Below, piece after piece: positions 1 to 64,000 of a stretch of DNA of 64,000 bases. Origin of the DNA: a virus (lineage: Duplodnaviria > Caudoviricetes); IMG/VR virus record IMGVR_UViG_3300037589_000163, positions 1-64,000 of that record; one strand, written 5' to 3'. Numbering within the stretch: the first letter of the stretch is position 1; each line of letters opens with the position of its first letter. Made by a program: the position numbers and the translations under genes. The notes under the pieces were generated by a model. That model was not told the origin of the DNA. It saw nothing but the letters and a program-made list of their open reading frames with translations, and searched no databases.

Positions 1-44
1 ATTTCCGGCATTGCCGCATTGATCCTGATTGCCCGCGGGCTGAT

Positions 45-989
45 GTGATGGGGGCGCTGAGGACGCTGCTGCTCGCAACGGCACGCCACGGACGCCTGGT
101 TCTCATCGCGGGCCTGGTTGTCGGGATCCTGTTTCCGGGGCTCGCGGGCATGGTGCGGGGAGTCCTTCCGGAGCTGGTTGCCTGCATGCTGGGCGTGGCG
201 GCATTGCGGATCGGACCGACGGCTGCGCGCGGAAGCCTTGCAGATATCCATGTTTCACTGCGGCTGGTCGCTGCCTACCAGTTGCTGCTGCCGCTGGTGC
301 TGGCCGCCGTCTTCCTGGCGTTCGGCCTGGGCGGCACGCTGGCCACCGCGATGGTGTTGATGGCTGCTGCGCCCTCGATTTCGGGCAGCCCCAACCTGAC
401 GATCATGACCGGACATGACCCGGCTCCGGCGCTGAGACTGATGATTGCAGGGGTGGCACTGTTGCCGCTGACCGTCGCCCCGGTGTTTCTGCTCTGGCCG
501 ATATTCGGGTCCTTCGGTGCGATTGCGCTGGCGTCCGGAAAGCTGCTGCTGCTGATCGGGTGCTCTTCCGCCGCTGCCTTCGTCATCCGGCAGCGGTTTT
601 TCCCCAAGCCAGGTGTTGAAACCCTGGGTGTGATCGACGGTGTCTCGGCCTTGCTGATGGCAGTGCTGGTCGTCGGCCTGATGTCAGCGCTGGGACCTGC
701 CATCATCCAAACACCGGGTCTGGTCGGGCTCACATTGCTTGCGGCCTTTGCAATCAACTTCTCGCTTCAGATTGCAGCCTTCATGCTGACCGGCGGGCGA
801 GGCCATGAGCGTTCGCGGGTTGCCTGGTCGATCATCGCGGGCAATCGCAACATTGCGCTTTTCCTGGTCGCGCTTCCAGCGGCCATCACCGACCCGCTTC
901 TGCTGTTCATCGGCTGCTACCAGATCCCGATGTACCTGACGCCGATCCTGCTGCGGCCTCTCTATGCTGGTCGCATGCAACCGCTGTGA
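45..989 (+). CDS. Host polytopic membrane transporter, bile acid:sodium symporter (BASS/Acr3-like) family
   Basis: 314 aa with ~9-10 hydrophobic helices; AAPSISGSP and GNRNIAL motifs typical of the family; higher GC than the downstream phage DNA. Confidence 0.7.
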   Translation: MMGALRTLLLATARHGRLVLIAGLVVGILFPGLAGMVRGVLPELVACMLGVAALRIGPTAARGSLADIHVSLRLVAAYQLLLPLVLAAVFLAFGLGGTLATAMVLMAAAPSISGSPNLTIMTGHDPAPALRLMIAGVALLPLTVAPVFLLWPIFGSFGAIALASGKLLLLIGCSSAAAFVIRQRFFPKPGVETLGVIDGVSALLMAVLVVGLMSALGPAIIQTPGLVGLTLLAAFAINFSLQIAAFMLTGGRGHERSRVAWSIIAGNRNIALFLVALPAAITDPLLLFIGCYQIPMYLTPILLRPLYAGRMQPL

Positions 990-1037
990 GAACACCCGCC
1001 ATTCCGGCGGAGATCAACGGATCCGCGCCCGAGGAGA

Positions 1038-1246
1038 ACAATGGCGGAGGGGCGAGGCAATGTCCGAACCCGGAGCCATCGCTCTTTGGGTTGGCGGGCG
1101 GCAAGGCGCAAGCAGGGACGGTGGAGAGCAGCGGAGACATTTCAAACCCGCAGGGTTCGCAAGGCCAAGGGCCGTCCGAGCTTATGCGAGGCCCCGACTG
1201 GAGCGAAGCCCGAAGGGCGATGGCGCGAAGTCGGACAATGGCGGAG
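1038..1246. repeat. Short palindromic element bounded by a 12-bp direct repeat of the tRNA 3' end
   Basis: ACAATGGCGGAG at 1038-1049 and 1235-1246; imperfect inverted ends TGTCCGA..GCCATCGC / GCGATGG..TCGGACA inside. Confidence 0.5.
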
Positions 1247-1328
1247 AGGAAGGGATTCGAACCCTCGATACCCTTCCGGGTATACTCCCTTAGCAGGGGA
1301 GCGCCTTCGACCACTCGGCCACCTCTCC
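1239..1328 (-). tRNA. trnS: tRNA-Ser(GCT)
   Basis: Reverse complement GGAGAGGTGGCCGAGTGG...CCCTGCTAAGGG...GGTTCGAATCCCTTCCTCTCCGCCA: 7-bp acceptor stem, long variable arm, anticodon GCT (1292-1294), encoded CCA. Confidence 0.97.
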
Positions 1329-1336
1329 GTGGCGCG

Positions 1337-1365
1337 TAATTGAATGTTTTCTTTGGCTTAGTCAA
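1337..1365 (-). promoter_or_regulatory. Putative sigma70-type promoter of tRNA-Ser
   Basis: TTGACT-N17-CAATTA followed by a GC-rich spacer just before the tRNA 5' end. Confidence 0.45.
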
Positions 1366-1415
1366 GCCTCGAATTGACAGGGCGATACGGCCCGTAACGG
1401 GAACAAACATGGAAT

Positions 1416-2474
1416 TCAGCCCCGTTTATGCAAAAAATCTGCAAACTTTGTTTCGTCTTCGTTCTGTTTGAAGTCGAAACCAAGCTTTCGGGCCGAAGAC
1501 CCGATCTGAGGGGCGGCAAGTTTGACATAACGAGACCATTCATCCGATTCCCATCCTCCCTCGGTTTTCAATCTCAGGATGTCTTTGGTCTGGGAATAGA
1601 ACCAGGTGGCCCAACTGTGCCTGGCCGTGTGGGGTGTGTATTTGGACGGATCGAGGCCGATATCAGTTACCGCCCTTTGCCACCAAGAAAAATGCCTGCC
1701 GCATTCTCTCGAGGTGTAGGGGCGGCCGTCATATCTCAGGAACAGGGGCCCGGGATCCCCTAGATTTGGTAGGGTGCTCAGGGCAGCCACTGTCCTGGGG
1801 CAAAGTGAGATCATCCTCTCCTTGCCATTTTTGGTGTCTCTCAGGATCGCATATCGATCGGGGAGAGAGATGTCTGTCCTCCCGTCTATCGCCAGGGTTT
1901 CTCCAACACGGGATCCCTGGCCAAAGAGGAAGGTCACGAATGCCGGGGTCCATGGGTTAGGTGTCCGGCTGTCGATGACACGATCTATGACCGCTACTGC
2001 TTCTTCGGGACGAAGAAAGAAGGTCTTCTTGGGGCTGTCTGAAGGCCGGTCGAATTGGGTTCTGACGCCGGCCGAGTGAATGACAGCAATGGTAGGTCCA
2101 TGAAACTGACGGCGCCTGGTGGCTGGATTGGGATAAGCCTTGGCTCCCTGGTCATCGAGCATCATCTGATTGATCTCGTCGACACGGATACGCCCGAAAG
2201 CCTGTCTGGGTTTCACCAGGAACCGCTCTTCACCCCCGTTCATGACGTACCTCCTGGCCGCTTCTTCGAACGTGAGTGTGGGTTCTTTACCGGTGATATT
2301 TTGCTCGGCAACCGCACCCTCGATTTGACGTCGGATGGCGTCTGCTTCGTATTTATCTCGAGTTTTGGTCGACTTCCGGATTTGTTTAGGAGTTGGTCGA
2401 CCATTATTCCAGACTGTGACAGTCCCCTTGATGTACCAAAATCCGTTGGAGTGGAGCGTAAGTTCGAGGGGCAT
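1416..2474 (-). CDS. int: Tyrosine recombinase/integrase
   Basis: Catalytic set present: GSRVGE (R), DTKNG (K), HTARH (HxxR), GGW (W), SRY (Y). Confidence 0.93.
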   Translation of the reverse strand: MPLELTLHSNGFWYIKGTVTVWNNGRPTPKQIRKSTKTRDKYEADAIRRQIEGAVAEQNITGKEPTLTFEEAARRYVMNGGEERFLVKPRQAFGRIRVDEINQMMLDDQGAKAYPNPATRRRQFHGPTIAVIHSAGVRTQFDRPSDSPKKTFFLRPEEAVAVIDRVIDSRTPNPWTPAFVTFLFGQGSRVGETLAIDGRTDISLPDRYAILRDTKNGKERMISLCPRTVAALSTLPNLGDPGPLFLRYDGRPYTSRECGRHFSWWQRAVTDIGLDPSKYTPHTARHSWATWFYSQTKDILRLKTEGGWESDEWSRYVKLAAPQIGSSARKLGFDFKQNEDETKFADFLHKRG

Positions 2475-2656
2475 TGAATCATCCGGTCGGCCAGCTCGAT
2501 GAACTGGTCCTGGTTGAGTTTCACTGTGCGACCATGCCGGACAAAAGGAATATTGTGCCGGCGGATCTGCTCTCGAACGTAGCGTACCGGGTCTATTACG
2601 TCATCATGAGTTATGCCGAGTTTCTCCGCGGCGACTGGTAACGATATGGGGCTCAT
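2240..2656 (-). CDS. Excisionase-like/HTH protein overlapping the int start
   Basis: Likely start MSPISLPVAAEKLG (ATG 2656); MerR/HTH_17-like N-terminus; C-terminal tail overlaps the 5' end of int. Confidence 0.5.
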   Translation of the reverse strand: MSPISLPVAAEKLGITHDDVIDPVRYVREQIRRHNIPFVRHGRTVKLNQDQFIELADRMIQCPSNLRSTPTDFGTSRGLSQSGIMVDQLLNKSGSRPKLEINTKQTPSDVKSRVRLPSKISPVKNPHSRSKKRPGGTS

Positions 2657-2679
2657 ACAAACACACTCTTTCTCTACGA

Positions 2680-2925
2680 CCTGGTTTTGCAACCAGGCTT
2701 CGAGCAAAAGGTTTCCTGTACCGATTGCAAGATAACTTTGGTTATTTTCTCCAACCAAAACCTATAGATTCAATAGGTTGGTTTTGGCGATTCCACACTT
2801 TTTATAAAAATGTGTGGTCCAGTTATCTATCGATTTCAGAAAAAGAGGCAAATGCTAAATTTCGTATTAGCGTTAAAAACAGAAGGAATAAGGTTTATTT
2901 AATCCAAATCCACATGAAAATGTGG
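2680..2925. promoter_or_regulatory. AT-rich, palindrome-rich control region upstream of xis-int
   Basis: Inverted repeats at 2680-2697, 2759-2779, 2793-2817 and 2910-2925. Confidence 0.45.
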
Positions 2926-2940
2926 GAGTGTCTATCTGAC

Positions 2941-2979
2941 AAAAATAAAGATACCCGCCCCATTAAAGGAGCGGGTATC
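2941..2979 (-). terminator. Intrinsic terminator after RNAP2
   Basis: GATACCCGC/GCGGGTATC stem followed by TTTATTTTT on the minus strand. Confidence 0.7.
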
Positions 2980-2985
2980 AAACCC

Positions 2986-4197
2986 TCAGCTGAGAGCGTA
3001 GTTGGTGTCGAAAATGTCCGATACCATGGATGGATCCAGTTTGCCTGTGACGATCGGACGGCCGACGATCTGAGAGACAATGTCTCCCAGGAGAGAGCTG
3101 CCGGCGATCTGGGCAAGCAGGATGTTGTACTGGCGCCGCAGGTCGTTTCCGTAGTTGGGAAGACAGCGGAAGCAGTCATGGACGGACATCACCCGGAAAG
3201 GAACGTCTGGAAGTGATTCCAACAGGTCCTTGATGACACGGGGATTGACGAGCCCCAGGTTCTCCATATCCAGATAGCTCAGGATACGTGCAGAGAGGAA
3301 GTTGGTTCTCTGGTAGTGATCCCAGAGGGTCTGGACGAGCGCGTCCTTTTCCCGGTGAACGCTCCGGCCGGCAGCGCCACGACTGATGTAGTGAACCAGA
3401 TCGTTGTAGTTCCTCCAATCGTAATTGCACCTCCGCTCGATCTCCCTGACGATCATGCCGTCAAGAGAGTGAACCATGTTGGCTCCCAGAGAACGGCCGC
3501 CGGTCATGGGCTTGTTGACCTCGTAGGAGACCTCGAAAGGCTCGTTAAGGAAGTTGACCATTTCGGTTTCCCTGGCCATGACCTTGATGTGGACATGAAA
3601 GTTGTCAGGAAGGACCCAGTCGTTGGAGAATTTGCCCGGATCCCAGATGGCGAGCATGGTCTCGTTGATTTCCCAGGCTCCTGGGGCTCGGTTCTGGAGC
3701 GTTCCGTAGAACAGCTCGAGGAACTGACCTTCACCGAAGATGAGTTTCGGCATGGCCGTCGAGTTGTAGAAAGCCGTCATGATTGCCTTCTTGGTCAGCT
3801 TCCGATCGATCTTGGAAGATCCACCGGTGGCGTTCAGCATGTCCTGGTAGATCTCGACATAGGCATCAGCACGCCGACCAACGTCAACGACGTTGCAGAG
3901 CTCGGCCGCCTTGCGATCGCATGCCAGGGCAGCCAGAATCTGGATACCAGAGCAAGTGGCATCCAGGGAGATGGGATAAGACGTGCTGGTGCCTTTGCAA
4001 GCAGCTTTCCAGGCCTGCACGCCGGCGTAGAAAAGAGCGGGTTCTTCAGCCTGGTTCAGGAGTTTGTCCAGGTTGGATTCGTTGTCGTCGAACCACTTAA
4101 TACGCTGATCCCAGGTATCCTTGTCCAGACCGTGGCCGAAGGAGTTGGCGATGTCGATCTTGAGGTATTCTTTGCCGGTGAAAGTCTGAAAGGTCAT
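2986..4197 (-). CDS. N4-like RNA polymerase II subunit 2 (gp16-like)
   Basis: 403 aa; MTFQTFTGKEYLKIDIAN start; T7-type motifs LDATCSGIQ, KKAIMTAFY, SVHDCF. Confidence 0.92.
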   Translation of the reverse strand: MTFQTFTGKEYLKIDIANSFGHGLDKDTWDQRIKWFDDNESNLDKLLNQAEEPALFYAGVQAWKAACKGTSTSYPISLDATCSGIQILAALACDRKAAELCNVVDVGRRADAYVEIYQDMLNATGGSSKIDRKLTKKAIMTAFYNSTAMPKLIFGEGQFLELFYGTLQNRAPGAWEINETMLAIWDPGKFSNDWVLPDNFHVHIKVMARETEMVNFLNEPFEVSYEVNKPMTGGRSLGANMVHSLDGMIVREIERRCNYDWRNYNDLVHYISRGAAGRSVHREKDALVQTLWDHYQRTNFLSARILSYLDMENLGLVNPRVIKDLLESLPDVPFRVMSVHDCFRCLPNYGNDLRRQYNILLAQIAGSSLLGDIVSQIVGRPIVTGKLDPSMVSDIFDTNYALS

Positions 4198-4215
4198 GTG
4201 GTAGCTCCTTCGTTA

Positions 4216-4782
4216 TCAGGCGTCGTTGGCGAGATGAGCAAGGCGATTGAGATAATCGGCAAGCTCTTTCATCCGTTCTTTGGTGGCTGAGCCGAGGTCT
4301 ATGACCTCGTCTTGAGATGTTTTGACGATCAGTCGATCGTCTTTGGTGATGGCGAAATCACTCCCTTCACCGATGCTGATTGCTGCGGCGATCTGGGATC
4401 TCATTTCTTTCTTGTCGGCACAGCTCGGACACAGTCCGTCGAAGCCGTCACCGACGGTGCCATATTCTGGTGTTCCAGGAGCTGCACCACATTTGGTACA
4501 GGGTGCATAGTCCTCGTCTTCTTCTCGAGTTTTTCCCGAAACCCATTCGGAGACTGTCTTCTTGCCGATGTATTCCATGCCACCTTTTTGCTCCCATCCG
4601 AGAGACCCCATGGGGATATCGTCGAGAGAGACGCGGTAGATAAGCAGATTGCCGTCAAAAACATCATTGAGACCGAAGTAGGTCATGAAGAGTTCTACGG
4701 CACGGCCAGAGTCATTTTCCTTGACCAAAAGGGAGATATCAATTTCCCCACTGCCTTCCATGAATATGTAATAGAGAAACAT
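4216..4782 (-). CDS. Hypothetical phage protein with an internal CxxC...CxxC
   Basis: 188 aa, co-oriented; CTKC and CPSC pairs. Confidence 0.55.
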   Translation of the reverse strand: MFLYYIFMEGSGEIDISLLVKENDSGRAVELFMTYFGLNDVFDGNLLIYRVSLDDIPMGSLGWEQKGGMEYIGKKTVSEWVSGKTREEDEDYAPCTKCGAAPGTPEYGTVGDGFDGLCPSCADKKEMRSQIAAAISIGEGSDFAITKDDRLIVKTSQDEVIDLGSATKERMKELADYLNRLAHLANDA

Positions 4783-4805
4783 AGGGGTTTTCCTTGTTCA
4801 GAGGG

Positions 4806-5057
4806 TCAGGTGGGTTCGTGATCTGGTTCTTCGTTGGTCACGAGCACAGGCACATGAACCCAATACGGTCGGGCTTTCTTCAGTATCCGGATCATTGATG
4901 CGACGACGTTCCCGGGAACTGCCAACCGTTTGTTTTTCGAACAGGCATAGGTTCCGTCGACGTCAAGAAAAATGCGGTCTTTTTCGAGGAGAGTCTCATC
5001 GTTTTCGAATCCAACATGCTGGATCCAGTATTCCGATTTGGGATCATACATCGACAC
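4806..5057 (-). CDS. Hypothetical phage protein
   Basis: 83 aa, co-oriented, GGGAAAT before the GTG start. Confidence 0.5.
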   Translation of the reverse strand: MSMYDPKSEYWIQHVGFENDETLLEKDRIFLDVDGTYACSKNKRLAVPGNVVASMIRILKKARPYWVHVPVLVTNEEPDHEPT

Positions 5058-5079
5058 ATTTCCCTGTGGTTGAAGCCAT

Positions 5080-5108
5080 AAAAAAAGGACCCCGGTTAAG
5101 GGATCCTT
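5080..5108 (-). terminator. Intrinsic terminator
   Basis: AAGGATCCC-TTAACC-GGGGTCCTT plus a T-tract on the minus strand. Confidence 0.65.
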
Positions 5109-5145
5109 CTTCTGATTTTTGCTTTGGAGGAGCTACTCGCCTGGC

Positions 5146-5220
5146 CTAAATATCAGGCAAGGGCAGAGCGGGATCGGTCTTGGGAACCGGAGTAGGAGGA
5201 TTAATGGGATAATCGCTCAC
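5146..5220 (-). CDS. Putative 24-aa proline-rich peptide MSDYPINPPTPVPKTDPALPLPDI
   Basis: GTG start with AAGGAGG Shine-Dalgarno; below the ORF-track cutoff. Confidence 0.3.
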   Translation of the reverse strand: MSDYPINPPTPVPKTDPALPLPDI

Positions 5221-5322
5221 AAAAGGCCTCCTTGATTAACTGACAAGCGTAGTTAATCATTTTTTACGATTATCGCCAAGCGTTTTCTAGATCAAGTTTG
5301 CTTTTTTCAAAAGCAGATTTGC

Positions 5323-5532
5323 TCAGCCTGCATCTGCTTTGCCCTTCTCATAGGCAGCAGCCATGAATAGCCCGACGAGACGCATGGCCTCGTCGAACCT
5401 GTTGTGGTCCTGATTGCAGACCTTGAACAGCATCGTGGTCATTGCAGGACATTGAGCCAGTGATGCTGTTGGGTCTTGGACTGAGTAAAACAGATTGTAA
5501 GCGGGATGATCTTCATCCACTGACCACCTCAC
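5323..5532 (-). CDS. Hypothetical protein
   Basis: 69 aa, overlaps the RNAP1 stop. Confidence 0.55.
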   Translation of the reverse strand: MRWSVDEDHPAYNLFYSVQDPTASLAQCPAMTTMLFKVCNQDHNRFDEAMRLVGLFMAAAYEKGKADAG

Positions 5533-6325
5533 CTTCTGCGAATTCGATCATGGCCTTGTTCCAGGGAGTACCCTGGTAGGTGACCGAATAGCCCTGGCAG
5601 TAGGTCCGGCCGCGCTTGTCGTATTTGTGGGTGAGGTAGCATTCACCGCCGCCGGCCAGACCCAGGTGGTGCATGACGTCGAAGGCTGTCCGGTTGTACT
5701 TCTCGAAAGCCTTGACCCGCTTCTGGAACTCGTCCGGGGTCTCGTCCGGCTTGGCTTTGTCCAGGTTCTTCCAGCGGTTCTTGACCGTGGTGGCTACATC
5801 CTGGTTCACACGCAGCTTCATGGAGTTGAGGCTGTTGAGGTGATCGAGACAGACGTCGTCTTCGGTGTGATTGTGCCGGAGAATGACGGATCCCTTGCCG
5901 GTGTAGTAGCCGGTGTCCTTGTTGCTCTCGAGCTTGAGAGGCGCAACGACCATCGGGAGAGGGAACTGGTACCGATCGATCTCATCCTGCACATCCTGGC
6001 TGATGCCGAATTTGATGATGAACTGCCTGGTTGTGGGATTCCAGTCGACGAGATCTGCTTCGACGGCCCGGAGGAGCTCGTCGGTTGTCTTCTGGCAGTT
6101 GCCGTTGAAGTGGTGACGCAAGGCGCCAACCAGGGTAGGCAGCGTCGCACGCTTGTGAAGCACCATCTGAACCAGCAGAGCAACGCCGAAGTCCTGGGGT
6201 ACTTTGTGGTCCTTCATGTGAGCCAGGAAATCGAAGTCATCACACTTCTTGAACTCAGCAGAGATCCGCGGGATCAACTGGTTCTTGTTGAAGAGCTGCT
6301 CCATATCAATCTGGAATTCGATCAT
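5513..6325 (-). CDS. N4-like RNA polymerase II subunit 1 (gp15-like)
   Basis: Start reassigned to MIEFQIDMEQLF (AAAGGAG RBS); RYQFPLPMVV and YLTHKYDKRGRTYCQGY motifs. Confidence 0.9.
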   Translation of the reverse strand: MIEFQIDMEQLFNKNQLIPRISAEFKKCDDFDFLAHMKDHKVPQDFGVALLVQMVLHKRATLPTLVGALRHHFNGNCQKTTDELLRAVEADLVDWNPTTRQFIIKFGISQDVQDEIDRYQFPLPMVVAPLKLESNKDTGYYTGKGSVILRHNHTEDDVCLDHLNSLNSMKLRVNQDVATTVKNRWKNLDKAKPDETPDEFQKRVKAFEKYNRTAFDVMHHLGLAGGGECYLTHKYDKRGRTYCQGYSVTYQGTPWNKAMIEFAEGEVVSG

Positions 6326-6468
6326 GCTTTTCTCCTTTGGAAGGTCGACGTCGATGGTCAGGGATCGAGTGAAAGGGCGATGCGTGGATATGAAGGGCCG
6401 CCGATTGTTCAGCGACCCCAGATATTGAACTGCTGCCACGAGGGCAGTGATGAAGCGGACGATGGAGC

Positions 6469-7098
6469 TCAGAAGGTTCCCCAATATCGGGCCTCCTTCC
6501 CTTTATCTTCGAAGAAAGGTTTCCAGGCTTCGTCGAACAGGCAGTTTAGAGGAGCTGTCAGAAACATGCCTGCCATGTCGTGATCGCTGAGGCCGGCAAG
6601 ACCGCACCCAACACGGGTGACCTGGAATTGCAACATATTCATCGTCGAAGCGAGGCTTATGAAATCCTCGACGTGCTCTTTGATCACATGAGGCTCGAGG
6701 GTTCTGATCTGCCGGTTCTTGGTGGGAATAGCATAGGAATTCCCTTGAAGACCGATGCCCTGGCCGTATTTTGCACCCTTTCTTTCGAGAGCGAACTTGG
6801 CTGCGCCGGCGCCATGCCGACCGGCAAGGTTGGATCCGAAGACGAAAATGAGTTCTGCTTTCGGGTAGGTCCGGTCCATGAGGGTGTGGATCGCTTGTGG
6901 TGGGTCATCGAAAATGATGTTGGCCAATGCAAAGGAACGACGAGCCTTGCGGTGGAGATCGTAGCCTGAGATGAACCAGCCCGGCTCGTAACCGTATCCA
7001 GGTTCCCTAATGTACTGGACCGATTCAAAGAGAACTTCCCGCATATCCGTAGACCCGCGGTGGTTGAGGTATTTGAATATGAGGATGTCCATGGTCAT
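6469..7098 (-). CDS. WYL-like domain fused to an A1S_2505-type (macrodomain-like) domain
   Basis: N-term FKYLNHRG...W..GYDLHRKARRSFAL; C-term IFVFGSNLAGRHGAGAA, SYAIPTK, VTRVGCGLAG. Confidence 0.65.
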   Translation of the reverse strand: MTMDILIFKYLNHRGSTDMREVLFESVQYIREPGYGYEPGWFISGYDLHRKARRSFALANIIFDDPPQAIHTLMDRTYPKAELIFVFGSNLAGRHGAGAAKFALERKGAKYGQGIGLQGNSYAIPTKNRQIRTLEPHVIKEHVEDFISLASTMNMLQFQVTRVGCGLAGLSDHDMAGMFLTAPLNCLFDEAWKPFFEDKGKEARYWGTF

Positions 7099-7439
7099 TT
7101 CATTTCCTTCAGGAGTTTGAGGGTGACCTTCATCTCGGTGACGGAGATTGAAAGGTTGGGCCATTCGACAGATGCATGGCCTTGGTCGTCGCTTTCGTTA
7201 TCGGAGAAGCTTCCGAACCAATGGCCGCTGTCTTCGTGTGAATCATCGGGGATAACCCGCATGGATTCGACATCCGAGACGACGCTCTTGATGCCTTTCT
7301 CCAGCTGAGAGATGCGATCGTGGGCCCAACGAGCCACCATTCTGGCCTGGCTCTCGACGTTTTCGGGGGGGATGCCAAGAGAGAGATCGGTGATTTTCCC
7401 CCAACCTTCATCCCGGTAGATCTTGTTGATGTCAGTCAT
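7095..7439 (-). CDS. Hypothetical protein
   Basis: 114 aa, stop/start coupled with neighbours. Confidence 0.55.
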   Translation of the reverse strand: MTDINKIYRDEGWGKITDLSLGIPPENVESQARMVARWAHDRISQLEKGIKSVVSDVESMRVIPDDSHEDSGHWFGSFSDNESDDQGHASVEWPNLSISVTEMKVTLKLLKEMK

Positions 7440-8097
7440 AGAAATCTTCCTTCAAAGGATAGACCCTGGATTCGCTCAACGAGTAGAAGAGACGAAATTC
7501 CTGGCCTGGATAAGAGATCTCTCTTACGGCCTCAGCGACTGCTTGCTTGATGGAGAAGAAGAGGCTGTGAGAGGCGAATTGATTGTATTTGTTCGAGGGG
7601 AACCGGCGGTTCATGTGGTTGAAGCCGGCGCAAAGACGCGATAGTGCGGCTTTTTCGAAAGAGTTGAACTCTTGGCGTTCATAAAAAGGAGAGCATTCCC
7701 TGAAGATCTTTCTTGCTTCACGGAGGATTGGAACGAATGCTTCTCGAGCATCACATCTCAACAACCTTCGTTTTGTCGACGTGACCTCTTCGTTTTCGTC
7801 TAAGGATTTTCTGAATAGATCGTAAATCTCGTTACCGAGTGTCTCTTCTGAAGAGAGAACCATGTTTCCGATATCTCCCCAGCGGCCTCTGGAATGCCAG
7901 ATGGCCCCTAATGCTTCGAGCTCATCGTTGATGCTTTCCAGTCGATCGGCGCCGTGACAGTGCTCCACGATGTCGTGAGCAATTACCGTTCCGTCAAGGC
8001 AAACGAATCTGCCTTCGAATTCAGGAGTGTCGAGGAGGTTAAACCCTAGATCAGAGGTGAACTCATCCTGTCGGGCAACAAGGGTGACGTAGGGCAT
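7432..8097 (-). CDS. Hypothetical protein with a possible metal site (AHDIVEH...ELEALG)
   Basis: 221 aa, co-oriented in the early operon. Confidence 0.55.
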   Translation of the reverse strand: MPYVTLVARQDEFTSDLGFNLLDTPEFEGRFVCLDGTVIAHDIVEHCHGADRLESINDELEALGAIWHSRGRWGDIGNMVLSSEETLGNEIYDLFRKSLDENEEVTSTKRRLLRCDAREAFVPILREARKIFRECSPFYERQEFNSFEKAALSRLCAGFNHMNRRFPSNKYNQFASHSLFFSIKQAVAEAVREISYPGQEFRLFYSLSESRVYPLKEDFYD

Positions 8098-8101
8098 GAA
8101 A

Positions 8102-8422
8102 TCATCCTTTCTTCTCCCTTATCGGGTCGATGAATAGCAAGTGGACGCACTTCTGGTAGTAGCGCTGTGCTGCCTCTTCGGCGTGGAATCGACCAAAGGT
8201 CTTGTGGATTTCGGTCGGTCCATGTTGACTGCAATGGACGCCGACGTTGACGCTCCAGATGTCCAGGTCTTCGTCGACCCGGCTCACATCGAAATAGAAG
8301 GTTTCAGGGCCGAATTTGATGGAGGCGTAGCTCGCAGTCTTGCTTCTTCTGTCCCATACGAGGGGATAGACGATTTCGGCGATCTTGGTCTTGATGACCG
8401 AATTATCTGCTGGGTTATCCAT
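8102..8422 (-). CDS. Hypothetical protein
   Basis: Likely start MDNPAD, preceded by GGAGGCGGAAG. Confidence 0.5.
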   Translation of the reverse strand: MDNPADNSVIKTKIAEIVYPLVWDRRSKTASYASIKFGPETFYFDVSRVDEDLDIWSVNVGVHCSQHGPTEIHKTFGRFHAEEAAQRYYQKCVHLLFIDPIREKKG

Positions 8423-8567
8423 CTTCCGCCTCCACGAGTTTGACGATCTGTTTCCTGGTTTCATCCAGGACTTCTTTCGCCTGGATCGAGAGATCAGGGT
8501 TGGACAATTCCTTCTTGAGCTCTTCCGCGATTTCGCGAAGAGCAGTCATGACAATGTGTGTGCTCAT
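8415..8567 (-). CDS. 50-aa helical hypothetical protein MSTHIVMTALREIAEELKK...
   Basis: Manual translation; fills the gap in the operon. Confidence 0.45.
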   Translation of the reverse strand: MSTHIVMTALREIAEELKKELSNPDLSIQAKEVLDETRKQIVKLVEAEDG

Positions 8568-8579
8568 GGAAGAACCCTT

Positions 8580-8765
8580 TCAGTCTTCTGGAGGTAGAAC
8601 AGGTGTTTCGCGGAACTCAATGACCCGGGTGGTGCCGTCTTCCAGGACTTCGTATTCGCACTCGTAAAGAATGCTTTCCTCCACCACGTCGACAGAGACG
8701 TACCGCGGCGGCTCTGTTTCATCGGTGGTGAGTTTGGTGATGAATTTTTTGGACCGAGGGGTCAC
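8580..8765 (-). CDS. Hypothetical protein
   Basis: 61 aa, ATGA overlap with the upstream gene. Confidence 0.5.
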   Translation of the reverse strand: MTPRSKKFITKLTTDETEPPRYVSVDVVEESILYECEYEVLEDGTTRVIEFRETPVLPPED

Positions 8766-8947
8766 TTCTGGTCCTCCATGCGGTCGATCTCTTCGATATT
8801 GACCGAGATGCGGAGTTTACAGGCGTGACAAGTCACGCTCAGTTGATGACCAGGCTCATTTCCCTTGAAGATCGAATAGGTTTCCCCACAAGGACAGAAC
8901 AGAGCTGTGACGTCGCTTACCTTTACGATCTTGGCTTCAAAGCTCAT
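8762..8947 (-). CDS. Small zinc-ribbon-like protein
   Basis: CPCG...CHAC. Confidence 0.5.
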   Translation of the reverse strand: MSFEAKIVKVSDVTALFCPCGETYSIFKGNEPGHQLSVTCHACKLRISVNIEEIDRMEDQK

Positions 8948-8967
8948 GGAAACTTTCCTTGGTTGAG

Positions 8968-8997
8968 AAAAACCCCGACTCTTTGAGAGCCGGGGTT
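8968..8997 (-). terminator. Intrinsic terminator
   Basis: AACCCCGGCTC-TCAA-AGAGTCGGGGTT-TTT on the minus strand. Confidence 0.6.
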
Positions 8998-9004
8998 CGT
9001 TTGG

Positions 9005-9226
9005 TCAGTCGTTCGAGTTGAATTTGCTGTTTATCCGTTCCGCAGCACGATGAGCCTTCTGCTCGGTTTCGTAGCTTTTTGTCGAAACGAATGACTGACG
9101 CCCCCCTATTTCCAGGAGGACGCGGTGTTTCTTGACGGTGCGTGGTATTCTGCTTTCGCCGAATAAACCGGCACGGTTTGTGACGTGTTCCCACTGGAAT
9201 ATGGCCCGGGCCGTGATCTTGTTCAT
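9005..9226 (-). CDS. Hypothetical protein
   Basis: Likely start MNKITARA, 73 aa. Confidence 0.5.
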   Translation of the reverse strand: MNKITARAIFQWEHVTNRAGLFGESRIPRTVKKHRVLLEIGGRQSFVSTKSYETEQKAHRAAERINSKFNSND

Positions 9227-9230
9227 ATGA

Positions 9231-9368
9231 TCACTTCCACCAGGTGATGACGACCGGACCGATGAAGAGTTGGAACTCATATGTGCGGCCGCGATAGTCT
9301 TTCTGGCGGTAATAACCGAAGGCCCAGATGGACCAGAAAAGCCTGGTTTTCTTGTAATTGAATGCCAT
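9231..9368 (-). CDS. 45-aa aromatic-rich hypothetical protein MAFNYKKTRLFWSIWAFGYY...
   Basis: Manual translation; fills the gap between NADAR and the next gene. Confidence 0.4.
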   Translation of the reverse strand: MAFNYKKTRLFWSIWAFGYYRQKDYRGRTYEFQLFIGPVVITWWK

Positions 9369-9372
9369 GCGA

Positions 9373-9813
9373 TCAGTCCTTCAAAAGTTCATGGAGGGTT
9401 GCGTGATGTTTGCGGAGATTCATCAGGATCTTCCCGAGATGGTTCTCTCCGACGCCCTTGCAGACGCCCCAGTAGGTATCGCCCCAAGTGTTTCCTTCGA
9501 TGAGCTCGGCGTCGCCGGTGTCGATGAGACGCTTGACCAGCATCGGGTGACTGTTGAACTTCAGTGCGACGATTGCGTACATGACCGGCTGACGCATCTC
9601 CTCCCAGTCAGGCCGGATGTTGATGGTCTTGCCCATCCGCTTTGCCGCGCCGGGAGTCATGCACTTGCTGATTTTCTCCCAGTCTTCTGGATCCGGACTT
9701 TTCATTGCCTGGTACAGATGCTCGGACGTTAACCAGGTGTGGTTGCCGTATTCGATCTGGGCGTAGAAAAAGTTGGAGAGGAACTTGTAGTCGCCGGTGA
9801 AGCTGGTGATCAT
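9373..9813 (-). CDS. NADAR (YbiA-like) family hydrolase
   Basis: FLSNFF, SEHLYQAMK, PGAAKRMGK, LIDTGDAELIEGNTWGDTYWG, GENHLGKILM motifs. Confidence 0.9.
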   Translation of the reverse strand: MITSFTGDYKFLSNFFYAQIEYGNHTWLTSEHLYQAMKSPDPEDWEKISKCMTPGAAKRMGKTINIRPDWEEMRQPVMYAIVALKFNSHPMLVKRLIDTGDAELIEGNTWGDTYWGVCKGVGENHLGKILMNLRKHHATLHELLKD

Positions 9814-9814
9814 T

Positions 9815-10180
9815 TCATTCTCCTTTGGTGGGATGGGTTATGCTGACGGGAGGATCGGTGAGTCTTTTGTTGACCGCGTTGATGACCTGGCAGATAGCCT
9901 CGTATTGAGCCCGCATGATTGAGAACTGGACTTCCTTGCGGCGCTTGAAGCTTATCCAGGCGTGTTCAGGGTCTCTGTGGGCCCAACGTTTTCTGGCGCT
10001 GTCGTTGATGAAGCGTTTCTGGTGGTTAAGGTGATCCCATATCCAGGCGCCGGCCGGAGTTCTTTTGAGGACACGGAACTCGTCGAAAGTGATCGTGACA
10101 TGAGGAAGCTTTTCAGGATCACTGCCGATGTGTGTTCGGTACCGATAGCGGTAATAGACCTCCTGCTTTTCAGGTTTCAT
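9815..10180 (-). CDS. Hypothetical protein
   Basis: Likely start MKPEKQ; RTPAGAWI motif seen in phage early proteins. Confidence 0.5.
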   Translation of the reverse strand: MKPEKQEVYYRYRYRTHIGSDPEKLPHVTITFDEFRVLKRTPAGAWIWDHLNHQKRFINDSARKRWAHRDPEHAWISFKRRKEVQFSIMRAQYEAICQVINAVNKRLTDPPVSITHPTKGE

Positions 10181-10542
10181 TTTGCTATCCTCTCCACTGT
10201 GTAGGAGACGACCTTCTGACCTGGTTTGTTGGTCTGGAACATGAAGACGGAGTTCAACCGGGCCCATATTTCAGCGTCTTTCTTCTCCAGGAAAGTTTTG
10301 CCGACGACGATCTTTCTCTGGCTCGGGCGAACGTTCTTCATCAAGACGAAGAAGTGCTTCTGCTTGCGGTCCAGGGACTCACGGATCTTTTTGTGTTCGC
10401 GGCACCAGTTGGAGCCCTCAAGCACCAGTCCGTGACAACGATCGTATTCATTATCACTGCGTGGAGACTGGACCACGGCATGACAAAGAGGACCGTTCTC
10501 TGGTTCAAAGAGACCTCTTCTTGATCGATTTCTCTTGCCCAT
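10177..10542 (-). CDS. Hypothetical protein
   Basis: 121 aa, co-oriented, Cys-containing segment. Confidence 0.5.
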   Translation of the reverse strand: MGKRNRSRRGLFEPENGPLCHAVVQSPRSDNEYDRCHGLVLEGSNWCREHKKIRESLDRKQKHFFVLMKNVRPSQRKIVVGKTFLEKKDAEIWARLNSVFMFQTNKPGQKVVSYTVERIAK

Positions 10543-10619
10543 AGCTTTTAGGCGCTCCTTCGCCGATTTGGTCGAAAAGTCGGATTTGGTATTTAGAAAG
10601 TTGGATTGGGAGTCGAACT

Positions 10620-10690
10620 GAATTCTACTTTTTCACATTATAATAGAGATAATCTTTCAATATATTTTTAAGATAATGACTATTTGATTA
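10620..10690 (-). promoter_or_regulatory. AT-rich intergenic segment, probable promoter/operator
   Basis: Very AT-rich, two GATAAT hexamers (10648, 10672), upstream of a leftward gene block. Confidence 0.4.
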
Positions 10691-11086
10691 TTTAGATTTG
10701 ATGCCGAAAACAGGTATGTCGTTGAGCATAGCTCTTCTGGCCATGTCGTCGGTTCCACGGCCACCAGGAAAAGCAAAAACGAAGTTGGGTTTCCCGATGT
10801 CAATCATATGTTGATTGCGGTGGAAGCCGGCCAGTACATCAAACTTGGTCCCATCAAACCTGGTTCTGACGACAGCACCTGGCCGATCGATGTCGTACCA
10901 AAGAGCTGGGAAAGCTTGTTCAGGGATACCACGACTATCGGCCCATTCTTTTGCGAGCAAATCAGCTCCGCGGGCACCGCCATGAATGATCGATGTGATC
11001 CCCAGTTTAACGACTGCGAGGTCCATGATTTCATGCAAGAGTTTGTGGTCTTTGAAATCGCGACCACCACAGACGAGAGCTCTCAT
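10688..11086 (-). CDS. SLOG-superfamily protein (DUF2493/YspA-like)
   Basis: LVCGGRDF, IIHGGARGAD, RNQHM, AFPGGRGT motifs. Confidence 0.85.
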   Translation of the reverse strand: MRALVCGGRDFKDHKLLHEIMDLAVVKLGITSIIHGGARGADLLAKEWADSRGIPEQAFPALWYDIDRPGAVVRTRFDGTKFDVLAGFHRNQHMIDIGKPNFVFAFPGGRGTDDMARRAMLNDIPVFGIKSK

Positions 11087-11114
11087 TTTGGTCCCCAGAC
11101 TATCGGTTGATATT

Positions 11115-11150
11115 AAAAAAAGGGGACATCTCCGTTCTGGAGACGTCCCC
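11115..11150 (-). terminator. Intrinsic terminator
   Basis: GGGGACGTCTCC-AGAAC-GGAGATGTCCCC-T7 on the minus strand. Confidence 0.8.
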
Positions 11151-11470
11151 TAATGCTGGCGTAACCTGGCAGCAGCAGGAATCCCCTTCTCGTTGGGATC
11201 AGTACGCAAGTTCAAGTCTTTGAAGACCCGCTTTCAGCGAATGATTTGACCGCAATGCTCGTAGGAAGTTTTAATGAGCAAGGCGTGTCGGCATTTTGTG
11301 GATGCGTGACATGAGATGTGGTCACTATATGTAAGCGTCGTTCATCTTATTAAAACAAGGTGTATCGCTAACGCATTGGGCTTGGCTCCAGTTTGGTTGA
11401 CGCGATTGAGCGGGAACATCCGACAAGGGGACCGAATCCTTGCCGGACACAGACTCTCTTTCGAGAGACG
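11115..11470 (-). ncRNA. Candidate structured non-coding RNA (~350 nt), family unknown
   Basis: No credible ORF; about ten helices; G-U wobbles favour the minus strand; bounded by two terminators. Confidence 0.4.
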
Positions 11471-11500
11471 AAAAGGGGAACCTGGTTTCCCAGGTTCCCC
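11471..11500 (-). terminator. Intrinsic terminator after the gp2-like gene
   Basis: GGGGAACCTGG-GAAA-CCAGGTTCCCC-TTTT. Confidence 0.8.
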
Positions 11501-11522
11501 ATGAGGTGTGGTGTGGTGCCGA

Positions 11523-11957
11523 TTACTCGGCGGCTTCAGGCACCTTCGGCAAAGCGAGCAGCTTGCTGAGGTCGGTGGAGAACTCGTTGGTCTCCGGATC
11601 GACGGCCAGCTCCTCGTTGACCCGGCGAATGCGGATCTTGAGGTTCAGCTCTTCTTCACGGCCGGGATCGAAGTTGGCGCCCATTTCCTGGAGTGCTTCC
11701 AGCAGCTGGTTCTGAGCGATCCGCTGCTTGACCCATTCTTCGTTCTGGCCGCGGACGTCGAGCTTGTCCATGGTGTCGACCGGAATGCCGAAAGGCAGCG
11801 AGATGAAGCGTGCGTTTTCGCCTTCACCGGCTTCGTAGCCGACGTTGATCCAGATCTTGGCCTTCGGCTTGTTGGTGGGATTGGCCAGGCCGGCGAAAGG
11901 GGTGCTCGAGTTGTTGCTGTTCGAGGTGGTGTTGTTTCCGAAATTGATAACGCCCAT
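11523..11957 (-). CDS. N4 gp2-like ssDNA-binding activator of RNAPII
   Basis: Start MGVINFG with AAAGGAG RBS; KPKAKIWINVGY, RFISLPFGIPVD and PGREEELNLKIRIRRVN resemble N4 gp2 homologues. Confidence 0.8.
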   Translation of the reverse strand: MGVINFGNNTTSNSNNSSTPFAGLANPTNKPKAKIWINVGYEAGEGENARFISLPFGIPVDTMDKLDVRGQNEEWVKQRIAQNQLLEALQEMGANFDPGREEELNLKIRIRRVNEELAVDPETNEFSTDLSKLLALPKVPEAAE

Positions 11958-12007
11958 TGTGGTAGCTCCTTTGGTTGGGTGTTCTGGTAGTGTCATGGGT
12001 ATGCTCT

Positions 12008-12027
12008 TCCTGAACGGGCGAAGCCCG
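12008..12027 (-). promoter_or_regulatory. N4 vRNAP-type hairpin promoter
   Basis: Template (+) strand TCC-TGAA-CGGGC-GAA-GCCCG has the same layout as N4 P2 (TCC-AAAA-GAAGC-GGA-GCTTC); directly upstream of gp2. Confidence 0.75.
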
Positions 12028-12067
12028 AACCGAAAAAAGCAATTTGATTTGAGGTGGTTAGAGAGGG

Positions 12068-12463
12068 TTAAACCTCTTTAGGCTCAAACCAGTTGATCTC
12101 GCCGGTCTCGGCGAAATGACGGAGCGTGCGAACGCTCATGTCCTTGGTGATGTGGCGGTTCTCCGGGGCTGTATATCCACCACGGAAAAGCTCCTGACGG
12201 ATGGAACCGTCTTTGTCGTTGGTGCCGAAGAAATCAAGGGCATCATTGATAAGGTTGTTTTCGCCGTTCCAGCACTGACCGTTGTTCATGAGGACTTTCG
12301 GACGGCCTTGTTGTTCCCATGCGGCCCAACCCGCGATACATGAAGGTGTACCACAGGCATGAGCGACACGGATTATGCTGAATTTCCTTTCAGGCTGCTT
12401 CTCGATGAGATCGGCCAGCTTCAGGACGTTCTCCTTGTTGCAGGTTCGGGTATTGTTTTTCAT
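12068..12463 (-). CDS. Hypothetical early protein
   Basis: 131 aa, CGTPSCIAGWA motif. Confidence 0.6.
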   Translation of the reverse strand: MKNNTRTCNKENVLKLADLIEKQPERKFSIIRVAHACGTPSCIAGWAAWEQQGRPKVLMNNGQCWNGENNLINDALDFFGTNDKDGSIRQELFRGGYTAPENRHITKDMSVRTLRHFAETGEINWFEPKEV

Positions 12464-12466
12464 GGT

Positions 12467-12592
12467 TCAGCATCCTTCCTGACAGACAAGATCAACGTGA
12501 TCCTGGCGGTACGAGTAGATTGTGATGAGCGACATCCCGAGCAACAGGATGAGCGCAGCAGCGAGGATGTTCTCGGCTGTTTTAGTGGACAT
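12467..12592 (-). CDS. 41-aa single-TM protein
   Basis: MSTKTAENILAAALILLLGMSLITIYSY... Confidence 0.45.
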   Translation of the reverse strand: MSTKTAENILAAALILLLGMSLITIYSYRQDHVDLVCQEGC

Positions 12593-12710
12593 TCTGGGCT
12601 CCCTGGATGTGGATGATGCCGTTCTCCTGCCAGTTGTGGGACAGGAGTGCAGCGGCAAAGATAGCGCTGACCAGCAGCGCTGTTGTGAGTTGGATGGCAC
12701 GCTCAAGCAT
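12582..12710 (-). CDS. 42-aa single-TM protein
   Basis: MLERAIQLTTALLVSAIFAAALLSH... Confidence 0.45.
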   Translation of the reverse strand: MLERAIQLTTALLVSAIFAAALLSHNWQENGIIHIQGAQNVH

Positions 12711-12954
12711 GGTCGAATGCCTTGCTGATATCCCGGATGACGTCGTCGATTTCGAACTGGTCGAAGTCTTCGTCGATCGGGGAAATGAACTGGGATTTGG
12801 TATCCGGAACGAGCGTGAGATTGGTCTTTCTCGAGCTGGTCTTGCTCTCTTTGAAGGAGAGCATATCGTAGGTCTGGCGAACGGATTTCGTGGACATGAT
12901 TGACTCCAAGACATGGAGTATCGCTACCAGAACAGACGTCCGGTTGATCTCCAT
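12703..12954 (-). CDS. Hypothetical early protein
   Basis: 83 aa, co-oriented. Confidence 0.5.
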   Translation of the reverse strand: MEINRTSVLVAILHVLESIMSTKSVRQTYDMLSFKESKTSSRKTNLTLVPDTKSQFISPIDEDFDQFEIDDVIRDISKAFDHA

Positions 12955-12998
12955 TATGTTGTGGGGATTATTGGGATTATCTGATCTGGATTAGTAGA

Positions 12999-13220
12999 TC
13001 AGATGAGGTCTTCCATACCTCGAGAGAGGCGATGGTCTAAGGGAACGAGCTCGTACCAGGTACCGCTGTCGTCGATGACACCGCAGCTGAAGCCATTCAT
13101 CCAGTCACAGAACTGTTGAGCTTTTTCGAGTTCATCTTCAGGAACATAACCAAGCACAAGACGATCAGCGATGTGATCTCTGTTCATGTTGTCCTTGCCG
13201 ATGATTTTCATTGCAGGCAT
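12999..13220 (-). CDS. Hypothetical early protein
   Basis: 73 aa, co-oriented. Confidence 0.55.
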   Translation of the reverse strand: MPAMKIIGKDNMNRDHIADRLVLGYVPEDELEKAQQFCDWMNGFSCGVIDDSGTWYELVPLDHRLSRGMEDLI

Positions 13221-13280
13221 GGGTTTGATCCTTGTGGTGATTATCTAGATAATTTGAATATACTATCTAGAAAATAGGGT

Positions 13281-13304
13281 GATCCCGGTCCGAAGACCGA
13301 GATC
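13281..13304 (-). terminator. C(UUCG)G hairpin after the gp1-like gene, probable terminator or processing site
   Basis: GATCTCGGTC-TTCG-GACCGGGATC on the minus strand. Confidence 0.5.
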
Positions 13305-13313
13305 TGGTTGGTG

Positions 13314-13649
13314 TTAGGACTGTGTTTCGGCGAAGAGGGACTGGTAGTCAGTGACCAGTTCGTTGAACTTTGAAGCACGATCAGGCTGAGACTGGTATTC
13401 CCGACGGTATTCTTCGTGGATGCGCTCCTGATTGCGAGCTGCTTCCATGATGAGGTTGTCACGCCATGTGTGGTCTTCGACCTTGTGAGCGATGATCTGG
13501 TTGTTCTTGGCACGCTGTACGAAGCGGTCGAGCATGTCGACGGATGATGCTGCTGTGTCGATGATCTTGGCTGCTGATTCAGCTGTGGACTGGACAGTGC
13601 CGAGGAGTGCGACGATGGTGTTGGATGTGGTGGATGTGACGTTTGCCAT
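13314..13649 (-). CDS. N4 gp1-like first early protein
   Basis: 111 aa, Thr/Ala-rich N-terminus, first gene next to the end junction, strong RBS. Confidence 0.65.
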   Translation of the reverse strand: MANVTSTTSNTIVALLGTVQSTAESAAKIIDTAASSVDMLDRFVQRAKNNQIIAHKVEDHTWRDNLIMEAARNQERIHEEYRREYQSQPDRASKFNELVTDYQSLFAETQS

Positions 13650-13698
13650 TTTGGTTTTCTCCTGTTGAGAGGTGAGTGATGATCATGTGATCAGGCGA

Positions 13699-13719
13699 TC
13701 CAGAAAGGGCGTAAGCCCT
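13699..13719 (-). promoter_or_regulatory. vRNAP-type hairpin promoter variant (4-nt loop)
   Basis: TCC-AGAA-AGGGC-GTAA-GCCCT upstream of gp1. Confidence 0.6.
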
Positions 13720-14290
13720 GTGTGACTGGGACAACAGGAAGTGAGGCGAGTGCTGAGCTGTGAAGAGGTGGGGTAGGGTGTGAAAGAGATGTGAGAAGAC
13801 ACCGGGGGGGGGTATTTTCTTTTATCGAGATGCCCCGGTGTGAATAGTACCGAGCAGAACTATTATGAGATTACCCACACCCGAAAAAATCTGATAATAT
13901 TATCTCTATAATGTTCTCTTAAAAATATATAATAATTATATATATAATGATTATCAAAACATTGTGTATTATTATCTATAAATATTATCTTTAATAATGA
14001 GGTTTTGTCTCCCCCTTAATGGTATGGGAGTTTGCCCCTGTAAACGACAATATCTCCCCCGCTTCTCTTTCTCTAGTATTTGAGAGGAGAAGGGTAGGCC
14101 TGGGGGGCAAAACAGATAGGGATGGGGGGAAGCTACTCCACAGGGAGGGATCTTGTCTATCCCCGTCGGATCCTTTTGAAGGCCCGAAACTCTTGTCTAT
14201 CTCCAGCGAAGCCCAAAAGCCCAGGGAAAGCCTGGGTTGTTGGAGAGATAGGGGCCAGAAAAAAATATCAGGAATTGCTCAGGAAAAACT
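13720..14290. other. Probable virion genome-end/terminal-repeat junction
   Basis: Non-coding divergent region between gp1 and the terminase-side genes: G9 run (13804-13812), AT-rich core (13860-14000), short repeats (14114-14253). Confidence 0.55.
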
Positions 14291-14550
14291 CAGTGGAGGG
14301 TGGGTGAAACCATCTTGGGGAGCTCGATTGTGAAATATCCCTTCTCAGGGTTGCCACAGCAGACATAGGTAATCTCCTCTGTCTCGAGATCCTCGATCTC
14401 ATCTCCGAACCGGTCATAGGCCTCAATGATGGGAAGCATGGTGCCGTCGGTCATGACGACCTGCTCGGTGTTCAGATCGATGCCGAGGAATTCAAAAGGG
14501 AGGGGTTCGCTCTTGTCACCCGGGCCCCCGTTCATTCCTGGTTCCCCCAC
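14290..14550 (-). CDS. Hypothetical acidic protein
   Basis: 86 aa, GMNGGP motif near the N-terminus. Confidence 0.45.
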   Translation of the reverse strand: MGEPGMNGGPGDKSEPLPFEFLGIDLNTEQVVMTDGTMLPIIEAYDRFGDEIEDLETEEITYVCCGNPEKGYFTIELPKMVSPTLH

Positions 14551-14687
14551 AGGGAGAGCTCAACGGCACTTAGATAATGCTTGATAATGGTGCTTGAAAA
14601 TCTCACTTGATTATTCCTTCTAATGGTGATCTAAAACCTAAGTCCGATTTTTAGAAAATCGAAATCACATTAGCAAGGAAAATCATC

Positions 14688-14933
14688 ATGAATTTTGCAG
14701 ATGCAGTGAACAGCCTCCACGACGGGAAGACCGTCGCCAGGAAAGGCTGGAACGGGAAAGGCATGTGGCTGGTCAAGGCTGACCGTGGAACTTTCGAGAT
14801 TGACGGCAAGGTCGGCGGAAACCTGATCCCCTTCATCGTCATGAAGACCGCCGACAACAAGTTCGTTCCCTGGCTCGCTTCCCAGAGCGACGTCCTGTCG
14901 AATGACTGGGAAATCGTTGGGGAGGACTCCTGA
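14688..14933 (+). CDS. DUF2829 / Tad2-like protein (putative immune-signal sponge)
   Basis: MNFADAV...GKTVARKGWNGKGM...PWLASQSDVLSNDW matches the DUF2829 signature. Confidence 0.85.
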   Translation: MNFADAVNSLHDGKTVARKGWNGKGMWLVKADRGTFEIDGKVGGNLIPFIVMKTADNKFVPWLASQSDVLSNDWEIVGEDS

Positions 14934-15601
14934 TGGCCGTCCGCGTATTTGAAGAAGACCTGATCGCTCATGCGAAAGCCAGGAATGCCGTCCGAGTTAC
15001 CCTCCAGGATGTCGAGAACTCGATCGCCCACGAACGCTACTTCACCGCAGCCGAAGGTGCCTATGGCCGTGCAATCACGTCGAACGAATACCGTAAGCAG
15101 ATCCCGGCGGCCCTCAACTACCTGACCTTCTGTGTCCTGGTGATGAAGAACGGTTTCACGGTGACAGGTGAATCAGCCTGTGCCGATCCTCGCAGCTTCG
15201 ACCATAACATCGGCCAGGAGATTGCCCGCAAGAACGCGATCGGCAAGATCTGGATGCTGCTCGGTTTCCAGCTCCGCACCAAAATGTTCGATGAAGAGCA
15301 GCGTCTCGAGCAGATGGCCTTCCAGCCTTCCGGCGACATGGTCACCTATGTCGGCACGAAAGTCGTCAATGCGCGGCCGATGAATCGTCAGGCCTACAAT
15401 GACCTGCGTGGGTGGAAGCTTCCGGACGATGAAGACGGATCCGACGAGGGTTACCTGGTCGAATACACCGACCGCAAGGAAGTCCCTCCTCTTGTGCAGG
15501 GGTTCAAGGGATACATCTCCTGGTCTCCGAAAGAGGTCTTCGAGAACGCCTATGAACCGGTGGCCGGCGAGAGGAACGTTTATCAGGAGAGCCTCCTGTG
15601 A
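14933..15601 (+). CDS. Gp49 (Phage_gp49_66)-like domain fused to a GTK...GYLVEY...SWSPKEVFENAY domain
   Basis: LTFCVLVMKNGFTVTGESACADPRSFD...EIARKNA...IWMLLGFQL is Gp49-like; the second domain starts near MVTYVGTK. Confidence 0.75.
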   Translation: MAVRVFEEDLIAHAKARNAVRVTLQDVENSIAHERYFTAAEGAYGRAITSNEYRKQIPAALNYLTFCVLVMKNGFTVTGESACADPRSFDHNIGQEIARKNAIGKIWMLLGFQLRTKMFDEEQRLEQMAFQPSGDMVTYVGTKVVNARPMNRQAYNDLRGWKLPDDEDGSDEGYLVEYTDRKEVPPLVQGFKGYISWSPKEVFENAYEPVAGERNVYQESLL

Positions 15602-15924
15602 GCTTCCTCATTTTCCTCTTCGTGTTCGCCGTTCTGACCTTCTTCCAGAATGCAGTCTTCACCGCGGTATCCCGATCCAGGAACTCCGGCGATGTCTTCT
15701 ACCACTGGAAATGGTCGCTGCTGTCGAACAGCATCTGGTTCATCGCCCAGATCTTCATCATGAAAATGATCTGGGACGCGATCAATGACAGTTCCTACTG
15801 GAAGATCGCGGCCGCCGGCTGGGTGTACGTCATCACCACATCGAGCGGATCGGCGTGGATGATGTCCAGGATGCTGAAGAGCGAGCAGGGGAAGAGGCGG
15901 GTCGGGGCTGGTTTGCAGCCTTGA
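15598..15924 (+). CDS. Small multi-TM membrane protein
   Basis: 108 aa, GTG start overlapping the previous stop, about 3 hydrophobic segments. Confidence 0.6.
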   Translation: MSFLIFLFVFAVLTFFQNAVFTAVSRSRNSGDVFYHWKWSLLSNSIWFIAQIFIMKMIWDAINDSSYWKIAAAGWVYVITTSSGSAWMMSRMLKSEQGKRRVGAGLQP

Positions 15925-16105
15925 ATCACTCGGTACACCGGGCCGGGCAGCCCAGGAAGGAATAGGCGCCCGGCCCGTAGTCCCTCAGCGGTGGAAACCC
16001 ACAAAACACCGCGAGGAAAGATAATAGAAAATTGATTTTTACAAATCATCTCGTAATATTATGAGATAATGAATATCATAAAAATGATCTGAGGCAATAG
16101 AGAAT

Positions 16106-16930
16106 ATGAGTACTCCGTCCCTTTTTAATACCCCACCCCTTTTTAAGGATAATTCGGAGGTCTCCCAGGCGCCGGAGGCGCCACAGCATGTGGAGGAGCC
16201 GCAGGCGCCGGCTGTCGAGAAGAACCCGGCAATGACCCCCACGATCGGACTGATCACCGAGAATGATCTCAAGAGCGCTCTGCCAGCCACCCTGAGATCC
16301 TCCGTCAGCCAGTCCCTGGTCGACAAGGTCAACAGGATCTCAAGTGACCCGATCGCAGCGGAGAACATCCGCAATAATTTCGTCAGCTACACATCGGTGA
16401 TGAAGGAAGGCCGCTTCAAGATCGAGGATTACCTCAATGCGGTGGCTTACGTTTCCTACAAGCTGATGGGGTACAACAACGAGGAATCTTACGCGAAGAC
16501 CTTTCCGCAGCGTTACGCGGACCTGCTCGCGAAGAACACCTCCAAGAAGGACATCTCGGCCTATGTGTCGGCGTATCACCGCGGCAAGCTGGTGAACCTG
16601 ATCATGGAACAGTCCCTGGTTCCCTCCTGGGTCCTAAATCAGGATCTCTTTCAGAAAGCGCTCAACGTGCAGGCCGAACTGATGGCGACGGCCACCAGTG
16701 AGAAGGTGCGTACCGATGCCGCCAACTCGATCCTTACCCACCTCAAGAAGCCTGAAAAGGACTTCCAGCTGAACATCAACACGGAAGATTCCTCCGGCAT
16801 GCGGGAGATGCGGGACACTCTTTCCCAGCTGGCGGCCCAACAGAGGCAGATGATCGAACAGGGTCAGATGAAAACGATCGATGTCGCGGCAGCTCGTCTC
16901 GTCAACAAAAAGGAAGACGACGATGTCTGA
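16106..16930 (+). CDS. N4 gp69-like protein (putative small terminase)
   Basis: Directly upstream of TerL; YLNAVAYVSYKLMG and SEKVRTDAANSILTHLK motifs. Confidence 0.75.
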   Translation: MSTPSLFNTPPLFKDNSEVSQAPEAPQHVEEPQAPAVEKNPAMTPTIGLITENDLKSALPATLRSSVSQSLVDKVNRISSDPIAAENIRNNFVSYTSVMKEGRFKIEDYLNAVAYVSYKLMGYNNEESYAKTFPQRYADLLAKNTSKKDISAYVSAYHRGKLVNLIMEQSLVPSWVLNQDLFQKALNVQAELMATATSEKVRTDAANSILTHLKKPEKDFQLNINTEDSSGMREMRDTLSQLAAQQRQMIEQGQMKTIDVAAARLVNKKEDDDV

Positions 16931-18557
16931 GGCGCTCGAAACGATCCTGGCCAGCGGCCGCAACATCATCCGGAAAGAGCTGGATGAATGGCTCGACGAG
17001 GTTGATTACCAGACACTCAATGACAACAGCTACATCCCTTCGGAATTCTCCCTGGTCTTCATGAACTTCATCAAGCTGGTGAATGGAGAAGAAGGAGAAA
17101 GCCACAAGACACCGCCGGTCCACCTCAAGATGCTCGACAAGCTCTCGAGCTCGACTTCAGAGAATGTGGTCAATTTGTGTTTCCGTGGTGCAGCGAAGAC
17201 CACAATTTTCGCCGAGTACCTGTTCCTGTTCATTGCTCTCTACGGGTATCTCCCCAACTTCGGGAAGATTACCGGCGCCATCTACGTGTCCGACTCCATG
17301 GAGAACGGCGTGAAATCGATGCGGAAGAACATCGAATTCCGTTATGAAAACTCCGACTTCTTGAAAGAATGGATCCCTTACGCAAAGTTCACGGACAACT
17401 ATATCGAGTTCGTCAATCGTGACGGTCACCGGTTCGGTATCAAGATGTTCGGTGCTCAAACCGGTATCCGCGGTACCAAGATTTTTGGTAAGCGGCCGGT
17501 GCTCGCGGTACTCGATGACTTGCTCGACGATGATGACGCCAAGTCGCCGGCAGCCCTGAAGTCGATCAACGACACGATCTACAAGGGCATCAATCACGCC
17601 TTGGACCCAACAAGGCGAAAGATCATCTTCAATGGCACGCCCTTTTCAAAAGACGACCCAATGGTGGAAGCCGTTGAATCGGGAGCCTGGGACGTCAATG
17701 TGTGGCCGGTCTGTGAAAGATTCCCGTGCTCCAGGGAAGAGTTCTGCGGTGCCTGGGAGGATCGATTCAACTTCGATTACATCCTGAAGCAATACGAAGA
17801 CGCCGTGCTCAACGGGAAGGTCGAGGCCTTCATGCAGGAGTTGATGCTGCGGATCTCCTCCGAGGAAGAGCGTCTGGTCCAGGATGCGGAGATCAAGGAA
17901 TACTCCCGGGCCCAACTTCTCAACAATACAGGCTCGTTCAACTTCTACATCACAACGGACTTTGCCACCTCGGACAAACAGTCTGCCGACTATTCAGTCA
18001 TCTCGGTGTGGGCTTTGAACTCGAACGGGGATTGGTTCTGGGTCGATGGTGAATGCGAACGCATGACCATGGACAAGTCGATCAATCATCTCTTCCGTCT
18101 GGTTCAGAAATACCGGCCGCAATCCGTCGGCGTGGAAGTGTCGGCTCAGCAGAAGGCATTCATCAAGTGGCTTCAGGGAGAGATGATGCATCGGAACATC
18201 TGGTTCAATTTTGCATCGTCGGAGAAGTCGGGTGAGCCTGGTATTCGTCCAGTGGTCAACAAATTGACCCGCTTCAACCTGGTTGTGCCCCTGTTCAAGG
18301 CCGGCAAGATGTTTTTCCCCCAGGAAATGAAAGCCAGCAAGATCATGGGTCTGTTCTACGGCCAGCTGCGATTGGCAACCCGTAACGGCTTGAAAGGCAA
18401 AGACGACTGCATCGATACGATCTCGATGCTGATGTACCTCAATGCCTGGAGACCAAGCGAAAAAGCCCCAAAAATGATTGGACACAACGGCGGTCCGGAA
18501 TGGGATGAAGACGAAGAAGTCGAGCAGGTATCTGCTTTGTCCTCTTACATTGTTTGA
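16923..18557 (+). CDS. Terminase large subunit (N4 gp68-like)
   Basis: Walker A CFRGAAKTT, Walker B VLDDL, nuclease TTDFA and DDCID; start MSEALE. Confidence 0.93.
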   Translation: MSEALETILASGRNIIRKELDEWLDEVDYQTLNDNSYIPSEFSLVFMNFIKLVNGEEGESHKTPPVHLKMLDKLSSSTSENVVNLCFRGAAKTTIFAEYLFLFIALYGYLPNFGKITGAIYVSDSMENGVKSMRKNIEFRYENSDFLKEWIPYAKFTDNYIEFVNRDGHRFGIKMFGAQTGIRGTKIFGKRPVLAVLDDLLDDDDAKSPAALKSINDTIYKGINHALDPTRRKIIFNGTPFSKDDPMVEAVESGAWDVNVWPVCERFPCSREEFCGAWEDRFNFDYILKQYEDAVLNGKVEAFMQELMLRISSEEERLVQDAEIKEYSRAQLLNNTGSFNFYITTDFATSDKQSADYSVISVWALNSNGDWFWVDGECERMTMDKSINHLFRLVQKYRPQSVGVEVSAQQKAFIKWLQGEMMHRNIWFNFASSEKSGEPGIRPVVNKLTRFNLVVPLFKAGKMFFPQEMKASKIMGLFYGQLRLATRNGLKGKDDCIDTISMLMYLNAWRPSEKAPKMIGHNGGPEWDEDEEVEQVSALSSYIV

Positions 18558-18698
18558 TTACTGAAAATGTGATGCACATTTTCTGGCTATTATCCAGAAA
18601 ATAATCGTATATAATGGCCTGAGATTTTTGGATCACTCGTGCAATTAATCACGAGGACGCCCCATCAGCTCTACAATCCGAACATATAAGGACAGCAA

Positions 18699-19406
18699 AT
18701 GCAGATCAAAGAGCTGCTCAAGAACCTTGCTTTGGCTGAGCTTTCGAACCTTTCGATCAGTGAAGGCGAGAATGCGACGATCAAGGAAAAGTCGCATGAA
18801 GGCCTCCTGTTGCATATCAACGAAGGCCTCCTGCGTCTCTACACAAGGTTTGTCCTGTCCGAGAAATCCCTGGTGATCGAGCAACTGGCTCACATCACCA
18901 AGTACCCTCTACGCAAAGGTTACTCGGAATGCTCTGGTTCGGACATCGACTACAAGTTCATCAAGGACATGCCTGGTGAGCCCTTTCAAGAAGACGTCAT
19001 CAAGATCCTCTCGGTCTATGACAGCTCGGGCCACAAGCGACCACTGAACGACGTCGAAGACGTGGAATCCCTTTTCACGCCCCAACCCGACGTTCTTCAG
19101 ATCCCATCCCCGATCCAGGGCCAGGCCCTTGGGGTTGTTTACCAGGCTCGGCATGCCCCCATCACCAAGGCAGACGAAGGTTACCTCGATCGAGAAGTCG
19201 AGATTCCTTTCGCACTCGAAGGTGCCCTTCAGTCCTACGTGGCCTCGAAAGTGTTCAGCAACATGAACGGCCCGGAGAACAAGGCAACAAGTCAGGGTTA
19301 CCTGACGGATTACGAGCGCATCTGCGTGGAGATGGAAGACAAGGACATTATCAACAAAAGTCATCAGACAAGCCATTCAAAGCTTGAAGAACGAGGTTTC
19401 GTATAA
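18699..19406 (+). CDS. N4 gp67-like neck/tail protein
   Basis: 235 aa; INEGLLRLYTRF and LQSYVASKVFSNMN; syntenic after TerL. Confidence 0.75.
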   Translation: MQIKELLKNLALAELSNLSISEGENATIKEKSHEGLLLHINEGLLRLYTRFVLSEKSLVIEQLAHITKYPLRKGYSECSGSDIDYKFIKDMPGEPFQEDVIKILSVYDSSGHKRPLNDVEDVESLFTPQPDVLQIPSPIQGQALGVVYQARHAPITKADEGYLDREVEIPFALEGALQSYVASKVFSNMNGPENKATSQGYLTDYERICVEMEDKDIINKSHQTSHSKLEERGFV

Positions 19407-21163
19407 TGCATAGCCCTTTTGATCCGCGCGGAAGCCACACTGTCATCGTCGATCGGATGATCGGTCAGGCATATCCGACCGTTCGTCTTGTCGCCGAAAA
19501 CATGGAATACGTGAAGCACCTGTCCCATTACATGGAACAGCTTTACGACATCCATGGCAAACTCGGCGATCTTCAGAATTTCACCACGAATTACCAGGTG
19601 GTCCAAGATCTCCTGGCCGACATGACCGTTTTCAATGCTCTTTATGCCGACCTGTCGAACATCAATCTTGCTGCGACGAACATGGATGACATCATCCACA
19701 TCAACGCCAACATCGCCAATTTGCTGGCCGCCGAACAGAGCATCTCGGATTCGATCGATACCGTGAACGGCTTTATCACCGCCTTTGGTGATCTCAGCAC
19801 CGCGATCAGTCAGGCAGAAGCGGCCGCCACTGCTTCTGCTGGATCGGCAAGCAGCGCCTCCGATGATGCCGGCCTCGCCAAGGACTGGGCGAACAAGACC
19901 TACAATGTGCCTGTTCTCCTGGGGGAATATTCGGCCAAACACTATGCGACCGTTGCAGGGCAGAATTCCTCTATGGCTGCTCTCTGGGCCGACGAGGCAG
20001 AAGATGTCGAAGTTCAGACGGGCAAATACTCTGCCAAGCATTGGGCTCAGAAAGCGCTCGATGCAGTTCAGATCAACAACATCTCTCTCATGCATTTCGC
20101 CGGCGACGGTACGTCGGATCCACTGGAGTTGGCTTTTGCTCCTGGTTCCGTGAACAACATCGAAGTCAACATTCGCGGCCTGGGAACACAGCCCCGCGGC
20201 ATCTTTACTCTCGATGGAACCAATCTGCATCCGCCGGCCGGTACCGTGTGGCCGCTTTATGATGATGTCGAATCAGCCGGCCTTGGTTGGAACATCGAAG
20301 TCATCTACGCCAATGCAATCGAGATCGGTGCTCCGGCAGACGGCACTGTTACCAGCCCCAAGGTCGCTGCCAATGCGATCAACGCTTCGAAGATCGATGC
20401 TTCGGACAAGGCAGCAATCGTCAACAAACTCGAGCTCAATGACCCGAGCTATTTCACCGGTTTCAAGTTGGTTGTCGGTCCGGTCGACCTCAACAACGAC
20501 ATCACCATTTACCCTGGCACTTGCGCCAGTGATGACGCCACACCGGCCTTGATCTCGCTCAAGACGCCACTGACCAAGCGTGTGGACGCTTCCTGGGTCG
20601 CCGGCAATGAACAGGGTGGTCTGGACACAGGCAGCCTGACGCCGAGCGTGACTTATCACCTCTGGGTCATCCGCAATCCGACCACGGAAGTGGTTGACGT
20701 CATCTTCTCCTTGTCCCCGACGGCGCCAACTTTGCCGACCGGTTTCACACAGAAACAATATCTGTGGCCTGTCATTCGTGGAAGCACCGGTTGGTGGAAA
20801 TTCACCCACCAGGGTAACTACTTCGCGATGGTCGACACTTACTACGTGGGTGCAGCGGTATCGACGACCGCTGCGCTTGTCACGGCCCCAGGAGTACCGA
20901 CAGGGCGAAACATGCTCGTGGATCTGGGTGTTGGTGTTTTTGATAATGGAGTCAACCTGGTGGCTCTCGTCAGTTCACCTCTTGCTGGCGACTACGTTCC
21001 GGCAACCGGGACTTACGCCACGGCCATCACTTCGGGAAGTTCCCGGTGGGATTATACGACGGCAAAAGTGCTCACCAATTCCTCGGCACAGTTTCGCCTG
21101 AGAGGAAATGCGGCAATTTCCAACTTCTCGGCCTTCACCATCGGCTACGCTTTCAATCGTTGA
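19406..21163 (+). CDS. Tail fibre/appendage protein (N4 gp66-like N-terminus)
   Basis: IGQAYPTVRLVAENM N-terminus, SAKHYA/SAKHWA repeats, phage fibre-like C-terminal domain. Confidence 0.75.
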   Translation: MHSPFDPRGSHTVIVDRMIGQAYPTVRLVAENMEYVKHLSHYMEQLYDIHGKLGDLQNFTTNYQVVQDLLADMTVFNALYADLSNINLAATNMDDIIHINANIANLLAAEQSISDSIDTVNGFITAFGDLSTAISQAEAAATASAGSASSASDDAGLAKDWANKTYNVPVLLGEYSAKHYATVAGQNSSMAALWADEAEDVEVQTGKYSAKHWAQKALDAVQINNISLMHFAGDGTSDPLELAFAPGSVNNIEVNIRGLGTQPRGIFTLDGTNLHPPAGTVWPLYDDVESAGLGWNIEVIYANAIEIGAPADGTVTSPKVAANAINASKIDASDKAAIVNKLELNDPSYFTGFKLVVGPVDLNNDITIYPGTCASDDATPALISLKTPLTKRVDASWVAGNEQGGLDTGSLTPSVTYHLWVIRNPTTEVVDVIFSLSPTAPTLPTGFTQKQYLWPVIRGSTGWWKFTHQGNYFAMVDTYYVGAAVSTTAALVTAPGVPTGRNMLVDLGVGVFDNGVNLVALVSSPLAGDYVPATGTYATAITSGSSRWDYTTAKVLTNSSAQFRLRGNAAISNFSAFTIGYAFNR

Positions 21164-21184
21164 TTTCATTAAGGAATTGTTTTC

Positions 21185-21754
21185 ATGAGTGGTTTTTGGC
21201 AGATCATCAACGAGGGAATTGATCCCTCGACACCTGTCGCCGATTTGCCGGGTAATCTCCCGGCAAGTCGAGTAACCGGGCATAAGAGGGGTGCTGTTTT
21301 CCTTCCCAGGACAACGACCTATCCTCTGACCCATGTTCCGGTCGAGTTCCCGCAGTTTCGGAAAAAGATCTTCACTCCGGACGCCGGCCTGATCATGTGT
21401 ACCTTCCAGATCGACACCCAACACAACGGGGTGAATGGTCATGCGGTGCAGGTCGAAGGCAATTTCATGGTGCGATCCGCGCCTTCGGAACCTGAGTTGA
21501 ACAGTGCCACTTTTGTGGACCTTCCGAATACCTATGACGAAGGCATCATCCGCGATGTGACGCATCACTATTACACCATTCACACGCCGCGTTATCCCCA
21601 CGAAGTGCTCCCGAACACCTGGCACGAGTTCACTCTCAAGCTCGGCGCCAAGTCGACTGTGTCCGGCACACTCAACGGTCTTGCTTCTGTTCAGAGCAAC
21701 GGCGGTACGCAACTCATGCTCCTGGAATACGAACCAGGCGCCTACTTGCTCTAA
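21185..21754 (+). CDS. Tail-associated protein, paralog A
   Basis: 189 aa, follows the fibre gene; shares blocks with the next gene. Confidence 0.6.
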   Translation: MSGFWQIINEGIDPSTPVADLPGNLPASRVTGHKRGAVFLPRTTTYPLTHVPVEFPQFRKKIFTPDAGLIMCTFQIDTQHNGVNGHAVQVEGNFMVRSAPSEPELNSATFVDLPNTYDEGIIRDVTHHYYTIHTPRYPHEVLPNTWHEFTLKLGAKSTVSGTLNGLASVQSNGGTQLMLLEYEPGAYLL

Positions 21755-21766
21755 GGGGGCCTCAAT

Positions 21767-22345
21767 ATGCGTTACTGGAGAGAAGGCGAATATTTTGACA
21801 TCGACGAGCTGGCCGATCTGCCGGGTGAATTTCCTGTCAACCGGATCCTCGATCAGAAGAAAAAAATCGTCTTTGTCAACGTGGATAATGATCTGTTCTG
21901 GGACGAACTGGAGATCAGTTATTTCCGACAGAAAATGTTCATCCCCGAAGATGGATTGGTTTATTTCACTTACAAGATGGGGGTACGTCACCGCGGTATC
22001 GATTCCGGTCCCACTTATGGGATCGAGTATCCGATCGGTCTTGGTTCCCGTCCGATGTACCGATCTGCTGCAACAGAAGCAGCCCTGTCTCCGCTGAGTT
22101 TCATTTACTATGACAATGGTTTGTCCGCCGGCCAGATCATGGATTACACCCACAGAAAATACACCATGGGTGCTGTCAGAGTTCCGATGAATGTGACGGC
22201 GAACACCTGGTACGAATTCTCCATGAGTGGAGGATCTCACACCAACGCCGGCAGCCGGGACGGTGCGGATGGGTCCGCAGAGATCAACCCGGACAACATC
22301 AATTACCTGCTCGTCGAATACGAAGCAGGCAAATTCCTTACCTGA
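21767..22345 (+). CDS. Tail-associated protein, paralog B
   Basis: 192 aa; ADLPG, FRxKxFxPxxGL, NTWxEF and LxEYExG shared with paralog A. Confidence 0.6.
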   Translation: MRYWREGEYFDIDELADLPGEFPVNRILDQKKKIVFVNVDNDLFWDELEISYFRQKMFIPEDGLVYFTYKMGVRHRGIDSGPTYGIEYPIGLGSRPMYRSAATEAALSPLSFIYYDNGLSAGQIMDYTHRKYTMGAVRVPMNVTANTWYEFSMSGGSHTNAGSRDGADGSAEINPDNINYLLVEYEAGKFLT

Positions 22346-22358
22346 AACGGAGCCCGTG

Positions 22359-22760
22359 ATGACATACATCCCAGCTGAGCATTTTCGCAGCACCGACTTT
22401 GATCGCAGCAGCTACCCCGTAAGAGATTGCGGTAGCCTCAAGCAGAAGTTCTCGCTCAACATCTTTCCAGGTTCCCTGGAGTTTGTCGGTGTTGTCGATG
22501 TGCAAAGCCCAAAACAGGCAATCATCGTGCAGAACGACGGCTATGAGGATCTTGCGATCCATGACGTCATCGTCGTCGGCCCCTTCCAGTTGATTGGTGA
22601 AAAGCCAACAACAATCCTGGCCGGCAACACGATCTCGATCGAAGTGGCTTTCACAGCGAAAGTGGTAGGAGCAATGAGCGGAGGAATCTTCATCCAGGCG
22701 CCATTGGCGGTGGGAGAATGCTTCGTCCAGATCAACGGCACTGGAAGTGCTGCACCCTGA
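22359..22760 (+). CDS. Ig-like (ASH/choice-of-anchor D-like) beta-sandwich protein
   Basis: IIVQNDGYEDLAIHDV...ILAGNTISIEVAFT...VQINGTG pattern. Confidence 0.55.
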   Translation: MTYIPAEHFRSTDFDRSSYPVRDCGSLKQKFSLNIFPGSLEFVGVVDVQSPKQAIIVQNDGYEDLAIHDVIVVGPFQLIGEKPTTILAGNTISIEVAFTAKVVGAMSGGIFIQAPLAVGECFVQINGTGSAAP

Positions 22761-22777
22761 GAGACACAATGATTATG

Positions 22778-22805
22778 AAAAAAGCCCCTGTTCAGGGGCT
22801 TTTTT
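22778..22805. terminator. Bidirectional intrinsic terminator
   Basis: AAAAAAGCCCCTG-TT-CAGGGGCTTTTTT. Confidence 0.85.
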
Positions 22806-22916
22806 ATTTGCTCCATTATGAGAACGTTTCCCCAAATATTATAATTGATAATGTCAAACCATTATGCGATGTGGTATGAAGATAATCGCATCAATCATTT
22901 TGAGAGAAATCACACT

Positions 22917-23819
22917 ATGGTCAAAAAGATTACGGCATACATCGGCGGCATCGAAGGATTCGTGGGCAAATGGTACCTCGATCCGGTCCACATCCCGACC
23001 ATGGGATTTGGCTTCACCTGGCAGTCGAAGATCTTCCGCGAATGGTGGTTGGCGAAGCACGGCCGCAAGTTCAAGCGCGGTGACACGATTTCGAAAGCCG
23101 ATGCGCTCATCGTTCTTCAGCGGATGATCGATCTGGAATATGGCCCCCCTGTCCAGAAAGCTTTTGCCGGCCGGCCTGAACACGTCCGTGATGCAGGCAC
23201 ATCCATGATTCTCAACTGCGGTGCCGGCGCCTTGAAGTGGCGTTGGGCCCAGGCAATCATGCGTGGCGATATCAAGGAAGGTTGTCGCTTGTGGCGAACA
23301 ACCGCAACCACGGCCCGGGGCAAGAAGCTTCCTGGACTGGTTCGTCGTCGCCGCGAAGAAGCGACCATTGCCGAGATGAACATCTACCCTTCCTGGATGG
23401 GCTACGCTCCTCCGAAGGAAGTGAAGAACCATGTTGCGGTCGAAGACATCACCCAGGCACAAACCTGGCTCCAGAATCTCGACTACTACCATGGTCAGCT
23501 TGACGGGATCGTCGGGAAGAAAACCATCAGTGCCACGAAGCGTTTCCAGGCCGACCATGGAACGCTGAGGGTCGACGGCATCATCGGTACAGCAACCCTC
23601 TCCGCTCTTCAGCGTGCGAACGACTTCAAGACCAAGAGCAAAACGAGCGCAGCAGGCGGAACGGCTGCGGCCGGAGGTGGCGCAGCCACCGACTGGTCGT
23701 GGGCAAGTGACGTCCTGCTCTGGGGCGGTCTGGCAGTCGCCGTGATCGGTCTGGGCTACCTGGCTTACCGTTACCGGGATGAAGTCAAAGTCTCCCTCAA
23801 AAAATTCAAGGCCAGCTGA
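22917..23819 (+). CDS. Endolysin: GH24 lysozyme + peptidoglycan-binding domain + C-terminal TM
   Basis: E-x8-D-x5-T triad (EGFVGKWYLDPVHIPT), LPGLVRRRREE, DGIVGKKT..FQ..DGIIGTAT, hydrophobic C-terminal helix. Confidence 0.9.
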   Translation: MVKKITAYIGGIEGFVGKWYLDPVHIPTMGFGFTWQSKIFREWWLAKHGRKFKRGDTISKADALIVLQRMIDLEYGPPVQKAFAGRPEHVRDAGTSMILNCGAGALKWRWAQAIMRGDIKEGCRLWRTTATTARGKKLPGLVRRRREEATIAEMNIYPSWMGYAPPKEVKNHVAVEDITQAQTWLQNLDYYHGQLDGIVGKKTISATKRFQADHGTLRVDGIIGTATLSALQRANDFKTKSKTSAAGGTAAAGGGAATDWSWASDVLLWGGLAVAVIGLGYLAYRYRDEVKVSLKKFKAS

Positions 23820-23820
23820 G

Positions 23821-24054
23821 ATGTGGAACAAAGTACGCAACTTTTTCATGGACTCGGAAGTTATCTTCTATGCGCGGGTACAGGCCCTGATCGGGATACT
23901 CGCAGCAGGGATAACCTTCCTGGATCCCGCTCTGGTGGCACCAATACTGCCACCGGAATATCTCCCCTGGTTCCTGCTGGCAAACGGCCTGGCGACAGAA
24001 ATTCTCCGTCGTTTGCGGACCAAGAAAAGCGAGTTCCCTGAAGAAGGGAACTGA
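23821..24054 (+). CDS. Holin-like small membrane protein
   Basis: 77 aa from MWNKVR, 2 TM segments, basic C-terminus. Confidence 0.6.
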   Translation: MWNKVRNFFMDSEVIFYARVQALIGILAAGITFLDPALVAPILPPEYLPWFLLANGLATEILRRLRTKKSEFPEEGN

Positions 24055-24122
24055 CTTCAAAAACAATCAATTGATCATGTGGTGCTCTCCAATTCCAGCA
24101 GCCACTCCACTGAATAAAAGGC

Positions 24123-24452
24123 GTGGCTGGTATGCACGATAATGACGAATGGACATTGTATTTTGCCATCGCTTTGGCGCTGGTAATTCGAATGCTTTCC
24201 TCACCTTTTGAAGGGCTGAGGCAGAGCATCGTTCTGGTATTCACCTCACTGGGCTGCACGATCATTTTCACTGCTCCGACAGCAGAGATCATCGGCGTCC
24301 AGGATCAAATATCCGTGGTCAGTGCATTGGCCGCCCTCATCACAATCACGGCCATGGGCCTTGTGAAGTGGCTCATCGCATTTGTGGACAATCTGCCGAC
24401 CGATCCCCGGGCAATCATCCAATTGGTAAAGCAATGGAGGAACGGCAAATGA
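24123..24452 (+). CDS. Holin-like 3-TM protein
   Basis: Three hydrophobic helices, located in the lysis cassette. Confidence 0.6.
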   Translation: MAGMHDNDEWTLYFAIALALVIRMLSSPFEGLRQSIVLVFTSLGCTIIFTAPTAEIIGVQDQISVVSALAALITITAMGLVKWLIAFVDNLPTDPRAIIQLVKQWRNGK

Positions 24453-24616
24453 TCCGCGCACTGACACTGAAAGAAAAGACTTGGTGGAGAGGGATCATTC
24501 TCGGTTGGGTGATCCTTCTCGGCTACGCCAATTTCACGAAGTCGGAACACAACACGAATTTCACCGACGGATTTCAGAGCAATGTCTCGTCCGAAACAAA
24601 GCCCGCGGGTGAGTGA
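24449..24616 (+). CDS. 55-aa single-TM protein
   Basis: MIRALTLKEKTWWRGIILGWVILLGYA..., ATGA overlap. Confidence 0.45.
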   Translation: MIRALTLKEKTWWRGIILGWVILLGYANFTKSEHNTNFTDGFQSNVSSETKPAGE

Positions 24617-25868
24617 GCAGATGTCGGATTACATGAGTAATGACCCATCATTCATCGAAAAGGTGAGTGAACTCTCACGATCGATGATCAAGAACGACGG
24701 AACACCCAACCTGACCGAAATAGCCTCGAGCTTGGGGGGTCACCGCCGCACTGTAAAAAGAGCGCTCGACAAGCTCCAGGATTTCGATCCTTCCATTCTG
24801 GAAGCAGCTGCTGCTGGCGGGATCGAGGATCCCAAGAACTTGTCTCACTTCTGGAAACTGGTGAAAGACAAGGACGGAAACGGTTATTCGCTGTTCGTGA
24901 AGAACCCTTCCACCGGCCGGGAAACTTCGGTCTGGGACATGGTGCGAGATGCGGTATCTCAAGAACCGATCAAGAAAATCACCCTGCCAAAAAGACCGCC
25001 GGCACTTATCAAAGGAAGGAAGGAAAGTCTGTTGGTCATTGACCTGGCAGACGTGCATTTTCTGAAGCTCTCAGTGAAGACCCAAACTGGTTACGAGTAC
25101 AATCGGGAAGTGGCTCATCACAGGGTGGTGGAAGGAACCAAGGCTCTTCTTGCAAAGTCAGCGCTACAGGGGATCAACAGGGTCCTGTTCGTCATGGGTA
25201 ACGACATTCTTCATGTCGACAACACCCGATCGACAACGACAAACGGTACCTACCAGGATGTCGATGGAACGATCTACCAGGGATTTCGTGACGCCTCCCT
25301 GGCTCTTGAAGAAGCGATCAGCGAAGCCAGCATGTATGCTGATGTGGACCTTATCCACTGCATGTCCAACCACGACAAAGTCATAGGATGGGCCCTTACC
25401 CAGTCCGTGGCCGGCAGGCTTCGCAACAATCGCCGGATCAGAGCAACACCCTACAACATCTCCGAAGCTCACCGGAAATATTACCGGTTCGAGTCCAATC
25501 TGATGGGTTTCACCCACGGCGATGGCGCCAAGGAAGAAAAGCTTGTCGGGCTCCTCTTAAAGGAGGCTCGAGAGCACATTTCCGACTGTCCCAATCTCTA
25601 TTGGTACCTTCACCACGAGCACCACAAAAAGAAAAAAGTACACGGTGAAGTGACCTACATGCGGGAGAAAGACCACACAAGCATGACCGCAATGGTCAGT
25701 GGAAATCCTAACATCAAGGGAGAGTCGATCAACATCGAATACGTGCGGTCACCTTCCGATCCAGATGGTTGGCATGACCAGTTTGGTTTCGTCAACAAAC
25801 AGGCCGTGGAGTGCTTCATTCATCACCCCTGGCAGGGACAAACGGCCCGATTTACGGAGTGGTTCTGA
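24582..25868 (+). CDS. Calcineurin-like metallophosphoesterase with N-terminal HTH
   Basis: DLADVH, GNDILHVD, SNHD, THGD and HHEHH motifs; start uncertain. Confidence 0.8.
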   Translation: MSRPKQSPRVSEQMSDYMSNDPSFIEKVSELSRSMIKNDGTPNLTEIASSLGGHRRTVKRALDKLQDFDPSILEAAAAGGIEDPKNLSHFWKLVKDKDGNGYSLFVKNPSTGRETSVWDMVRDAVSQEPIKKITLPKRPPALIKGRKESLLVIDLADVHFLKLSVKTQTGYEYNREVAHHRVVEGTKALLAKSALQGINRVLFVMGNDILHVDNTRSTTTNGTYQDVDGTIYQGFRDASLALEEAISEASMYADVDLIHCMSNHDKVIGWALTQSVAGRLRNNRRIRATPYNISEAHRKYYRFESNLMGFTHGDGAKEEKLVGLLLKEAREHISDCPNLYWYLHHEHHKKKKVHGEVTYMREKDHTSMTAMVSGNPNIKGESINIEYVRSPSDPDGWHDQFGFVNKQAVECFIHHPWQGQTARFTEWF

Positions 25869-26170
25869 TGAGCTTTTTTTCGATTATCAATTTCATCACT
25901 GACAACTGGACAATCGTTCTGGCGATGCTTGTCGTCGCCGCGGCATCCCTTGTGGTGTCTCATTTCTTCGGCCGCAAAATGTCCCTTGGAGCCTTGGTTC
26001 CAGGGGTGCTCTGGATTTTCTACATAATCGGCGGTAAAAATGCGCGTGACAATTATAAGAAAAAGCGCAAAGATATTGAAGAAAAAAGGAATGAGGCTTA
26101 TGACAAAATCGATTCACGTAATACCGATCGTGATGATGTTCTTGACCGGCTGCGTAAGCGGCGGTTTTGA
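25868..26170 (+). CDS. i-spanin (Rz)-like protein
   Basis: N-terminal TM segments followed by a charged helix. Confidence 0.6.
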   Translation: MSFFSIINFITDNWTIVLAMLVVAAASLVVSHFFGRKMSLGALVPGVLWIFYIIGGKNARDNYKKKRKDIEEKRNEAYDKIDSRNTDRDDVLDRLRKRRF

Positions 26171-26327
26171 CTGCCCCGAGCCGACAGAAATTTCAGAAGA
26201 AGACCAGGCCAAGGCGGAGAAAGAGCTCCAAGCCATTCCTCCTGGTTCCAGCGAAGCACTGATGAAGGTTCTCGCAGCTTCCCTTGACGACCGGGACAAG
26301 ATCAGAGCCTGCCGCCAGATTCGATAA
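26100..26327 (+). CDS. o-spanin (Rz1)-like lipoprotein
   Basis: Lipobox FLTGC; overlaps the Rz 3' end. Confidence 0.7.
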   Translation: MTKSIHVIPIVMMFLTGCVSGGFDCPEPTEISEEDQAKAEKELQAIPPGSSEALMKVLAASLDDRDKIRACRQIR

Positions 26328-26353
26328 TTTTTCATTTCGAAAGCGATTTAAAA

Positions 26354-28594
26354 ATGGATGTCAAAGAAGTTAGCGGAGAAACTCCGATCAATGCGGCACA
26401 TGCACCTGCTTTGGTGGAGTGGGAAAATCCGCCAAACGTTCAGGTTCTCCAGGGAGATCTGGAAGCATCCAAACCGGCACATGACACTTTCGTCAACAAT
26501 GTCCGACGCTGGAATGATCTGACCCAGGTCACAGGCAAGGCCCGGCCCAAGAAGGTCAAGGGACGTTCAGCTGCTCAGCCCAAGCTCATTCGCCGGCAGG
26601 CAGAATGGCGCTATTCGGCACTGACCGAACCCTTCAACTCGACTGAGAAGATGTTCCAGGTCGATCCGACGACCTTTGAGGACGGCAATGCTGCTCGTCA
26701 GAATGATCGGGTGCTCAACTGGCAGTTCCGGTCGAAGATCAACAGGGTCAAGTTCATTGACGATTACGTTCGCTCTTGCGTGGACGAAGGAACTGTCATC
26801 GTTCGGACAGGCTGGAAGCGCACCACCGTCAAGGTGAAAGAGACGGTTCCGGTCTGGGATTACATGACTCCTTCAAACCAGGAAGATGTCGCTGTCTTGC
26901 AAGGAGCGATCGAGCTGAAGGAGCAGAACCCCCGGGAATACAACGAGACGGTCGGCGACGATGTGAAAGCAGCCGTGGACTTCTACGAGGAGAGCGGCAC
27001 ACCGAGTGTAGCCGTACAGAACGGAGTCCAGGAAGTTGAAGCCGAGAAGGTGCTTGAGAACAAACCGACACTGGATCTGATCAATGTCGAGAACTTCTTC
27101 TTTGATCCTTCCTGCGGCGGCGATCTCGAGAAAGCCGGCTTCATCATCGTATCGTTCGAGACGTCCCAGGCAGAGCTCAAGAAAGAGCCGAAACGATACA
27201 AGAACCTGGAATACGTGAACTGGGAAGGCGCTTCGACGACTCTCCATGCAGATCACGCACCCCAGTCGACGGACAACAACTTCAACTTCAAGGACGCTCT
27301 CCGCAAGCGGGTGGTGGCCTATGAATATTGGGGTCTGTACGACATCCACAAGACCGGCGAACTGGTGCCGATCGTAGCTACTTGGATCGAAGGTGTCCTG
27401 GTTCGTATGGAGGAAAATCCCTTCCCCGACGGGAAGCCTCCTTTCGTTGTGGCAACCTACATGCCGATCAAAAGGCAGGTCATGGGTGAGCCCGATGCGG
27501 AACTTCTGGAAGACAACCAGAAGATCCTTGGTGCTGTTACCCGCGGTATGATCGATCTCCTAGGTCGTTCGGCCAACGGCCAGCAGGGTTTCGCCAAGGG
27601 AATGCTCGATACGTTGAACAGGCGTCGTTACGAAGAAGGCGCCGACTACGAGTTCAATCCGAACATGCCTCCGAGCCAGGGCGTGCTTGAGCACAAGTAT
27701 CCGGATATCCCTCAGTCGGCGATGTTGATGCTTCAGCTCCAGAACCAGGAAGCTGAAGCGCTGACTGGTGTGAAGGCGTTCTCTGGTGGCCTTTCCGGGG
27801 ACGCTTACGGTGAAGTGGCTGCCGGCATCAAGGGAATCCTGGATGCGGCCGCAAAGAGGGAAATGGCAATCCTTCGTCGTCTTGCTGCTGGTCTGGTCAA
27901 TATCGGCAAGAAGTTCATCGCCATGAACGCCGAGTTCCTCTCCGAAGAGGAAACCGTGCGTGTGACGAATGAAGAATTCATCATCATCAAACGTGAAGAG
28001 CTGCACAGCGAAGCCGGCGAGTTTGACATGAAAGTCGACATCTCGACAGCCGAGATCGACAACAACAAGGCCCAGGATCTGGGCTTCCTGCTTCAGACCA
28101 CCGGCAACACCATGGATTTTGGTGTGACCAAGTTGATCCTTTTGCAGATCGCTCGTCTCAAGCGGATGCCGGAACTTGCCAAGCTGATCGAAGAATATGA
28201 GCCCCAACCCGATCCTCTGAATGAGGAGTTGAAAAAGCTTCAGATCGAACATGAGCGGTTGGAAATTGAAAAGCTCAAATCGGAAATCAAGTTGAACCAC
28301 GCTCGGGCCCTGAAAGAAGAGACAGTCGCTGAAGCAACCGTTCTTGACACCGTGGAGCAAGAGACCGGGACAAAGCACGCTCGAGATCTCGAAAAGCAGA
28401 CCGCTCAGTCGACCGGGAACCAGAACCTGGAAGTCACGAAGTCGCTGCTCAAGTCGAAGAAGCCGGAGGAAAGCAATCCTGACATCGCTGCGGCTGTCGG
28501 CTTCAACGAGTTCTCCAAGCGTGAGAGGGACCCTCTCCGGGGAATTAACGAAGTAATCGATCCTGCATTATCAGGAAATACCGAAACTTTTTAA
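26354..28594 (+). CDS. Portal protein (N4 gp59-like)
   Basis: 746 aa; PKLIRRQAEWRYSALTEPF and IIDLLGRSANGQ-like motifs; synteny. Confidence 0.93.
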   Translation: MDVKEVSGETPINAAHAPALVEWENPPNVQVLQGDLEASKPAHDTFVNNVRRWNDLTQVTGKARPKKVKGRSAAQPKLIRRQAEWRYSALTEPFNSTEKMFQVDPTTFEDGNAARQNDRVLNWQFRSKINRVKFIDDYVRSCVDEGTVIVRTGWKRTTVKVKETVPVWDYMTPSNQEDVAVLQGAIELKEQNPREYNETVGDDVKAAVDFYEESGTPSVAVQNGVQEVEAEKVLENKPTLDLINVENFFFDPSCGGDLEKAGFIIVSFETSQAELKKEPKRYKNLEYVNWEGASTTLHADHAPQSTDNNFNFKDALRKRVVAYEYWGLYDIHKTGELVPIVATWIEGVLVRMEENPFPDGKPPFVVATYMPIKRQVMGEPDAELLEDNQKILGAVTRGMIDLLGRSANGQQGFAKGMLDTLNRRRYEEGADYEFNPNMPPSQGVLEHKYPDIPQSAMLMLQLQNQEAEALTGVKAFSGGLSGDAYGEVAAGIKGILDAAAKREMAILRRLAAGLVNIGKKFIAMNAEFLSEEETVRVTNEEFIIIKREELHSEAGEFDMKVDISTAEIDNNKAQDLGFLLQTTGNTMDFGVTKLILLQIARLKRMPELAKLIEEYEPQPDPLNEELKKLQIEHERLEIEKLKSEIKLNHARALKEETVAEATVLDTVEQETGTKHARDLEKQTAQSTGNQNLEVTKSLLKSKKPEESNPDIAAAVGFNEFSKRERDPLRGINEVIDPALSGNTETF

Positions 28595-28673
28595 TTCGTT
28601 CTTGACCGAAGATAATCAGTTAATATAAACAAGAAAATGTAATACCAAAAACCTCATAACCAAGGATACCAAA

Positions 28674-29027
28674 ATGTCTGAAATTCAGTCCTTTGAACGA
28701 GATATTCGGGATGCCAAGGAACTCATCGAAGTTCGCAAGGCCGCCCTCCGTCTTGAGCAGAACCAGGACTTCCGTCGCCTTTTCATCAACGGCTACTTCT
28801 CGACCGAAGCGGCCCGCATGGTTCAACTCTCCAGCGATCCGGCTCTGACCGAACAGCAGCGTGCTGACGCTCTCGATATGGCCAAGGCCACCGGCCACAC
28901 GAAGCGTTACCTTTCGATGTGTGTCCAGATGGGTGCAGCAGCGGAACGCGAACTTCCCTCCATGGAAATCGCCCTCGACGAAGCCCGCGCCGCCGAAACC
29001 GAAGAAGCTGAAGGCGAGGAAGACTGA
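28674..29027 (+). CDS. N4 gp58-like protein
   Basis: 117 aa between portal and scaffold-like gene. Confidence 0.7.
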   Translation: MSEIQSFERDIRDAKELIEVRKAALRLEQNQDFRRLFINGYFSTEAARMVQLSSDPALTEQQRADALDMAKATGHTKRYLSMCVQMGAAAERELPSMEIALDEARAAETEEAEGEED

Positions 29028-29029
29028 TC

Positions 29030-30373
29030 ATGAAACGACCCGCTTCAGCAGCCACCAACCAGGATGAATCTTACCTGGGGATGTCCGACGACGATTTCGT
29101 ACAGATCAATGGTCCTGCTGTTGAAGCGGGTACGGAAGATGTGACGACGGAAGATGAACAAGTGGAAAAGCCCGGTGAAAGCCCGGGCTCTTCTGCGACA
29201 GAAGAAGACAAGGTCCTCGAAAACAAGGATCAGGGGGGTCATGAAGATCCTGGTTCCTCGGGAGAAGACCGTGTCGAAAGCACCTCGGATGAAGGTGCTC
29301 GTGACGAGAAGACCGAAAAAGAAACGGCTCAAGCGGCCGAATCCTGGACAGAGTACCAGGACGATCCGGATCTCTCGGAAGAAGACAATGCCGTGGCAAA
29401 AGCCGAGCATGAAAAGACCCGGCCAGCTCAGACCGAGAAGAAGGTTGAAGGAGATCCCCAGGCCAAGTCCGGCGATCCCAAGGAACCTGGTTCCACAGAA
29501 AAAACCCCCGACAAGAAAGTTGATCTGGAGGACTTCTACGCTCAGGTCATGAAGCCGTTCAAAGCGAACGGCCGGACCATTGAACTGAAGACTCCGGAAG
29601 AAGTCATTCGTCTGATGCAGATGGGTGCCGGCTTCGGCCGCAAGATCCAGGACCTCCAGCCGCACCTGAAAACGGTGCGTATGCTCGAAAAGAATGACCT
29701 GCTCGATCCGGAAAGGTTGTCGTTTCTGATCGACATTAATAACAAAAATCCGGAGGCCATTAAAAAGTTAATCAAGGATTCGGGTATTGACCCCCTTGAT
29801 TTTAATAATGAAGATAATGTAGATTACCTTCCAACCAACCACGCTGTCAGTGACAGAGAGATGGTTTTCCAGGAAGCACTGTCGGACATCCAAAGTCGCG
29901 ACGGTGGTCAGGAGACCCTCAAGATCGTCAACCAGACGTGGGACGCCCAGAGCAAATCTGCAATCTGGGATCAGCCGGAAATTCTCCGCGTCATCCAGGA
30001 ACAGCGCGAAAATGGTGTTTATGACCAGATCGTCGCTGAAGTGGACCGTCAAAAGATACTCGGTACCATCCCCCATACGACTCCTTTCCTCCAAGCCTAC
30101 AAGAAGGCAGGGGATCATCTGCAAGCCAACAACGGTTTCAAAGCCGCGCCTGCACAGGAACAACAGATCCAGGAACAGTCGGGTGATAACCCGCAGCCAC
30201 AAGTGATCGCTTCCAAAGCAGCAGCGCCGAAATCGAAAGTGGCGAACAGCGACAAGGCCGCAGCAGCCTCACCGACGAAGTCGGACGGTTCTGTAAAGAG
30301 CGGCGGTTCCAAGGTCAACCCGCTTTCCATGGCGGATGACGAGTTTCTCAAAACATTTGAAGGCCGGCTCTGA
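29030..30373 (+). CDS. N4 gp57-like (scaffold-like) protein
   Basis: Acidic N-terminus; PFKANGRTIELKTPEEVIRLMQMGA; upstream of MCP. Confidence 0.8.
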   Translation: MKRPASAATNQDESYLGMSDDDFVQINGPAVEAGTEDVTTEDEQVEKPGESPGSSATEEDKVLENKDQGGHEDPGSSGEDRVESTSDEGARDEKTEKETAQAAESWTEYQDDPDLSEEDNAVAKAEHEKTRPAQTEKKVEGDPQAKSGDPKEPGSTEKTPDKKVDLEDFYAQVMKPFKANGRTIELKTPEEVIRLMQMGAGFGRKIQDLQPHLKTVRMLEKNDLLDPERLSFLIDINNKNPEAIKKLIKDSGIDPLDFNNEDNVDYLPTNHAVSDREMVFQEALSDIQSRDGGQETLKIVNQTWDAQSKSAIWDQPEILRVIQEQRENGVYDQIVAEVDRQKILGTIPHTTPFLQAYKKAGDHLQANNGFKAAPAQEQQIQEQSGDNPQPQVIASKAAAPKSKVANSDKAAAASPTKSDGSVKSGGSKVNPLSMADDEFLKTFEGRL

Positions 30374-30407
30374 GATTTTTGATGGTGCCGGTTAAGAGGA
30401 ATTTTCA

Positions 30408-31607
30408 ATGCTGAATTACAATGCACCAACCAGCACAAATGCCGGCACCGCCTCGGACATCGACGGCACCGGTTCGGGCCAGATGAACACCTTCTTCTGG
30501 CTTAAGAAGGCAATCATCGAAGCTCGGAAAGAGCAGTATTTCATGCCGCTCGCATCGGCCGTCAACATGCCGAAGCACTACGGCAAGACCATCAAGGTCT
30601 TCGAATACATTCCACTGCTCGACGAACGCAACGTCAACGACATGGGCCTCAACGCTTCCGGTGCGACGATCGCCGACGGCAATCTCTATGGCTCCTCGAA
30701 AGACATCGGCACCATCACCTCCAAGCTTCCGGTCCTGACCGAGAACGGCGGACGTGTGAACCGTGTGGGCTTTACCCGTATCTCCCGAGAAGGCTCGATC
30801 ACCAAGTTCGGTTTCTTCACCGAATTCACCCAGGAAAGCATGGACTTCGATTCCGATGACATGCTGATGGATCACCTGAGCCGCGAACTCATGAATGGCG
30901 CCGTACAGCTGACCGAAGCAGTTCTTCAGAAGGATCTGCTCTCCTCGGCCGGTGTCATTCTCTACGCTGGTGCAGCCACCTCCAATGCCACCATCATCGG
31001 TGAAGGCGCCACCCCGTCCGTGGTTTCCTACGCCAACCTGATGCGGCTCGATCAGGTACTGACCGACAACCGCACGCCGAAGCACACCAAGGTGATCACG
31101 GGCTCCCGCCTGATCGACACCAAGACGCTTCCGGCGGCCCGTGTGATGTTCGTTGGTTCCGAACTGGTTCCTCTGCTCAAGGGCATGAAGGACCTCTTCG
31201 ACAATCAGGCGTTCATTGCAGTCCAGCACTACGGCGATGCCGGCACCATCCTGAACGGTGAAATCGGTACGATCGATGCCTTCCGCATTGTTCAGGTTCC
31301 GGAAATGCTGCACTGGGCCGGCGTCGGTGATGACGAGACCACCAACCCTGGCTACCGGGCTACCGGCGGCAAGTACGACGTCTTCCCGATGCTTGTGCTT
31401 GGCGACGACTCCTGGACCACGATCGGTTTCCAGACGGATGGCAAGAGCCTGAAGTTCAGTGTCATGACCAAGATGCCCGGCAAGGAAACTGCCGACCGGA
31501 ATGACCCTTACGGCGAAACCGGCTTCAGCTCGATCAAGTGGTACTACGGCCTCCTGGTCAAGCGTCCCGAACGCATCGGTCTGATCAAGACCGTCGCCCC
31601 GGTCTAA
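30408..31607 (+). CDS. Major capsid protein (N4 gp56-like)
   Basis: 399 aa; [38 protein letters not shown]. Confidence 0.95.
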
Positions 31608-31629
31608 TCCGAACGGGATACGCAAACTG

Positions 31630-31659
31630 AAGGGGGAGAGTAACTTCTCCCCCTTTTTT
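31630..31659 (+). terminator. Intrinsic terminator after MCP
   Basis: AGGGGGAGAG-TAAC-TTCTCCCCCT plus a T-tract. Confidence 0.85.
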
Positions 31660-31691
31660 GGATAACCAAACCATTTCCAAAGGAAATCCTC

Positions 31692-32477
31692 ATGAACAGC
31701 GCAGAATCATCCGAAGGACTTTTCGACGACGTTCTCAAGAACAAGGAAGTCGAAGAGAACCAGGCAGAGACACAGGAGGTCACATTGCCGGAAACTGAAG
31801 AAAACAAACAGAACGACGACACCGAGAACAAGGCTTCCGAGCTCGAGATCCTGAAGAACAGGGCTCGTATGATGAACATCACGTTCTCGAACAACATCGG
31901 CGTCGACGCACTTCGTTCCAAGATCAAGGCCAAGATGGGCGAAGAAGACGAAGATCCGACCGAAGACGAAGACGATGAGAGCGACAACGACGAAGCTGCC
32001 ACCGGCGAAACGGCTGAACAGTCCGCCCCTGAACAGGGCGCTGCCAGCGTAACCGAGAAGAACACCGTCACTCAGGCGCCGGCCCCTGTTGTCGCCGAAA
32101 AGCCGATGACGCTGCGGCAGAAGATGATCAAGGAACAGATGCGTCTGGTCCGTGTTCGGATCACCAACCTGAACCCGAACAAGAAGGATCTCAGCGGCGA
32201 GATCTTTACCTTTGCCAACGAGATCATCGGCGCCGTCAAGAAGTTCGTCCCCTACGGCGAAGCGACTGAGAACGGCTATCACATTCCCTACTGCATCTAT
32301 CAGCAGCTGAAGGAACGTGAGTTCGTCAACATCAAGACCCGCAAGACCTCGAAGGGTCAGGTCGTCGTTGAAACGGGTATGGCCCGTGAATTCGCTCTCG
32401 AGGTGATGCCTCAGCTGACCGAAGTCGAACTGGCCCGTCTTGCTGCTTCCCAGTCGGCCGCTGAAGGCATGGATTAA
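31692..32477 (+). CDS. N4 gp55-like protein
   Basis: LKNRARMMNITFSNNIG and LVRVRITNLNPNKKDL motifs; synteny. Confidence 0.8.
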   Translation: MNSAESSEGLFDDVLKNKEVEENQAETQEVTLPETEENKQNDDTENKASELEILKNRARMMNITFSNNIGVDALRSKIKAKMGEEDEDPTEDEDDESDNDEAATGETAEQSAPEQGAASVTEKNTVTQAPAPVVAEKPMTLRQKMIKEQMRLVRVRITNLNPNKKDLSGEIFTFANEIIGAVKKFVPYGEATENGYHIPYCIYQQLKEREFVNIKTRKTSKGQVVVETGMAREFALEVMPQLTEVELARLAASQSAAEGMD

Positions 32478-32507
32478 CAGATAATCGAGTTCTGATTATC
32501 TGTTAAT
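32473..32507. repeat. Perfect 14-bp inverted repeat
   Basis: ATTAACAGATAATC-GAGTTCT-GATTATCTGTTAAT. Confidence 0.9.
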
Positions 32508-32527
32508 ATTTTAAACGGAGAAACAAA

Positions 32528-33415
32528 ATGCCCGCCACCCCTTCCGGAGCCGACGTACTTGCGAACACGCTACTCAGTTCCCTGGTGGCGGGCAAAGACT
32601 TTTCGATCCCCGATATCGATCTGTCAGACACCCTTTTCGATCAGCCAGCAGACACAGGCGATACCTACGGGACCATCAATCCGATCACCGTTGAGCAGCT
32701 GACCACCGGCCAGGTTGATGGCGACGGTGTGTTTGACAAGCTGATGGTGAGCCTGGTTGCTCATCTCAAGATCGAATACGAAGCAAGCCGCATTTCCGGT
32801 GCCGAATACACAAAAGCCTACATCGGTATGATCACCGCGGCATTGTCGACATCGACCCAATTCCTCCTGACCAAGGACAGCGCTTACTGGCAGTCTCTTC
32901 TGGTTCAGAAGCAGGCGCAGCAGGCAGAAGTTGAAGCAATCAAAGCTCGTGTCGAACTGGCCATGGCCAAGGTTCGTATGGCACAGGCTCAGTTTGAAGC
33001 TTCGACAGCAGAAGCCAACTACGCTCTGACCAAGCTCAAGCTCTCGACCGAAGACGTGACCTACGACAACATGGTCAAGCAAGGTGAAGGGCTCGATTTC
33101 ACCAACGACAATATCCTGCCGAAACAGGCCACGCTCTTGTTCGAACAGACGGAAGTTCAGCGTTCCCAGACCCTGGATACGCGGACAGACGGCGCAACAG
33201 TCGCCGGCTCCGTCGGCAAGCAGAAAGACCTCTATTCGCAGCAGATCACGTCCTACCAGAGGGATGCCGAGACCAAGATGGTCAAGCTGCTTACGGACGT
33301 CTGGATCACCCAGAAGACGATCGATGAAGGTCTCCTGGCACCGAACCAGTTCACCAATGCAGAAATCGACATCGTTATGGCCAAGCTGCGATCGAACCTG
33401 GCTCTGACCACGTAA
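32528..33415 (+). CDS. N4 gp54-like structural protein
   Basis: GDGVFDKLM, GSVGKQKDLYSQQITSYQRD, WITQKTIDEG. Confidence 0.85.
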   Translation: MPATPSGADVLANTLLSSLVAGKDFSIPDIDLSDTLFDQPADTGDTYGTINPITVEQLTTGQVDGDGVFDKLMVSLVAHLKIEYEASRISGAEYTKAYIGMITAALSTSTQFLLTKDSAYWQSLLVQKQAQQAEVEAIKARVELAMAKVRMAQAQFEASTAEANYALTKLKLSTEDVTYDNMVKQGEGLDFTNDNILPKQATLLFEQTEVQRSQTLDTRTDGATVAGSVGKQKDLYSQQITSYQRDAETKMVKLLTDVWITQKTIDEGLLAPNQFTNAEIDIVMAKLRSNLALTT

Positions 33416-33424
33416 GGGTTTGAC

Positions 33425-35884
33425 ATGGCAACCAAAGTCTATGTCGACTCGGTTGTTTACAACCTTGCCGGAGAAGAAGCGAACCGCCCGGACTTTTTGA
33501 AAAGCCTGGTGGTTCGCAACGTTTTGTCCGGAAGCGACGACAGCATGGCCGAGACGCTTCAGAACGGGTATTTCAACGGGCCCGGTATCGATCTGCGGCG
33601 CTTCTACAATTGGGCCAAGAACCCCGCAAATTACAACCAGGTCGGGCTCCCGAGCGGCAAGCTCGAGATCCATGGTTCGATCGACAGCTCTTCGGTTGCT
33701 GCACAGATCCCGCATGGCGTGGACGAGGAGATCTGGGTCCAGGTCTCAAAAGTTGGCTATGCGGACATCCTGTATTGGGCCGAGCAATGGGTGCTCGAGA
33801 ATTACCCGGAAGAAGCCGGCACAGCCTGGACCGTTGATCACACCGTCACCGCGGGAACGATGACAATCACTCTCGAGGACACGAGCACGCACTCTGTCCC
33901 CGTGATTGGTTTCAATGAAAATGGTCGATACGTTTACAGTTACTATGTGATTGTGAAGCCTGGAGAAGAGGGGACTCTCTTTACCGGAGACACCACCGTG
34001 ATCAGTGATCCGGTTGATTTCCCCGACACAACTGACTGGGATCTCTTGTCCACAGATGCCGGACCACCAGTCCATAGGATTTATGAAAAGAGAACCAGGG
34101 TCACCGATGAGCCAGGAAAATTCAAGGTGCTCATTGAAACGATGCATCAGTTCCAGGACGATGTGGCTGATGAGTATTCCTACCGCATCGATACCCAGAC
34201 CAACGTTGAAAAAGAGTATGGGGAGACTCTTCTCTTCATCTATGAGATCGGCAGCGGCAACGCGGTCCTGGATGCCATTGTTTCCAACACGGTGGAATAT
34301 GGCGAATTCTTCCCTTTCATTCCGATACGGTTGGAGAACGAGTTTCTCTCCACGAGCTATTTCCCTACGGCCTTCGCTCAGACGGCAAAGGCCTACAAGA
34401 AAGCGACTGGTCAGAAGATCTCGAAGCTGATCGCTGATCTTGAAGACAATGACAAGCTCGAAGACATCGATCATGCTTTCGTGACGTTTGGCGTGTCGTT
34501 GAACACGTTGGAATCTGCGAGCAAGAAATACCTGTTTCGTCTGTTCGAAATGCTCCAGTTGGCGCAAGTCGGCGGCCCGAGTGCGTATTCGACCTGGAAA
34601 ACAATGTTGGCCGGCCAGCAGACGATCGCAGACGAATGGGTAGCCTGGAAGGAAAGACAGGATTCTCCGGCCAACGAAAGCGATGCCTATGAGGAAGAGC
34701 CGACAAGGCCGGGGTTTGACAGCCTGCCGACCAATCAGCTTTTGATTTCAGGGACAGGCGCTCTGAACTCAAGATATGACGTCCGGCTTGAATGGGTTTT
34801 CGTCGAAGACGGATCCGGAACAGGTCTAGGCAAGTCAGGCGCAAAGAAGGGAGATCTCTGGATCGAGTATCTGGGAGAGGACGATGTTGCCTCCCTGATC
34901 TATTCAGCGACCTCCAACAACTCGACCCCGCTGCCAGGTCAGATCGAGAAGATTCGGCTTTACTGGCAGAACGGGAACAGCACCTACAAATTCCTGGACA
35001 TCGTTGGAGCCGTTCACCGGAACTTTGTCTATGGCGACAACGAGATCAGGATCACGGCAAAAGAAGCCCTGGATGACACTGACGAGTCCGGTTTCATCGT
35101 GCCGCTGCATTACGACACCTGGAGAGCACTCTCGCTCAAGGATGTGACCCAGATGGCCACAGCCTGCGTCTTTATCCAGTTCAACTGCTACAAGCTCGTG
35201 AAGTTGAAATGGTATCAGACAGGTGTCTTCAAGATCCTGGCGGTGATTGCAGTTGCGATTGCCAGTGTGGTGTTCACCGGCGGCGCCGGCATCGGCATTC
35301 TTGGCACTCATTTGAGTGTAGGGAGTAGCCTAGGCTTTACCGGACTGAGTGCGGCGATCGTGGGATCTGTGGCTAATGCGTTGGCTGCCTTGGTTCTCAT
35401 AACGGTCATTGAGCAGGTCACCAAGGACCTGGGTGTGTTGGGAAGCATTCTCTCGACGCTGTTGATGTTCGTCATCGGCCAGGTGGGGGCTGCTTTTCAG
35501 AACACGGGAACCCTGTCCTTCAACTGGGGTGATCTTCTGAAAGCCGACAACTTGATGAAGCTGACCAATGCAGTCGGCCAGGGGGTTTCTTCGTTCCTGA
35601 ACGACGACACCATGAAGATCAATCGCGACTGGCTCGATTATTCCAAAAAGATGGAGATGGAAACCAAGAAAATTCAGCAAGCATATTTTGAAGAATTCGG
35701 TTATGGTGCAGGAGTAATCGATCCTTTTATGCTGGTTGACTCCTCGAATGGACCGATTGCCGAGAGCTCTGCCACTTTCCTCACCCGGACTTTGATGACC
35801 GGAAGTGAAATTGCCGATATGTCCCACGAGCTGCTCTATAATTTTCCTGAATATAGTTTAAAATTGCAAAACGCATTTTCTTGA
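33425..35884 (+). CDS. N4 gp53-like protein
   Basis: 819 aa; SVVYNLAG start, FFPFIPIRL, hydrophobic C-terminal region; synteny. Confidence 0.8.
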   Translation: MATKVYVDSVVYNLAGEEANRPDFLKSLVVRNVLSGSDDSMAETLQNGYFNGPGIDLRRFYNWAKNPANYNQVGLPSGKLEIHGSIDSSSVAAQIPHGVDEEIWVQVSKVGYADILYWAEQWVLENYPEEAGTAWTVDHTVTAGTMTITLEDTSTHSVPVIGFNENGRYVYSYYVIVKPGEEGTLFTGDTTVISDPVDFPDTTDWDLLSTDAGPPVHRIYEKRTRVTDEPGKFKVLIETMHQFQDDVADEYSYRIDTQTNVEKEYGETLLFIYEIGSGNAVLDAIVSNTVEYGEFFPFIPIRLENEFLSTSYFPTAFAQTAKAYKKATGQKISKLIADLEDNDKLEDIDHAFVTFGVSLNTLESASKKYLFRLFEMLQLAQVGGPSAYSTWKTMLAGQQTIADEWVAWKERQDSPANESDAYEEEPTRPGFDSLPTNQLLISGTGALNSRYDVRLEWVFVEDGSGTGLGKSGAKKGDLWIEYLGEDDVASLIYSATSNNSTPLPGQIEKIRLYWQNGNSTYKFLDIVGAVHRNFVYGDNEIRITAKEALDDTDESGFIVPLHYDTWRALSLKDVTQMATACVFIQFNCYKLVKLKWYQTGVFKILAVIAVAIASVVFTGGAGIGILGTHLSVGSSLGFTGLSAAIVGSVANALAALVLITVIEQVTKDLGVLGSILSTLLMFVIGQVGAAFQNTGTLSFNWGDLLKADNLMKLTNAVGQGVSSFLNDDTMKINRDWLDYSKKMEMETKKIQQAYFEEFGYGAGVIDPFMLVDSSNGPIAESSATFLTRTLMTGSEIADMSHELLYNFPEYSLKLQNAFS

Positions 35885-35899
35885 TAATAGGGTGAGATA

Positions 35900-36424
35900 A
35901 TGAATTACGCACAGCAGATTGCTCGTTTCGGCTCTGGTTCGTCTCTCGACGGTACGAATGTCCAGATGACCCCAATGATGTTTGATGCAATGGGTGGAGC
36001 TGCTCAGGGTCCCGGTGCCGCGGCAAATCCGATTGCGACTTATGGCCAGGCTTCGCAGTCGAGCCCCACGTCGGTATGGCCGAGTGGGAATACGGGAAAC
36101 AGCGGCATCATGACCGGCCAGATGTTCCCTCAAGCTCCTGGTTCCAGTTTTGGGGCGAAGACGGGCCTCGGCATGAACATGGATACCGGAAGGCTGATCA
36201 TTGGCGGCCTTCAGACGATCGGGAATCTCTGGCAGGCGTGGGAAGCCAACAAGCTGGCCAAGAAGCAGTTCAGCTTCCAGAAGGAGTTCGCCGAAAAGAA
36301 CATGGCGAACCAGATCAAGTCCTACAACACGACGCTGGAGGACCGCACACGTTCCCGCACTCACAGCGAAGGCGGCACACAGGCCGAAGCAGCAGCTTAC
36401 ATCGAAAAAAATCGCCTCGGCTGA
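35900..36424 (+). CDS. N4 gp52-like internal virion protein
   Basis: NQIKSYNTTLEDRTRSR motif; no Cys seen. Confidence 0.8.
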   Translation: MNYAQQIARFGSGSSLDGTNVQMTPMMFDAMGGAAQGPGAAANPIATYGQASQSSPTSVWPSGNTGNSGIMTGQMFPQAPGSSFGAKTGLGMNMDTGRLIIGGLQTIGNLWQAWEANKLAKKQFSFQKEFAEKNMANQIKSYNTTLEDRTRSRTHSEGGTQAEAAAYIEKNRLG

Positions 36425-36469
36425 TCCGAAGAGCGAGCACTCGAACACTTGAGTAATTGAGGATTTGAA

Positions 36470-38497
36470 ATGGCACCTTTGACCTGGCGTGAAGTAGGAG
36501 CGCCGACATTTTCGGGAGTGGCAGAGTCGCAGAGGCTTGCCGCTGATCTGATCAACCGAAGCACAAGCGGTCTGGATACTGCTCTTGGAAATTTCCAGGA
36601 AGGGCGCCAGAAAAAGGCCGACAGTGCTTACCTGGCCGACATCTCCAAGTTCACTGATCCTGGTTCCCTGGACCAGGCTTTGCGGTCCGGTGTCGCCGGC
36701 AATGACGTTTCCGCAGATGCTCTGAAGTATGGTCTGGAACATCGCCGGCAGCTCCTCGGGGATCAGACGATCCAGATCAACAACGAACAATCCATGTGGA
36801 ACAATAACCGGGTCCAGGAGAACGAAGCCGGACGGCCGGCAGCTCTCGCACGGGTGAACGAGATTCGATCCCTGGCCTCCCAGGGAACGCCTGAAGCCAT
36901 GGCCCAGGCCAGGGAGTTGATGTCCCAAAGTTCCGACGTCTTTGCGGCCGCTGGTATGCGGTCCGAAGACATCATGAACATGGTGAACGGGAATATGTCG
37001 ACGGCAACGGCCGGACTGGCAACCAACGAAGCATTCCAGAAATGGGGTGACTACAACGTCAATCGCGGCAAGGGTCTCGAGGCAGACAAGCTTTTCGCCG
37101 ATGTCATGCGGTCCGCTGCTACTCCCGAAGAAGGTGCTCAAATGATCCGGTCCAATCCGGATCTGGATCCAGACGTGGCAACGATTGCTCTTGCCAAGAT
37201 TACCGGAGACCAGGGCAGCGCCTTGTTTGGTGGTGCGGTCGATCCGTCCAGGGTCATCATGGATGAACAGCTCCGCAACGGCAGGGGTGGTGGTGGTCGG
37301 ATCATCTACGAGAATGGAAACGCCACCAGAAATCGTCCGTTGTCGGATCAGCTTACAGGCGCAATTTCTCCAGTTCTCGATGAACTCGGGATCACGATGA
37401 AAGTCGTTTCCGGAGGGCAGGTGACGGAAGCCGAACGTCAGGCCGGCAAGGGTGGTCGTGTTGGTAGTGAGCGTCACGATGGTGGTCACGCAGGAGATGT
37501 TGATTTCTACCTTCCCGACGGTACCAAGCTGACGCCCAAGAACCCGTCCCATGTCCCAATTCTTCAGGAGATCGTTCGTCGTGGCCGGGCCCGTGGCATC
37601 ACTGGTTGGGGGGAAGGCGAAGACTATATGGGCGACGGCCGGGTGCATCTTGGCTTCGGTTCGGAAGCAGCCTGGGGCAAAGGCGGGAAGTCGGCGAATG
37701 CTCCTCAGTGGCTCAAGGAAGCAATGGGTGCTCCCCTGGGTCAGGCACCAGCTGCGGGCCCGGGTCAGGAAGCCTCGAACGCAATCGATCGAGCTCTTCG
37801 GGTCACCGCGGACAATGCAAGCCCGAGGGACAGTCAGAGCCTTCTCGATGCAACGAGCTTCCTCAACGAGCAGGCCCAGACCCAGATCGACCAGGGTGTC
37901 ACCGATGAGATCTTCAATGATGCTCAGCCGGTCCTGGCCGAGTTGACTGATCGTCCAAACCGGAATGCGTTGAAGGCTGACATCGTCAACCGCCTTTATG
38001 GTGAAATTGGTGATTCCAACTTCTCCGTTGATGAATTGACCGACCAGCTCAACAGGGTGATGAGCGAGTTCAACTTGCCGGCCGACGTTGCCGCAACTCT
38101 GATGAAGAGTGCGGTACAGCAGAACACCTGGGGTACTCGCTGGTTGTCCGGTGACCGCAGCTTCGACCAGAGCGAAGTCGGTCGTTATTTCCGGAAGTTC
38201 ATCAATCCGGATGCGGAAGATGTCACTGGAAAGCTCCGGCCTACGATCGAGCAGTATCGGGCCTTGCGTGCGAAACGGAACAACACGGCATCGATCGAAA
38301 AGATGCGAGCCGACGTCGAACAGGCAAAGCAGGAATACTTCAAGGCCAAGGACCGGCAGAAAAACCGGCCTGACGTCGATGTCGAAGGTCCTCTTCTGCG
38401 TTACCAGGCTCTCCTGGGTCAGATGCAGAACACGATCGCAAAGATCGATGGGGACCCTCTGATGACACCAAACACCGGTTCCCTGACGGACCAGTGA
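36470..38497 (+). CDS. N4 gp51-like ejection protein with an internal M15-like peptidase domain
   Basis: MAPLTWREV start; GSERHDGGHAGD and RVHLG motifs; no Cys seen. Confidence 0.7.
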   Translation: MAPLTWREVGAPTFSGVAESQRLAADLINRSTSGLDTALGNFQEGRQKKADSAYLADISKFTDPGSLDQALRSGVAGNDVSADALKYGLEHRRQLLGDQTIQINNEQSMWNNNRVQENEAGRPAALARVNEIRSLASQGTPEAMAQARELMSQSSDVFAAAGMRSEDIMNMVNGNMSTATAGLATNEAFQKWGDYNVNRGKGLEADKLFADVMRSAATPEEGAQMIRSNPDLDPDVATIALAKITGDQGSALFGGAVDPSRVIMDEQLRNGRGGGGRIIYENGNATRNRPLSDQLTGAISPVLDELGITMKVVSGGQVTEAERQAGKGGRVGSERHDGGHAGDVDFYLPDGTKLTPKNPSHVPILQEIVRRGRARGITGWGEGEDYMGDGRVHLGFGSEAAWGKGGKSANAPQWLKEAMGAPLGQAPAAGPGQEASNAIDRALRVTADNASPRDSQSLLDATSFLNEQAQTQIDQGVTDEIFNDAQPVLAELTDRPNRNALKADIVNRLYGEIGDSNFSVDELTDQLNRVMSEFNLPADVAATLMKSAVQQNTWGTRWLSGDRSFDQSEVGRYFRKFINPDAEDVTGKLRPTIEQYRALRAKRNNTASIEKMRADVEQAKQEYFKAKDRQKNRPDVDVEGPLLRYQALLGQMQNTIAKIDGDPLMTPNTGSLTDQ

Positions 38498-38552
38498 TAA
38501 TTAGATAATCAAAACACCATTTTCTCTATGGTGTTATATCGATTTTCGAATA

Positions 38553-38584
38553 AGATGGGGGCTGAAAAGCTCCCCTCTTTTTTT
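38553..38584 (+). terminator. Putative intrinsic terminator before vRNAP
   Basis: GGGGGCT-GAAA-AGCTCCCC plus a T-tract. Confidence 0.55.
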
Positions 38585-38602
38585 AGATAATCGGAAAAGA
38601 TA

Positions 38603-41600
38603 ATGGTTGATAAAGTCAATCCGGCACTCTCGGCAAAAGGTCCTCGAGTGGCAAGCCAGCCGGAAACGGTTTCTGAAGCGCAAAAACTCCTTCAAGACAT
38701 CGCCCAGATCAACCAGGCCACATCTGACCCGAATGCCATGGCGGCAATGAATATCTCCCGTGAACGGGGGAACTCCCTGACAGGCGACAACGCCGTCATC
38801 CAGGATTATTCGACCCTGACACCCGTACAGTTTCAGAACCGCTACGGTATGGATGCCTATGACCAGATGGTGGCCGCCGGTATCGGAGCAGCTCATGCCA
38901 GAGACCTGGCCGGTAGCAGCCGTGATCTCGGACAGATTGCCAGAGATTCGGCGCTTGATGTCGCCAACGGTGCGTTGGGCGGTATCGGGGGTCTCAATGA
39001 CTTTCTGATCCGTGGTACGGTCGCTGGCCCGATCGGGGACAGGCTTCTCCAGAAAAACGCGGAAAACGTCCAGGGTGGTCGGGAATTCATCGACTCTTTC
39101 AAGACGACGCCGACGAAGCGGCTCGACTATGTCGACAGCATTCGGACCGAGTTGGATCGGATCGATAATGAAAAGCTGACCAAACAGGATGCCAGCGACG
39201 ACCAAGGCATTGTCGACTCTTTCCGCACATACGGGAAGTCCATCCTTCGGGATGCAGGGGCCGGCGTGGAAAGGTATGCTGAAGATCCTTCCCGTCTTGG
39301 TTCCGATGTCGGGGAAGGTGTTGGTTCGCTGCTTCTTGGTGGTGCCGCTTCCAAAGCTCTTTCGGTCGGTGCTTCTGGAGTGGTCAGAGCCACAGCTCCC
39401 ACCTCGGCAACTTCCAGGTTCGGCGCAGAGGCCGTTGATGCCGCAATTCAGCGTGCTGCTTTCCCGTTGTCGATTGGCGCCATGGAAGGCGGTGGAGCAT
39501 CGACCCAGGCAATTCTGGAAGTCATGGAAATGCCGGAAGAGGCTCTTCTCGAACAGCCGGCTTATCAGGAAATGCTCAGCGAAGGTTTGTCGCCGGCAGA
39601 TGCACGTAGCCGGCTGGCTGCTCGCTCCGGTGCCATTGCTGCATCGATCGCCGCACCAGTCGCAGCTGCAACTTCGAAGCTCGTCTCTCGCTTTGAGCAG
39701 GCACCTTTCTCGGGTGGTTCCGGAAGTGTGGTCGGCAACAGTGCAAGAGAGTTTGTCGAAGAAGGTATCCAGTCCGGTGCAGGAGAGCTCGCCGGGAACA
39801 TCGGTTTGAAGTTCTCAGGAGCTGACCAGGACGCAAGTCTCGTTGAGGGAGTTGGTTCCGCATCGGTGCAGGGTGCAATTGCAGGAGCAGGCACGGCCGG
39901 AGCAATTCAAGGCCCGAGCGCTGTTCTGCGGAATGCTGCAAAAGCAGCAGGATCCACTTTCAAATTTGCCGGCGACACTGTCAAGAAGCGTGGCGAAAAG
40001 ATCCTTGCCAACATTTCCAAGGAGTCGGCCGTCTCCGAAGAGAGCCTGGCTCCGGCACTGGAAGCAGCAACGACCCAGGCTACGTCCGTGGGAGAGGGTC
40101 TTCGCAAGCTGGCCACAGAGAACAGCACAAACGACGCCTCGGTCGAAGATTACATCTCCCGGGTGGAACGGGCCGTGCAGACAGACGAACAGGATCTGTA
40201 CCTCATTCCTGACAGCATGGGCCCTGTTCTGACGCAGATCCAGCAGGAAACTGGCCGAGTACCCAACCGCTTCGAAACGCTGACCGTGGCAGCAGCCACA
40301 GCCAACAACGAAGCTCTGAGCCAGGAAGAAAGGGTTGCCGCGGCAACTTTCCTTCTCAAGCACATCGAGAACAACAAAAAGCTGTTCACCGAGGATTTCC
40401 CCGAATTCCTGGACAATGTTCCCCATGATCGCCCGGAGTTCCAGGCATTCGAGGGATACGCCGGGATCCTTTCGACAATCGAACAGGTACCTGCAATTCA
40501 GCAGGCCATCGGTTGGGCTCGACAGGAAATGCAAGCGCCGGAAAGCGATGTCTCGAAAGTCGATCTGAATTCGGATGATGGACGGAAGATTGTTGAGAGA
40601 ACAGTCGAACTTGCGACAGTTGCTCCCCAGGCCATCAACCTGAAGGCAGCAGAAGACATTCTCTTCCAGGCCGACGAGGGCACGCTGAACCTTTCCCCGG
40701 AGCGTCGTCGCATTCTCCGTGGCGCCACGTCCTTGATCAACGCTGCTCGAGCTTACGCTGCACAGGTCAGGGTGATGGAACCAGGTGTTCTGGAAGAACA
40801 GTCGGAAGACCTCCAGCAAGAGCTTGATGAAACCCGTGATCGTGACGAGATGATGGAATTCATCGGCAGGCAGATCGAAAAGGACGGTGGTCCGAAGGCT
40901 CACCAGACTTCGCTGAGAGATCATGTTGCAGGCATCTCCCTTGCAGCGAGCCAGGGAGACATGAAGACCGCACGTCGCAAAGCGCAACGGCTCGTGATGT
41001 TCGCCATGTCGCATGCCAACAAGGTCAGCGCCTTGAGCCAGTCTATCCGAAACGGTGACGGCAAGAACGTGCCTTACAAAGCGTTGGCGGCTTCAGACGA
41101 ATTCTACACCAACAAGAAAGGTGTCGGTGTTCGCATCGGCAATCCTGGTTCCGAACGCTTTGCGCGCAAGGTTCAGGCAGAAGCAATGGCAATCGCTCAG
41201 TTGGCGAATGACATCAGCAACCAGTATCCCGAATTTGGTCTGCGCCAGGTCGAAGTTTCGGACCTTGGCTTGCAGAATGTTGAAGTCGGACAGAGGGAGC
41301 CCGCTCCCGCCGAACAGACAGAACTTCCCCAGGCTACCACAGCCGAGCAGGTTCAGGTTCGTCAGGAGGAGCTCCCTCTTCCGCGTTCTCAGCCTGCCCA
41401 GGAGCCTTCGCAAGCAACATCGGAGGAGACGTCCGTTGATGCGAGCTCGACCGTGGCGGCTGAGAAAGTGGTTTCGGAAACAGTGGATGAAGCCACCGCC
41501 GGCCCAGAAGATACAGGGAGCGGGCCGGCAGCGGCTTCGACCTCGACAGAATTGCAGGGGGGGTACTACCCTGCCGAGGTAACCGATCAGAGTTCTGACC

Positions 41601-44600
41601 GGGTTTCGGAATTGCTTGATGGTGTGTCTGAGGACGTTGATTACCGTCCTACGACTGCTGAGGAATATCCGGATCTCGTGGCACCGAATGGGAACAACTG
41701 GTTCCACAAGTCGTTCCGTAGCCCGGAAAACCTGAAGTCTCGTGTGGTCTGGTTGACCAACCCGATCAAGGATTTCAAGAGGATCCTGAGCAAGTCGAGT
41801 GAACTGGTTTCCTTCATGGGGAACCCGGATCTTCGGTATGATGTGAATGGTCAGGATGCTGCGGGTTTCCGCAAGCTCCTCTCCCTGGCCGATCCTGCGT
41901 TGGAAGCGATCGAGAATCGTTTGAAGGCCCGTCTCAAGAAGGACGGGCTTCTCGAAAAGATCGGCCAGGGGTTGGAAGTCAACCGGTTCCGGGATCTCCG
42001 TGTTCTGAACCTGATGCGCCAAGATGGCACGGGTTACAACACTCAGCTCGTGGAGACGGCAGTCATTGCTGGTCTCGACTGGGCTATCAACATGAGTTCC
42101 CGGGCTGCCCGGATGACTGTCAGTGAAGTTGCTTCCATCATGGGAGTCGATGAGGCTGATGCGGCTCCCTATGTGGAGGAGTTCAACCGCGGCATGTCGA
42201 TGGACATTGCCAAGCGTTCCCTGGCCGATCGAATCGTCCAGTTCTGGGGCGTTGAACCCGAAAAAAGTGCTCGTGATGGCCTGACCAAGGGGATTCCCGA
42301 GGCCATGGCTGCTGAAGTGCTGCATGGCCTGGAGGCTGCCGGCCTGCTTGAACTCGGTATTGAAAAGAAGGATGGCGAAGACAAGCGTCTCGCTTTCCCA
42401 CACCTGACCGAGAAGAAATTCAACCGCGTGCTGTTCGATACCCGGACGGAAGAAATGGAAGGATTGATCCGCAGCCTGGATGGCAAGCATGACTTGCTTG
42501 CCGACATGGTTCTGGTGAACCGTGAAGTTGAAGATTTCAGCATCGGTGAACCGGTGACAGACATCGATCAGCGTCAGCTTCGCAACCCGATGGTCGCTCT
42601 TTCCAACCAGCAGAAAAAGACCCTGGAGCACGTCCAGAGCACGCCGTATTTCCCGAACCAGGTTGTCTATGATTTCTATCAGACGCTTGGTGAAGAAGCC
42701 TATGTGACGATGATGAGTGGTCACCCCTACCAGAAGGGTGACCTGGAAAAGACCCACGTCGAAATGGGTTTGAACAGGATCCATTGGGAGTCCATCAAGG
42801 GACGTCAGCGTGGTTTGGTCAGTGATTTCCGTAATGTAACCAAGCAGATGACGGCTGTTCGTAGGAAGGGAGAAAACGTCCCGACCTACTACAAGCACCA
42901 CATCAACAAGCTTGGTCGTACCCAGATGGCTGGCCTCAGCAATCCGCAGACTTCGAAGCTCGCTCGTGAGATCTTTATGCCGACACGCTCGGAGCTGGAC
43001 TTGTCTGAGAATGCTCCGGATATGGACAAATTCCTGATGACCGTCGGTCAGGGCATAGGCCTGAAAACCGAAAAAGAAACTCGAGCCGACATCGTGATCA
43101 AGGTCATGGAAAAGACCATGACGGAAGGTGGAGAATTCTACCAGACAGTCCAGAACCTCAAGTCCTGGCTCCAGCAGCGTGAGAATGACCAGGGACAGGA
43201 TATTGACCTGGGAGTGTTCGAGGATCTCCGTTCGCACGGTCTTTCGGATCATGGCCTGCACTCGCTCATAGCGGTTGCCCGCTACGAGCTCGCCTCCGAA
43301 ACCGGGGGCGATCTGAGCAAGTTCGAGGTGTTCAACTATCTCGAGGCTGACGGCAAGACCAATGGTCCGATCAACGCCCTGATGACGCTGGCCGCCGGCA
43401 AGATCACTCCTGCCTGGCTCAACGCTGTAGGCAAGGGTGGTGCTTTCTTTGGTCGGTTGAACAAGACACTCAACAGCCACGAAGACAAGGTTGACCTCTA
43501 CGAAGAGAGCTCGACCGAAACCCAGGTTCAGATTGTGGAACTCAACGCAGCACTGGCTGAAAGTGACGAGAGTTCACATGAACTGTTTATTCGGTTCAAA
43601 AGGTTCCTATCGGCTCTGGAAGCCAATGTCGAAATCGACAGCAACGGTGAGATCACCATCAAGCGTGGTCTGACCAAGAACCCGTTGACCATCACCATTT
43701 ATGGATCAGGCGCCAAGGGTATCGCCGGCAAGGTCACAGACGAGATTGTGAATGCAATCTACGAGAACCTTTCCAAGTCGATCCAGGATGGAAAGCATGC
43801 TGGTGAGTTGATCTACGGTGACGGCAAGGGATCTGACTTCATGTCGGATCTGGTTGAGTTGACCTCGAAAGTCGTTCTTCGCAGCAAGGACAGCGAAGAA
43901 TATTTCGTCATGGGTGAGACCAAGGAAATTGGCGGTTCCAGCCAGAATTTCACGTTCAACAGGGAACAGTACAGCAACCTTCGTCAGAACGTTTTGACGT
44001 TCCTGGTCAATCCGATGCGGTTGGCGATCGATAAGAAAGTCACTGGTCATGTTGGCCGGACGACTTCGGCTGTCCAGCAGGCAACCCAGATCCAGTCGAT
44101 CTTCCTAAAGGGAATGACGATCGATAAGGTGACCCGTCGTCTTGCTGAAATGAAGAACGACCCGGACAAGTTCTCCTACCGGGAAGGTGAGTTCCTGAAC
44201 CGTAACGAGCAGCAGGATATTCAAGATAATCTCAAGCGATTTTCTCCAATAATCGACACCGGCACTCAGGCCTACATGATGTCGGGTGGAGAACGGAGTG
44301 ACCTGTTTGAGAAGACCGTCGTGGATATCGACGGCAAGCCGGTTGAAGTGACAATGCCGGAAACGTTCTCGAGGTCCTTGTCCGGTGATATGAAGACGCC
44401 AGCCTATTTCTATGGGCCCACGCTCGCTGGTGTTCGTGCCATTCCGACCCTGGTCGTTGGATCCGGTGATGGACAGATGATGCTCAACTTCCTCTCCGGA
44501 AACCCGGAAGCGGCTCGTCGTGTGCTGCATGTGTTCGATGGTCTGAACATGCCGGCTGATGCGATCGACGATTATTCGCGTCTCGTCAACCAGGCTGTTT

Positions 44601-47600
44601 TCCAGACCTGGACTTCAGACAAGAACCCGGTCCGGGCCGCCTATGAAAGTTTCAAGGCGTTCGTCGAAGCTTCCCCGATTGAAGAGCTTTTCCCTGGCGA
44701 TCAAATGAATGATCAGCAGAAGCAGGCTCTCCTGGAGTTGAGTCAGGTGGCCCTGGATCGCTTTGAAGTGGCTGAAGGCGATATCATCGACACCGAAACG
44801 GTCAGTCAGCTTCTGAACCTGACACTCGATAGGCTCGAGAGACTGGCCAACGAGACGGATGCACGTCGCCAGGTTTACGCTGAATTCGATTTGTCGGTCG
44901 ACCAGATGGCTTCGGGTGAAAGCCCGTTCGTGAATGAAGGTTCGATCAAGCTGGAAGAAAACACCAGCATCGAAGACATCGCCTATGAAATGCAGGCGCG
45001 TTACGAAGAGATCCTGACCAACCAGACGAAGCCAAAGACCGAGAAAACCAGTGTCTCCGGTGTGGAATCTCCCAACCAGAAACTGGAGGAGTTCATCCAG
45101 TCCGTGGCAAACACGAACGAGAACGGTGCTCTTGTCCTGGATCCGGATCAGTTGTCGGCAATGCCTGACAAGATCCTGAATTCCTCGCAGAAGCAGGTTT
45201 TGTCTGCCGCGGTGAAATCCCTGGCCGGCGCCGGTTATAGATTGGTCTTTGGAACACCAAGCGTGCTCGATGCCTGGGAACAGGCCAACAACGCTGACCG
45301 GTTCCTTCCTGGTTCCAACAATGGTTACGGCAAGATCGATCCGATTTCGAAGGTAGTCCTGGTCTCGAATACCTCGGGTGAGACCTTGGTTCACGAGCTC
45401 GTTCATGCCGCGACTTTCATGAAGGTCAAGGCAGCGTTCGAAGATCCCAAGGCAATCCCCAAGGAAGACCTGGAAGCTGTGGCCCGTATTGAAGGCCTCA
45501 TGGCCGAGTGGTTGGCCCAGGATTTCAGTGAATTTGACGAAGCAGCACAGGATGCCCGCCGGCAGGCTGTGGCGACAGTCGAAGGATACCATCGCCGCGG
45601 ACAGACTGCTCAGGCGGTCAATGAGTTCATGGCCTGGGTTTTGGGTAACCAGAACCTCAGCCGTGCTGCTCTCTTGACGAAGGTCAAGAACCCGCTTGCG
45701 AAGATCGCTCGTAATGCCCTGGCAGCCTTGAAAAAGCTGGTCTTCGGTACCGACAAAGTTGATCCGGTGCATGATGATCTGATGTCAAACTTGCGCTTCA
45801 ACACCCAAGTTCTCATGGCTACACCGACGCCGATCGAATTGCTGCGCCAGGATTACAACGACATGGCGCTCTACCAGTCGGCAACATTTGGCAACGACCA
45901 GCGGATTTCCGAACTGAGAGATCTGTTTGGTCGCAAGATCATTGCCTGGGTCAAGGGTAGCGGAACAGACGTCATCAACCGTTTGCAGAGCTCCGGCCGG
46001 GCAGTCGAAGCGCTGGATGCCTACAAGGCAGGCTTCAACACAGCCAGGGCTTTCGGATACCACTTTGACGGTCTCGGAAATATGCAGGCCAATTCGACCT
46101 TTGCTTCCATTCAGGCAGCGCTGATGACCGAAATGGATTTGAATTCCAATTCGCTGTCCAGGATTGAAGAGCTCTACAATCACGTCATGGGACAGTTGTC
46201 GCCGAGTTCCTTCCAGGAAAAGCCGGATCAGAACGACCCGAACGATCTTTACCAGGCCCAGGGAAAGTTCAACGTGTTGTCTGGTATCTACATCAATGAG
46301 ACCGACAAACTCGGCCGGTCTTCCCTGATGTCGTCTTTCCTGGCCCTCGCCATGGTCGATGACGGTTTCCGCAAGATCCTTGCTGGGATGAACAAGCCTG
46401 AAAACGAACAGAGCCAGGACCGCACTCTTGACGGTCTGCTCGAGAACGCAGCAAATGCTGGTCTCGATCGTCTGTCCCTGTATCTGGCAGGAGAGAAGAA
46501 GCAGGACAAGTCAGTGCAAGAAGCACTCGACAGCCTGACCATTGCGATGATCGAAAATGTCGGTGATCAGCGTGCATTCGTTGAACAGCAGACAGAGACT
46601 TTCTTCGAACAGGTCGAGGAAAAAGTCGCCAATTCGATCCAGGAGACCAGTGCCAGGGTTGCAGAGAAGTCGGCCGATGTTGCGAGGAACTCGAACAGCC
46701 GAACCGTCAAGGCCGGCGCCACGATCGTCAATGTCTTTTCGACGATGATCAATGAGCAGAAGTCGAGTGACGCAATGCTTGGTATGGTCAGCTGGCTCAA
46801 CCAGAAAGAAGGTATGGAACTGATCCGGGACACTGTCGGCAACTTCATTGGCCGAACCCGGGAGAATGCCGGCGTCTTCGATATGATCTCGAAGGTCCGG
46901 GCCCAGGTTCAGCAGGTTCGTCAGAACTTCCGTGAGGATCTTCCGGTCAAGCTTTCGAAGGAGTTCTCCAGGCCGCCGACTGCAAAGCAGTGGACTGCGA
47001 TGTATAACGCCCTCGGACGATCGGATATTGCTTCCCTGGTTCGTTCCTATGGTGTCGGTAAAACTGTCGATCTCGTTGCGGATACGTCAAAGATCGATGC
47101 TGAAGTGCAGAAGCTGGAGAGACAGATCCAAGCAGACAATGCCAGCCGCTTCCCGAAGATCAAAGAGAAGTCCTTGCAGCTTGCCAAGTTCATGATGACC
47201 GGCGAGCACGGTCCTCAGCTGCTTCGTAATGCCGAAGCAATCGCTCGTCTCCTGGGAGAGCGTGGCCTTGCCTTGCGTACCGCGCCTTCGCAAGAGCTCG
47301 TTGAATCGATCGACAAGCTGGTGACGCTGTATGCTCTCCAGGGGCTCGATGACAACAGTCGGGCAGACGTGACAACCTTGCTTGGAAACACGAAGGACAG
47401 GTCCGGAGTTGAGTTTGTCACCAGTTATCTGGTTGGTCAGCGCAATGATGAGCTGGCCAAGGTAGGAAGCAACAAGACTGCATCTTTTAACCACTACAAA
47501 GGACACATCCCATCGGAAGTCCAGCAGGGTGGTTCATTGAGGATTGCTTCCGAAACAAGCCACGCAGAAATGGTAAGCAGGGGATATACCCGTGTGGCAT

Positions 47601-49243
47601 CGTATGATGGATCTTCGGCCGATCGGACCCGCGGCAAACGAGCCTACTACTTTGCTCCGGTGTCGAGCCAGGCACCCTTCAGCCAGGGTGTCATGCAGAC
47701 CGTTCACCAAACGGTGTCCGGTATTGATCCGGAAACAGGTTTCACGATCGGAGAAGTGATGGGTGGTCGCATCGAGAATATCGATGTGGTGAAAATCATT
47801 GCTCGTCAGGTTGGAAACCAGAAGACAACCAACGAAAATCTTCTCCCTGTTTTTGGAGATAATGGGGAGATCGTGGCTTTCGAAAGGGGTGCTGATGTTT
47901 CGAAGCTCCAGGGGCTGAACCGCAGCACGGATCTGTCGCAGATGATTGGTGTTTGGCGTGGTCGTCAGGCGGAAGAGCTTCTTGCAACGGAAGTGAACAA
48001 GCAGCTCGTCGACGCCCTGAAAGACACCTGGGAAGAAGGCCGCAAGGCCGGTCGGAAAGATGAGTTCGTGAACATCGCTGCTCTTGGTTCAAAGAAGAGC
48101 GATGACCGCATCCTTTCGGAAGCAGCTCGTCTCATTCCGAACCAGACCAGGGATTACATCAAGGAAGTCTTCGGTGGCGATCAGTTCATGGTTCGCAGGG
48201 ACATGCTGCTTGACACATTCGGAGCCCGCCAGGCTTCGGTGGGTGATCTGTTTACCGGTAAGACCCGGTGGAACCAGAAGGTCGTCAATGAGTTCGAGAA
48301 GGTCGCTGTAGGCATTTTCGGAAAGCATGCCTATGTCGGAGCTGTCTCGGCCGAGAAGAACATCCAGGAGCTTGTCTCGAACGCCAAGACCATGATTGTG
48401 GTCAAGTCCGGTATCGTGCCGGCAGCGAACATGATCTCGAACCTGTTTCAGTTGCTCAACCGCGGTGTTCCGCTTCGCCATATCCTGGCCGGCGTTCCTG
48501 CAAAGACGGTGGAGATCAACTCCTATATCAAGAACAGGCACAGGGAGATCGGTATCGAAGCCGATCTACGTGCAGCAATGGGTCGTCGTGACCTGGTTCA
48601 GATAAGGCGCCTGGAGAACCAGTTGAAAGGAATCCAGGACGGTTATCGTCGGATGAGCATCTGGCCGTTGATTGAAGCGGGTGAGTTTTCCGCAATTTCA
48701 AATGGACAGGTGACTGCCGAAGATCTGGCCGTGGCCGATGGCAAGTGGACTGATTGGATCGAGAACAAGATCAACACACTGCCTGGCGGTTTCCGTACAG
48801 CTGCACGATATGGGTTAATCACCCGGGACACTGCCTTGTTCCAGGGTCTGGCCAAAGCGGTTCAGTACGGAGATTTCGTGGCAAAGGCAGTGCTCTACGA
48901 CGACATGACGCGCCGCAAAAAAGCCAAGAAAGAAGACGCTATCGCCACGGTGAACGAGGCTTTCGTCAACTACAACAAGTTGGCCGGCCGGGATCGTCAA
49001 TACCTGGAAAGCGTTGGGCTCCTGTGGTTCTGGAACTACAAGATCCGGATCATGAAGGAAGCAGTTCACATGCTCCGACACAATCCTCTGAGGTCCCTGT
49101 TGATGACAGGGGTACCGGTGGGAACTCCCGTAGGAGACAACATCGTCTCTGTCATCCTGGAAGATCGACTTGGATGGTCGATAGGACCTGGAATGGGGTG
49201 GAACAGTGTGAGCCTCAACCCCTGGATCAACCTTACACGTTGA
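38603..49243 (+). CDS. Virion-encapsidated RNA polymerase (N4 gp50-like vRNAP)
   Basis: 3546 aa, no Cys seen; motif A EADGKTNGP, motif B RGLTKNPLTITIYGSG, motif C VFDG. Confidence 0.96.
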   Translation: MVDKVNPALSAKGPRVASQPETVSEAQKLLQDIAQINQATSDPNAMAAMNISRERGNSLTGDNAVIQDYSTLTPVQFQNRYGMDAYDQMVAAGIGAAHARDLAGSSRDLGQIARDSALDVANGALGGIGGLNDFLIRGTVAGPIGDRLLQKNAENVQGGREFIDSFKTTPTKRLDYVDSIRTELDRIDNEKLTKQDASDDQGIVDSFRTYGKSILRDAGAGVERYAEDPSRLGSDVGEGVGSLLLGGAASKALSVGASGVVRATAPTSATSRFGAEAVDAAIQRAAFPLSIGAMEGGGASTQAILEVMEMPEEALLEQPAYQEMLSEGLSPADARSRLAARSGAIAASIAAPVAAATSKLVSRFEQAPFSGGSGSVVGNSAREFVEEGIQSGAGELAGNIGLKFSGADQDASLVEGVGSASVQGAIAGAGTAGAIQGPSAVLRNAAKAAGSTFKFAGDTVKKRGEKILANISKESAVSEESLAPALEAATTQATSVGEGLRKLATENSTNDASVEDYISRVERAVQTDEQDLYLIPDSMGPVLTQIQQETGRVPNRFETLTVAAATANNEALSQEERVAAATFLLKHIENNKKLFTEDFPEFLDNVPHDRPEFQAFEGYAGILSTIEQVPAIQQAIGWARQEMQAPESDVSKVDLNSDDGRKIVERTVELATVAPQAINLKAAEDILFQADEGTLNLSPERRRILRGATSLINAARAYAAQVRVMEPGVLEEQSEDLQQELDETRDRDEMMEFIGRQIEKDGGPKAHQTSLRDHVAGISLAASQGDMKTARRKAQRLVMFAMSHANKVSALSQSIRNGDGKNVPYKALAASDEFYTNKKGVGVRIGNPGSERFARKVQAEAMAIAQLANDISNQYPEFGLRQVEVSDLGLQNVEVGQREPAPAEQTELPQATTAEQVQVRQEELPLPRSQPAQEPSQATSEETSVDASSTVAAEKVVSETVDEATAGPEDTGSGPAAASTSTELQGGYYPAEVTDQSSDRVSELLDGVSEDVDYRPTTAEEYPDLVAPNGNNWFHKSFRSPENLKSRVVWLTNPIKDFKRILSKSSELVSFMGNPDLRYDVNGQDAAGFRKLLSLADPALEAIENRLKARLKKDGLLEKIGQGLEVNRFRDLRVLNLMRQDGTGYNTQLVETAVIAGLDWAINMSSRAARMTVSEVASIMGVDEADAAPYVEEFNRGMSMDIAKRSLADRIVQFWGVEPEKSARDGLTKGIPEAMAAEVLHGLEAAGLLELGIEKKDGEDKRLAFPHLTEKKFNRVLFDTRTEEMEGLIRSLDGKHDLLADMVLVNREVEDFSIGEPVTDIDQRQLRNPMVALSNQQKKTLEHVQSTPYFPNQVVYDFYQTLGEEAYVTMMSGHPYQKGDLEKTHVEMGLNRIHWESIKGRQRGLVSDFRNVTKQMTAVRRKGENVPTYYKHHINKLGRTQMAGLSNPQTSKLAREIFMPTRSELDLSENAPDMDKFLMTVGQGIGLKTEKETRADIVIKVMEKTMTEGGEFYQTVQNLKSWLQQRENDQGQDIDLGVFEDLRSHGLSDHGLHSLIAVARYELASETGGDLSKFEVFNYLEADGKTNGPINALMTLAAGKITPAWLNAVGKGGAFFGRLNKTLNSHEDKVDLYEESSTETQVQIVELNAALAESDESSHELFIRFKRFLSALEANVEIDSNGEITIKRGLTKNPLTITIYGSGAKGIAGKVTDEIVNAIYENLSKSIQDGKHAGELIYGDGKGSDFMSDLVELTSKVVLRSKDSEEYFVMGETKEIGGSSQNFTFNREQYSNLRQNVLTFLVNPMRLAIDKKVTGHVGRTTSAVQQATQIQSIFLKGMTIDKVTRRLAEMKNDPDKFSYREGEFLNRNEQQDIQDNLKRFSPIIDTGTQAYMMSGGERSDLFEKTVVDIDGKPVEVTMPETFSRSLSGDMKTPAYFYGPTLAGVRAIPTLVVGSGDGQMMLNFLSGNPEAARRVLHVFDGLNMPADAIDDYSRLVNQAVFQTWTSDKNPVRAAYESFKAFVEASPIEELFPGDQMNDQQKQALLELSQVALDRFEVAEGDIIDTETVSQLLNLTLDRLERLANETDARRQVYAEFDLSVDQMASGESPFVNEGSIKLEENTSIEDIAYEMQARYEEILTNQTKPKTEKTSVSGVESPNQKLEEFIQSVANTNENGALVLDPDQLSAMPDKILNSSQKQVLSAAVKSLAGAGYRLVFGTPSVLDAWEQANNADRFLPGSNNGYGKIDPISKVVLVSNTSGETLVHELVHAATFMKVKAAFEDPKAIPKEDLEAVARIEGLMAEWLAQDFSEFDEAAQDARRQAVATVEGYHRRGQTAQAVNEFMAWVLGNQNLSRAALLTKVKNPLAKIARNALAALKKLVFGTDKVDPVHDDLMSNLRFNTQVLMATPTPIELLRQDYNDMALYQSATFGNDQRISELRDLFGRKIIAWVKGSGTDVINRLQSSGRAVEALDAYKAGFNTARAFGYHFDGLGNMQANSTFASIQAALMTEMDLNSNSLSRIEELYNHVMGQLSPSSFQEKPDQNDPNDLYQAQGKFNVLSGIYINETDKLGRSSLMSSFLALAMVDDGFRKILAGMNKPENEQSQDRTLDGLLENAANAGLDRLSLYLAGEKKQDKSVQEALDSLTIAMIENVGDQRAFVEQQTETFFEQVEEKVANSIQETSARVAEKSADVARNSNSRTVKAGATIVNVFSTMINEQKSSDAMLGMVSWLNQKEGMELIRDTVGNFIGRTRENAGVFDMISKVRAQVQQVRQNFREDLPVKLSKEFSRPPTAKQWTAMYNALGRSDIASLVRSYGVGKTVDLVADTSKIDAEVQKLERQIQADNASRFPKIKEKSLQLAKFMMTGEHGPQLLRNAEAIARLLGERGLALRTAPSQELVESIDKLVTLYALQGLDDNSRADVTTLLGNTKDRSGVEFVTSYLVGQRNDELAKVGSNKTASFNHYKGHIPSEVQQGGSLRIASETSHAEMVSRGYTRVASYDGSSADRTRGKRAYYFAPVSSQAPFSQGVMQTVHQTVSGIDPETGFTIGEVMGGRIENIDVVKIIARQVGNQKTTNENLLPVFGDNGEIVAFERGADVSKLQGLNRSTDLSQMIGVWRGRQAEELLATEVNKQLVDALKDTWEEGRKAGRKDEFVNIAALGSKKSDDRILSEAARLIPNQTRDYIKEVFGGDQFMVRRDMLLDTFGARQASVGDLFTGKTRWNQKVVNEFEKVAVGIFGKHAYVGAVSAEKNIQELVSNAKTMIVVKSGIVPAANMISNLFQLLNRGVPLRHILAGVPAKTVEINSYIKNRHREIGIEADLRAAMGRRDLVQIRRLENQLKGIQDGYRRMSIWPLIEAGEFSAISNGQVTAEDLAVADGKWTDWIENKINTLPGGFRTAARYGLITRDTALFQGLAKAVQYGDFVAKAVLYDDMTRRKKAKKEDAIATVNEAFVNYNKLAGRDRQYLESVGLLWFWNYKIRIMKEAVHMLRHNPLRSLLMTGVPVGTPVGDNIVSVILEDRLGWSIGPGMGWNSVSLNPWINLTR

Positions 49244-49267
49244 TCCAGGTTGAGGGCGCTGTTTCGA

Positions 49268-49624
49268 CTATTCAGGGAGCGGCGAAAACTTTGGCTTTGC
49301 CGCCTGCTTGGCTCTGATCTTTTCGACCTTGGTCCAGCATCGATCTAGCTCGATGTGACCGGCCTCAATCATGTCGATATCTCGAGCAAGGCAGAGAGCC
49401 GCGAGAGTGTTCATGACGCCGCCGACCTCCTGCTTAATCTCGCCTTGGTCTCGCCCATAGACGTAATCGACCAACTGCAAGGCTTCCTCTTTCGTGCAGT
49501 CACACGCCTGAGCAAGCTCCAGAGCCTCCTCCAAAAAGCGGTGATTTCGTTCTGTCTCATCCCGAGCAATCACTATGCCGAAGCATGCGATTAGCCACCG
49601 ATCAACGCGCTCTTGAAATTTCAT
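49268..49624 (-). CDS. MazG-like NTP pyrophosphatase
   Basis: RFLEEALEL and QEVGGV acidic helices. Confidence 0.6.
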   Translation of the reverse strand: MKFQERVDRWLIACFGIVIARDETERNHRFLEEALELAQACDCTKEEALQLVDYVYGRDQGEIKQEVGGVMNTLAALCLARDIDMIEAGHIELDRCWTKVEKIRAKQAAKPKFSPLPE

Positions 49625-49848
49625 TTCAACCTCCTGATTAGTTGCGCCCGGATCAGATCCGGGCGCAGATAGATGCCGGGTTCTGTCGGGAATGGTGAAT
49701 TGGGATCGCCGTAGTAGATCAGCCCTTCTGCGGCCATGTCGCGCCGGACCATAGGTCCGATCGGATCATTGTCGTCATCGAATGCCTCTACTGAAAGCGG
49801 CCGCTGGCCAGTGTTGTTGATGTAATCGACGTACTTTTGATGCTTCAC
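49621..49848 (-). CDS. Hypothetical protein
   Basis: 75 aa, ATGA overlap. Confidence 0.5.
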   Translation of the reverse strand: MKHQKYVDYINNTGQRPLSVEAFDDDNDPIGPMVRRDMAAEGLIYYGDPNSPFPTEPGIYLRPDLIRAQLIRRLK

Positions 49849-49873
49849 GTTAGCCTCCGGGCTAGTTGGGTTG

Positions 49874-50413
49874 TTACGGTGCGAGATCTTTGAATCGCGC
49901 TAAGAACCGCATTTCCGCCATTTCTGGTGACCAGAATTTGACCTTCACCGGTGCAGCTTCTAGCTCATAGGTGTAACGCCATTTGTGGTTGTTACCCATT
50001 ACTTGTTGCTGCTCGGCTGCCAGCATCCGAATGTCCATTTCCTTGACTGCCGGCGACATCTTTGCCGGAAGACCAAAGCGATCCGCAATTGCTGCTTCGA
50101 CACGATCCTCGACAGCCATGTAATCCGGCAACATCATCTTCAGCGGTTTCGGCATATCGCAGATGAAAGCTTCTGCGGCATCATGCATCAACGCCTGGAA
50201 GGCGAGATCAGCCGGCATACAGTCGCTCATGAGAACGCAATGCTCCGCAACCGAATAGAAGCGCTGGCACTGTCCACCGAAACGGCAGGTGTTCGACAAT
50301 CCCTTGGCAATATCTCCAATGGAGAAATTGCTCTGATCGGGACGATCGTAATTGAAATAGACACCGCTCGAAAGCAGGATCGTCGGCCCATTGTTATGTG
50401 ACATATCGTCCAT
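49874..50413 (-). CDS. HD-domain phosphohydrolase (YfbR/YfdR-like 5'-deoxynucleotidase)
   Basis: IAKGLSNTCRFGG, YSVAEH, LMHDAAEA. Confidence 0.88.
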   Translation of the reverse strand: MDDMSHNNGPTILLSSGVYFNYDRPDQSNFSIGDIAKGLSNTCRFGGQCQRFYSVAEHCVLMSDCMPADLAFQALMHDAAEAFICDMPKPLKMMLPDYMAVEDRVEAAIADRFGLPAKMSPAVKEMDIRMLAAEQQQVMGNNHKWRYTYELEAAPVKVKFWSPEMAEMRFLARFKDLAP

Positions 50414-50437
50414 TGTTGGCCTCCGGCCTTTTCTGAA

Positions 50438-50692
50438 TCAGGTTGAGTAATCGAGGACAAACAGTCGTTCGGCATCGATCGGAACTGCGAGTGTGCCTGT
50501 GAAGTCATCTCCGGCCATACCTGGACCTGATTGGTTCACCCACTCTGTTTGAACTCCGTCGAAGTCGCTTTCTTGCTCTTCAAATTTCGAGAAATCGAAA
50601 TCCTCCCGACGCACCAAACGTGGGAAGTAAACGTGTCCATTGACGTTCATTTCATCGCATACTGCGGCGATGATGCTGATTGGGTCTTTCAT
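50438..50692 (-). CDS. Hypothetical protein
   Basis: Likely start MKDPISII; WVNQSG..GDDFTG. Confidence 0.5.
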   Translation of the reverse strand: MKDPISIIAAVCDEMNVNGHVYFPRLVRREDFDFSKFEEQESDFDGVQTEWVNQSGPGMAGDDFTGTLAVPIDAERLFVLDYST

Positions 50693-50705
50693 GATCAGCT
50701 CCGGT

Positions 50706-50918
50706 TCAGTTGATCTGTTGAGGTGCAGCATCGCAACGGCCGACACAAAGCCAGACGTCGCCGTAATCCATGCTGGCAACGGCGATCGCACCAAGCATGA
50801 ACCAGAATGCTGCTGTGCGAACGGAGGGCCAAGGATCAAATGAATTGGCTGTTTTTCTCAGCTCAGCAGCGATCACTTTTGGATCGCAGTTTGTCATCTC
50901 GGCTTTGTAATTAGCCAT
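50706..50918 (-). CDS. Small membrane protein
   Basis: 70 aa, one TM segment. Confidence 0.45.
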   Translation of the reverse strand: MANYKAEMTNCDPKVIAAELRKTANSFDPWPSVRTAAFWFMLGAIAVASMDYGDVWLCVGRCDAAPQQIN

Positions 50919-50979
50919 GATTTGCCTTTCCTCCTGGATCAGGCCATAAACTGGCCTTCGTTTTCAGGAGATGGTTGAT

Positions 50980-51369
50980 ATGAATCGTTTGTTGGTGTTT
51001 GTAGTTGTCGTCTTGTCAGGGTGCTCGACGACATCAGATCCAGCTCCTCAGTTTGTTCCAGAGCACGGTCAATATTATATGACCGGTGATCCCAGGTGCG
51101 TGACAAGAGCTGCCTCGAAAGAACAAGCTTTCATTGCATGCTACGACAACAAAGGAACCATGACTGAGAAGCGCCGTCCTCTGACAGAAACAGAGCTGGC
51201 TTTCTACATGAGCTCTCAATCCAGTCGAAATTACCAGGCTCCAATTGCCGGGCCGTCGCCAGTGATCAGTTATCCGACGATGCAAACCCCTGCGGTAGCG
51301 GCAATTGACCCCCTTGGAGGCAGAAGGATCAATTGCATTTCCACAGGGGTTCACACGAGTTGCCGGTGA
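50980..51369 (+). CDS. Lipoprotein moron, antisense to the flanking operon
   Basis: Signal peptide MNRLLVFVVVVLSG-C with lipobox; CAGGAG RBS; 5 Cys; own downstream stem. Confidence 0.7.
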   Translation: MNRLLVFVVVVLSGCSTTSDPAPQFVPEHGQYYMTGDPRCVTRAASKEQAFIACYDNKGTMTEKRRPLTETELAFYMSSQSSRNYQAPIAGPSPVISYPTMQTPAVAAIDPLGGRRINCISTGVHTSCR

Positions 51370-51395
51370 CGTGTGATCGACGTCAACGGCCTCTA

Positions 51396-51427
51396 ACACC
51401 CCTCCTAGACGAGGATGAAAGGGGTGT
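51396..51427. terminator. Stem between the convergent lipoprotein and dut genes
   Basis: ACACCCCT...AGGGGTGT inverted repeat. Confidence 0.45.
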
Positions 51428-51433
51428 ATCTGC

Positions 51434-51853
51434 TTAACGGCCGGTCGAGCCGAAGCCGCCTTCACCGCGGATTGACGGATTGAGATCCTGGACCACAAGG
51501 AATTGAGCCTGAAAAACAGGAGCCAGGATCATCTGAGCAATGCGGTCGCCTCTTTTCAGCCTGATCGGGAAGTTGTGAATGTTGTGGAGCATGACATGGA
51601 CTTCCCCACGGTAGTCGCTGTCGATCGTTGCCGGGGCATTCGGCATGATAAGTCCTTTTTTGCCTATGCTCGAACGCACCCGAAGCTGAACCTCGAATCC
51701 TGGGGGGATCTCGAGAGCGAATCGACAAGGAATGGTGACTGTCTCGCCAGGGTGTATCTCCCAGTCTACCGGAAGAAAGATGTCAGCGCCGGCAGATCCA
51801 CTCGTGGCGTAAACCGGAACCTGAACATCCAGGTTGAAAGGTTTGATTTTCAT
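51434..51853 (-). CDS. dut: Trimeric dUTPase
   Basis: AGADI, RSSIGKKG, TIDSDYRGE, RIAQMI, RGEGGFGSTG motifs. Confidence 0.95.
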   Translation of the reverse strand: MKIKPFNLDVQVPVYATSGSAGADIFLPVDWEIHPGETVTIPCRFALEIPPGFEVQLRVRSSIGKKGLIMPNAPATIDSDYRGEVHVMLHNIHNFPIRLKRGDRIAQMILAPVFQAQFLVVQDLNPSIRGEGGFGSTGR

Positions 51854-51893
51854 CAACATTTGTTGGCTTTCGGTTAAAGAGCCAGGTGGCCCT

Positions 51894-52058
51894 TTAAGAA
51901 GGGCCACCCAGATCTTTGTTGACCTTGATCATCACATAAGCTGCGAGGGCAACGCCGACGAAAATCATGAAGAGGATCAAGAAGGGCAGGATAGCGAGGA
52001 TTGCCAGGATCACCAGGATGGCAAGCCCTGCTACTGCCAGGGCTTTTATCGCATCCAT
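51894..52058 (-). CDS. 54-aa hydrophobic membrane protein MDAIKALAVAGLAILVILAIL...
   Basis: Manual translation; missed by the ORF track. Confidence 0.55.
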   Translation of the reverse strand: MDAIKALAVAGLAILVILAILAILPFLILFMIFVGVALAAYVMIKVNKDLGGPS

Positions 52059-52064
52059 GACGGA

Positions 52065-52583
52065 TCAGGCCTTGGCGCCGGGACGTGTCAGGTTGGCGAA
52101 CAGGGAAGTTGCCGGCTTGGCGTCATCCGATGCACTTGGATCCAGAGGAACAGAAGAAGATTCCTTGCTCGAAAAGATCTTCTGAGATTCGTTGGTTGCA
52201 GCAACCGGCTTGTCGTCTTCCTTCTTGGAAGGCTCATCGGCCTTGGTTTCAGCTTCCTGTTCAGGTTCAGGTTCCTTGGTGTCCTGTTCCTTTTCAGCCT
52301 TGGTGTCGGAAGTCTTTTCCTCCACCTCTTCGGACGGCTTTTCGTCCTCTTCGTTGACGTCGGCAACGTCGACTGCACGAGGAGTCCGACCACGCTTCTT
52401 GGGCTTGGGTCCACGCTTGGTCGTGTTTTCCTCGGGAGCACCGATACCGACGTAGACGACAACTTCGTCGCCGCTTGTGTCAAAGTCGAAGGAGAACTCC
52501 TGGCCGTCCTTGACGTTGATCTGGGAGAGAACCACGGTACGGATCGCGTCTTCGACCTCACTGTGGTTGAGAATGATTTGCAT
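52065..52583 (-). CDS. N4-like conserved protein with an acidic low-complexity tail
   Basis: MQIILNHSEVEDAI start; ends SLFANLTRP. Confidence 0.65.
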   Translation of the reverse strand: MQIILNHSEVEDAIRTVVLSQINVKDGQEFSFDFDTSGDEVVVYVGIGAPEENTTKRGPKPKKRGRTPRAVDVADVNEEDEKPSEEVEEKTSDTKAEKEQDTKEPEPEQEAETKADEPSKKEDDKPVAATNESQKIFSSKESSSVPLDPSASDDAKPATSLFANLTRPGAKA

Positions 52584-52588
52584 GTTCT

Positions 52589-53146
52589 TCACACCTCGTT
52601 GAAAATTCGCATTAGATTTTGGAACATGGGGGTTTTGACTCCCGAGTGGATGGCTGCGAGGGCATCCGCTATGTGTTCCGCCTGGTCCTGGACTTTCCCA
52701 GAATTGTTCCTGGGCAAATCGATGTCGGGGTAGAGATTGATGGCCTGGTCGATCATCATTCTCTTGGTGGCATTCCGGTCACTGGTGAATACCAACTTTG
52801 ATTCAAGGGCGGTGACTTCGATCAGAGGCACGCCCAAGGCACGGACAGCTCCCAGAACTCCAACACACATGCCGTAACTGGCCATGGCCCTTGCTGATTT
52901 GGATCCAACAGGAACCTCAACAAATATGACTTTGGCTTTCTGGGATGCGGGAATAACCACTTCACCTAGCTGCTCAGCCAGATAAAGGTCTTTGGAGTTC
53001 TGTCGAACCTGCTTCCCTTCTGGATCCTTCGGCCGCACGACCGATGTGCGGAGGATGTCCAGAATTCCTGAAGACAGATCCAGGGAGCCCTCGACAAGAC
53101 CCCAGTTTCTTAGGCTGGGGTCCATGCCGAGAACGTTGATCCGCAT
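52589..53146 (-). CDS. RuvC-like Holliday junction resolvase
   Basis: VLGMDPSLRNWG, FVEVP, EHIADA. Confidence 0.8.
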   Translation of the reverse strand: MRINVLGMDPSLRNWGLVEGSLDLSSGILDILRTSVVRPKDPEGKQVRQNSKDLYLAEQLGEVVIPASQKAKVIFVEVPVGSKSARAMASYGMCVGVLGAVRALGVPLIEVTALESKLVFTSDRNATKRMMIDQAINLYPDIDLPRNNSGKVQDQAEHIADALAAIHSGVKTPMFQNLMRIFNEV

Positions 53147-53155
53147 CGGCGCCGA

Positions 53156-53911
53156 TCAGTTGTTGAAGAGCGAGCCGGTGGGCTTTGCCGAGTTTGCCTG
53201 CGGCGGGCTGCCGGGACGGCCGCTCTTGCCCTGCTGTGCCGAAGAACCATCCTTGATCGAACGCTTGTCCCGGACTTTGCCGGAGTTGATTTCGACCCAG
53301 GCCGGGTAGAAGGCAGCGGTCTGGACGCCCTTCTTGGCTTCGGGGATGGTCAGGTTCGAGGGGTGGTGGAAAACCTTGTCGATGCAGTTTTCCTCGCGGG
53401 TGTCCGCGGTGTCCTCGTAGACGCCGGCCGAGTTCTTGGCCTGCTTGTTGACGAGCTGCTTCATGATACCGAGGCTGACCTGTTTGCCGAGCACTTCAAC
53501 CAGCATCTTGACGGTCGTCGGAACTTCCTTCTTGGCCTCGAAATCGTAAATGTTGACCACCTTCTCTTCGGACGGCTGTTCAGACAGAGGCTTGCCGGTG
53601 GTCGCCAGGCAGATGTCGTCGATCGTGGTGAAGCCGGGGAGAGGAACCTTCTTCGACTTGTCGTTCTTGTCGAGATAGAAGTTCTGGTTCTGTCGGTTGG
53701 TGACCCAGATGGTCTCTCGGTATTCCTTGCCCTGTGCGTCCTTGGCGGTCACTGTGACGGACCGGGCCTGGGAATTGGCAGCGTCGCCGGCGTAGAAAGA
53801 TGTGATGGTATAGAGATCAATGCCGCTTTCGCGGACGGAGAAATTCCCTCCGAGACGATCTTCGGCCTCTTCAAGGCCATCGTTTGTCAGATTGCCAAAC
53901 TCGTTGCTCAT
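53156..53911 (-). CDS. N4-like single-stranded DNA-binding protein (gp45-like)
   Basis: LPGFTTIDDICL, REENCIDKVFH, C-terminal SLF; synteny. Confidence 0.85.
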   Translation of the reverse strand: MSNEFGNLTNDGLEEAEDRLGGNFSVRESGIDLYTITSFYAGDAANSQARSVTVTAKDAQGKEYRETIWVTNRQNQNFYLDKNDKSKKVPLPGFTTIDDICLATTGKPLSEQPSEEKVVNIYDFEAKKEVPTTVKMLVEVLGKQVSLGIMKQLVNKQAKNSAGVYEDTADTREENCIDKVFHHPSNLTIPEAKKGVQTAAFYPAWVEINSGKVRDKRSIKDGSSAQQGKSGRPGSPPQANSAKPTGSLFNN

Positions 53912-53963
53912 CTGTTTTTCCTTTTATGAGATGTGGTTGTGTTTGGGACGTCGAATGTCCTGA

Positions 53964-54695
53964 TCAGTTTCCGTAGAATTTGTTCAGGTGTTGCAGGAGC
54001 AACCAGCAATCGTTGTCCATGTAGGTCTGTTCCCGAGAGAACATTCCCATCGGAGAGCGAATCCGCTCCCCAACTGTCTCCTTGGTCAGGCGTGTCTGAA
54101 AGACGTGCTTGTAGCCGAGGTCCCGATCTTCTTCCGTGATGGTGAGGAGATCGGATTGGTATTTCTCGAGCTCGATGATGCTGACCTTTTTGGCCGACAC
54201 CACGGTCGAGAAGTAAGCTTCGATGCCGTTGTTCTTGAGAGCTCCCTTGACGGGAACCACAGTCTGCATCTCGTGCTTGGCCTCGTTCAGTTCAGAGCGG
54301 GTATGGCCAAGAATGATGGTCGGTTTGCCGAAGCGGACAACCTGGTCCTGCATGAGGTTCTTAAAGAACTGGAAATACTGGGACCAGGCGGTCTGTGTGT
54401 TGGTGGATCCAACAACGTAGACGCTCTCGAACATCTCCATGAGGAAGGTGATTGTGTCGATGATGGAGCCATCCCAGTTTCCTGGATTTTCGATCGCTTC
54501 ATCGAGTGCGTGGTAGATCGTGTAAGGATCGGTGATCTTGAGTGTCTTGAACTTGTTGGCGAAAGGTAGACGTTTGCCTGCTTCGCAGTTCAGATACATC
54601 CAGTTTTCCTGGTTCGGTATGTTCCGCAGACTGGCTGATTTACCAGACGCAGACTCGCCCGAAACAAGAACGAGCTGTTCGTTCATGGCTTCCAT
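53964..54695 (-). CDS. AAA-family ATPase (N4 gp44-like)
   Basis: Walker A GESASGKS; IIDTITFL. Confidence 0.85.
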   Translation of the reverse strand: MEAMNEQLVLVSGESASGKSASLRNIPNQENWMYLNCEAGKRLPFANKFKTLKITDPYTIYHALDEAIENPGNWDGSIIDTITFLMEMFESVYVVGSTNTQTAWSQYFQFFKNLMQDQVVRFGKPTIILGHTRSELNEAKHEMQTVVPVKGALKNNGIEAYFSTVVSAKKVSIIELEKYQSDLLTITEEDRDLGYKHVFQTRLTKETVGERIRSPMGMFSREQTYMDNDCWLLLQHLNKFYGN

Positions 54696-54736
54696 GAGGT
54701 GTCCTCAAATTTTGGTTGGTGGGCAGGGGCCTGAGA

Positions 54737-56905
54737 TCAGGCCACCTGCTTATTGCTGCTGAAGCGCTTGGCGACTGTCACCATGATGGTGCTGTCGATT
54801 TCCTGCTTGCTCATGGGGTTCTGGAGCTTGGTGTTGAAAGCATGAACCTGAGCTTCAACGTTGGGGAGATCCCAGCCGGCGTCGACCAGTGTCAGGGCGT
54901 ACCTGATCATCTGGTTATTCCGGTTTCCGAGAGAGATCTTCCCGGCAAACCAGCGCTCGAGATTGTCAAGAGACTGGAGAGCCTGGTGCTCAGCGAGATG
55001 AGTTTCATTTCGTGCTGTCTTCGGAATGAAGTTCAGCACGTCAAGGACTTCTCCATCCGTGTTGTAGAAGTACTCACCGCCGGAAAAAGATTCCGACTTC
55101 TTCTCGCGTTTGGAATAGCTTTCATCCGTCTTGAACGGCAGCCAGGAGAAAATGTGGCTCATGAATTCGCTGTATTCAGTATTGTCGAGTTTGAGCCGGT
55201 AGTTGATTGGCAGCATGACCCGAAACCGATCTCCGTGACCTTCCGTCTGATGACGTTTGGTCGTGTAGAGATGGTATTTGTAGTCGGCCATGAGATGACG
55301 GAACTGGTCGATCGAGATGCCTTCATCGACATCCAAGGCAATCATGTTGAAGCCAACAATGACGTTGTCTTCAGTCCGGTGCCCGTTTTGGAAGTGATGA
55401 TTGCACCAGTGCATTCCATCTGCCTGGGTCAGGATGTGCAGCTTGTCGAAAGGAACTGACTCTGCGAGGTAATTGTAGGCCCAGTGGTTGGAGTAGGAGA
55501 GGGTGATCGCATCCAGATCCGTTTGCTGAAGAGTTTCGCCGCGGAACATCTCGATCCCGTCGACAAAATTCTTCTTGATGATCATGTGCCGCCGGTAACC
55601 CCAGGCGGTGGCCAGGGTCATCATCTCATTTCTGGCTGACTGACCAGATTTGTAGAACGGCAATGCTTCGACCAGGTCGGCATGAGTGACTTCATGATCA
55701 AGGCTGGTGATGTATTTCGCCAGTTTGACGTAGGCCTTTTCACGATTGAGAATGGTCTGGAAAGCAGCGCCGGACTCCTCGACCAGCTTCATGGAAGCGT
55801 AGAGATGATCCAGGGTGATGGTGACCGACTGGTCGATGAAGGCAAAGGCGCCGGCAAGCTTCAGCGTCTTGAAGTAACGATGAGCCAGTTCGGACTTCTT
55901 GATTTCCTCGTGGTCCGACATTGTGTCAGACAGCCGCTCGCAGTGGAGCCGGTAGTCGAGAAGAGCAATTGCCACTTCTTCCGGAACATCCATTTTCCAA
56001 CCAAAGACGGCCGGATCTGCGAGTTGGTAAAAATGCCTCGACCACTTGTCGACAATGGCATTGTGGGCCGGCTGCGTCAGACGCTTGTAGGCCTCTTCAC
56101 CAGTCATGTTGTCCAGGGCCCGGCTGTGAGCGCCGTAACCGAAGATGCAGCGACGAGCGTAGCCTGTTTCCAGGAAAGAGTAGAACTGGTCTTCCGTCTG
56201 GCTCCCATCCAGGAGTTTCGAAGGCGTACCGAACAGAAGCATGTTGGTCGGTGTCTTGCCGTCGATGTCTTCGCCACGCTGATTGTCTGGCGTGTTCTTC
56301 ACAAGCTTGATCTTGACCGATCCTTGGTCATAGAGCTCCAGGAAAAGGGTAAGAACGTCTGTCACGCCAAGAAGGTTGGAACCAATCTCGTCGATCTGGA
56401 GGTTGATGCTGCCGGCGTTGGCCATGAGAAGCTTCTGACGAAGCTGCTTGACGGCCGGCGGTGTTCCGGAATCGAAAGTGAAAGGGAAGGCGCCGGCGCT
56501 GCGGAATTCCTTCTGGATCTTGTCGAACTCTTCTTGCGGATCCAGACCAGATTTGACGGAACGAAGATTTGCCTCTTTCCAGAGGCTGTCTTCCGCCAGG
56601 ACGGGGAAAGTTTCCGTCATGAAGCGATCCTTGAAATCCTTCATGAATTCGTTCTCGACGATCGAGACGGAGTAACCCTTGCCGTAACCGGAAGTGGCCA
56701 GAGCCAGAGCATAGATGTTGACCGGGATTTCACCGCGGTCCTGGGTGATCATCGAAGCCCGCATGGAGGAAGCCATCTTGCCGATGAAGTAGGCCACCTC
56801 AGCGCGGAAAAATCCACGATCCATGTTCTGGGTCTTGTTGCAGAGAACGTCGACGATTTCCTCGATAACCGGGTGGTGGTCAACGACGGAGAGGTCAGGC
56901 AACAT
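54737..56905 (-). CDS. N4-like DNA primase (gp43-like)
   Basis: ATSGYGKG, FDSGTPPAVKQ, ALDVDEG, RFRVMLP, GNRNNQMIRYA. Confidence 0.85.
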   Translation of the reverse strand: MLPDLSVVDHHPVIEEIVDVLCNKTQNMDRGFFRAEVAYFIGKMASSMRASMITQDRGEIPVNIYALALATSGYGKGYSVSIVENEFMKDFKDRFMTETFPVLAEDSLWKEANLRSVKSGLDPQEEFDKIQKEFRSAGAFPFTFDSGTPPAVKQLRQKLLMANAGSINLQIDEIGSNLLGVTDVLTLFLELYDQGSVKIKLVKNTPDNQRGEDIDGKTPTNMLLFGTPSKLLDGSQTEDQFYSFLETGYARRCIFGYGAHSRALDNMTGEEAYKRLTQPAHNAIVDKWSRHFYQLADPAVFGWKMDVPEEVAIALLDYRLHCERLSDTMSDHEEIKKSELAHRYFKTLKLAGAFAFIDQSVTITLDHLYASMKLVEESGAAFQTILNREKAYVKLAKYITSLDHEVTHADLVEALPFYKSGQSARNEMMTLATAWGYRRHMIIKKNFVDGIEMFRGETLQQTDLDAITLSYSNHWAYNYLAESVPFDKLHILTQADGMHWCNHHFQNGHRTEDNVIVGFNMIALDVDEGISIDQFRHLMADYKYHLYTTKRHQTEGHGDRFRVMLPINYRLKLDNTEYSEFMSHIFSWLPFKTDESYSKREKKSESFSGGEYFYNTDGEVLDVLNFIPKTARNETHLAEHQALQSLDNLERWFAGKISLGNRNNQMIRYALTLVDAGWDLPNVEAQVHAFNTKLQNPMSKQEIDSTIMVTVAKRFSSNKQVA

Positions 56906-57869
56906 AGTAGAAATCCTTCTGCTTGCAGATGGTGAAAGCCGGGCAGTATTCGCAGGCCTTCACCTCACCCGGCTTTTCGATCACGACGCCCTTGCCACCC
57001 TTCTCAGCGAGATGGGCTTCGGCGGCTGCCTTGTCGTTGTCGAAATTCCGAGTGGCCCGGCCATCTGTCTTGTCCGGGTTGGAAAAGTATTTGTAGACGG
57101 GCTGGCTGCGCCAAAGCTCTTTGTCGGTACAGAAAGGAATCTCTTCGTCAGGGGAGTTCCAGTACCGATCGAGTTCGGAAAGCTTGGCGCTGATGAACTT
57201 CTCGGTCTCTTCCAGGGAAGGAAGGTCGACCGGATATTCGATTGCCTTGGTCTGCGGATAGTTCGCGTCACCCTTGGCTCGACCCTTCTGCCAGTCCGTG
57301 AAGATGAACTGGATGAAGATTTTATCATCAGTGACGAGCTCGGGATTGAGCCAGCGATAGATGCCGCCCTGCTTGGCGTAATCGTCGTCCTTGCGGCCCA
57401 GGAGGTATGCATAGACCGATGTGGATTTGGCGTCGAAAAGACGACCCTGAAGGATCATGTCGAACTTGCCGCCGATCTTGTAGCCATCGATCTCACGAAT
57501 GGCACGCTGTTCCATCCAGACAGGAATGAGAGATGGATTGGCGGCCATCTGTTCCGGCGTCGGATTGACAACGATGTTCTCGTAGACGGCCGGCGGATAA
57601 CCGAGTTTCTTCATCGCAACCTGGCCACTGTCACGCCAGGCTTTCTCGATGGAATCGTGAATGGCCGTTCCCATACGAGATGCAAGAAAGGTCGAGATAT
57701 CGATCTCGATGTCGGATTTCTTGACACGCTTGGAAAGAACAAGCTGGCGAGTGCTCTTGAGAAGGCTGGTCGCCGAGATGTAGCGCGGATCGTCGATGTA
57801 GTCGTATTCGTCGTGAAGAAGCCAGACTGCAAGGGGCAGACTGATCCCATGGATGTTGGTCAGTTTCAT
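56895..57869 (-). CDS. PD-(D/E)xK exonuclease (N4 gp42-like)
   Basis: Start MKLTNIHGISL; GKFD, FDAKST, C-terminal CEYC...C. Confidence 0.8.
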   Translation of the reverse strand: MKLTNIHGISLPLAVWLLHDEYDYIDDPRYISATSLLKSTRQLVLSKRVKKSDIEIDISTFLASRMGTAIHDSIEKAWRDSGQVAMKKLGYPPAVYENIVVNPTPEQMAANPSLIPVWMEQRAIREIDGYKIGGKFDMILQGRLFDAKSTSVYAYLLGRKDDDYAKQGGIYRWLNPELVTDDKIFIQFIFTDWQKGRAKGDANYPQTKAIEYPVDLPSLEETEKFISAKLSELDRYWNSPDEEIPFCTDKELWRSQPVYKYFSNPDKTDGRATRNFDNDKAAAEAHLAEKGGKGVVIEKPGEVKACEYCPAFTICKQKDFYYVA

Positions 57870-57912
57870 AAGAGCCTCGAATATGTGCGTTGATTCCGAA
57901 GAAAAGAAATCT

Positions 57913-57934
57913 GAGGGCACTAAATAGTGCCCTC
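57913..57934. repeat. 8-bp hairpin in intergenic DNA
   Basis: GAGGGCAC-TAAATA-GTGCCCTC. Confidence 0.6.
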
Positions 57935-57973
57935 GATTATCAACGATAAAGAAAAAGAAAATGAAAGATAATA

Positions 57974-58393
57974 TTAACTTTCGATTTTCTTCGTCTCCCG
58001 TTCTCTTTGTTTCTCACGCAATCTGGTCACCCAGGCTTCCGCTTCATGCAGAAGATCTGCTTCAACAGGAGAGAAGGGACGATTGTCGATGAGGGTTCCG
58101 TGCGCTTGAGCGTCGATAAGAATGACGCAGCAAGCCATGACGGCTCCCAGGTTCTTGACCTCGGTGTCGCGGGTAATTTCTTCCCCGACTTTCCAGAGCT
58201 CAATGTGTCGCCTGGCTGCCTCGACGTAGGTCATGGCTTCAACTGGATTTTCACGCCAATTGTGCGGACCGTATTTCAAGGCACCGTCATAAAGCGCTTC
58301 CATCATGGCAAGGACGGCGGAGAGGGGGACGTAGCTTAAAGAAGGCTTCTTGTCCCCAAAGGCCTGCTTTGGATTTGCAGGAGCCTGGTTCAT
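57974..58393 (-). CDS. dATP/dGTP diphosphohydrolase domain protein (DUF5664-like)
   Basis: NPKQAFGDKKP, GALKYGPHNWR, AARRH. Confidence 0.8.
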   Translation of the reverse strand: MNQAPANPKQAFGDKKPSLSYVPLSAVLAMMEALYDGALKYGPHNWRENPVEAMTYVEAARRHIELWKVGEEITRDTEVKNLGAVMACCVILIDAQAHGTLIDNRPFSPVEADLLHEAEAWVTRLREKQRERETKKIES

Positions 58394-58686
58394 GACAGAG
58401 GCTTTTCGGTTTTCTGCTCGAAGCCAGCGTTGAAGCGTTCGGTTGTCATCCGGCCGAGATTGGAGATGTTCAGAATGAAACAGTCCACGATTTCGCCGCC
58501 GGGGATCTGCTCGATCTCGGTCGAATAGCGATGCAGAGCACCACGTTGAGAGCGTTCGATGTCTTGGCGGGCGAAGACCTTCTCGTCGGTCATGATCATC
58601 ACGTTCAGGGGAATCTCGAACTGAGCATCCGGTGTCTTGATGACGACCTGAGCCGAGATAAGCCAGTGGTATTTTGGAACGGACAT
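58390..58686 (-). CDS. Hypothetical protein (N4-like, downstream of DNAP)
   Basis: 98 aa; ILNISNLGRMT. Confidence 0.6.
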   Translation of the reverse strand: MSVPKYHWLISAQVVIKTPDAQFEIPLNVMIMTDEKVFARQDIERSQRGALHRYSTEIEQIPGGEIVDCFILNISNLGRMTTERFNAGFEQKTEKPLS

Positions 58687-58876
58687 GGTTTTGATTAACT
58701 CCAGTGATTTTGGGCAAAATGCATCCTAGCCCGGCTTCATAATGAAAACCAGCCAAAAAGATAAGCCCAATCTGATATTTTAAGAAAACCGAGAACGATT
58801 TCTGACCTGGGCCAGTTCTACATATTCACGGTGATTTGAGAAGAAGGGACATGGTCCCGGGGCCCACAGATAATTG

Positions 58877-58907
58877 TGGCGCCGGAAAGAAAATCCTCCC
58901 GGCGCCA
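58877..58907 (-). terminator. Stem after the DNAP stop
   Basis: TGGCGCCGG/CCGGCGCCA inverted repeat; no clear U-tract. Confidence 0.4.
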
Positions 58908-58922
58908 TCTATCTGGTTGTTA

Positions 58923-61613
58923 TCAGGCGTAAAGTTTGAGGACGTGTTTCTCAAAGACTTCCCGGATTTCCTCCTGGGAAGCGTGGTTTGGGAGGACAGC
59001 TTCCTTGCTCCAGTTGGGGTAGAAGATCGAGAACTCGCCCCCTAATTTCACCTCGTCATGCCAGATGTCAGGATGATCCTGCCACTGGCACGCCTTCACC
59101 ACATGAGTGTTGGCGTAGTGGACGACGTTGATGTCATCCCGAGCGAGGTAATATTGGGCATCGTGAATCTGAGCTGAAGGCTTGATCTTGTGACGCATGT
59201 CTGTCGATCGAACCTTATTCATAAACTCAGAGCCTGCCCTGGAGTTCAGGAGGCACCAGGATTGCCCGAGAGCATTGCCGGCGGTTCTACCCTCCGCTTC
59301 TGCCTGGAAAGGCGTCTTGGAGGTCCCAAGGACAACCTGGTGCAGCATCGGCGTCCGAACACGCAGCCCAAAGGCAACAGTGACATAACCGACTTTGCAG
59401 GCTTCATTGAGCTTCTGAGCGACCCAATCATCCGACACTTTATAAAGGGTGTGGTAATTGGTTTCGATCTTCTGGGCTTTCTCGATGTCCCAACCCAGTT
59501 GTTGCATGATCCCGATGTATGTTCCCCCGTAAGTGAGGAGGAACGTCGGGGTCTTGGAATCCTGGCGAAAGCTGGAGTATTTGTTCCCTTTCTCGGAAAG
59601 CTGATTGACGCTTTCAACTGAATCGGGATCGATGTCCGGCATTTCTTCGCCAAAATAGGCCACTGCCCGGAGAGAGTGGCCGTCATAGCCGTCGGTGTAG
59701 ACCTTCAGCTTGTTTGGATCCTTTGTCGTCAAAGCCGATATGCGATCTTCGAGAGAAGCAAAGTCGATGCCGCAGAAGAACCAGCCAGGAGGTGCCACGA
59801 AGCAGCTCTTGATGAGCTTTCCGAGGCTGAGCTGACCCTTGCTGATGTAGGGACCGAGGACGTCTTCAAATCTCTCTATGAGAGCTTTTGACAACATCAT
59901 GAAGACGTTGGCCGGCAGATTCTGAAGGTTGACGTTACTCGACGACAAGCGCCCGGAGACAGTGCCTCCCAGGTTAAAGAAACCGAAGAGCCAATGCCAT
60001 CCATCCGGACCGAGACGTGCATTCATGAAGTGCGGCATGAAGTTGGTCATGATGGTCTCGACGGCCGAATAATCAATCAGGGCTTCGAGAAGCTTTTTGA
60101 CCTCTGGATCATTCGTGTGGTTGACCAGTTTTTTCAGGGTCTTGCCGCCGGTTGCCGGCTGTTTGGTGTCGGTCCGGTCTATAACCGGCAAGCCCAGCAC
60201 GTCATATAGAAGTTGCTGAAGCTGCGGGCCGCTGTTGGGGTTGAATGATATTTCCTTCTGGATCGTATCATTTTCCTTGGCGGCTGCGGCCATCTCCTGG
60301 ATCGTCATCCGCTTCTTGACCCACTCCGAATTCTTCTGGTTCGTGTAGGCTTCGAGACGCATGTATTCGAACTGCTCCATGATAGGTAGAGCGAGCATCC
60401 GGTTGATGGCATCGTTACGGATACCTTCGAGAGCCGTGTTGACCTTCCGGACTTGTTCGATGTCCATCGGCATGCCGGTAAGCTGCATCTGGATGATGTC
60501 TCTGGTCGCATCCTTGAACAAGCCTTCGTAGAGCTCGAGCTGTTCATCCTTGATCAAGGTCTGCCAGTGCTTTTTACGCACATAGTGTGTGCAAAGGCAG
60601 TCGATCAGGTTGTAGGTGAGAAGATCCGGAAGAGGGATCTTGGTGATGTCCTTGATTTCTTCCTGAGCATAATCGCCGGCGTATTCTTGGGCCTGGTTTT
60701 TCAGGCTGAGCTTGTTGCCGGCGCAGGAATTGGTTGCCAGGTAAGAGATGAGCTGGGTGCAGTCCCAGTTTCTCAACATGATTTCCAGCCCACGAAGGAG
60801 ACCTTCGTTGTCGAGGAGATCCTTCATGAAAAGTTGGTAGATCAGGACTGTGACATCGTAAGCAATACGATGATAAAGGGCCTTTCTCTTGAATCTCATG
60901 AAGAAATTGCGAAGGAGCTCCCGGCAAGCATCGGAATGCTCCTGATCTCCCAGGATATCAACCGGTATGGCAATACCCTCGGTCTCAGACCAAGCAAAGC
61001 CTATGGTACCAATTCCAGCATCATAATGCTTGAGTGAGAATGCTTCGATGTCGATCGCGATATCGCAATCCATTTCCAGGATGCGCTCGAGCCAGGCAGC
61101 GATATCTTCAATGTCCGTGGGATACTCCTCGAACTTGATGATGCCTGTCCCTGGGTCCGTATAGGTGTCGTGGAGCCACTCTTTCAAGGCACCAACACCA
61201 GCCGCGATCTTCTGATTCACCTTCTCCGGATCGTAAAAGATTGTCCGGTAGTTGGGAACATAGGCGACCTTCCAGGGCCCGAAAGTGGTGTCCAGGATGT
61301 AGCCGATGGTGGCGTCGATTTTACCGACTTTTGTCAGGGTCTTGTAGTAATCGCCGTCGGCAACGAGAAGGAATTCAACGTTGAGTTCCTTCAAAGTCGG
61401 AGCAAGCTCATCATTGATGTAAGCTTTCTGCTCCGAGGCCGGCGTCTTCTTTTTGCCAGGCGCTCGGTGCAGATCGATGATGATCACATCTTCCGGATCG
61501 ATACCATAAGGCTCGAGATAAGCCCTCTGGATCTCATTCTTGCGAATTTCGTTCACAAGGATGCAGATCTTGTAGCTGGATTTTTCAGGCGTGCTGAAAG
61601 TCAGATATCGCAT
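58923..61613 (-). CDS. Family A DNA polymerase (N4 gp39-like)
   Basis: Exo I DIEA, Exo III YNLID, motif A DFASLEDR, motif B RQDSKTPTF..Y, motif C IHDA. Confidence 0.95.
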   Translation of the reverse strand: MRYLTFSTPEKSSYKICILVNEIRKNEIQRAYLEPYGIDPEDVIIIDLHRAPGKKKTPASEQKAYINDELAPTLKELNVEFLLVADGDYYKTLTKVGKIDATIGYILDTTFGPWKVAYVPNYRTIFYDPEKVNQKIAAGVGALKEWLHDTYTDPGTGIIKFEEYPTDIEDIAAWLERILEMDCDIAIDIEAFSLKHYDAGIGTIGFAWSETEGIAIPVDILGDQEHSDACRELLRNFFMRFKRKALYHRIAYDVTVLIYQLFMKDLLDNEGLLRGLEIMLRNWDCTQLISYLATNSCAGNKLSLKNQAQEYAGDYAQEEIKDITKIPLPDLLTYNLIDCLCTHYVRKKHWQTLIKDEQLELYEGLFKDATRDIIQMQLTGMPMDIEQVRKVNTALEGIRNDAINRMLALPIMEQFEYMRLEAYTNQKNSEWVKKRMTIQEMAAAAKENDTIQKEISFNPNSGPQLQQLLYDVLGLPVIDRTDTKQPATGGKTLKKLVNHTNDPEVKKLLEALIDYSAVETIMTNFMPHFMNARLGPDGWHWLFGFFNLGGTVSGRLSSSNVNLQNLPANVFMMLSKALIERFEDVLGPYISKGQLSLGKLIKSCFVAPPGWFFCGIDFASLEDRISALTTKDPNKLKVYTDGYDGHSLRAVAYFGEEMPDIDPDSVESVNQLSEKGNKYSSFRQDSKTPTFLLTYGGTYIGIMQQLGWDIEKAQKIETNYHTLYKVSDDWVAQKLNEACKVGYVTVAFGLRVRTPMLHQVVLGTSKTPFQAEAEGRTAGNALGQSWCLLNSRAGSEFMNKVRSTDMRHKIKPSAQIHDAQYYLARDDINVVHYANTHVVKACQWQDHPDIWHDEVKLGGEFSIFYPNWSKEAVLPNHASQEEIREVFEKHVLKLYA

Positions 61614-61627
61614 TACGTATTCCTGTC

Positions 61628-62137
61628 TCAGTGAATAAGACGAGAAGCGACATAGTAGTCGATTTTCTCTCGTATTCTCTGGTAAGCGGCCATGTCATCA
61701 GAACCCTCTATCAGGGTCCAAGCTTCGGGCATGGTCCTTTCGAGACCGCCGAAGTGTTCCTTTGGTAGAAGATCGTGAAGACAGTTTGGCAGAGCATCAA
61801 AAGCTTCTTGCTTATTGTCGCACCCCCGGAGGACCAGGTAAATACCTTGTTTGATGCGGTCCATTTCTCCATCAAGCTCTTGTTCTTCTTTCTCGAGCTT
61901 GACAACTTCAGGGCGAAGTTCATCGTTCACAGGCTTGTAATTGCCCATGGATCGCTGTCGCATATCGAGGTTGGAGTAAATCCACCCACAATGACGGAAA
62001 CCGTCAGGGCTGCCTCCAAGTTCGGTGTTCTTTCGAACCAGATCCTGCTTGCGCTGTTTGATATATTTGAGCTCAGCATCTTTCAGGTTCTGAACAATGA
62101 ACTTGATCAATTCGTAAGCAAAGAATGTGTCTTTCAT
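61628..62137 (-). CDS. N4-like conserved protein between helicase and DNAP
   Basis: 169 aa; DGFRHCGWIY, DALPNCL. Confidence 0.65.
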   Translation of the reverse strand: MKDTFFAYELIKFIVQNLKDAELKYIKQRKQDLVRKNTELGGSPDGFRHCGWIYSNLDMRQRSMGNYKPVNDELRPEVVKLEKEEQELDGEMDRIKQGIYLVLRGCDNKQEAFDALPNCLHDLLPKEHFGGLERTMPEAWTLIEGSDDMAAYQRIREKIDYYVASRLIH

Positions 62138-62154
62138 TTTATTGCTCTTTCTGA

Positions 62155-63477
62155 TCAGGGGGCGATCAGGCCACCATATTTTTCAGCGAGATCGCCCCAG
62201 AGATAGACCCGAGTCTTGGCACGGGAGAAGGCCACATAAAGCAGCCTGGATACCTGGTCCGGGAAGTTACAGGAACTGATGTTGGTGAGGTCGACAAAGA
62301 CAGTGTCGTATGTCGAACCCTGGGACTTGTGAACGGTGGCGGCATCACGAGGACGCAGATCAGCCACATTGTTCTTCAGGAAAAAAGACTTTTCCCAGTT
62401 CTTTTCGCGCTTGTAGTAGCGCATCAGGTCCGAATAATGGTCCCGATTGGTTGGAACAGGTAGTTTCCAGACGTTTCCCAGAGAATCCTTGATAGAAAGC
62501 ATGTCGACGTCCAGGTGAACGCCATGGTCGTCGTCTATCAGCAACTTGTCTGGGCCGTGGTTCTGAAGAACCTCAACATCGGTTTCCACGGCCAACACGC
62601 CCCCCTTGGAATGAAAGGCGTTGCCGGCAACGAGATACTCTCCCGACTGAAAGTTGGAAGGGAGATTTCTGATTGCACGGACGTGTTCGTTGAAATCGTG
62701 GACCCGTTTGTTGGTGTAAGCCAGGATACGAGCAGAATGCGTCTGTTGAGAAAAGTGCTGGCCGATCTCGAATTGCATTTCCGAATCGCCGAGCAAGTCG
62801 ATGCTGCCTGGAACCAGCTGAATCGGTTCGAAGACCTTGGTTTCGACGGTCTTGCGCAGCTGATCGCAGATTTTCATGAGAGCAGGTTGACCGGCGTTTC
62901 GGACCGGCTCATGAAGCTCCACCATAGGACTGTTGTGCTTGTAGATAGGAGACAGATCCTCATGTACAGGTGAAAGCTGGTGACGGTCCCCAACATAGAC
63001 GATCTTGCACTTCATGGTCGACGCATGGATCTCTTTCCAGAGACCCGTGTCGATCAGAGAGGCTTCGTCGACGAAGATGATTTGTCCCGAATGAACCTTC
63101 CATTGCCGGTTGCGTGTGATCTTCGTCTTACCCGATGAATAATCATCGAAAAGCTTCAGATTGAGATGGGAATGTGTGGTGCCGGCGGGGCGCTTAACGC
63201 TCTGGGTCAACACCTCTGCCGCCTTGTTGGTTGTTGCAGTCATGACAACTTCGGTGAAAACAGGCTCTTCGCCCAGAAGAGCACACATTTCATGATACCG
63301 CGGGAGAGTGGCATCAATGATGTAGCTCATCAGATATGTCTTGCCGACGCCGGCCGGTCCGGAAATGATGAACTCCTTCTTGTCTGAAAAAAGGAAGTTC
63401 ATGAAGGCGTCAGCGGCTGCTTCTTGGCCCTGGTTCAGGTTGTAGCTCAGGGGGGCTGGCTTTGTGATGGCGTTCAT
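62155..63477 (-). CDS. SF1B (Dda/RecD-like) DNA helicase
   Basis: GPAGVGKT, VDEAS, VGDRHQL, TVHKSQGST, LYVAFSR. Confidence 0.93.
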   Translation of the reverse strand: MNAITKPAPLSYNLNQGQEAAADAFMNFLFSDKKEFIISGPAGVGKTYLMSYIIDATLPRYHEMCALLGEEPVFTEVVMTATTNKAAEVLTQSVKRPAGTTHSHLNLKLFDDYSSGKTKITRNRQWKVHSGQIIFVDEASLIDTGLWKEIHASTMKCKIVYVGDRHQLSPVHEDLSPIYKHNSPMVELHEPVRNAGQPALMKICDQLRKTVETKVFEPIQLVPGSIDLLGDSEMQFEIGQHFSQQTHSARILAYTNKRVHDFNEHVRAIRNLPSNFQSGEYLVAGNAFHSKGGVLAVETDVEVLQNHGPDKLLIDDDHGVHLDVDMLSIKDSLGNVWKLPVPTNRDHYSDLMRYYKREKNWEKSFFLKNNVADLRPRDAATVHKSQGSTYDTVFVDLTNISSCNFPDQVSRLLYVAFSRAKTRVYLWGDLAEKYGGLIAP

Positions 63478-63511
63478 AAGACACTCTTTGTTGATTATGC
63501 ATCAGGCATAG

Positions 63512-63540
63512 AAAAACCCCGGTTTGTGGCCGGGGTTTTT
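63512..63540. terminator. Bidirectional intrinsic terminator
   Basis: AAAAACCCCGG-TTTGTGG-CCGGGGTTTTT. Confidence 0.8.
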
Positions 63541-63565
63541 CAGTCGCGCCTGGAATGTTGAAGGT

Positions 63566-63919
63566 TCAGGTTTCCTGTTCCTGTTCATCGATCAGGAACT
63601 TGTCTCGTTTCTTGCCACGGATCCAGGCTGGCTCTTTGCCTCGCCCTGACCATGTGGCGCCGGTATCAGGATCCCGGTACTTGATCTTTGCCTTGACGCC
63701 TTTTCTGCGTGGCTTGATGCCTCCGAGAGCTTCGAAGAGGTCTTCGAGGGGGACGTTGAAGCGGTTCACCACATCAACGATCTGTTTGATAACCTGGCGT
63801 CGCTCAGCAGCTTCTTTTTCCTGGATCTTGCGAGCCAGTTCTTCCTGCTGCTGACGCAACTCCTCGACGCTCATCTCTTCATTCTCAGAGCCGAAAGTGA
63901 CGGTCTCTTTTGCGGCCAT
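63566..63919 (-). CDS. hns: H-NS family DNA-binding protein (frame stays open upstream to the window edge)
   Basis: Coiled-coil N-terminal part and KYRDPDTGATWSGRGKEPAW H-NS signature. Confidence 0.88.
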   Translation of the reverse strand: MAAKETVTFGSENEEMSVEELRQQQEELARKIQEKEAAERRQVIKQIVDVVNRFNVPLEDLFEALGGIKPRRKGVKAKIKYRDPDTGATWSGRGKEPAWIRGKKRDKFLIDEQEQET

Positions 63920-64000
63920 GCCCCCATCCTTTTCTTCTTCAGAGGAAGCCTCGTGCCCGCCATCGGTCGTATCGACCTCATCAGCACGCGGATCTCCATC

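Follow-up and report, generated by a model that had tools for sequence, protein, structure and literature searches.

Phages of the N4 type have long been treated as purely lytic; they serve as strictly lytic candidates for therapy and biocontrol, and their injected RNA polymerase is a textbook feature. A survey published in 2023 reported 40 integrated N4-like proviruses together with 54 integrase/DGR-bearing N4-like genomes (mSystems 2023, PMC10654107), and also concluded that some of these phages are temperate. Its proviruses share N4 hallmark genes, a tyrosine integrase and host flanks with the prophage described below, but their hosts are mainly Moraxella, and the main text is without Hoeflea, Rhizobiales, Alphaproteobacteria or att mapping. 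Temperate T7-like podoviruses (HTVC019P-type pelagiphages, Pseudomonas LUZ100) offer a parallel as a classically lytic family driven by a phage RNA polymerase, with an integrase gained beside the polymerase gene and att sites in tRNA genes; they make their polymerase after infection, whereas N4-like phages inject it, which leaves an N4-like prophage without the enzyme for its own early promoters. With regard to the integration site, the closest systems are the tDNA islands with a 5′ fragment, a 4% minority (Islander, PMC4383910), the Klebsiella clade I.d islands upstream of arg2, and pelagiphages HTVC021P/022P. All share an anticodon-centred att site, an element upstream of the tRNA gene and a 5′ fragment in the same orientation. 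They differ in not being N4-like; the Hoeflea phage targets tRNA-Ser(GCT) of Rhizobiales, with the implication that the tRNA promoter is replaced. A paper on integration hot spots in S. meliloti holds nothing on a tRNA-Ser(GCT) site.

In the DNA analysed here (the window, 64,000 nucleotides of a 74,015-bp contig), we find what is very probably an N4-like prophage of Hoeflea that is complete, measures about 72.9 kb and appears functional; it would have entered by tyrosine-integrase recombination at tRNA-Ser(GCT). This reading is based on gene content, both junctions, the att core and a site specificity found throughout the integrase family. The element does not end in the stretch 1416-64000, as first annotated, but runs beyond both the window and the contig, which stops about 252 bp short of attR. 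It is a new, well-mapped example rather than a new kind, such prophages having been reported in 2023 (PMC10654107). What is new is the marine host Hoeflea, the full mapping of the att sites and a 5′-fragment geometry known from a minority of elements; beyond that survey, the analysis defines the core and its two junctions, relatives in attP form and where the cassette comes from. None of 400 genomes sampled from the host family carries the N4-type vRNAP domain, in a scan whose positive control worked, which indicates that integration is rare.

Table 1. Features of the window, with strand and supporting evidence (positions in nucleotides).
Feature	Position	Strand	Evidence or remark
Host gene, 5′-truncated conserved hypothetical protein, Hoeflea chromosome	3..989	+	94% aa identity to H. 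alexandrii DSM 16655
Intact tRNA-Ser(GCT), 5′ end toward prophage	1239..1328	-	ARAGORN
attL core, 44 bp perfect	1287..1330	.	47 bp (1284-1330) with one mismatch repeated at attR
Phage P′ arm	1331..1415	-	promoter-like TTGACT (1360-1365), 17 nt, CAATTA (1337-1342), directed at tRNA
Tyrosine integrase, 352 aa	1416..2474	-	PF00589 E=2e-11; phrog_1 E=5e-24
xis-like ORF	2240..2656	-	tail overlaps int start in other frame; N-terminal ~62 aa MerR-type winged helix
Intrinsic terminator after RNAP2	2950..2979	-	12-bp stem, T-run; terminator scan
RNAP2 (N4 gp16 homologue)	2986..4197	-	50.6% to N4 gp16 over 407 aa; phrog_2051 E=2e-150
RNAP1 (N4 gp15 homologue)	5513..6484	-	53.5% to gp15; phrog_2166
gp2 homologue, early	11523..11996	-	44% to N4 gp2; identical gene on L101 marked PF26984 Phage_N4_Gp2
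gp1 homologue, early	13314..13649	-	34% to N4 gp1
AT-rich divergent region, early (-) versus late (+) blocks	13650..14018	.	sequence; N4 map order
gp69-like + TerL (gp68)	16106..18557	+	59.6% and 68.3% to N4
Endolysin (lysozyme + PG-binding)	22845..23819	+	PF00959, PF01471; phrog_7
Portal (gp59)	26354..28594	+	55.9% to N4 gp59
Major capsid protein (gp56)	30408..31607	+	78% to N4 gp56
Virion RNA polymerase (gp50), 3546 aa, uninterrupted	38603..49243	+	PF21894, PF21769, PF21867
SSB (gp45)	53156..53911	-	39% to N4 gp45
Primase (gp43)	54737..56905	-	62.5% to N4 gp43
DNA polymerase (gp39)	58923..61613	-	56.8% to N4 gp39
Helicase (gp37)	62155..63477	-	42% to N4 gp37
H-NS C-terminal-domain protein	63566..64000, on to contig 64057	-	PF00816 E=2e-13

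Judged by its vRNAP domains, its gp15 and gp16 homologues and a core in N4 order, the phage is a complete N4-like (Schitoviridae-type) genome. Searches by tblastn with the proteins of Escherichia phage N4 (Enquatrovirus N4, NC_008720) gave collinear matches to gp1, gp2, gp14, gp15 (RNAP1), gp16 (RNAP2), gp24, gp25, gp30, gp33-35, gp37-40, gp42-46, gp50, gp51-59 and gp66-69. The two phages thus share a collinear gp1-gp69 core, with vRNAP, RNAPII, SSB, DNAP, portal and MCP at 31-78% identity. They differ in that N4 is lytic and carries accessory genes gp17-23 where the Hoeflea prophage has the xis-like gene, int, attP and an HTH gene; neither the tail sheath gp65 nor the lysis genes of N4 have a recognisable counterpart in the prophage. 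The vRNAP aligns with N4 gp50 from end to end (31.7% over 3649 columns, 0 stops), the three N4 vRNAP domains score above the Pfam cut-off, and six N4 catalytic or template residues are conserved (R1439, D1583, R1688, K1692, Y1700 and D1979). The assignment of RNAP1 and RNAP2 is also backed by PHROGs. Every core gene named in the first-pass annotation (vRNAP, RNAP1/2, gp1, gp2, portal, MCP, TerL, DNAP, SSB, primase) is present in the window at full length, and collinearity, Pfam, PHROGs and the vRNAP residues bear out its view of a complete N4-like genome with a virion polymerase. CheckV completeness is 100%, and the phage sequence is 100% identical across three assemblies. TerL is at most 70.6% identical to that of any cultured phage, and the H-NS C-terminal-domain gene is also found in N4-like relatives that have no int. 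An AT-rich spacer (2657-2949; GC 0.37-0.44 at 2600-3000) separates the RNAP2 terminator from xis and int, and the ends of the virion genome would join in the AT-rich region between the early and late blocks. Two candidate hairpin promoters, read by hand, lie upstream of gp1 and gp2.

The left flank is genuine Hoeflea (Rhizobiales) DNA, in agreement with the alphaproteobacterial-type chromosome proposed earlier: up to position 1022 its DNA is 92% identical to L002, and the truncated host gene, which has no family match in Pfam or NCBIfam, has 304 relatives in Rhizobiales/Rhodobacterales. Positions 1237-1330 are 100% identical to tRNA-Ser(GCT) in four Hoeflea genomes, where this gene is single-copy, and in the five genomes compared Hoeflea homology stops sharply at 1330/1331, 2 nt beyond the 5′ end of the tRNA gene; around position 1400, a GC content of 0.60-0.67 gives way to one of about 0.52. 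The phage does abut host DNA at a sharp junction, as had been claimed, but the boundary lies at 1330/1331, at the edge of the core, and not at 1416. The core extends from 2 nt upstream of the tRNA 5′ end through the anticodon loop and the 3′ anticodon stem. The phage P′ arm follows, in which TTTGTTCnCGTT, a candidate arm-type site, adjoins the int stop codon; this motif is conserved after int in four aligned loci. The TTGAC -35-like element of the arm stands at equal spacing in the window, in the native Hoeflea promoter and in the N4-like genome L104; it would form part of a putative promoter aimed at tRNA-Ser.

The right junction was found on a separate metagenome contig (L098), taken from another assembly than the attL contig, in which phage DNA is followed by the core and then by native Hoeflea tRNA-upstream DNA. 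Its phage part is 100% identical to the end of the prophage contig, and its positions 714-760 correspond to window 1330-1284 (47 bp with one mismatch, 44 bp perfect). The junctions were compared in a four-way alignment of attL, attR and attB, and the core is continuous with attB in five Hoeflea genomes. A core that also occurs at attB thus flanks the element on both sides as a direct repeat, and the search for attR on which the earlier claim of integration had been staked yielded the 44/47-bp core on both sides, at attR in an independent assembly. Logan contigs from two runs stop within the core, as expected at a repeat. A position for attR within the contig itself was ruled out, as no repeat of at least 13 bp of 1100-1500 occurs elsewhere and the contig ends do not overlap. 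That the tRNA is a phage gene, or that integration took place at the tRNA 3′ end, is likewise ruled out, since the break falls at the 5′ end and the core is a 5′ half. The truncated tRNA 5′ fragment on L098 has the same orientation as the intact tRNA gene, so the locus has the makeup of the 5′-fragment class of Islander: a full tDNA, an integrase gene inside the element and a displaced fragment upstream in the same orientation.

The integrase is intact, as first annotated: PF00589 scores 44.4 bits against a cut-off of 27.1, and the active site is complete, with R189, K215, H282, R285, W308 and Y316 invariant in 12 family members. It has 183 homologues, with 55-76% identity in Rhizobiales; no similar gene was found in cultured N4-like phages, and IMG/VR contigs gave a single weak match. 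Next to int homologues, the tRNA-Ser 5′-half core (a 46-47-bp block) always lies 84-152 bp downstream of int. Lambdoid and HK97-type prophages have members of the family too, and two non-N4 prophages (L106, L111) carry the integrase cassette. Two N4-like genomes (L104, L112) have the cassette in the unintegrated attP form, and three loci (L108, L110, L111) have the attL form with the same geometry; in one further N4-like relative (L118) the int cassette has decayed. By these comparisons, the cassette appears to come from a pool common to lambdoid and HK97-type prophages of Rhizobiales, and to mark a small temperate N4-like lineage of three genomes and one with a decayed cassette. The integrase is predicted to be capable of integration and, with Xis, of excision, for which the attP-form genomes provide indirect support.

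The gene previously called Xis-like holds that name by its position upstream of int, found in 7 loci (including L104, L106, L110, L111, L112 and L118), and by a winged-helix fold, whereas support from the sequence is weak: HTH_17 scores below threshold (E=0.04, 14.6 bits against a cut-off of 27), excisionase phrog_1840 matches at E=1.3e-3, and a profile of the domain had no match among PDB sequences. In the AlphaFold2 model of the domain (pLDDT 90.7), the nearest structure is RacA (TM 0.78), while Pukovnik Xis (TMt 0.71), RdfS and Tn916 Xis give TM values of 0.54-0.71 with non-significant E-values; all Foldseek E-values exceed 0.01. Its sequence thus points weakly to Xis, and the position and the modelled MerR-type fold lend further support.

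We propose that the integrase recombines phage attP with the single-copy host tRNA-Ser(GCT) gene, an outcome in line with the intact integrated N4-like phage first annotated. Because the xis-like/int/attP cassette lies between RNAP2 (gp16) and gp24, the prophage genes are circularly permuted relative to the virion map of N4, and circularisation would precede integration. The 44-47 bp shared by the sites begin just before the tRNA 5′ end and reach the 3′ anticodon stem, thus making up the 5′ half of the gene, and crossover most likely takes place at the anticodon loop. The prophage lies upstream of the tRNA because the phage carries this 5′ half, whereas most such elements carry the 3′ half. 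At attL the intact tRNA is retained behind a phage-supplied promoter-like element; at attR the native promoter and a truncated tRNA fragment remain, with a terminator-like hairpin about 50 bp after the core. The mapped prophage indicates that temperate N4-like phages arise when a ready-made local cassette of this kind enters the accessory slot after RNAP2.

As to the lysogeny switch of integrated N4-like phages, a question raised in the first-pass annotation, no recognisable CI/LexA-type repressor and no S24 domain was found among the phage ORFs scanned. HTH genes lie at contig 73826-74071 and 70810-71070. An 81-aa HTH ORF next to attR reaches 20.6 bits for HTH_3 against a cut-off of 23; as a cassette-linked repressor it is unsupported, because its absence from L112 and its presence in an int-less relative (L115) show that it is not tied to lysogeny. 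The prophage would be kept silent largely by the dependence of its early promoters on vRNAP brought in with the virion, helped by small HTH proteins and/or an H-NS-like protein. Tentatively, and with a probability we rate as low, the lineage may hold lysogeny without a classical repressor: with vRNAP from the virion as the sole reader of the early promoters, middle promoters dependent on early RNAPII and late ones on an activator from a middle gene, the integrated genome would be locked by default, small HTH or H-NS-like proteins only aborting the cascade at establishment and induction arising from leakage of host RNA polymerase into a cascade gene such as vRNAP.

A rival reading is a cryptic or defective prophage, trapped after a single integration, that can neither excise nor set off the cascade that depends on vRNAP: a repressor or induction circuit could not be recognised, the early promoters need a polymerase absent from an induced prophage, the int cassette has decayed in L118, and attP or attB forms of this phage were not found. 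We regard this as improbable, however, given that none of the core ORFs is shortened and the catalytic residues are all in place, that the three assemblies are identical, and that close cassette-bearing relatives occur as unintegrated contigs of 73 kb and 23 kb.

Slightly less probable still is that integration acts as a switch by placing the strong native tRNA-Ser promoter ahead of the HTH gene and of the middle operon with gp24, which would provide an entry point for host RNA polymerase or an integration-dependent immunity factor. The order at attR (native tRNA promoter, tRNA 5′ fragment, 196 bp, HTH gene, gp24) is compatible with this, and L104 has the identical gene order. However, each of the three N4-like cassettes has a terminator-like hairpin with a T-run behind the core, the HTH gene is absent from L112, and a phage promoter-like element holds the equivalent place in the attP form, so that integration changes little.

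That a lytic N4-like genome was misjoined to Hoeflea DNA at a shared tRNA-like sequence is scarcely credible: attL is spanned by one contig only, the join falls at a tRNA, a common repeat, and IMG/VR classes the record as 'linear' with no provirus flag, but the reciprocal junction on an independent contig (phage P arm, 47-bp core, native tRNA-upstream DNA) largely refutes the chimera that had been raised at the outset, the integrase family always has exactly this core beside int, and homologues of the contig's last two genes come after RNAP2 in int-less N4-like relatives.

With site-specific integration into the Hoeflea chromosome as the preferred reading, attL, attR and attB are available together with relatives in attP form and one whose cassette has decayed, and Hoeflea has cultured species, which makes this a concrete system for the shut-off and restart of a cascade that depends on an injected enzyme. 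Owing to the 5′-half geometry, the host's only tRNA-Ser(GCT) gene would depend on the putative phage-supplied promoter for as long as the prophage is resident.

The window covers positions 1–64000 of a 74,015-bp IMG/VR record (hereafter the contig), which is of class 'linear', with a CheckV completeness of 100%. When the annotated genes of phage N4 were translated and searched against it with tblastn, collinear, near full-length matches were found for gp1, gp2, gp14–16, gp24, gp25, gp30, gp33–35, gp37–40, gp42–46, gp48/49, gp50–59, and gp66–69, with identities of 78% for MCP, 68% for TerL, 62% for the primase, and 57% for DNAP. The virion RNA polymerase (vRNAP) is 32% identical to that of N4 from end to end, without stops, and retains all residues aligned with what we take to be R424, D559, R666, K670, Y678, and D951 of N4 mini-vRNAP, the N4 letters at these positions being in agreement. 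PHROGs matches back the identities of RNAP1 and RNAP2, and an endolysin, an appendage protein, a dUTPase, a dCMP deaminase, and an H-NS-domain protein are also encoded. Because this gene content is intact and TerL is only ~70% identical to that of the closest cultured phages, the element is a complete, undamaged N4-like genome from a lineage with no member in culture; the first-pass annotation's proposal of a complete N4-like phage with vRNAP is thus borne out by the collinear genes and by the polymerase's intact domains and catalytic residues. The H-NS C-terminal DNA-binding domain protein (PF00816, E = 2e-13) lies at 63566–64000 and runs to contig position 64057; homologues also occur in integrase-less N4-like relatives, and the protein is therefore not lysogeny-specific.

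Principal features of the prophage and its flank (window coordinates)
Feature	Position	Strand	Description
tRNA-Ser(GCT)	1239-1328	-	sole tRNA found
Tyrosine integrase (int)	2474-1416	-	Pfam
xis-like small ORF	2656-2240	-	weak HTH_17/excisionase scores; immediately precedes int in seven loci
Strong terminator	2979-2950	-	between RNAP2 and AT-rich spacer
RNAP2	2986-4197	-	T7-like RNA_pol domain (Pfam); PHROGs
vRNAP	38603-49243		3546 aa; three N4 vRNAP domains (Pfam)

The GC content is 0.60–0.67 in positions 1–1400 and about 0.52 thereafter. The ORF at 3–989 shares 94% identity with a Hoeflea alexandrii DSM 16655 protein, and its relatives, about 300 in number, are spread over Rhizobiales and Rhodobacterales; at the DNA level, 92% identity to DSM 16655 extends as far as position 1022. 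This flanking gene lies about 215 bp from the tRNA, versus 10–43 kb in other Hoeflea strains. The tRNA stretch (1237–1330) matches, at 100% identity, the single tRNA-Ser(GCT) in four Hoeflea genomes. DNA upstream of the tRNA is conserved across five Hoeflea genomes, and the window departs from all of them at 1330/1331, 2 nt beyond the tRNA 5′ end, so that the prophage adjoins the 5′ end rather than the usual 3′ end. The phage had earlier been drawn from position 1416, the stop-side edge of the minus-strand integrase gene; the actual boundary is 1330/1331. Positions 1120–1271, comprising 33 nt of the tRNA 3′ end and about 120 bp downstream, have 88% identical copies elsewhere in two Hoeflea genomes (L082, L088); taken with the 10–43 kb spacing in other strains, the 3′ flank of this tRNA (1023–1271) looks like an island hot spot.

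No repeat of the junction was found within the contig. Five integrase-less N4-like viral contigs carry, next after RNAP2, homologues of gp24 and gp25, the last two genes of the contig, which places the contig ends side by side in the phage and attR at or just past base 74,015. When the gp24 homologue was looked up by exact protein match, it led to L098, a 2,655-bp JGI metagenome contig, of which positions 1013–2655 are 100% identical to contig 74015–72373 and positions 714–760 repeat window 1330–1284 (47 bp with one mismatch, 44 bp of them perfect). Its positions 1–760 match DNA upstream of the Hoeflea tRNA, with 80% identity to DSM 16655 over 806 bp and 93–94% to other strains over 114 bp. 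In a four-way alignment, attL tracks the uninterrupted site attB as far as the core's right edge, and attR does so from the core's left edge onward. With attR taken from a separate assembly, this corresponds to the classical picture of integration, and the prophage accordingly extends from window position 1331 to 252 bp past the contig, a length of about 72.9 kb. In two runs, Logan contigs match either the phage or the host side at 100% identity and end within the core, the behaviour expected of contigs at a repeat. A chimeric phage–host join, the error envisaged by the first-pass annotation, is excluded because an independent contig carries the reciprocal junction. Together with the Hoeflea flank, the two junctions support integration into an alphaproteobacterial chromosome, and we regard the integrated N4-like prophage as real.

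Read along the tRNA strand, the core starts 2 nt before the tRNA 5′ end, covers the acceptor stem, D arm, and anticodon stem and loop, and has its other limit within the 3′ anticodon stem (...CTGCTAAGGG). What the phage carries is therefore the tRNA 5′ half. Integration leaves a whole tRNA at attL but removes its native upstream DNA. Since tRNA-Ser(GCT) is single-copy in these Hoeflea genomes, some replacement promoter is required. The phage arm preceding the tRNA contains TTGACT-17 nt-CAATTA, ending 8 nt from the tRNA, and both the N4-like relative L104 and the native promoter have TTGAC at equal distance; we propose the phage-arm element as the putative replacement. A 5′ tDNA fragment, as carried by this prophage, characterizes a minority of islands in Islander (159/3,919; PMC4383910), and precedents in the literature include islands integrating upstream and pelagiphages whose core lies close to the 5′ end of the tRNA.

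The cassette between RNAP2 and gp24 reads, on the minus strand, RNAP2, terminator, AT-rich spacer, small ORF, int, P′ arm, and core. Integrase residues R189, K215, H282, R285, W308, and Y316 are present and invariant across the family. The xis-like ORF had no match among PDB sequences; its predicted fold is a MerR-type winged helix (pLDDT 90.7) nearest to RacA (TM 0.78), and comparison with Pukovnik Xis, RdfS, and Tn916 Xis gave TM values of 0.54–0.71 with non-significant E-values. Its frame stays open for 76–78 codons into int (2240–2474), to the same end, in five of seven loci and closes early in the other two, so that only the N-terminal domain is secure; the overlap may be a genuine extension in part of the family. 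Past the core, L098 carries a terminator-like hairpin, an 81-aa ORF whose scores for a Cro/C1-type HTH fall below threshold and which is cut by the contig end, and gp24. Two paralogous small Cro/C1-like HTH proteins are encoded at contig 70810–71070 (L001:10810–11070) and 73826–74071 (L098:957–1202), the latter adjoining attR; both score about 20.6 bits for HTH_3, under the cut-off.

The integrase has 183 homologues (55–76% identity) in Mesorhizobium, Sinorhizobium, Rhizobium, Aureimonas, and many metagenomes, and was absent from the cultured N4-like phages searched. In all int contexts fetched, a 46–47-bp block of the tRNA-Ser 5′ half follows int by 84–152 bp. L108, L110, and L111 show the attL form, with a full tRNA whose 5′ end faces int; L106/L107 belong to a lambdoid-type prophage (ERF, HTH_3, GapR). 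L111 is of HK97 type; at its positions 10001–13049, one tRNA-Ser(GCT) lies between two prophages, the one facing its 5′ end bearing the integrase family described here and the one on its 3′ side having a 558-aa integrase with an HK97-type phage. Two N4-like contigs, L104 (73,062 bp; int 63% identical) and L112 (23 kb; 75%), have the order RNAP2, xis-like ORF, int, a tRNA fragment only, gp24, gp25, and further middle genes, which is the unintegrated attP form in the same genome slot. None of 12 IMG/VR relatives of gp24 has an intact int. One relative, L118 (IMGVR_UViG_3300013132_000173), retains at 5836–6437 the xis-like ORF, int codons 1–86 only, and the HTH gene, with the tRNA core absent; this is a decayed lysogeny cassette. 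A small lineage of Rhizobiales N4-like phages has thus acquired a local integration module, since lost by some descendants. Several relatives (L096/L097/L116–L118) match RNAP2 in two pieces (residues 1–139 and 140–403) 300–800 bp apart, which suggests an insertion in the polymerase gene, possibly an intron or homing endonuclease.

With the site, its junctions, the module, and the module's specificity established, a cycle can be proposed in which linear virion DNA circularizes, Int carries out recombination between attP and the tRNA in or close to the anticodon loop, and the xis-like protein directs excision. The virion DNA ends would be expected at 13.65–14.0 kb, in the AT-rich DNA from which the early and late blocks diverge. 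Two hand-read candidate hairpins, at 12008–12027 ahead of the gp2 homologue and at 13699–13719 ahead of the gp1 homologue, resemble N4 early promoters, being GC-rich with 5-bp stems and 3–4-nt loops (template strand: CGGGC-GAA-GCCCG and AGGGC-GTAA-GCCCT). As a prophage has no injected vRNAP for such early-type promoters, the cascade may be off by default. Transcription of phage genes from attR by the native tRNA promoter is a weakened alternative, since terminator-like hairpins follow the core in all three N4-like cassettes. No CI/LexA-type repressor was found among the ORFs scanned, and among relatives the attR-side HTH gene shows no consistent link with int.

Temperate N4-like phages are already known: a 2023 survey listed 54 N4-like genomes with an integrase or DGR and 40 integrated proviruses, mostly in Moraxella, its text making no mention of Hoeflea, Rhizobiales, Alphaproteobacteria, or att sites (PMC10654107). 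The present element is an additional, unusually well-mapped member. That integrated N4-like genomes are uncommon, as first supposed, agrees with the lack of an N4 vRNAP domain in 400 sampled host-family genomes, in a search whose control worked; integration is therefore rare. The interest lies in how such a prophage would be regulated, a question that can be put to the test at this locus. The early region also encodes a SLOG-family YAcAr protein (PF10686; 10688–11086) and, at 9373–9813, a gene whose identical copy on another DNA, L101, is marked NADAR (PF08719); both may serve in counter-defence.

Follow-up and report, generated by a model that had tools for sequence, protein, structure and literature searches.

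In leader-peptide attenuators (trp/his; erm, vmlR), a Shine-Dalgarno (SD) sequence and a short upstream ORF (uORF) are combined with alternative RNA structures and with a terminator that lies tens of nucleotides before the gene. In S. meliloti leaders, ribosome-occupied upstream RBSs or uORFs regulate the downstream genes by coupling or occlusion, acting 3-25 nt from the main RBS (PMC13285730). The bar minigenes of lambda and synthetic minigenes consist of an SD, an AUG, one to few codons, and a stop; the shorter they are, the more peptidyl-tRNA drop-off and tRNA sequestration they cause, an effect seen only with defective peptidyl-tRNA hydrolase (Pth) (PMC2490762). tmRNA is a structured RNA that contains a very short stop-ended frame. 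GOLLD, ROOL, and HEARO, together with riboswitch-like junctions, are prophage-borne, several hundred nucleotides long, and have conserved loops or junctions; some large orphan phage RNAs sit beside tRNA genes. For an N4-like phage, the sRNAs reported are late-region species of LUZ7, the only ones among the papers we retrieved (PMC9163698).

Here, we report that positions 11115-11470 (minus strand) of a 64-kb window (the whole stretch of DNA that we analysed, most of a 74-kb IMG/VR virus record) are, as judged by sequence comparison, one member of an undescribed, rare family of ~330-430-nt phage RNA elements. The element resembles leader-peptide attenuators in its SD and short uORF, its proposed alternative RNA structure, and, in six of ten lineages, a terminator tens of nucleotides before a gene; it differs in that its ORF is 2-5 codons long with no conserved regulatory codon, that this ORF and the terminator are separated by ~200-300 nt of conserved RNA with many helices, among them an invariant twin hairpin, that inspection found neither an antiterminator nor an anti-SD, i.e., no conserved alternative pairing with the terminator 5' strand or the SD, and that the downstream genes are mutually unrelated. 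With the S. meliloti upstream RBSs it shares the order Rhizobiales, the probable host order of the element, whereas its mini-ORF lies 250-350 nt upstream with a terminator in between (PMC13285730). It is like the minigenes in being a phage-borne SD, AUG, one to few codons, and stop, and unlike them in that its reading frame, whose codons vary, lies inside a covarying fold; a host defective in Pth was required for the minigene effect (PMC2490762). As in tmRNA, a very short stop-ended frame lies within a structured RNA, but the element has no tRNA-like domain, and its frame comes with a separate SD and start codon. Compared with GOLLD, ROOL, and HEARO, which it resembles in being carried by prophages, in its length of several hundred nucleotides, in its conserved loops and junction, and, in one carrier (L056), in its place beside tRNA genes, the element is smaller and thermodynamically unremarkable, carries a translatable mini-ORF, and has no Rfam match. 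To our knowledge, comparative support exists for few phage RNA elements of similar length, bar minigenes have not been described with an associated conserved RNA fold, and no other element is known in which a conserved 2-5-codon frame is built into a covarying fold.

The window carries a vRNAP-size ORF (3,546 aa, 38603-49243), and the ORF ending at 11523 is a homologue of N4 gp2 (tBLASTN, 44% to N4 gp2 and 50% to Sinorhizobium phage ort11), relatives of which carry Pfam Phage_N4_Gp2. The portal protein is nearest (~64%) to the portals of Agrobacterium, Sinorhizobium, and Rhizobium N4-like phages, so the host of the window phage is probably in the Rhizobiales; its closest cultured relatives have Rhizobiales hosts. 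Behind gp2 comes a gap (11522-11087), followed on the minus strand by a SLOG/YspA gene (11086-10688, ATG at 11086), and a NADAR protein gene is located at 9813-9373, 1.3 kb downstream of the element. Elsewhere in the window, a tRNA-Ser gene (1239-1328, minus) adjoins a 352-aa ORF (1416-2474, minus); if this ORF is an integrase, the phage would be temperate, an unusual lifestyle among N4-like phages.

The first-pass annotation had described the gap as a candidate highly structured ncRNA without a credible ORF, bracketed by two minus-strand terminators. Both the bracketing and the coding-free nature of the gap held: a terminator scan placed terminator-type hairpins, both with a U-run behind them, at 11500-11475 and 11151-11121, and no ORF exceeds 62 aa. 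No protein frame is conserved either, the six-frame comparison giving short matches on the nucleotide-conserved core, in several frames and on both strands, and a 1-nt indel in the loop of hairpin PA (listed below) breaks any reading frame; on these two grounds a small protein gene was rejected. Its statement that no Rfam family is recognizable also agrees with our scans. At gathering threshold, Rfam 15 returned only tRNA for the whole window and only tRNAs for nine homologous loci, and relaxing the cut-off over 10900-11700 produced only sub-threshold hits, all on the terminators, the best being BjrC68 with 23 bits against a threshold of 39. No tmRNA was found by ARAGORN in the window or as a match to an Rfam tmRNA family, and the literature searched describes no matching RNA element. 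By these comparisons the family is new, i.e., undescribed in Rfam 15 and in the literature searched.

The window element and the hairpin before it have the following parts, in 5' to 3' order on the minus strand:
11475..11500, minus strand: T1, the hairpin behind gp2, GGGGAACCUGG-GAAA-CCAGGUUCCCC and then UUUU (terminator scan).
11454..11467, minus strand: small hairpin CUCUC-GAAA-GAGAG, identical in the close relative L004 and absent from the other lineages.
11419..11447, minus strand: P1, a stable 10-bp 5' hairpin.
11386..11399, minus strand: CA-rich unpaired linker CAACCAAAC, then the SD UGGAG.
11368..11376, minus strand: mini-ORF AUG CGU UAG (Met-Arg-stop).
11349..11356, minus strand: GUUUUAAU, the 5' strand of a candidate pseudoknot with 11268-11275 in the P3a loop.
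11306..11330, minus strand: 'AUAUAG' motif and P2 hairpin GUGAC-CACAUCUCAU-GUCAC.
11291..11305, minus strand: P2b hairpin GCAU-CCACAAA-AUGC.
11248..11289, minus strand: P3 (GACaCGC/GCGGUC), enclosing the P3a hairpin UGCUC...GAGCA.
11178..11247, minus strand: core, with linker AAAUCAUU, then hairpins PA (CGC-UGAAA-GCG) and PB (GGUC-UUCAAA-GACU), single-stranded GAACUUGCG, and hairpin PC (GAUCCC-AACGAGAAG-GGGAUU).
11156..11210, minus strand: junction helix J (CUuGCGUA/UACGCcAG), closing PC and PD (MFE of the 3' segment).
11165-11179, minus strand: PD hairpin CCUG-CUGCUGC-CAGG.
11115..11151, minus strand: T2, a 13-bp intrinsic terminator (hairpin 11151-11121) with a U7 tract (terminator scan).

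The ATG of the SLOG gene (11086) is 28 nt past T2. T1 is probably the 5' boundary of the element and may be leaky; a T1-like hairpin after gp2 is also present in L009, L031, L059, and L017, in the first three without a direct U-run. PB can be likened to the 16S h42 loop and T1 to a 16S h45 sequence, both of which we take to be coincidence. In five of the N4-like lineages (window, L031, L009, L059, and L017), the hairpin behind the gp2 stop codon begins with GGGGA(A/G/C)C.... A (U/C)CGAUAG motif stands a few nucleotides past the element terminator in the window (11098-11106, minus), L057, L017, L009, and L031, with CGAUGG in L059; this motif could be a middle-promoter or initiation signal of the N4-like carriers.

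Among the homologues, which are given here by locus number, L004 is a 93%-identical Logan contig that was found through its gp2. BLASTN returned a 37-nt island common to the window, L009, and L010 (gp2 51% identical), and later L031, and the covariance model R1 (74 positions, 13 pairs) was built from the island sequences of the window, L004, L009, L010, and L031. A degenerate pattern from the island led to seven further IMG/VR loci, six of which R1 scores at 34-61 bits; overall, R1 gives 91 bits to the window core, 34-78 bits in eight other lineages, and 34-93 bits over nine further members. L058 (25 bits) matches the hairpin B/AACUUG part of the core only, and the membership of L017 (13.8 bits) was confirmed by long upstream motifs common to L062 and L057. 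The final set has 11 sequences from 10 lineages, the window and L004 counting as one lineage. No match came from BLASTN searches of 50,697 phage records with the window locus and the L062 version, nor from the exact pattern (…GGGTCTTCAA…) in IMG/VR, GTDB genomes, and JGI metagenomes, and a gp2-anchored scan of GTDB genomes returned nothing. The pattern AAATCTCTCAATTGGC recovered the known members L057 and L062 only, the other 20 loci being without core and flanking motifs; a loop-free core pattern added two hits, both apparently inside coding sequence, and model R2 found no further member among 61 loci.

Six lineages are N4-like and have the element after gp2, L017 with one extra ORF between. 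The other four carrier records gave no gp2 match (two ~80-kb proviruses, a 114-kb phage with terminal repeats, and a 41-kb, about half-complete fragment), and the element is absent from OLIVR1 and ort11, the closest cultured N4-like relatives tested; for these two reasons the element, judged by its carriers, is not confined to N4-like phages. Its strand is the coding one, its neighbours are early or accessory genes, and the five carrier records that were searched in full have a single copy each; no partner protein or shared neighbouring gene co-occurs with it among the carriers. From this distribution, the element acts like a mobile module passed among unrelated temperate phages, whose hosts are probably Rhizobiales, and such modular mobility argues for a self-contained function. 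In another N4-like phage (L002:2500-2630), the slot behind gp2 is filled by an ORF of ~38 codons between two terminator-like hairpins and not by the RNA element.

The part order, called on all ten lineages, is 5' hairpin P1, C/A-rich linker, SD, mini-ORF, 'AUAG' with P2, P2b, P3 enclosing P3a, a 7-11-nt linker, the nearly invariant core UCGCUGAAnGCGGGUCUnCAAnGACCunAACUUGCG (twin hairpins PA and PB), AACUUG, PC, PD, and an intrinsic terminator, and the 5' and 3' parts of the element are found together, in the same order, in 10/10 lineages. All the helices proposed in the first-pass annotation can be drawn where it had placed them, but their comparative support is uneven. P2, P3, and J were judged by custom scripts and by eye. 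The strongest case is P2 (GUGAC/GUCAC in the window), a 5-bp helix at the same place in 11/11 sequences, with a perfect Watson-Crick complement downstream of the anchored strand and five covarying versions (GCGCC/GGCGC, GUGAC/GUCAC, GUGCC/GGCAC, GCGGC/GCCGC, and UGACG/CGUCA); the product of the chance values over the 11 sequences is 7e-6. P2b and P3a are each supported by a double compensatory change in L004 (ACAU/AUGU and UGCUG/CAGCA, respectively), a hairpin stands at the P2b position in eight of nine other sequences, and the segment folded alone gives, in nearly all sequences, the P2b hairpin and then a helix enclosing a further hairpin, ending 7-11 nt before PA. In the core, 91.7% of cells are paired, compared with 15-45% in slid controls, the observed covariation score was reached by none of 500 shuffles, and five pairs are changed on both sides; PB (GUCU/AGAC) and PC (GAUCCC/GGGAUU) covary in the family, whereas PA (CGCU/AGCG) is conserved without covariation.

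For the remaining helices, position is kept rather than sequence, or the evidence is local. In most other lineages the place of P1, a little upstream of the SD, is taken by a hairpin of 7-12 bp, and hairpins also occupy the position of PD (CCUG/CAGG), but in both cases the sequences are unrelated. A hairpin and U-run close nine of the ten other sequences, L060 being doubtful. Support for J is moderate to weak: possible equivalents were read by eye in L031 (CUAGU/ACUAG), L009 (CUUGCG/CGUAAG or CUUG/CAAG), and L055 and L062 (CUUG/CAAG), and none was clear in L057, L059, and L056. For the candidate pseudoknot GUUUUAAU/AUUAAAAC it is weak because the pairing is confined to the window/L004 lineage, where L004 has GUUUUGAU/AUUGAAAC, i.e., two A-to-G changes opposite U that keep the pairing through G-U on the minus strand only. 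The hairpin CUCUC-GAAA-GAGAG carries no comparative information. The long-range helix CAAUGC/GCAUUG of the first-pass annotation was given up: it competes with the supported P3/P3a, it would cover the start codon of the mini-ORF, and no homologue supports it.

The pair of close relatives is informative in itself. The window and L004 differ by 26 substitutions, of which 11 fall in proposed helices and none disrupts pairing; four pairs carry double compensatory changes (P2b, P3a, and twice in T2), and in PB a G-U pair becomes G-C. Twenty of the 26 lie in a 92-nt stretch (11260-11351) with 22% divergence, compared with 0-2% in the flanks, a clustering that points to recombination with a diverged copy or to diversifying selection acting on the module. 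The SD, AUG, and stop, as well as the G-U pairs, are on one strand only. Conservation and covariation thus bear out that the minus strand carries a conserved, structured RNA element that does not code for protein. It is not, however, highly structured in the thermodynamic sense of the earlier claim. The MFE z-score is -3.6 for the gap including the 13-bp terminator T2, -1.7 for the gap without terminators, and -0.8 for the SD-to-PC core, and the mean over ten lineages is -0.6 for the RNA strand and -0.7 for the reverse complement; once the terminators are removed, the folding energy is no better than that of dinucleotide shuffles and the two strands score alike. Thermodynamic stability was dropped as evidence because these z-scores are not significant, and the evidence for the element is comparative, not thermodynamic.

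The mini-ORF is absent from the first-pass annotation and sits exactly where CAAUGC/GCAUUG had been drawn. An SD, an AUG or GUG, zero to three further sense codons, and a stop are found in 10/10 lineages and in 0/10 reverse complements. In every lineage the SD motif (AGGAGG, GGAG, or GGGA) lies at most 10 nt upstream of the start codon, usually with a C/A-rich stretch before it. The frames encode MR (window and L004), MKL (L009 and L055), MCM (L017), MK (L057), MKK (L062), MRI (L059), MLRR (L056), and MRKL (L060), and L031 has a bare start-stop, so that the same design is kept by nine different codon strings across 10 lineages; the second codon is Lys or Arg in about eight of ten, and codon identity is not conserved. 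When an SD, a start, at most four sense codons, and a stop within 130 nt were scored against dinucleotide shuffles of the same 130 nt, the pattern arose by chance in 2-16% of shuffles per sequence; the product of the chance values, ~6e-13, overstates the significance because the criterion was framed after seeing the data. The predicted accessibility of the SD/AUG (partition-function folding) is average. P2 starts 12-22 nt after the start codon in four lineages, and a ribosome footprint would reach P2 in those alone. Two more specific uses of the frame were rejected. A Lys/Arg tRNA sensor with matching tRNA genes downstream does not agree with the L056 tRNAs, which ARAGORN types as Cys and Met, and the idea that the UAG conserved within 'AUAG' serves in frame fails because the frame is inconsistent between sequences.

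Promoters of the N4 vRNAP have a short G+C-rich stem and a 3-nt loop that is purine-centred on the template strand. The hairpins CGGGC-UUC-GCCCG (12027-12015, minus), just upstream of gp2, and AGGGC-UUAC-GCCCU (13706-13719, minus), just upstream of gp1, share the form (C/A)GGGC-UU(A)C-GCCC(G/U), which we take to fit N4-type vRNAP promoters; both are candidates. A vRNAP promoter right before the element was rejected, as CUCUC-GAAA-GAGAG has a different stem and the opposite loop polarity compared with the gp1/gp2 hairpins, and no promoter of the element's own was identified. Of the earlier proposal that the RNA is transcribed very early behind a vRNAP-driven gene, what stands is that early co-transcription with gp2 is plausible because gp2 carries an N4-type hairpin promoter; co-transcription is also the simplest arrangement since the post-gp2 hairpin is without a direct U-tract in L009, L031, and L059.

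On the downstream side, only 17-45 nt lie between the end of the terminator and the next start codon in six lineages (window, L055, L062, L060, L057, and L017), too little for a sigma-70 promoter; in the N4-like L009, L031, and L059, the next gene is set off from the terminator by a long, AT-rich spacer of 170-190 nt, probably with promoters. No relationship exists among the genes that come next (SLOG, NADAR, kinase-like, DUF6197, and tRNAs). A NADAR gene comes directly after the element in L057:1859-2275 (minus) and L017:3939-4364, a weak SLOG-like protein is encoded downstream of it in L059, and in the 114-kb phage (L056:7036-7577, minus) the element is followed by a tRNA cluster, of which ARAGORN types Cys and Met and Rfam finds a third.

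How the element might act, in cis or in trans, is something we infer from sequence features. Please note that the evidence base is 10 lineages only, that the mini-ORF criterion is post hoc, and that covariation was counted with our own pair counts and shuffles. The reading that we place first, with belief and doubt about evenly balanced, is that the element is a translation-sensing, ribosome-coupled leader or switch rather than a free sRNA. In the window phage, a transcript would start at the vRNAP hairpin promoter of gp2 and run on through the weak hairpin T1 into the element; a ribosome would load on the exposed SD/AUG and terminate after one or few codons; its presence or absence would decide which neighbouring helices form, i.e., P2 or a lineage-specific pseudoknot; the invariant 3' junction would bind a partner; and ribosome state and partner binding together would set the choice between stopping at the terminator and reading through into an accessory gene, SLOG in the window and NADAR, a kinase-like gene, or DUF6197 elsewhere. 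A terminator 17-45 nt ahead of a gene is the layout of an attenuator or riboswitch, and its occurrence in six lineages makes a cis-acting leader at least as likely as a stand-alone ncRNA. Several findings tell against the leader reading: a folding energy no better than that of dinucleotide shuffles, a predicted SD/AUG accessibility that is only average, no conserved antiterminator or anti-SD pairing on inspection, and weak support for J and the pseudoknot. As for a riboswitch, a conserved junction is present; the downstream genes are heterogeneous.

The ncRNA of the first-pass annotation thus stands as an RNA element, and a stand-alone form of it is the main rival to the leader. We regard as possible, though rather unlikely, that the whole stretch between hairpin and terminator is set free as one separate, trans-acting RNA, in which the mini-ORF would dock ribosomes or protect from Rho/RNases and the junction would bind a host or phage factor in early host takeover or counter-defence. 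The element has a hairpin on either side and invariably closes with a terminator, the module shifts between unrelated phages whose carriers have no common neighbour gene, and in L056 it adjoins tRNA genes; a free-standing RNA also fits better with the unrelated downstream genes and with the long AT-rich spacer after the terminator in the three N4-like lineages L009, L031, and L059. What tells against release as a free RNA is the next gene only 17-45 nt past the terminator in six lineages, the lack of an identified promoter of its own, the post-T1 hairpin being unlike the vRNAP promoter hairpins, and the lack of a co-occurring partner protein.

A narrower version of the leader reading, in which the element is a new class of ribosome-coupled sensor RNA of temperate phages, is doubtful. 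Here the invariant twin-hairpin junction would bind a small molecule or host factor that signals how infection or defence stands, and ribosome loading on the mini-ORF would lead to read-through into counter-defence genes; a NAD+/ADP-ribose-derived signal is one idea because NADAR, SLOG, and macro-like genes are nearby.

It seems improbable to us that the mini-ORF is itself the effector, i.e., a minigene whose repeated translation of 2-5 codons releases peptidyl-tRNA and ties up ribosomes or particular tRNAs while the role of the RNA structure is limited to keeping the transcript stable and the start presented. The strong SD, its good spacing, and the very short frame in all lineages would suit this reading, as would the Lys or Arg second codon in about eight of ten; yet codon identity varies down to the bare start-stop of L031, and the most conserved part, the twin-hairpin core ~200 nt downstream, is left unexplained. 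The published drop-off and sequestration by shorter minigenes agree with it, and the need for defective peptidyl-tRNA hydrolase does not (PMC2490762). Equally hard to sustain is the view that only the 3' third is an RNA gene, with a promoter in the A/U-rich linker (TGcCATAAT in L062) driving a ~125-nt sRNA of PA, PB, PC, PD, and terminator, and with a separate leader or a remnant upstream. A -10-like hexamer does stand 7-11 nt before PA in several lineages (CATAAT in L062 and L017, GATAAT in L059, AAAAAT in L031), but it is poor in the window (CAAATC), L009, L055, L056, and L060, no consistent -35 element accompanies it, and the 5' and 3' parts travel together in all lineages. Finally, a mosaic spacer or mobile DNA remnant, conserved at the DNA level and with no functional RNA, would accommodate the non-significant MFE z-scores, the patchy distribution, and the sharp 92-nt divergence between near-identical phages, which suggests recombination, but is very improbable given the compensatory changes in several helices, the G-U pairs and SD/AUG/stop on one strand only, and a part order conserved across phages with unrelated flanks.

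We return to the ribosome-coupled leader as the preferred reading. The family is small and well delimited, and its members adjoin genes suspected of counter-defence (SLOG and NADAR). If a ribosome loads on the mini-ORF, the element would couple RNA folding to the state of translation during the opening minutes of infection.

Follow-up and report, generated by a model that had tools for sequence, protein, structure and literature searches.

A Tad2/Acb4 operon beside the terminase gene of an N4-like phage joins two putative sponges to a widespread sponge-associated domain

INTRODUCTION

Joining one sponge domain to another is an established strategy of phages, and an Acb4-Sequestin fusion of an N4-like phage was proven to be a dual sponge by experiment (Fedorova et al.; 10.64898/2026.06.04.730250). 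Sequestin came to light when Pfam was queried for fusion partners of Tad2 and Acb4, and the published anti-signalling hotspot of N4 is the region extending from the primase to the virion RNA polymerase (vRNAP) gene (Fedorova et al.). SPO1 Acb4 falls into PF13876 and has 1,331 homologues, of which the eight tested all bound 3′3′-cGAMP (Chang et al.). N4 Acb4 binds c-di-AMP at 111 nM, the Acb4 homologues of Gram-negative phages bound cGAMP and also c-di-AMP, and homologues with other contact residues still bind cGAMP or cAA. In the other family concerned here, gcADPR is contacted by W21/N22/G23 and S90/T92/D93 of HgmTad2, the mutation of which abolishes binding, and in Tad2 proteins with a long insertion between the two motifs this insertion forms a cyclic-dinucleotide site. 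Tad2 homologues, as a family, also accept His-ADPR, N7-cADPR or cUMP/cCMP. RyR Tad (gp68 of Pectobacterium phage CB1) consists of an N-terminal domain and a RyR part; in the crystal, the former is a domain-swapped dimer with the β1 strand swapped, and residues 1–86 had no anti-Thoeris-I activity, the RyR part alone being sufficient (Fedorova et al., 2026 preprint). The N-domain is dispensable for gcADPR sequestration (Fedorova et al.).

Here we describe an operon in which a Tad2-family gene is followed by a gene fusing an Acb4 domain to a domain without a Pfam model, called X below, and by a gene for a small membrane protein. It lies in the first part of a 74,015-bp metagenomic viral record rated complete by CheckV, of which bases 1–64000 (64,000 nucleotides, referred to as the window) were analysed.

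RESULTS

The phage and the structure of the operon

The source record belongs to an N4-like phage (Schitoviridae), with a 3,546-aa vRNAP ORF located at 38603–49243. The large terminase gene lies at 16881–18557 (phrog_38, E 4e-92), and across it the nearest isolates, N4-like phages of Rhizobium/Sinorhizobium, Achromobacter and Pseudomonas, show approximately 70% DNA identity. The nearest relatives of the locus proteins are encoded in Mesorhizobium records and in metagenomic contigs of ~75 kb, which makes a host from the Rhizobiales probable.

The operon comprises three ORFs on the + strand: ORF1 (14688–14933, 81 aa), a minimal Tad2-family sponge by homology, ORF2 (14933–15601, 222 aa), containing the Acb4 and X domains, and ORF3 (15598–15924, 108 aa), encoding a basic membrane protein. 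The initial annotation of this region had regarded the three genes as linked by overlapping stop and start codons, and both overlaps could be read directly from the sequence. ORF1 and ORF2 share one nucleotide (TGA stop at 14931–14933, ATG start at 14933–14935, TGATG), and ORF2 and ORF3 share four (GTG start at 15598–15600, TGA stop at 15599–15601, GTGA). Shine-Dalgarno-like purine runs (AAGGAA, GGGAGGA and AGGAG) precede the three starts. As each protein has many homologues with strong E-values, none of the three is a chance ORF.

The operon is preceded by a divergent, AT-rich intergenic region, which contains a TTGATT-N17-TCTAAA element at 14606..14639 (+ strand) with the core CTAATGGTGRTCTAAAACC. 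This block, about 50 nt before ORF1, is invariant upstream in the alignment of four related N4-like genomes, and it is probably the promoter of the operon. Neither this element nor any other sequence directly upstream of ORF1 was called as a promoter in a sigma-70 scan. The hairpin CGATTTT-TAG-AAAATCG (14645–14661) was also considered as an N4-type vRNAP promoter and rejected: it is present in a single copy in the window, arises by chance in 32 of 100 shuffles and is not conserved in the relatives. Downstream of ORF3, a GC-rich inverted repeat at 15940..15976 (+ strand) has a fold energy of −33.9 kcal/mol (z −2.08). It is a weak candidate for a terminator or RNA-end structure, as no T-run follows it and the terminator scan did not call it.

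ORF1 is a minimal member of the Tad2 family

The assignment of DUF2829 to the Tad2 family, made in the initial annotation, was borne out. ORF1 matched the Tad2-like family PF11195 over the whole profile (positions 1–73 of 73) with 88.6 bits (cut-off 25, E 4e-25), and the solved Tad2 structures 8v3e, 9eib and 8sme were matched with E-values of 9e-14 to 2e-12. The alignment to the solved proteins retains the motifs GWNGKGM and S-x-S-D-x-L-x-x-DW (S-Q-S-D-V-L-S-N-D-W in ORF1), and the GWNGKG and S-x-S-D segments align to the HgmTad2 contacts W21/N22/G23 and S90/T92/D93. SPO1 Tad2 and ModTad2 (8sme, 8v3e, 9eib) thus resemble ORF1 in aligning end to end (E ~1e-13) and in keeping both motifs, but ORF1 is shorter, with a 7-residue deletion within the insertion region. 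This suggests that it has no extra cyclic-dinucleotide site of the kind present in HgmTad2; as its inter-motif region is even shorter than that of SPO1 Tad2, only ADPR-type ligands are expected. By homology, ORF1 would be a tetramer sequestering the ADPR-derived signals of Thoeris (gcADPR type).

DUF2829 also includes AcrIIA7, an anti-CRISPR protein that hijacks tracrRNA according to a 2026 paper, and the PDB entries 8kbi and 9kzr match ORF1 with E-values of 1e-12 to 1e-11, which would be consistent with ORF1 being an AcrIIA7-like protein aimed at tracrRNA instead of a Thoeris sponge. Nevertheless, both of these matches are broken into two segments, in contrast to the end-to-end alignments with Tad2 and ModTad2, the gcADPR-contact motifs are intact, and ORF1 has the minimal 81-aa form. 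We therefore consider the anti-CRISPR function very improbable.

The N-terminal half of ORF2 has the Acb4 fold

Residues 1–126 of ORF2 (14933..15310, + strand) constitute an Acb4-family domain, the last part of which is a long helix (residues 91–126). Residues 22–117 matched PF13876 with 105.2 bits (cut-off 27, E 2.6e-30), so that the search against Tad2 and Acb4 profiles, proposed as a check of the initial annotation, placed both ORF1 (PF11195) and ORF2 (PF13876) above the cut-offs. The alignment-based AlphaFold2 model of ORF2 (pLDDT 93.6, pTM 0.78) was compared with the PDB by Foldseek, where the best matches were the chains of 9e4w, SPO1 Acb4 with cGAMP (probability 1.0, target-normalised TM 0.65–0.75, E 5e-3 with the two-domain query), and a profile built from 54 Acb4-X proteins matched 9e4w with an E-value of 2.1e-7. 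The Foldseek and profile results together showed that the Acb4 fold, a β1–β3 core with flanking helices, is present in ORF2. The connection between Gp49 and Acb4, which the initial annotation had drawn subject to confirmation, is hence correct: Acb4 proteins make up PF13876 (Chang et al.), and the top fold match is SPO1 Acb4.

While the Pfam family and the fold are shared, SPO1 Acb4 (9e4w) and ORF2 are only ~18% identical and differ at seven of the ten ligand contacts (K36, F48, E49, V56, Y57, F62, N63, I66, T70 and K81 in SPO1 Acb4). The three identical ones, F48, F62 and I66, correspond to F75, F89 and I93 of ORF2 and are of the stacking or hydrophobic type; K36, E49, V56, Y57, N63, T70 and K81 are replaced, the remaining contact positions of ORF2 in the 9e4w profile alignment being Y63, T76, C83, A84, D90, I97 and M108. 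As most of the residues by which SPO1 Acb4 specifically contacts bases and phosphates are among the replaced ones, the ligand specificity of ORF2 is not readable from this comparison. By homology, the N-terminal domain would form a tetramer sequestering cyclic dinucleotides of the CBASS type. Relative to SPO1 Acb4, ORF2 is extended at the N-terminus by ~20 residues and at the C-terminus by the long helix and X. The Acb4-X architecture is common: over 100 proteins align with ORF2 along 85% or more of its length. Considering the profile, structure and motif matches of ORF1 and ORF2, the Tad2 and Acb4 domains of the operon very probably act as sponges.

Domain X is widespread and is joined almost exclusively to sponge domains

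Domain X occupies residues ~134–212 of ORF2 (15332..15568, + strand). Neither Pfam nor NCBIfam contained a match for it, and the ESM Atlas search yielded no name. An exhaustive HMMER search with residues 130–222 of ORF2 as the query detected 1,494 clusters, defined at 50% identity, with E≤1e-3, of which 699 had E≤1e-10. By tblastn, X was found in 126 isolate phage genomes, including that of N4 itself and those of phages of Vibrio, Klebsiella, Pseudomonas, Clostridium and Parabacteroides, and it is 40–65% identical across the phages of Proteobacteria, Clostridium and Parabacteroides.

The domain content was surveyed in the best 150 representatives. The most frequent form was X-Tad2 (41), followed by Acb4-X-Sequestin (23), X-Sequestin (21), Acb4-X (11), X-Acb4 (8), Sequestin-X (2) and triple forms with both Sequestin and Tad2 (2), while 13 proteins consisted of X alone and 29 carried X with at least 50 aa of unassigned sequence. 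Among 141 representatives (E≤1e-3), the only Pfam partners were Tad2 (42), Sequestin PF21825 (41) and Acb4 (31), with the Acb2/Tad1 hairpin (2) and YceI (1) as minor ones, and fusions of X with RyR domains exist as well. X is thus fused almost only to sponge domains, in any order, or stands alone, and the sponge families for which no X fusion was seen are essentially just Lockin and TadIV-1. The stand-alone genes are 78–93 aa long and form sizeable clusters; some of them have no recognisable sponge neighbour, and one is located directly 5′ of a stand-alone Tad2 gene. The initial annotation had stated that the domain fused to Acb4 often accompanies DUF2829 proteins, and this holds: phrog_872 spans both, its profile positions 12–85 matching X and 89–171 matching Tad2, and a gene combining X and Tad2 follows the PF13876 gene in an N4-type phage.

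Identity of X with Sequestin was considered and rejected: Sequestin is the helical PF21825, X is β-rich, and relatives of ORF2 have PF21825 additionally, after X. In ORF2 itself, Pfam gave no PF21825 match at E≤0.1. A placement of X within PF13876 was likewise rejected, the match to that family being confined to residues 22–117. As X has no Pfam model, it was out of reach of the fusion screen that found Sequestin.

X is related to the N-terminal domain of RyR Tad

Modelled by itself (pLDDT 87.9), X forms a small α/β domain. PDB sequence searches with ORF2 and the X profile found no match for X, and the best Foldseek hit of the X-only model in the PDB had an E-value of 1.3. In a wide VIA-align comparison, the best Z-score was 3.2 (DUF1653, 3be3) and no match was outstanding, which does not imply that the fold is novel; small barrels of the chromo-, Tudor- and CarD-like types gave Z 2.3–3.1. 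A fold search in BFVD returned solely other X-containing viral proteins.

In contrast to these searches, comparison with RyR Tad revealed homology between X and the gp68 N-domain (BLASTP E 4e-5, 33% identity; hhalign probability 95%, E 2.9e-8). The two share the motifs K-x3-A-x-PM, EGYLV-Y and SWSP-x2-VF, and both are fused to a sponge, although the partner is a RyR domain in gp68 and Acb4 in ORF2. The full RyR Tad was not found in the PDB search, where other entries matched its RyR part only. Consequently, the description of the fused domain as uncharacterised stands insofar as it has no Pfam model, but a divergent relative has been crystallised and was inactive against type I Thoeris, the sole experimental information found for the family.

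The conservation of X does not depend on its partner. About 25 positions are at least 90% identical in every class (alone, or with Tad2, Sequestin, Acb4 or unassigned sequence), the near-invariant ones including K143, R152, Y155, R159, W161, Y178, Y194, W197, F203 and Y207. The gp68 N-domain differs from canonical X at R152, Y155, N156, R159, G160, W161, P164, E177, D180, G193 and Y207, with L, F, K, A, N and K at 152, 155, 156, 159, 160 and 161, respectively. Because it diverges at these conserved positions, the negative result obtained with gp68 does not carry over straightforwardly to canonical X.

Possible functions of domain X

Three features of X, its conservation whatever the partner, its occurrence as a stand-alone gene and its preservation across phyla, point to an autonomous function on an invariant target. 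We favour, tentatively, the reading that X is itself a ligand-binding sponge; its ligand would then lie outside the coverage of the Tad2 and Acb4 partners. In somewhat broader terms, canonical X, defined by the R152-Y155-N156-R159-G160-W161 helix motif, may possibly represent a new autonomous sponge or a small-molecule-binding anti-defence family; none of the seven sponge families in a 2026 review corresponds to X.

X could also be purely structural, a ligand-free, domain-swapped dimerising or cross-linking module which raises the valency or stability of the partner sponge. The N-domain of RyR Tad indeed dimerises by swapping, is dispensable for gcADPR sequestration and is inactive alone, X is often internal and connector-like (as in the 23 of 150 proteins of the Acb4-X-Sequestin type), and a stand-alone X adjoins a stand-alone Tad2. 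However, Tad2 and Acb4 already form tetramers unaided, stand-alone X genes without a recognisable sponge neighbour occur and form sizeable clusters, and the near-invariant R, Y, N and W residues, conserved whatever the partner, are missing from the inactive gp68 N-domain. A solely structural role is somewhat unlikely in our opinion.

As a third alternative, X may be a protein-binding inhibitor of a host defence sensor or effector, in the manner of Tad3–Tad8, delivered together with sponges. Non-sponge Thoeris inhibitors binding ThsB or ThsA are known, and X co-occurs with anti-signalling domains, but none of the results obtained here suggests a host partner, and the very high conservation across distant phyla would be unusual for a binder of rapidly evolving host proteins. 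Since X is conserved across phyla and independently of its partner, an invariant small-molecule target fits better than a fast-evolving host protein, and direct inhibition of a host protein appears quite unlikely.

X is acidic overall (pI 4.5), and sponge pockets have been described as positively charged. This acidity and the stand-alone X gene directly before a stand-alone Tad2 gene are two observations that count against ligand binding by X; the arrangement of X and Tad2 as separate genes is equally compatible with an accessory and with an autonomous role.

The membrane protein ORF3

ORF3 (pI 10.2) has strong hydrophobic helices at residues 1–26 and 40–63 and a K/R-rich tail; a third segment (about 67–90) is weaker and fell under the hydropathy threshold used. 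It matches phrog_33664 (E 4.7e-20), and 22 homologues were found. The ESM Atlas search yielded no name for it. In two close relatives, a homologue lies directly 3′ of the gene corresponding to ORF2: in L012, an N4-like contig of 77 kb in which the three-gene operon has the same order, Tad2, Acb4-X and membrane protein, as in the window (59% identity), and in the Mesorhizobium record L006, after Acb4-X-Sequestin (63% identity). The Acb4-X gene and the membrane protein gene are joined by overlapping or abutting codons in both the window and L006. Distant homologues lie elsewhere, among nucleotide-metabolism genes (L005), after RecA (L007) and among structural genes (Cellulophaga phage phi18:3), and beyond the closest relatives no sponge neighbours of ORF3 homologues were found. 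As the distant homologues sit in such unrelated contexts, ORF3 is tied to anti-defence by local synteny only.

The membrane protein had been proposed as a candidate counter-defence factor. The coupling and the synteny in two close relatives agree with this, but the presence of the homologues elsewhere among replication, nucleotide-metabolism and structural genes does not, and we consider an involvement of ORF3 in counter-defence unlikely. A function in lysis, in exclusion or in another membrane process is no less likely. The chances are slightly better than even that ORF3 is unrelated to counter-defence and shares the transcript as a membrane protein of the holin-like, lysis-timing or superinfection-exclusion kind. 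Its small size, basic character, two to three TM helices and charged C-terminal tail are in accordance with such a function, as are the few homologues near nucleotide-metabolism genes, RecA and structural genes. Nevertheless, Pfam, PHROG and NCBIfam gave no match to a holin family, no endolysin gene is adjacent (the flanking genes being Acb4-X and a gp69-like gene or the terminase), and the position directly 3′ of Acb4-X is kept in the window, L012 and L006.

A variable slot beside the terminase

In the relatives, the locus corresponds to a variable slot bordered by N4 gp1/gp2-like early genes on one side and by a gp69-like gene and the terminase on the other. The slot contains Acb4-X followed by Tad2 in L009, Acb4-X alone in L010, an Acb2/Tad1-hairpin gene followed by Acb4-X in L011, and Tad2, Acb4-X and the membrane protein in L012 and the window. 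In L006, a 96-aa gene without assignment precedes Acb4-X-Sequestin and the membrane protein gene, while Rhizobium phage RHph_X3_15 has Acb4-X-Sequestin alone. Thus, the terminase-side slot is a second variable anti-signalling island of N4-like phages, apart from the primase–vRNAP hotspot. At the canonical hotspot of this phage (49268–54700, minus strand), no Pfam-recognisable sponge was found.

DISCUSSION

The gene structure of the operon, the family membership and fold of its proteins, the fusion census of X and the synteny of the locus are established here. Taking these together, it is rather likely that the locus is an anti-signalling sponge operon in which X serves as an autonomous, dimer-forming module. 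For the scheme that follows, we infer all ligand binding, the oligomeric states, the timing of expression and any function of X or ORF3 from homology and gene context. Translational coupling would provide the two sponge proteins in a fixed proportion, and the membrane protein ORF3 would be co-expressed with them. In ORF2, the long helix would link the Acb4 domain to X, an autonomous α/β module of ~80 aa which, by homology to the N-domain of RyR Tad, may form a domain-swapped dimer. On this scheme, X would be more than a connector: it would most likely bind a further conserved small molecule, giving a third sponge specificity, and might cross-link the assembly as well.

The value of the locus lies in X, which is widespread and has been joined to five or six sponge families with no other relationship to each other; the fusion logic pointing to it is the same as that which uncovered Sequestin. 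If X binds a signal, it represents an extra sponge family and possibly an extra signal. If it just dimerises, multi-specific sponges would have in it a general module for their assembly, and this would help in understanding and engineering them. Should X prove to be a sponge, the proteins that combine it with at least 50 aa of unassigned sequence (29 of the best 150) would be a source of further anti-defence domains.

What is new in these results is the link of X to the N-domain of RyR Tad, the motif difference which limits the published negative result, the census of X and the terminase-side island. The Tad2 and Acb4 domains are ordinary members of their families, and the operon represents a variant of known sponge systems that is new in architecture and position. 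Gp59 of the Pseudomonas N4-like phage Ab09, an Acb4-Sequestin protein, resembles ORF2 in having an N-terminal Acb4, a second small oligomerising domain and a location in an anti-signalling island. However, its second domain is the helical PF21825 Sequestin, whereas that of ORF2 is the β-rich X, and the Ab09 island is situated between the primase and vRNAP genes, while that of the window adjoins the terminase. N4 itself and Enquatrovirus AL25 (L002) likewise encode Acb4, X and Tad2 in two adjacent overlapping genes, but the partition is different: Acb4 and X-Tad2 in the N4 pair, Tad2 and Acb4-X in the window. The N4 pair is located before vRNAP, in the published hotspot, and the pair described here before the terminase.

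DNA upstream of the sponge operon

Alignment of the upstream regions of the window and of the L012, L006, and L009 loci (A4) revealed a conserved block (14606–14639 of the window) that, in these four related phages, lies approximately 50 nt before the island's first gene. The block, whose core CTAATGGTGRTCTAAAACC is preceded by CTTG, is unchanged in all four and is a candidate promoter. Five of the six sigma-70-like sites obtained by scanning 13600–16200 clustered at 13890–14010, on both strands (1.8 expected). This segment is very AT-rich and lies in the divergent region that separates the early-gene block from the sponge operon; the physical ends of N4-like genomes presumably lie near it.

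Genes outside the operon

In the two closest relatives, the gene for the TM protein is followed by that of a conserved 75–81-aa protein with two CxxC pairs (3721–3966 in L012 and 6401–6628 in L006), which is zinc-ribbon-like. The window differs from both in lacking this gene, and its 15925–16105 segment is non-coding.

L006 is the 1898617–1910934 part of CP034450.1, a 6.46-Mb Mesorhizobium sp. chromosome record, and contains Phage_N4_Gp1, Phage_N4_Gp2, a gp69-like gene, the large terminase gene, and an operon encoding an Acb4-X-Sequestin fusion and a TM protein. Since N4-like phages are regarded as strictly lytic, the chromosomal position of L006 may reflect an N4-like element that is integrated or carried there, or else an assembly artefact. 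Further Mesorhizobium proteins of the "Gp49 family" are encoded on contigs of 108–164 kb.

The published anti-signalling hotspot of N4-like phages (primase to vRNAP) lies at 49268–54700 on the minus strand of the window, where Pfam searches found no recognizable sponge: the only matches were dUTPase, YfbR-like, and AAA. The six further ORFs of this region, which had no Pfam match, could encode inhibitors of the Bes1/Bes2 type or new ones.

Partners of the X domain

Among the 150 best X-domain representatives, 29 contained at least 50 aa unexplained by the Tad2, Acb4, or Sequestin profiles (P0153, P0203, P0222, P0226, P0232, and P0254, among others). These regions were mostly singletons. Some of them look like divergent Tad2, and others, to which no family was assigned, could be new anti-defence modules that a search with X as bait would bring to light.

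In N4 itself, the protein labelled gp49 (YP_950527) consists of X and Tad2, while the PF13876 domain ("N4 Gp49/Sf6 gene 66") belongs to the preceding 123-aa gene; the gp49 label and the family name form a naming trap (1995–2851 in L002, Escherichia phage AL25; 34021–34236 in N4, NC_008720.1). In the L014 locus (2501–2991), 12–62 nt separate a stand-alone X gene (80 aa) from the stand-alone Tad2 gene (61–78 aa) downstream of it. This pair, flanked by the genes of a PD-(D/E)XK nuclease and an ssDNA-binding protein, represents the X-Tad2 protein of the N4 type divided over two genes.
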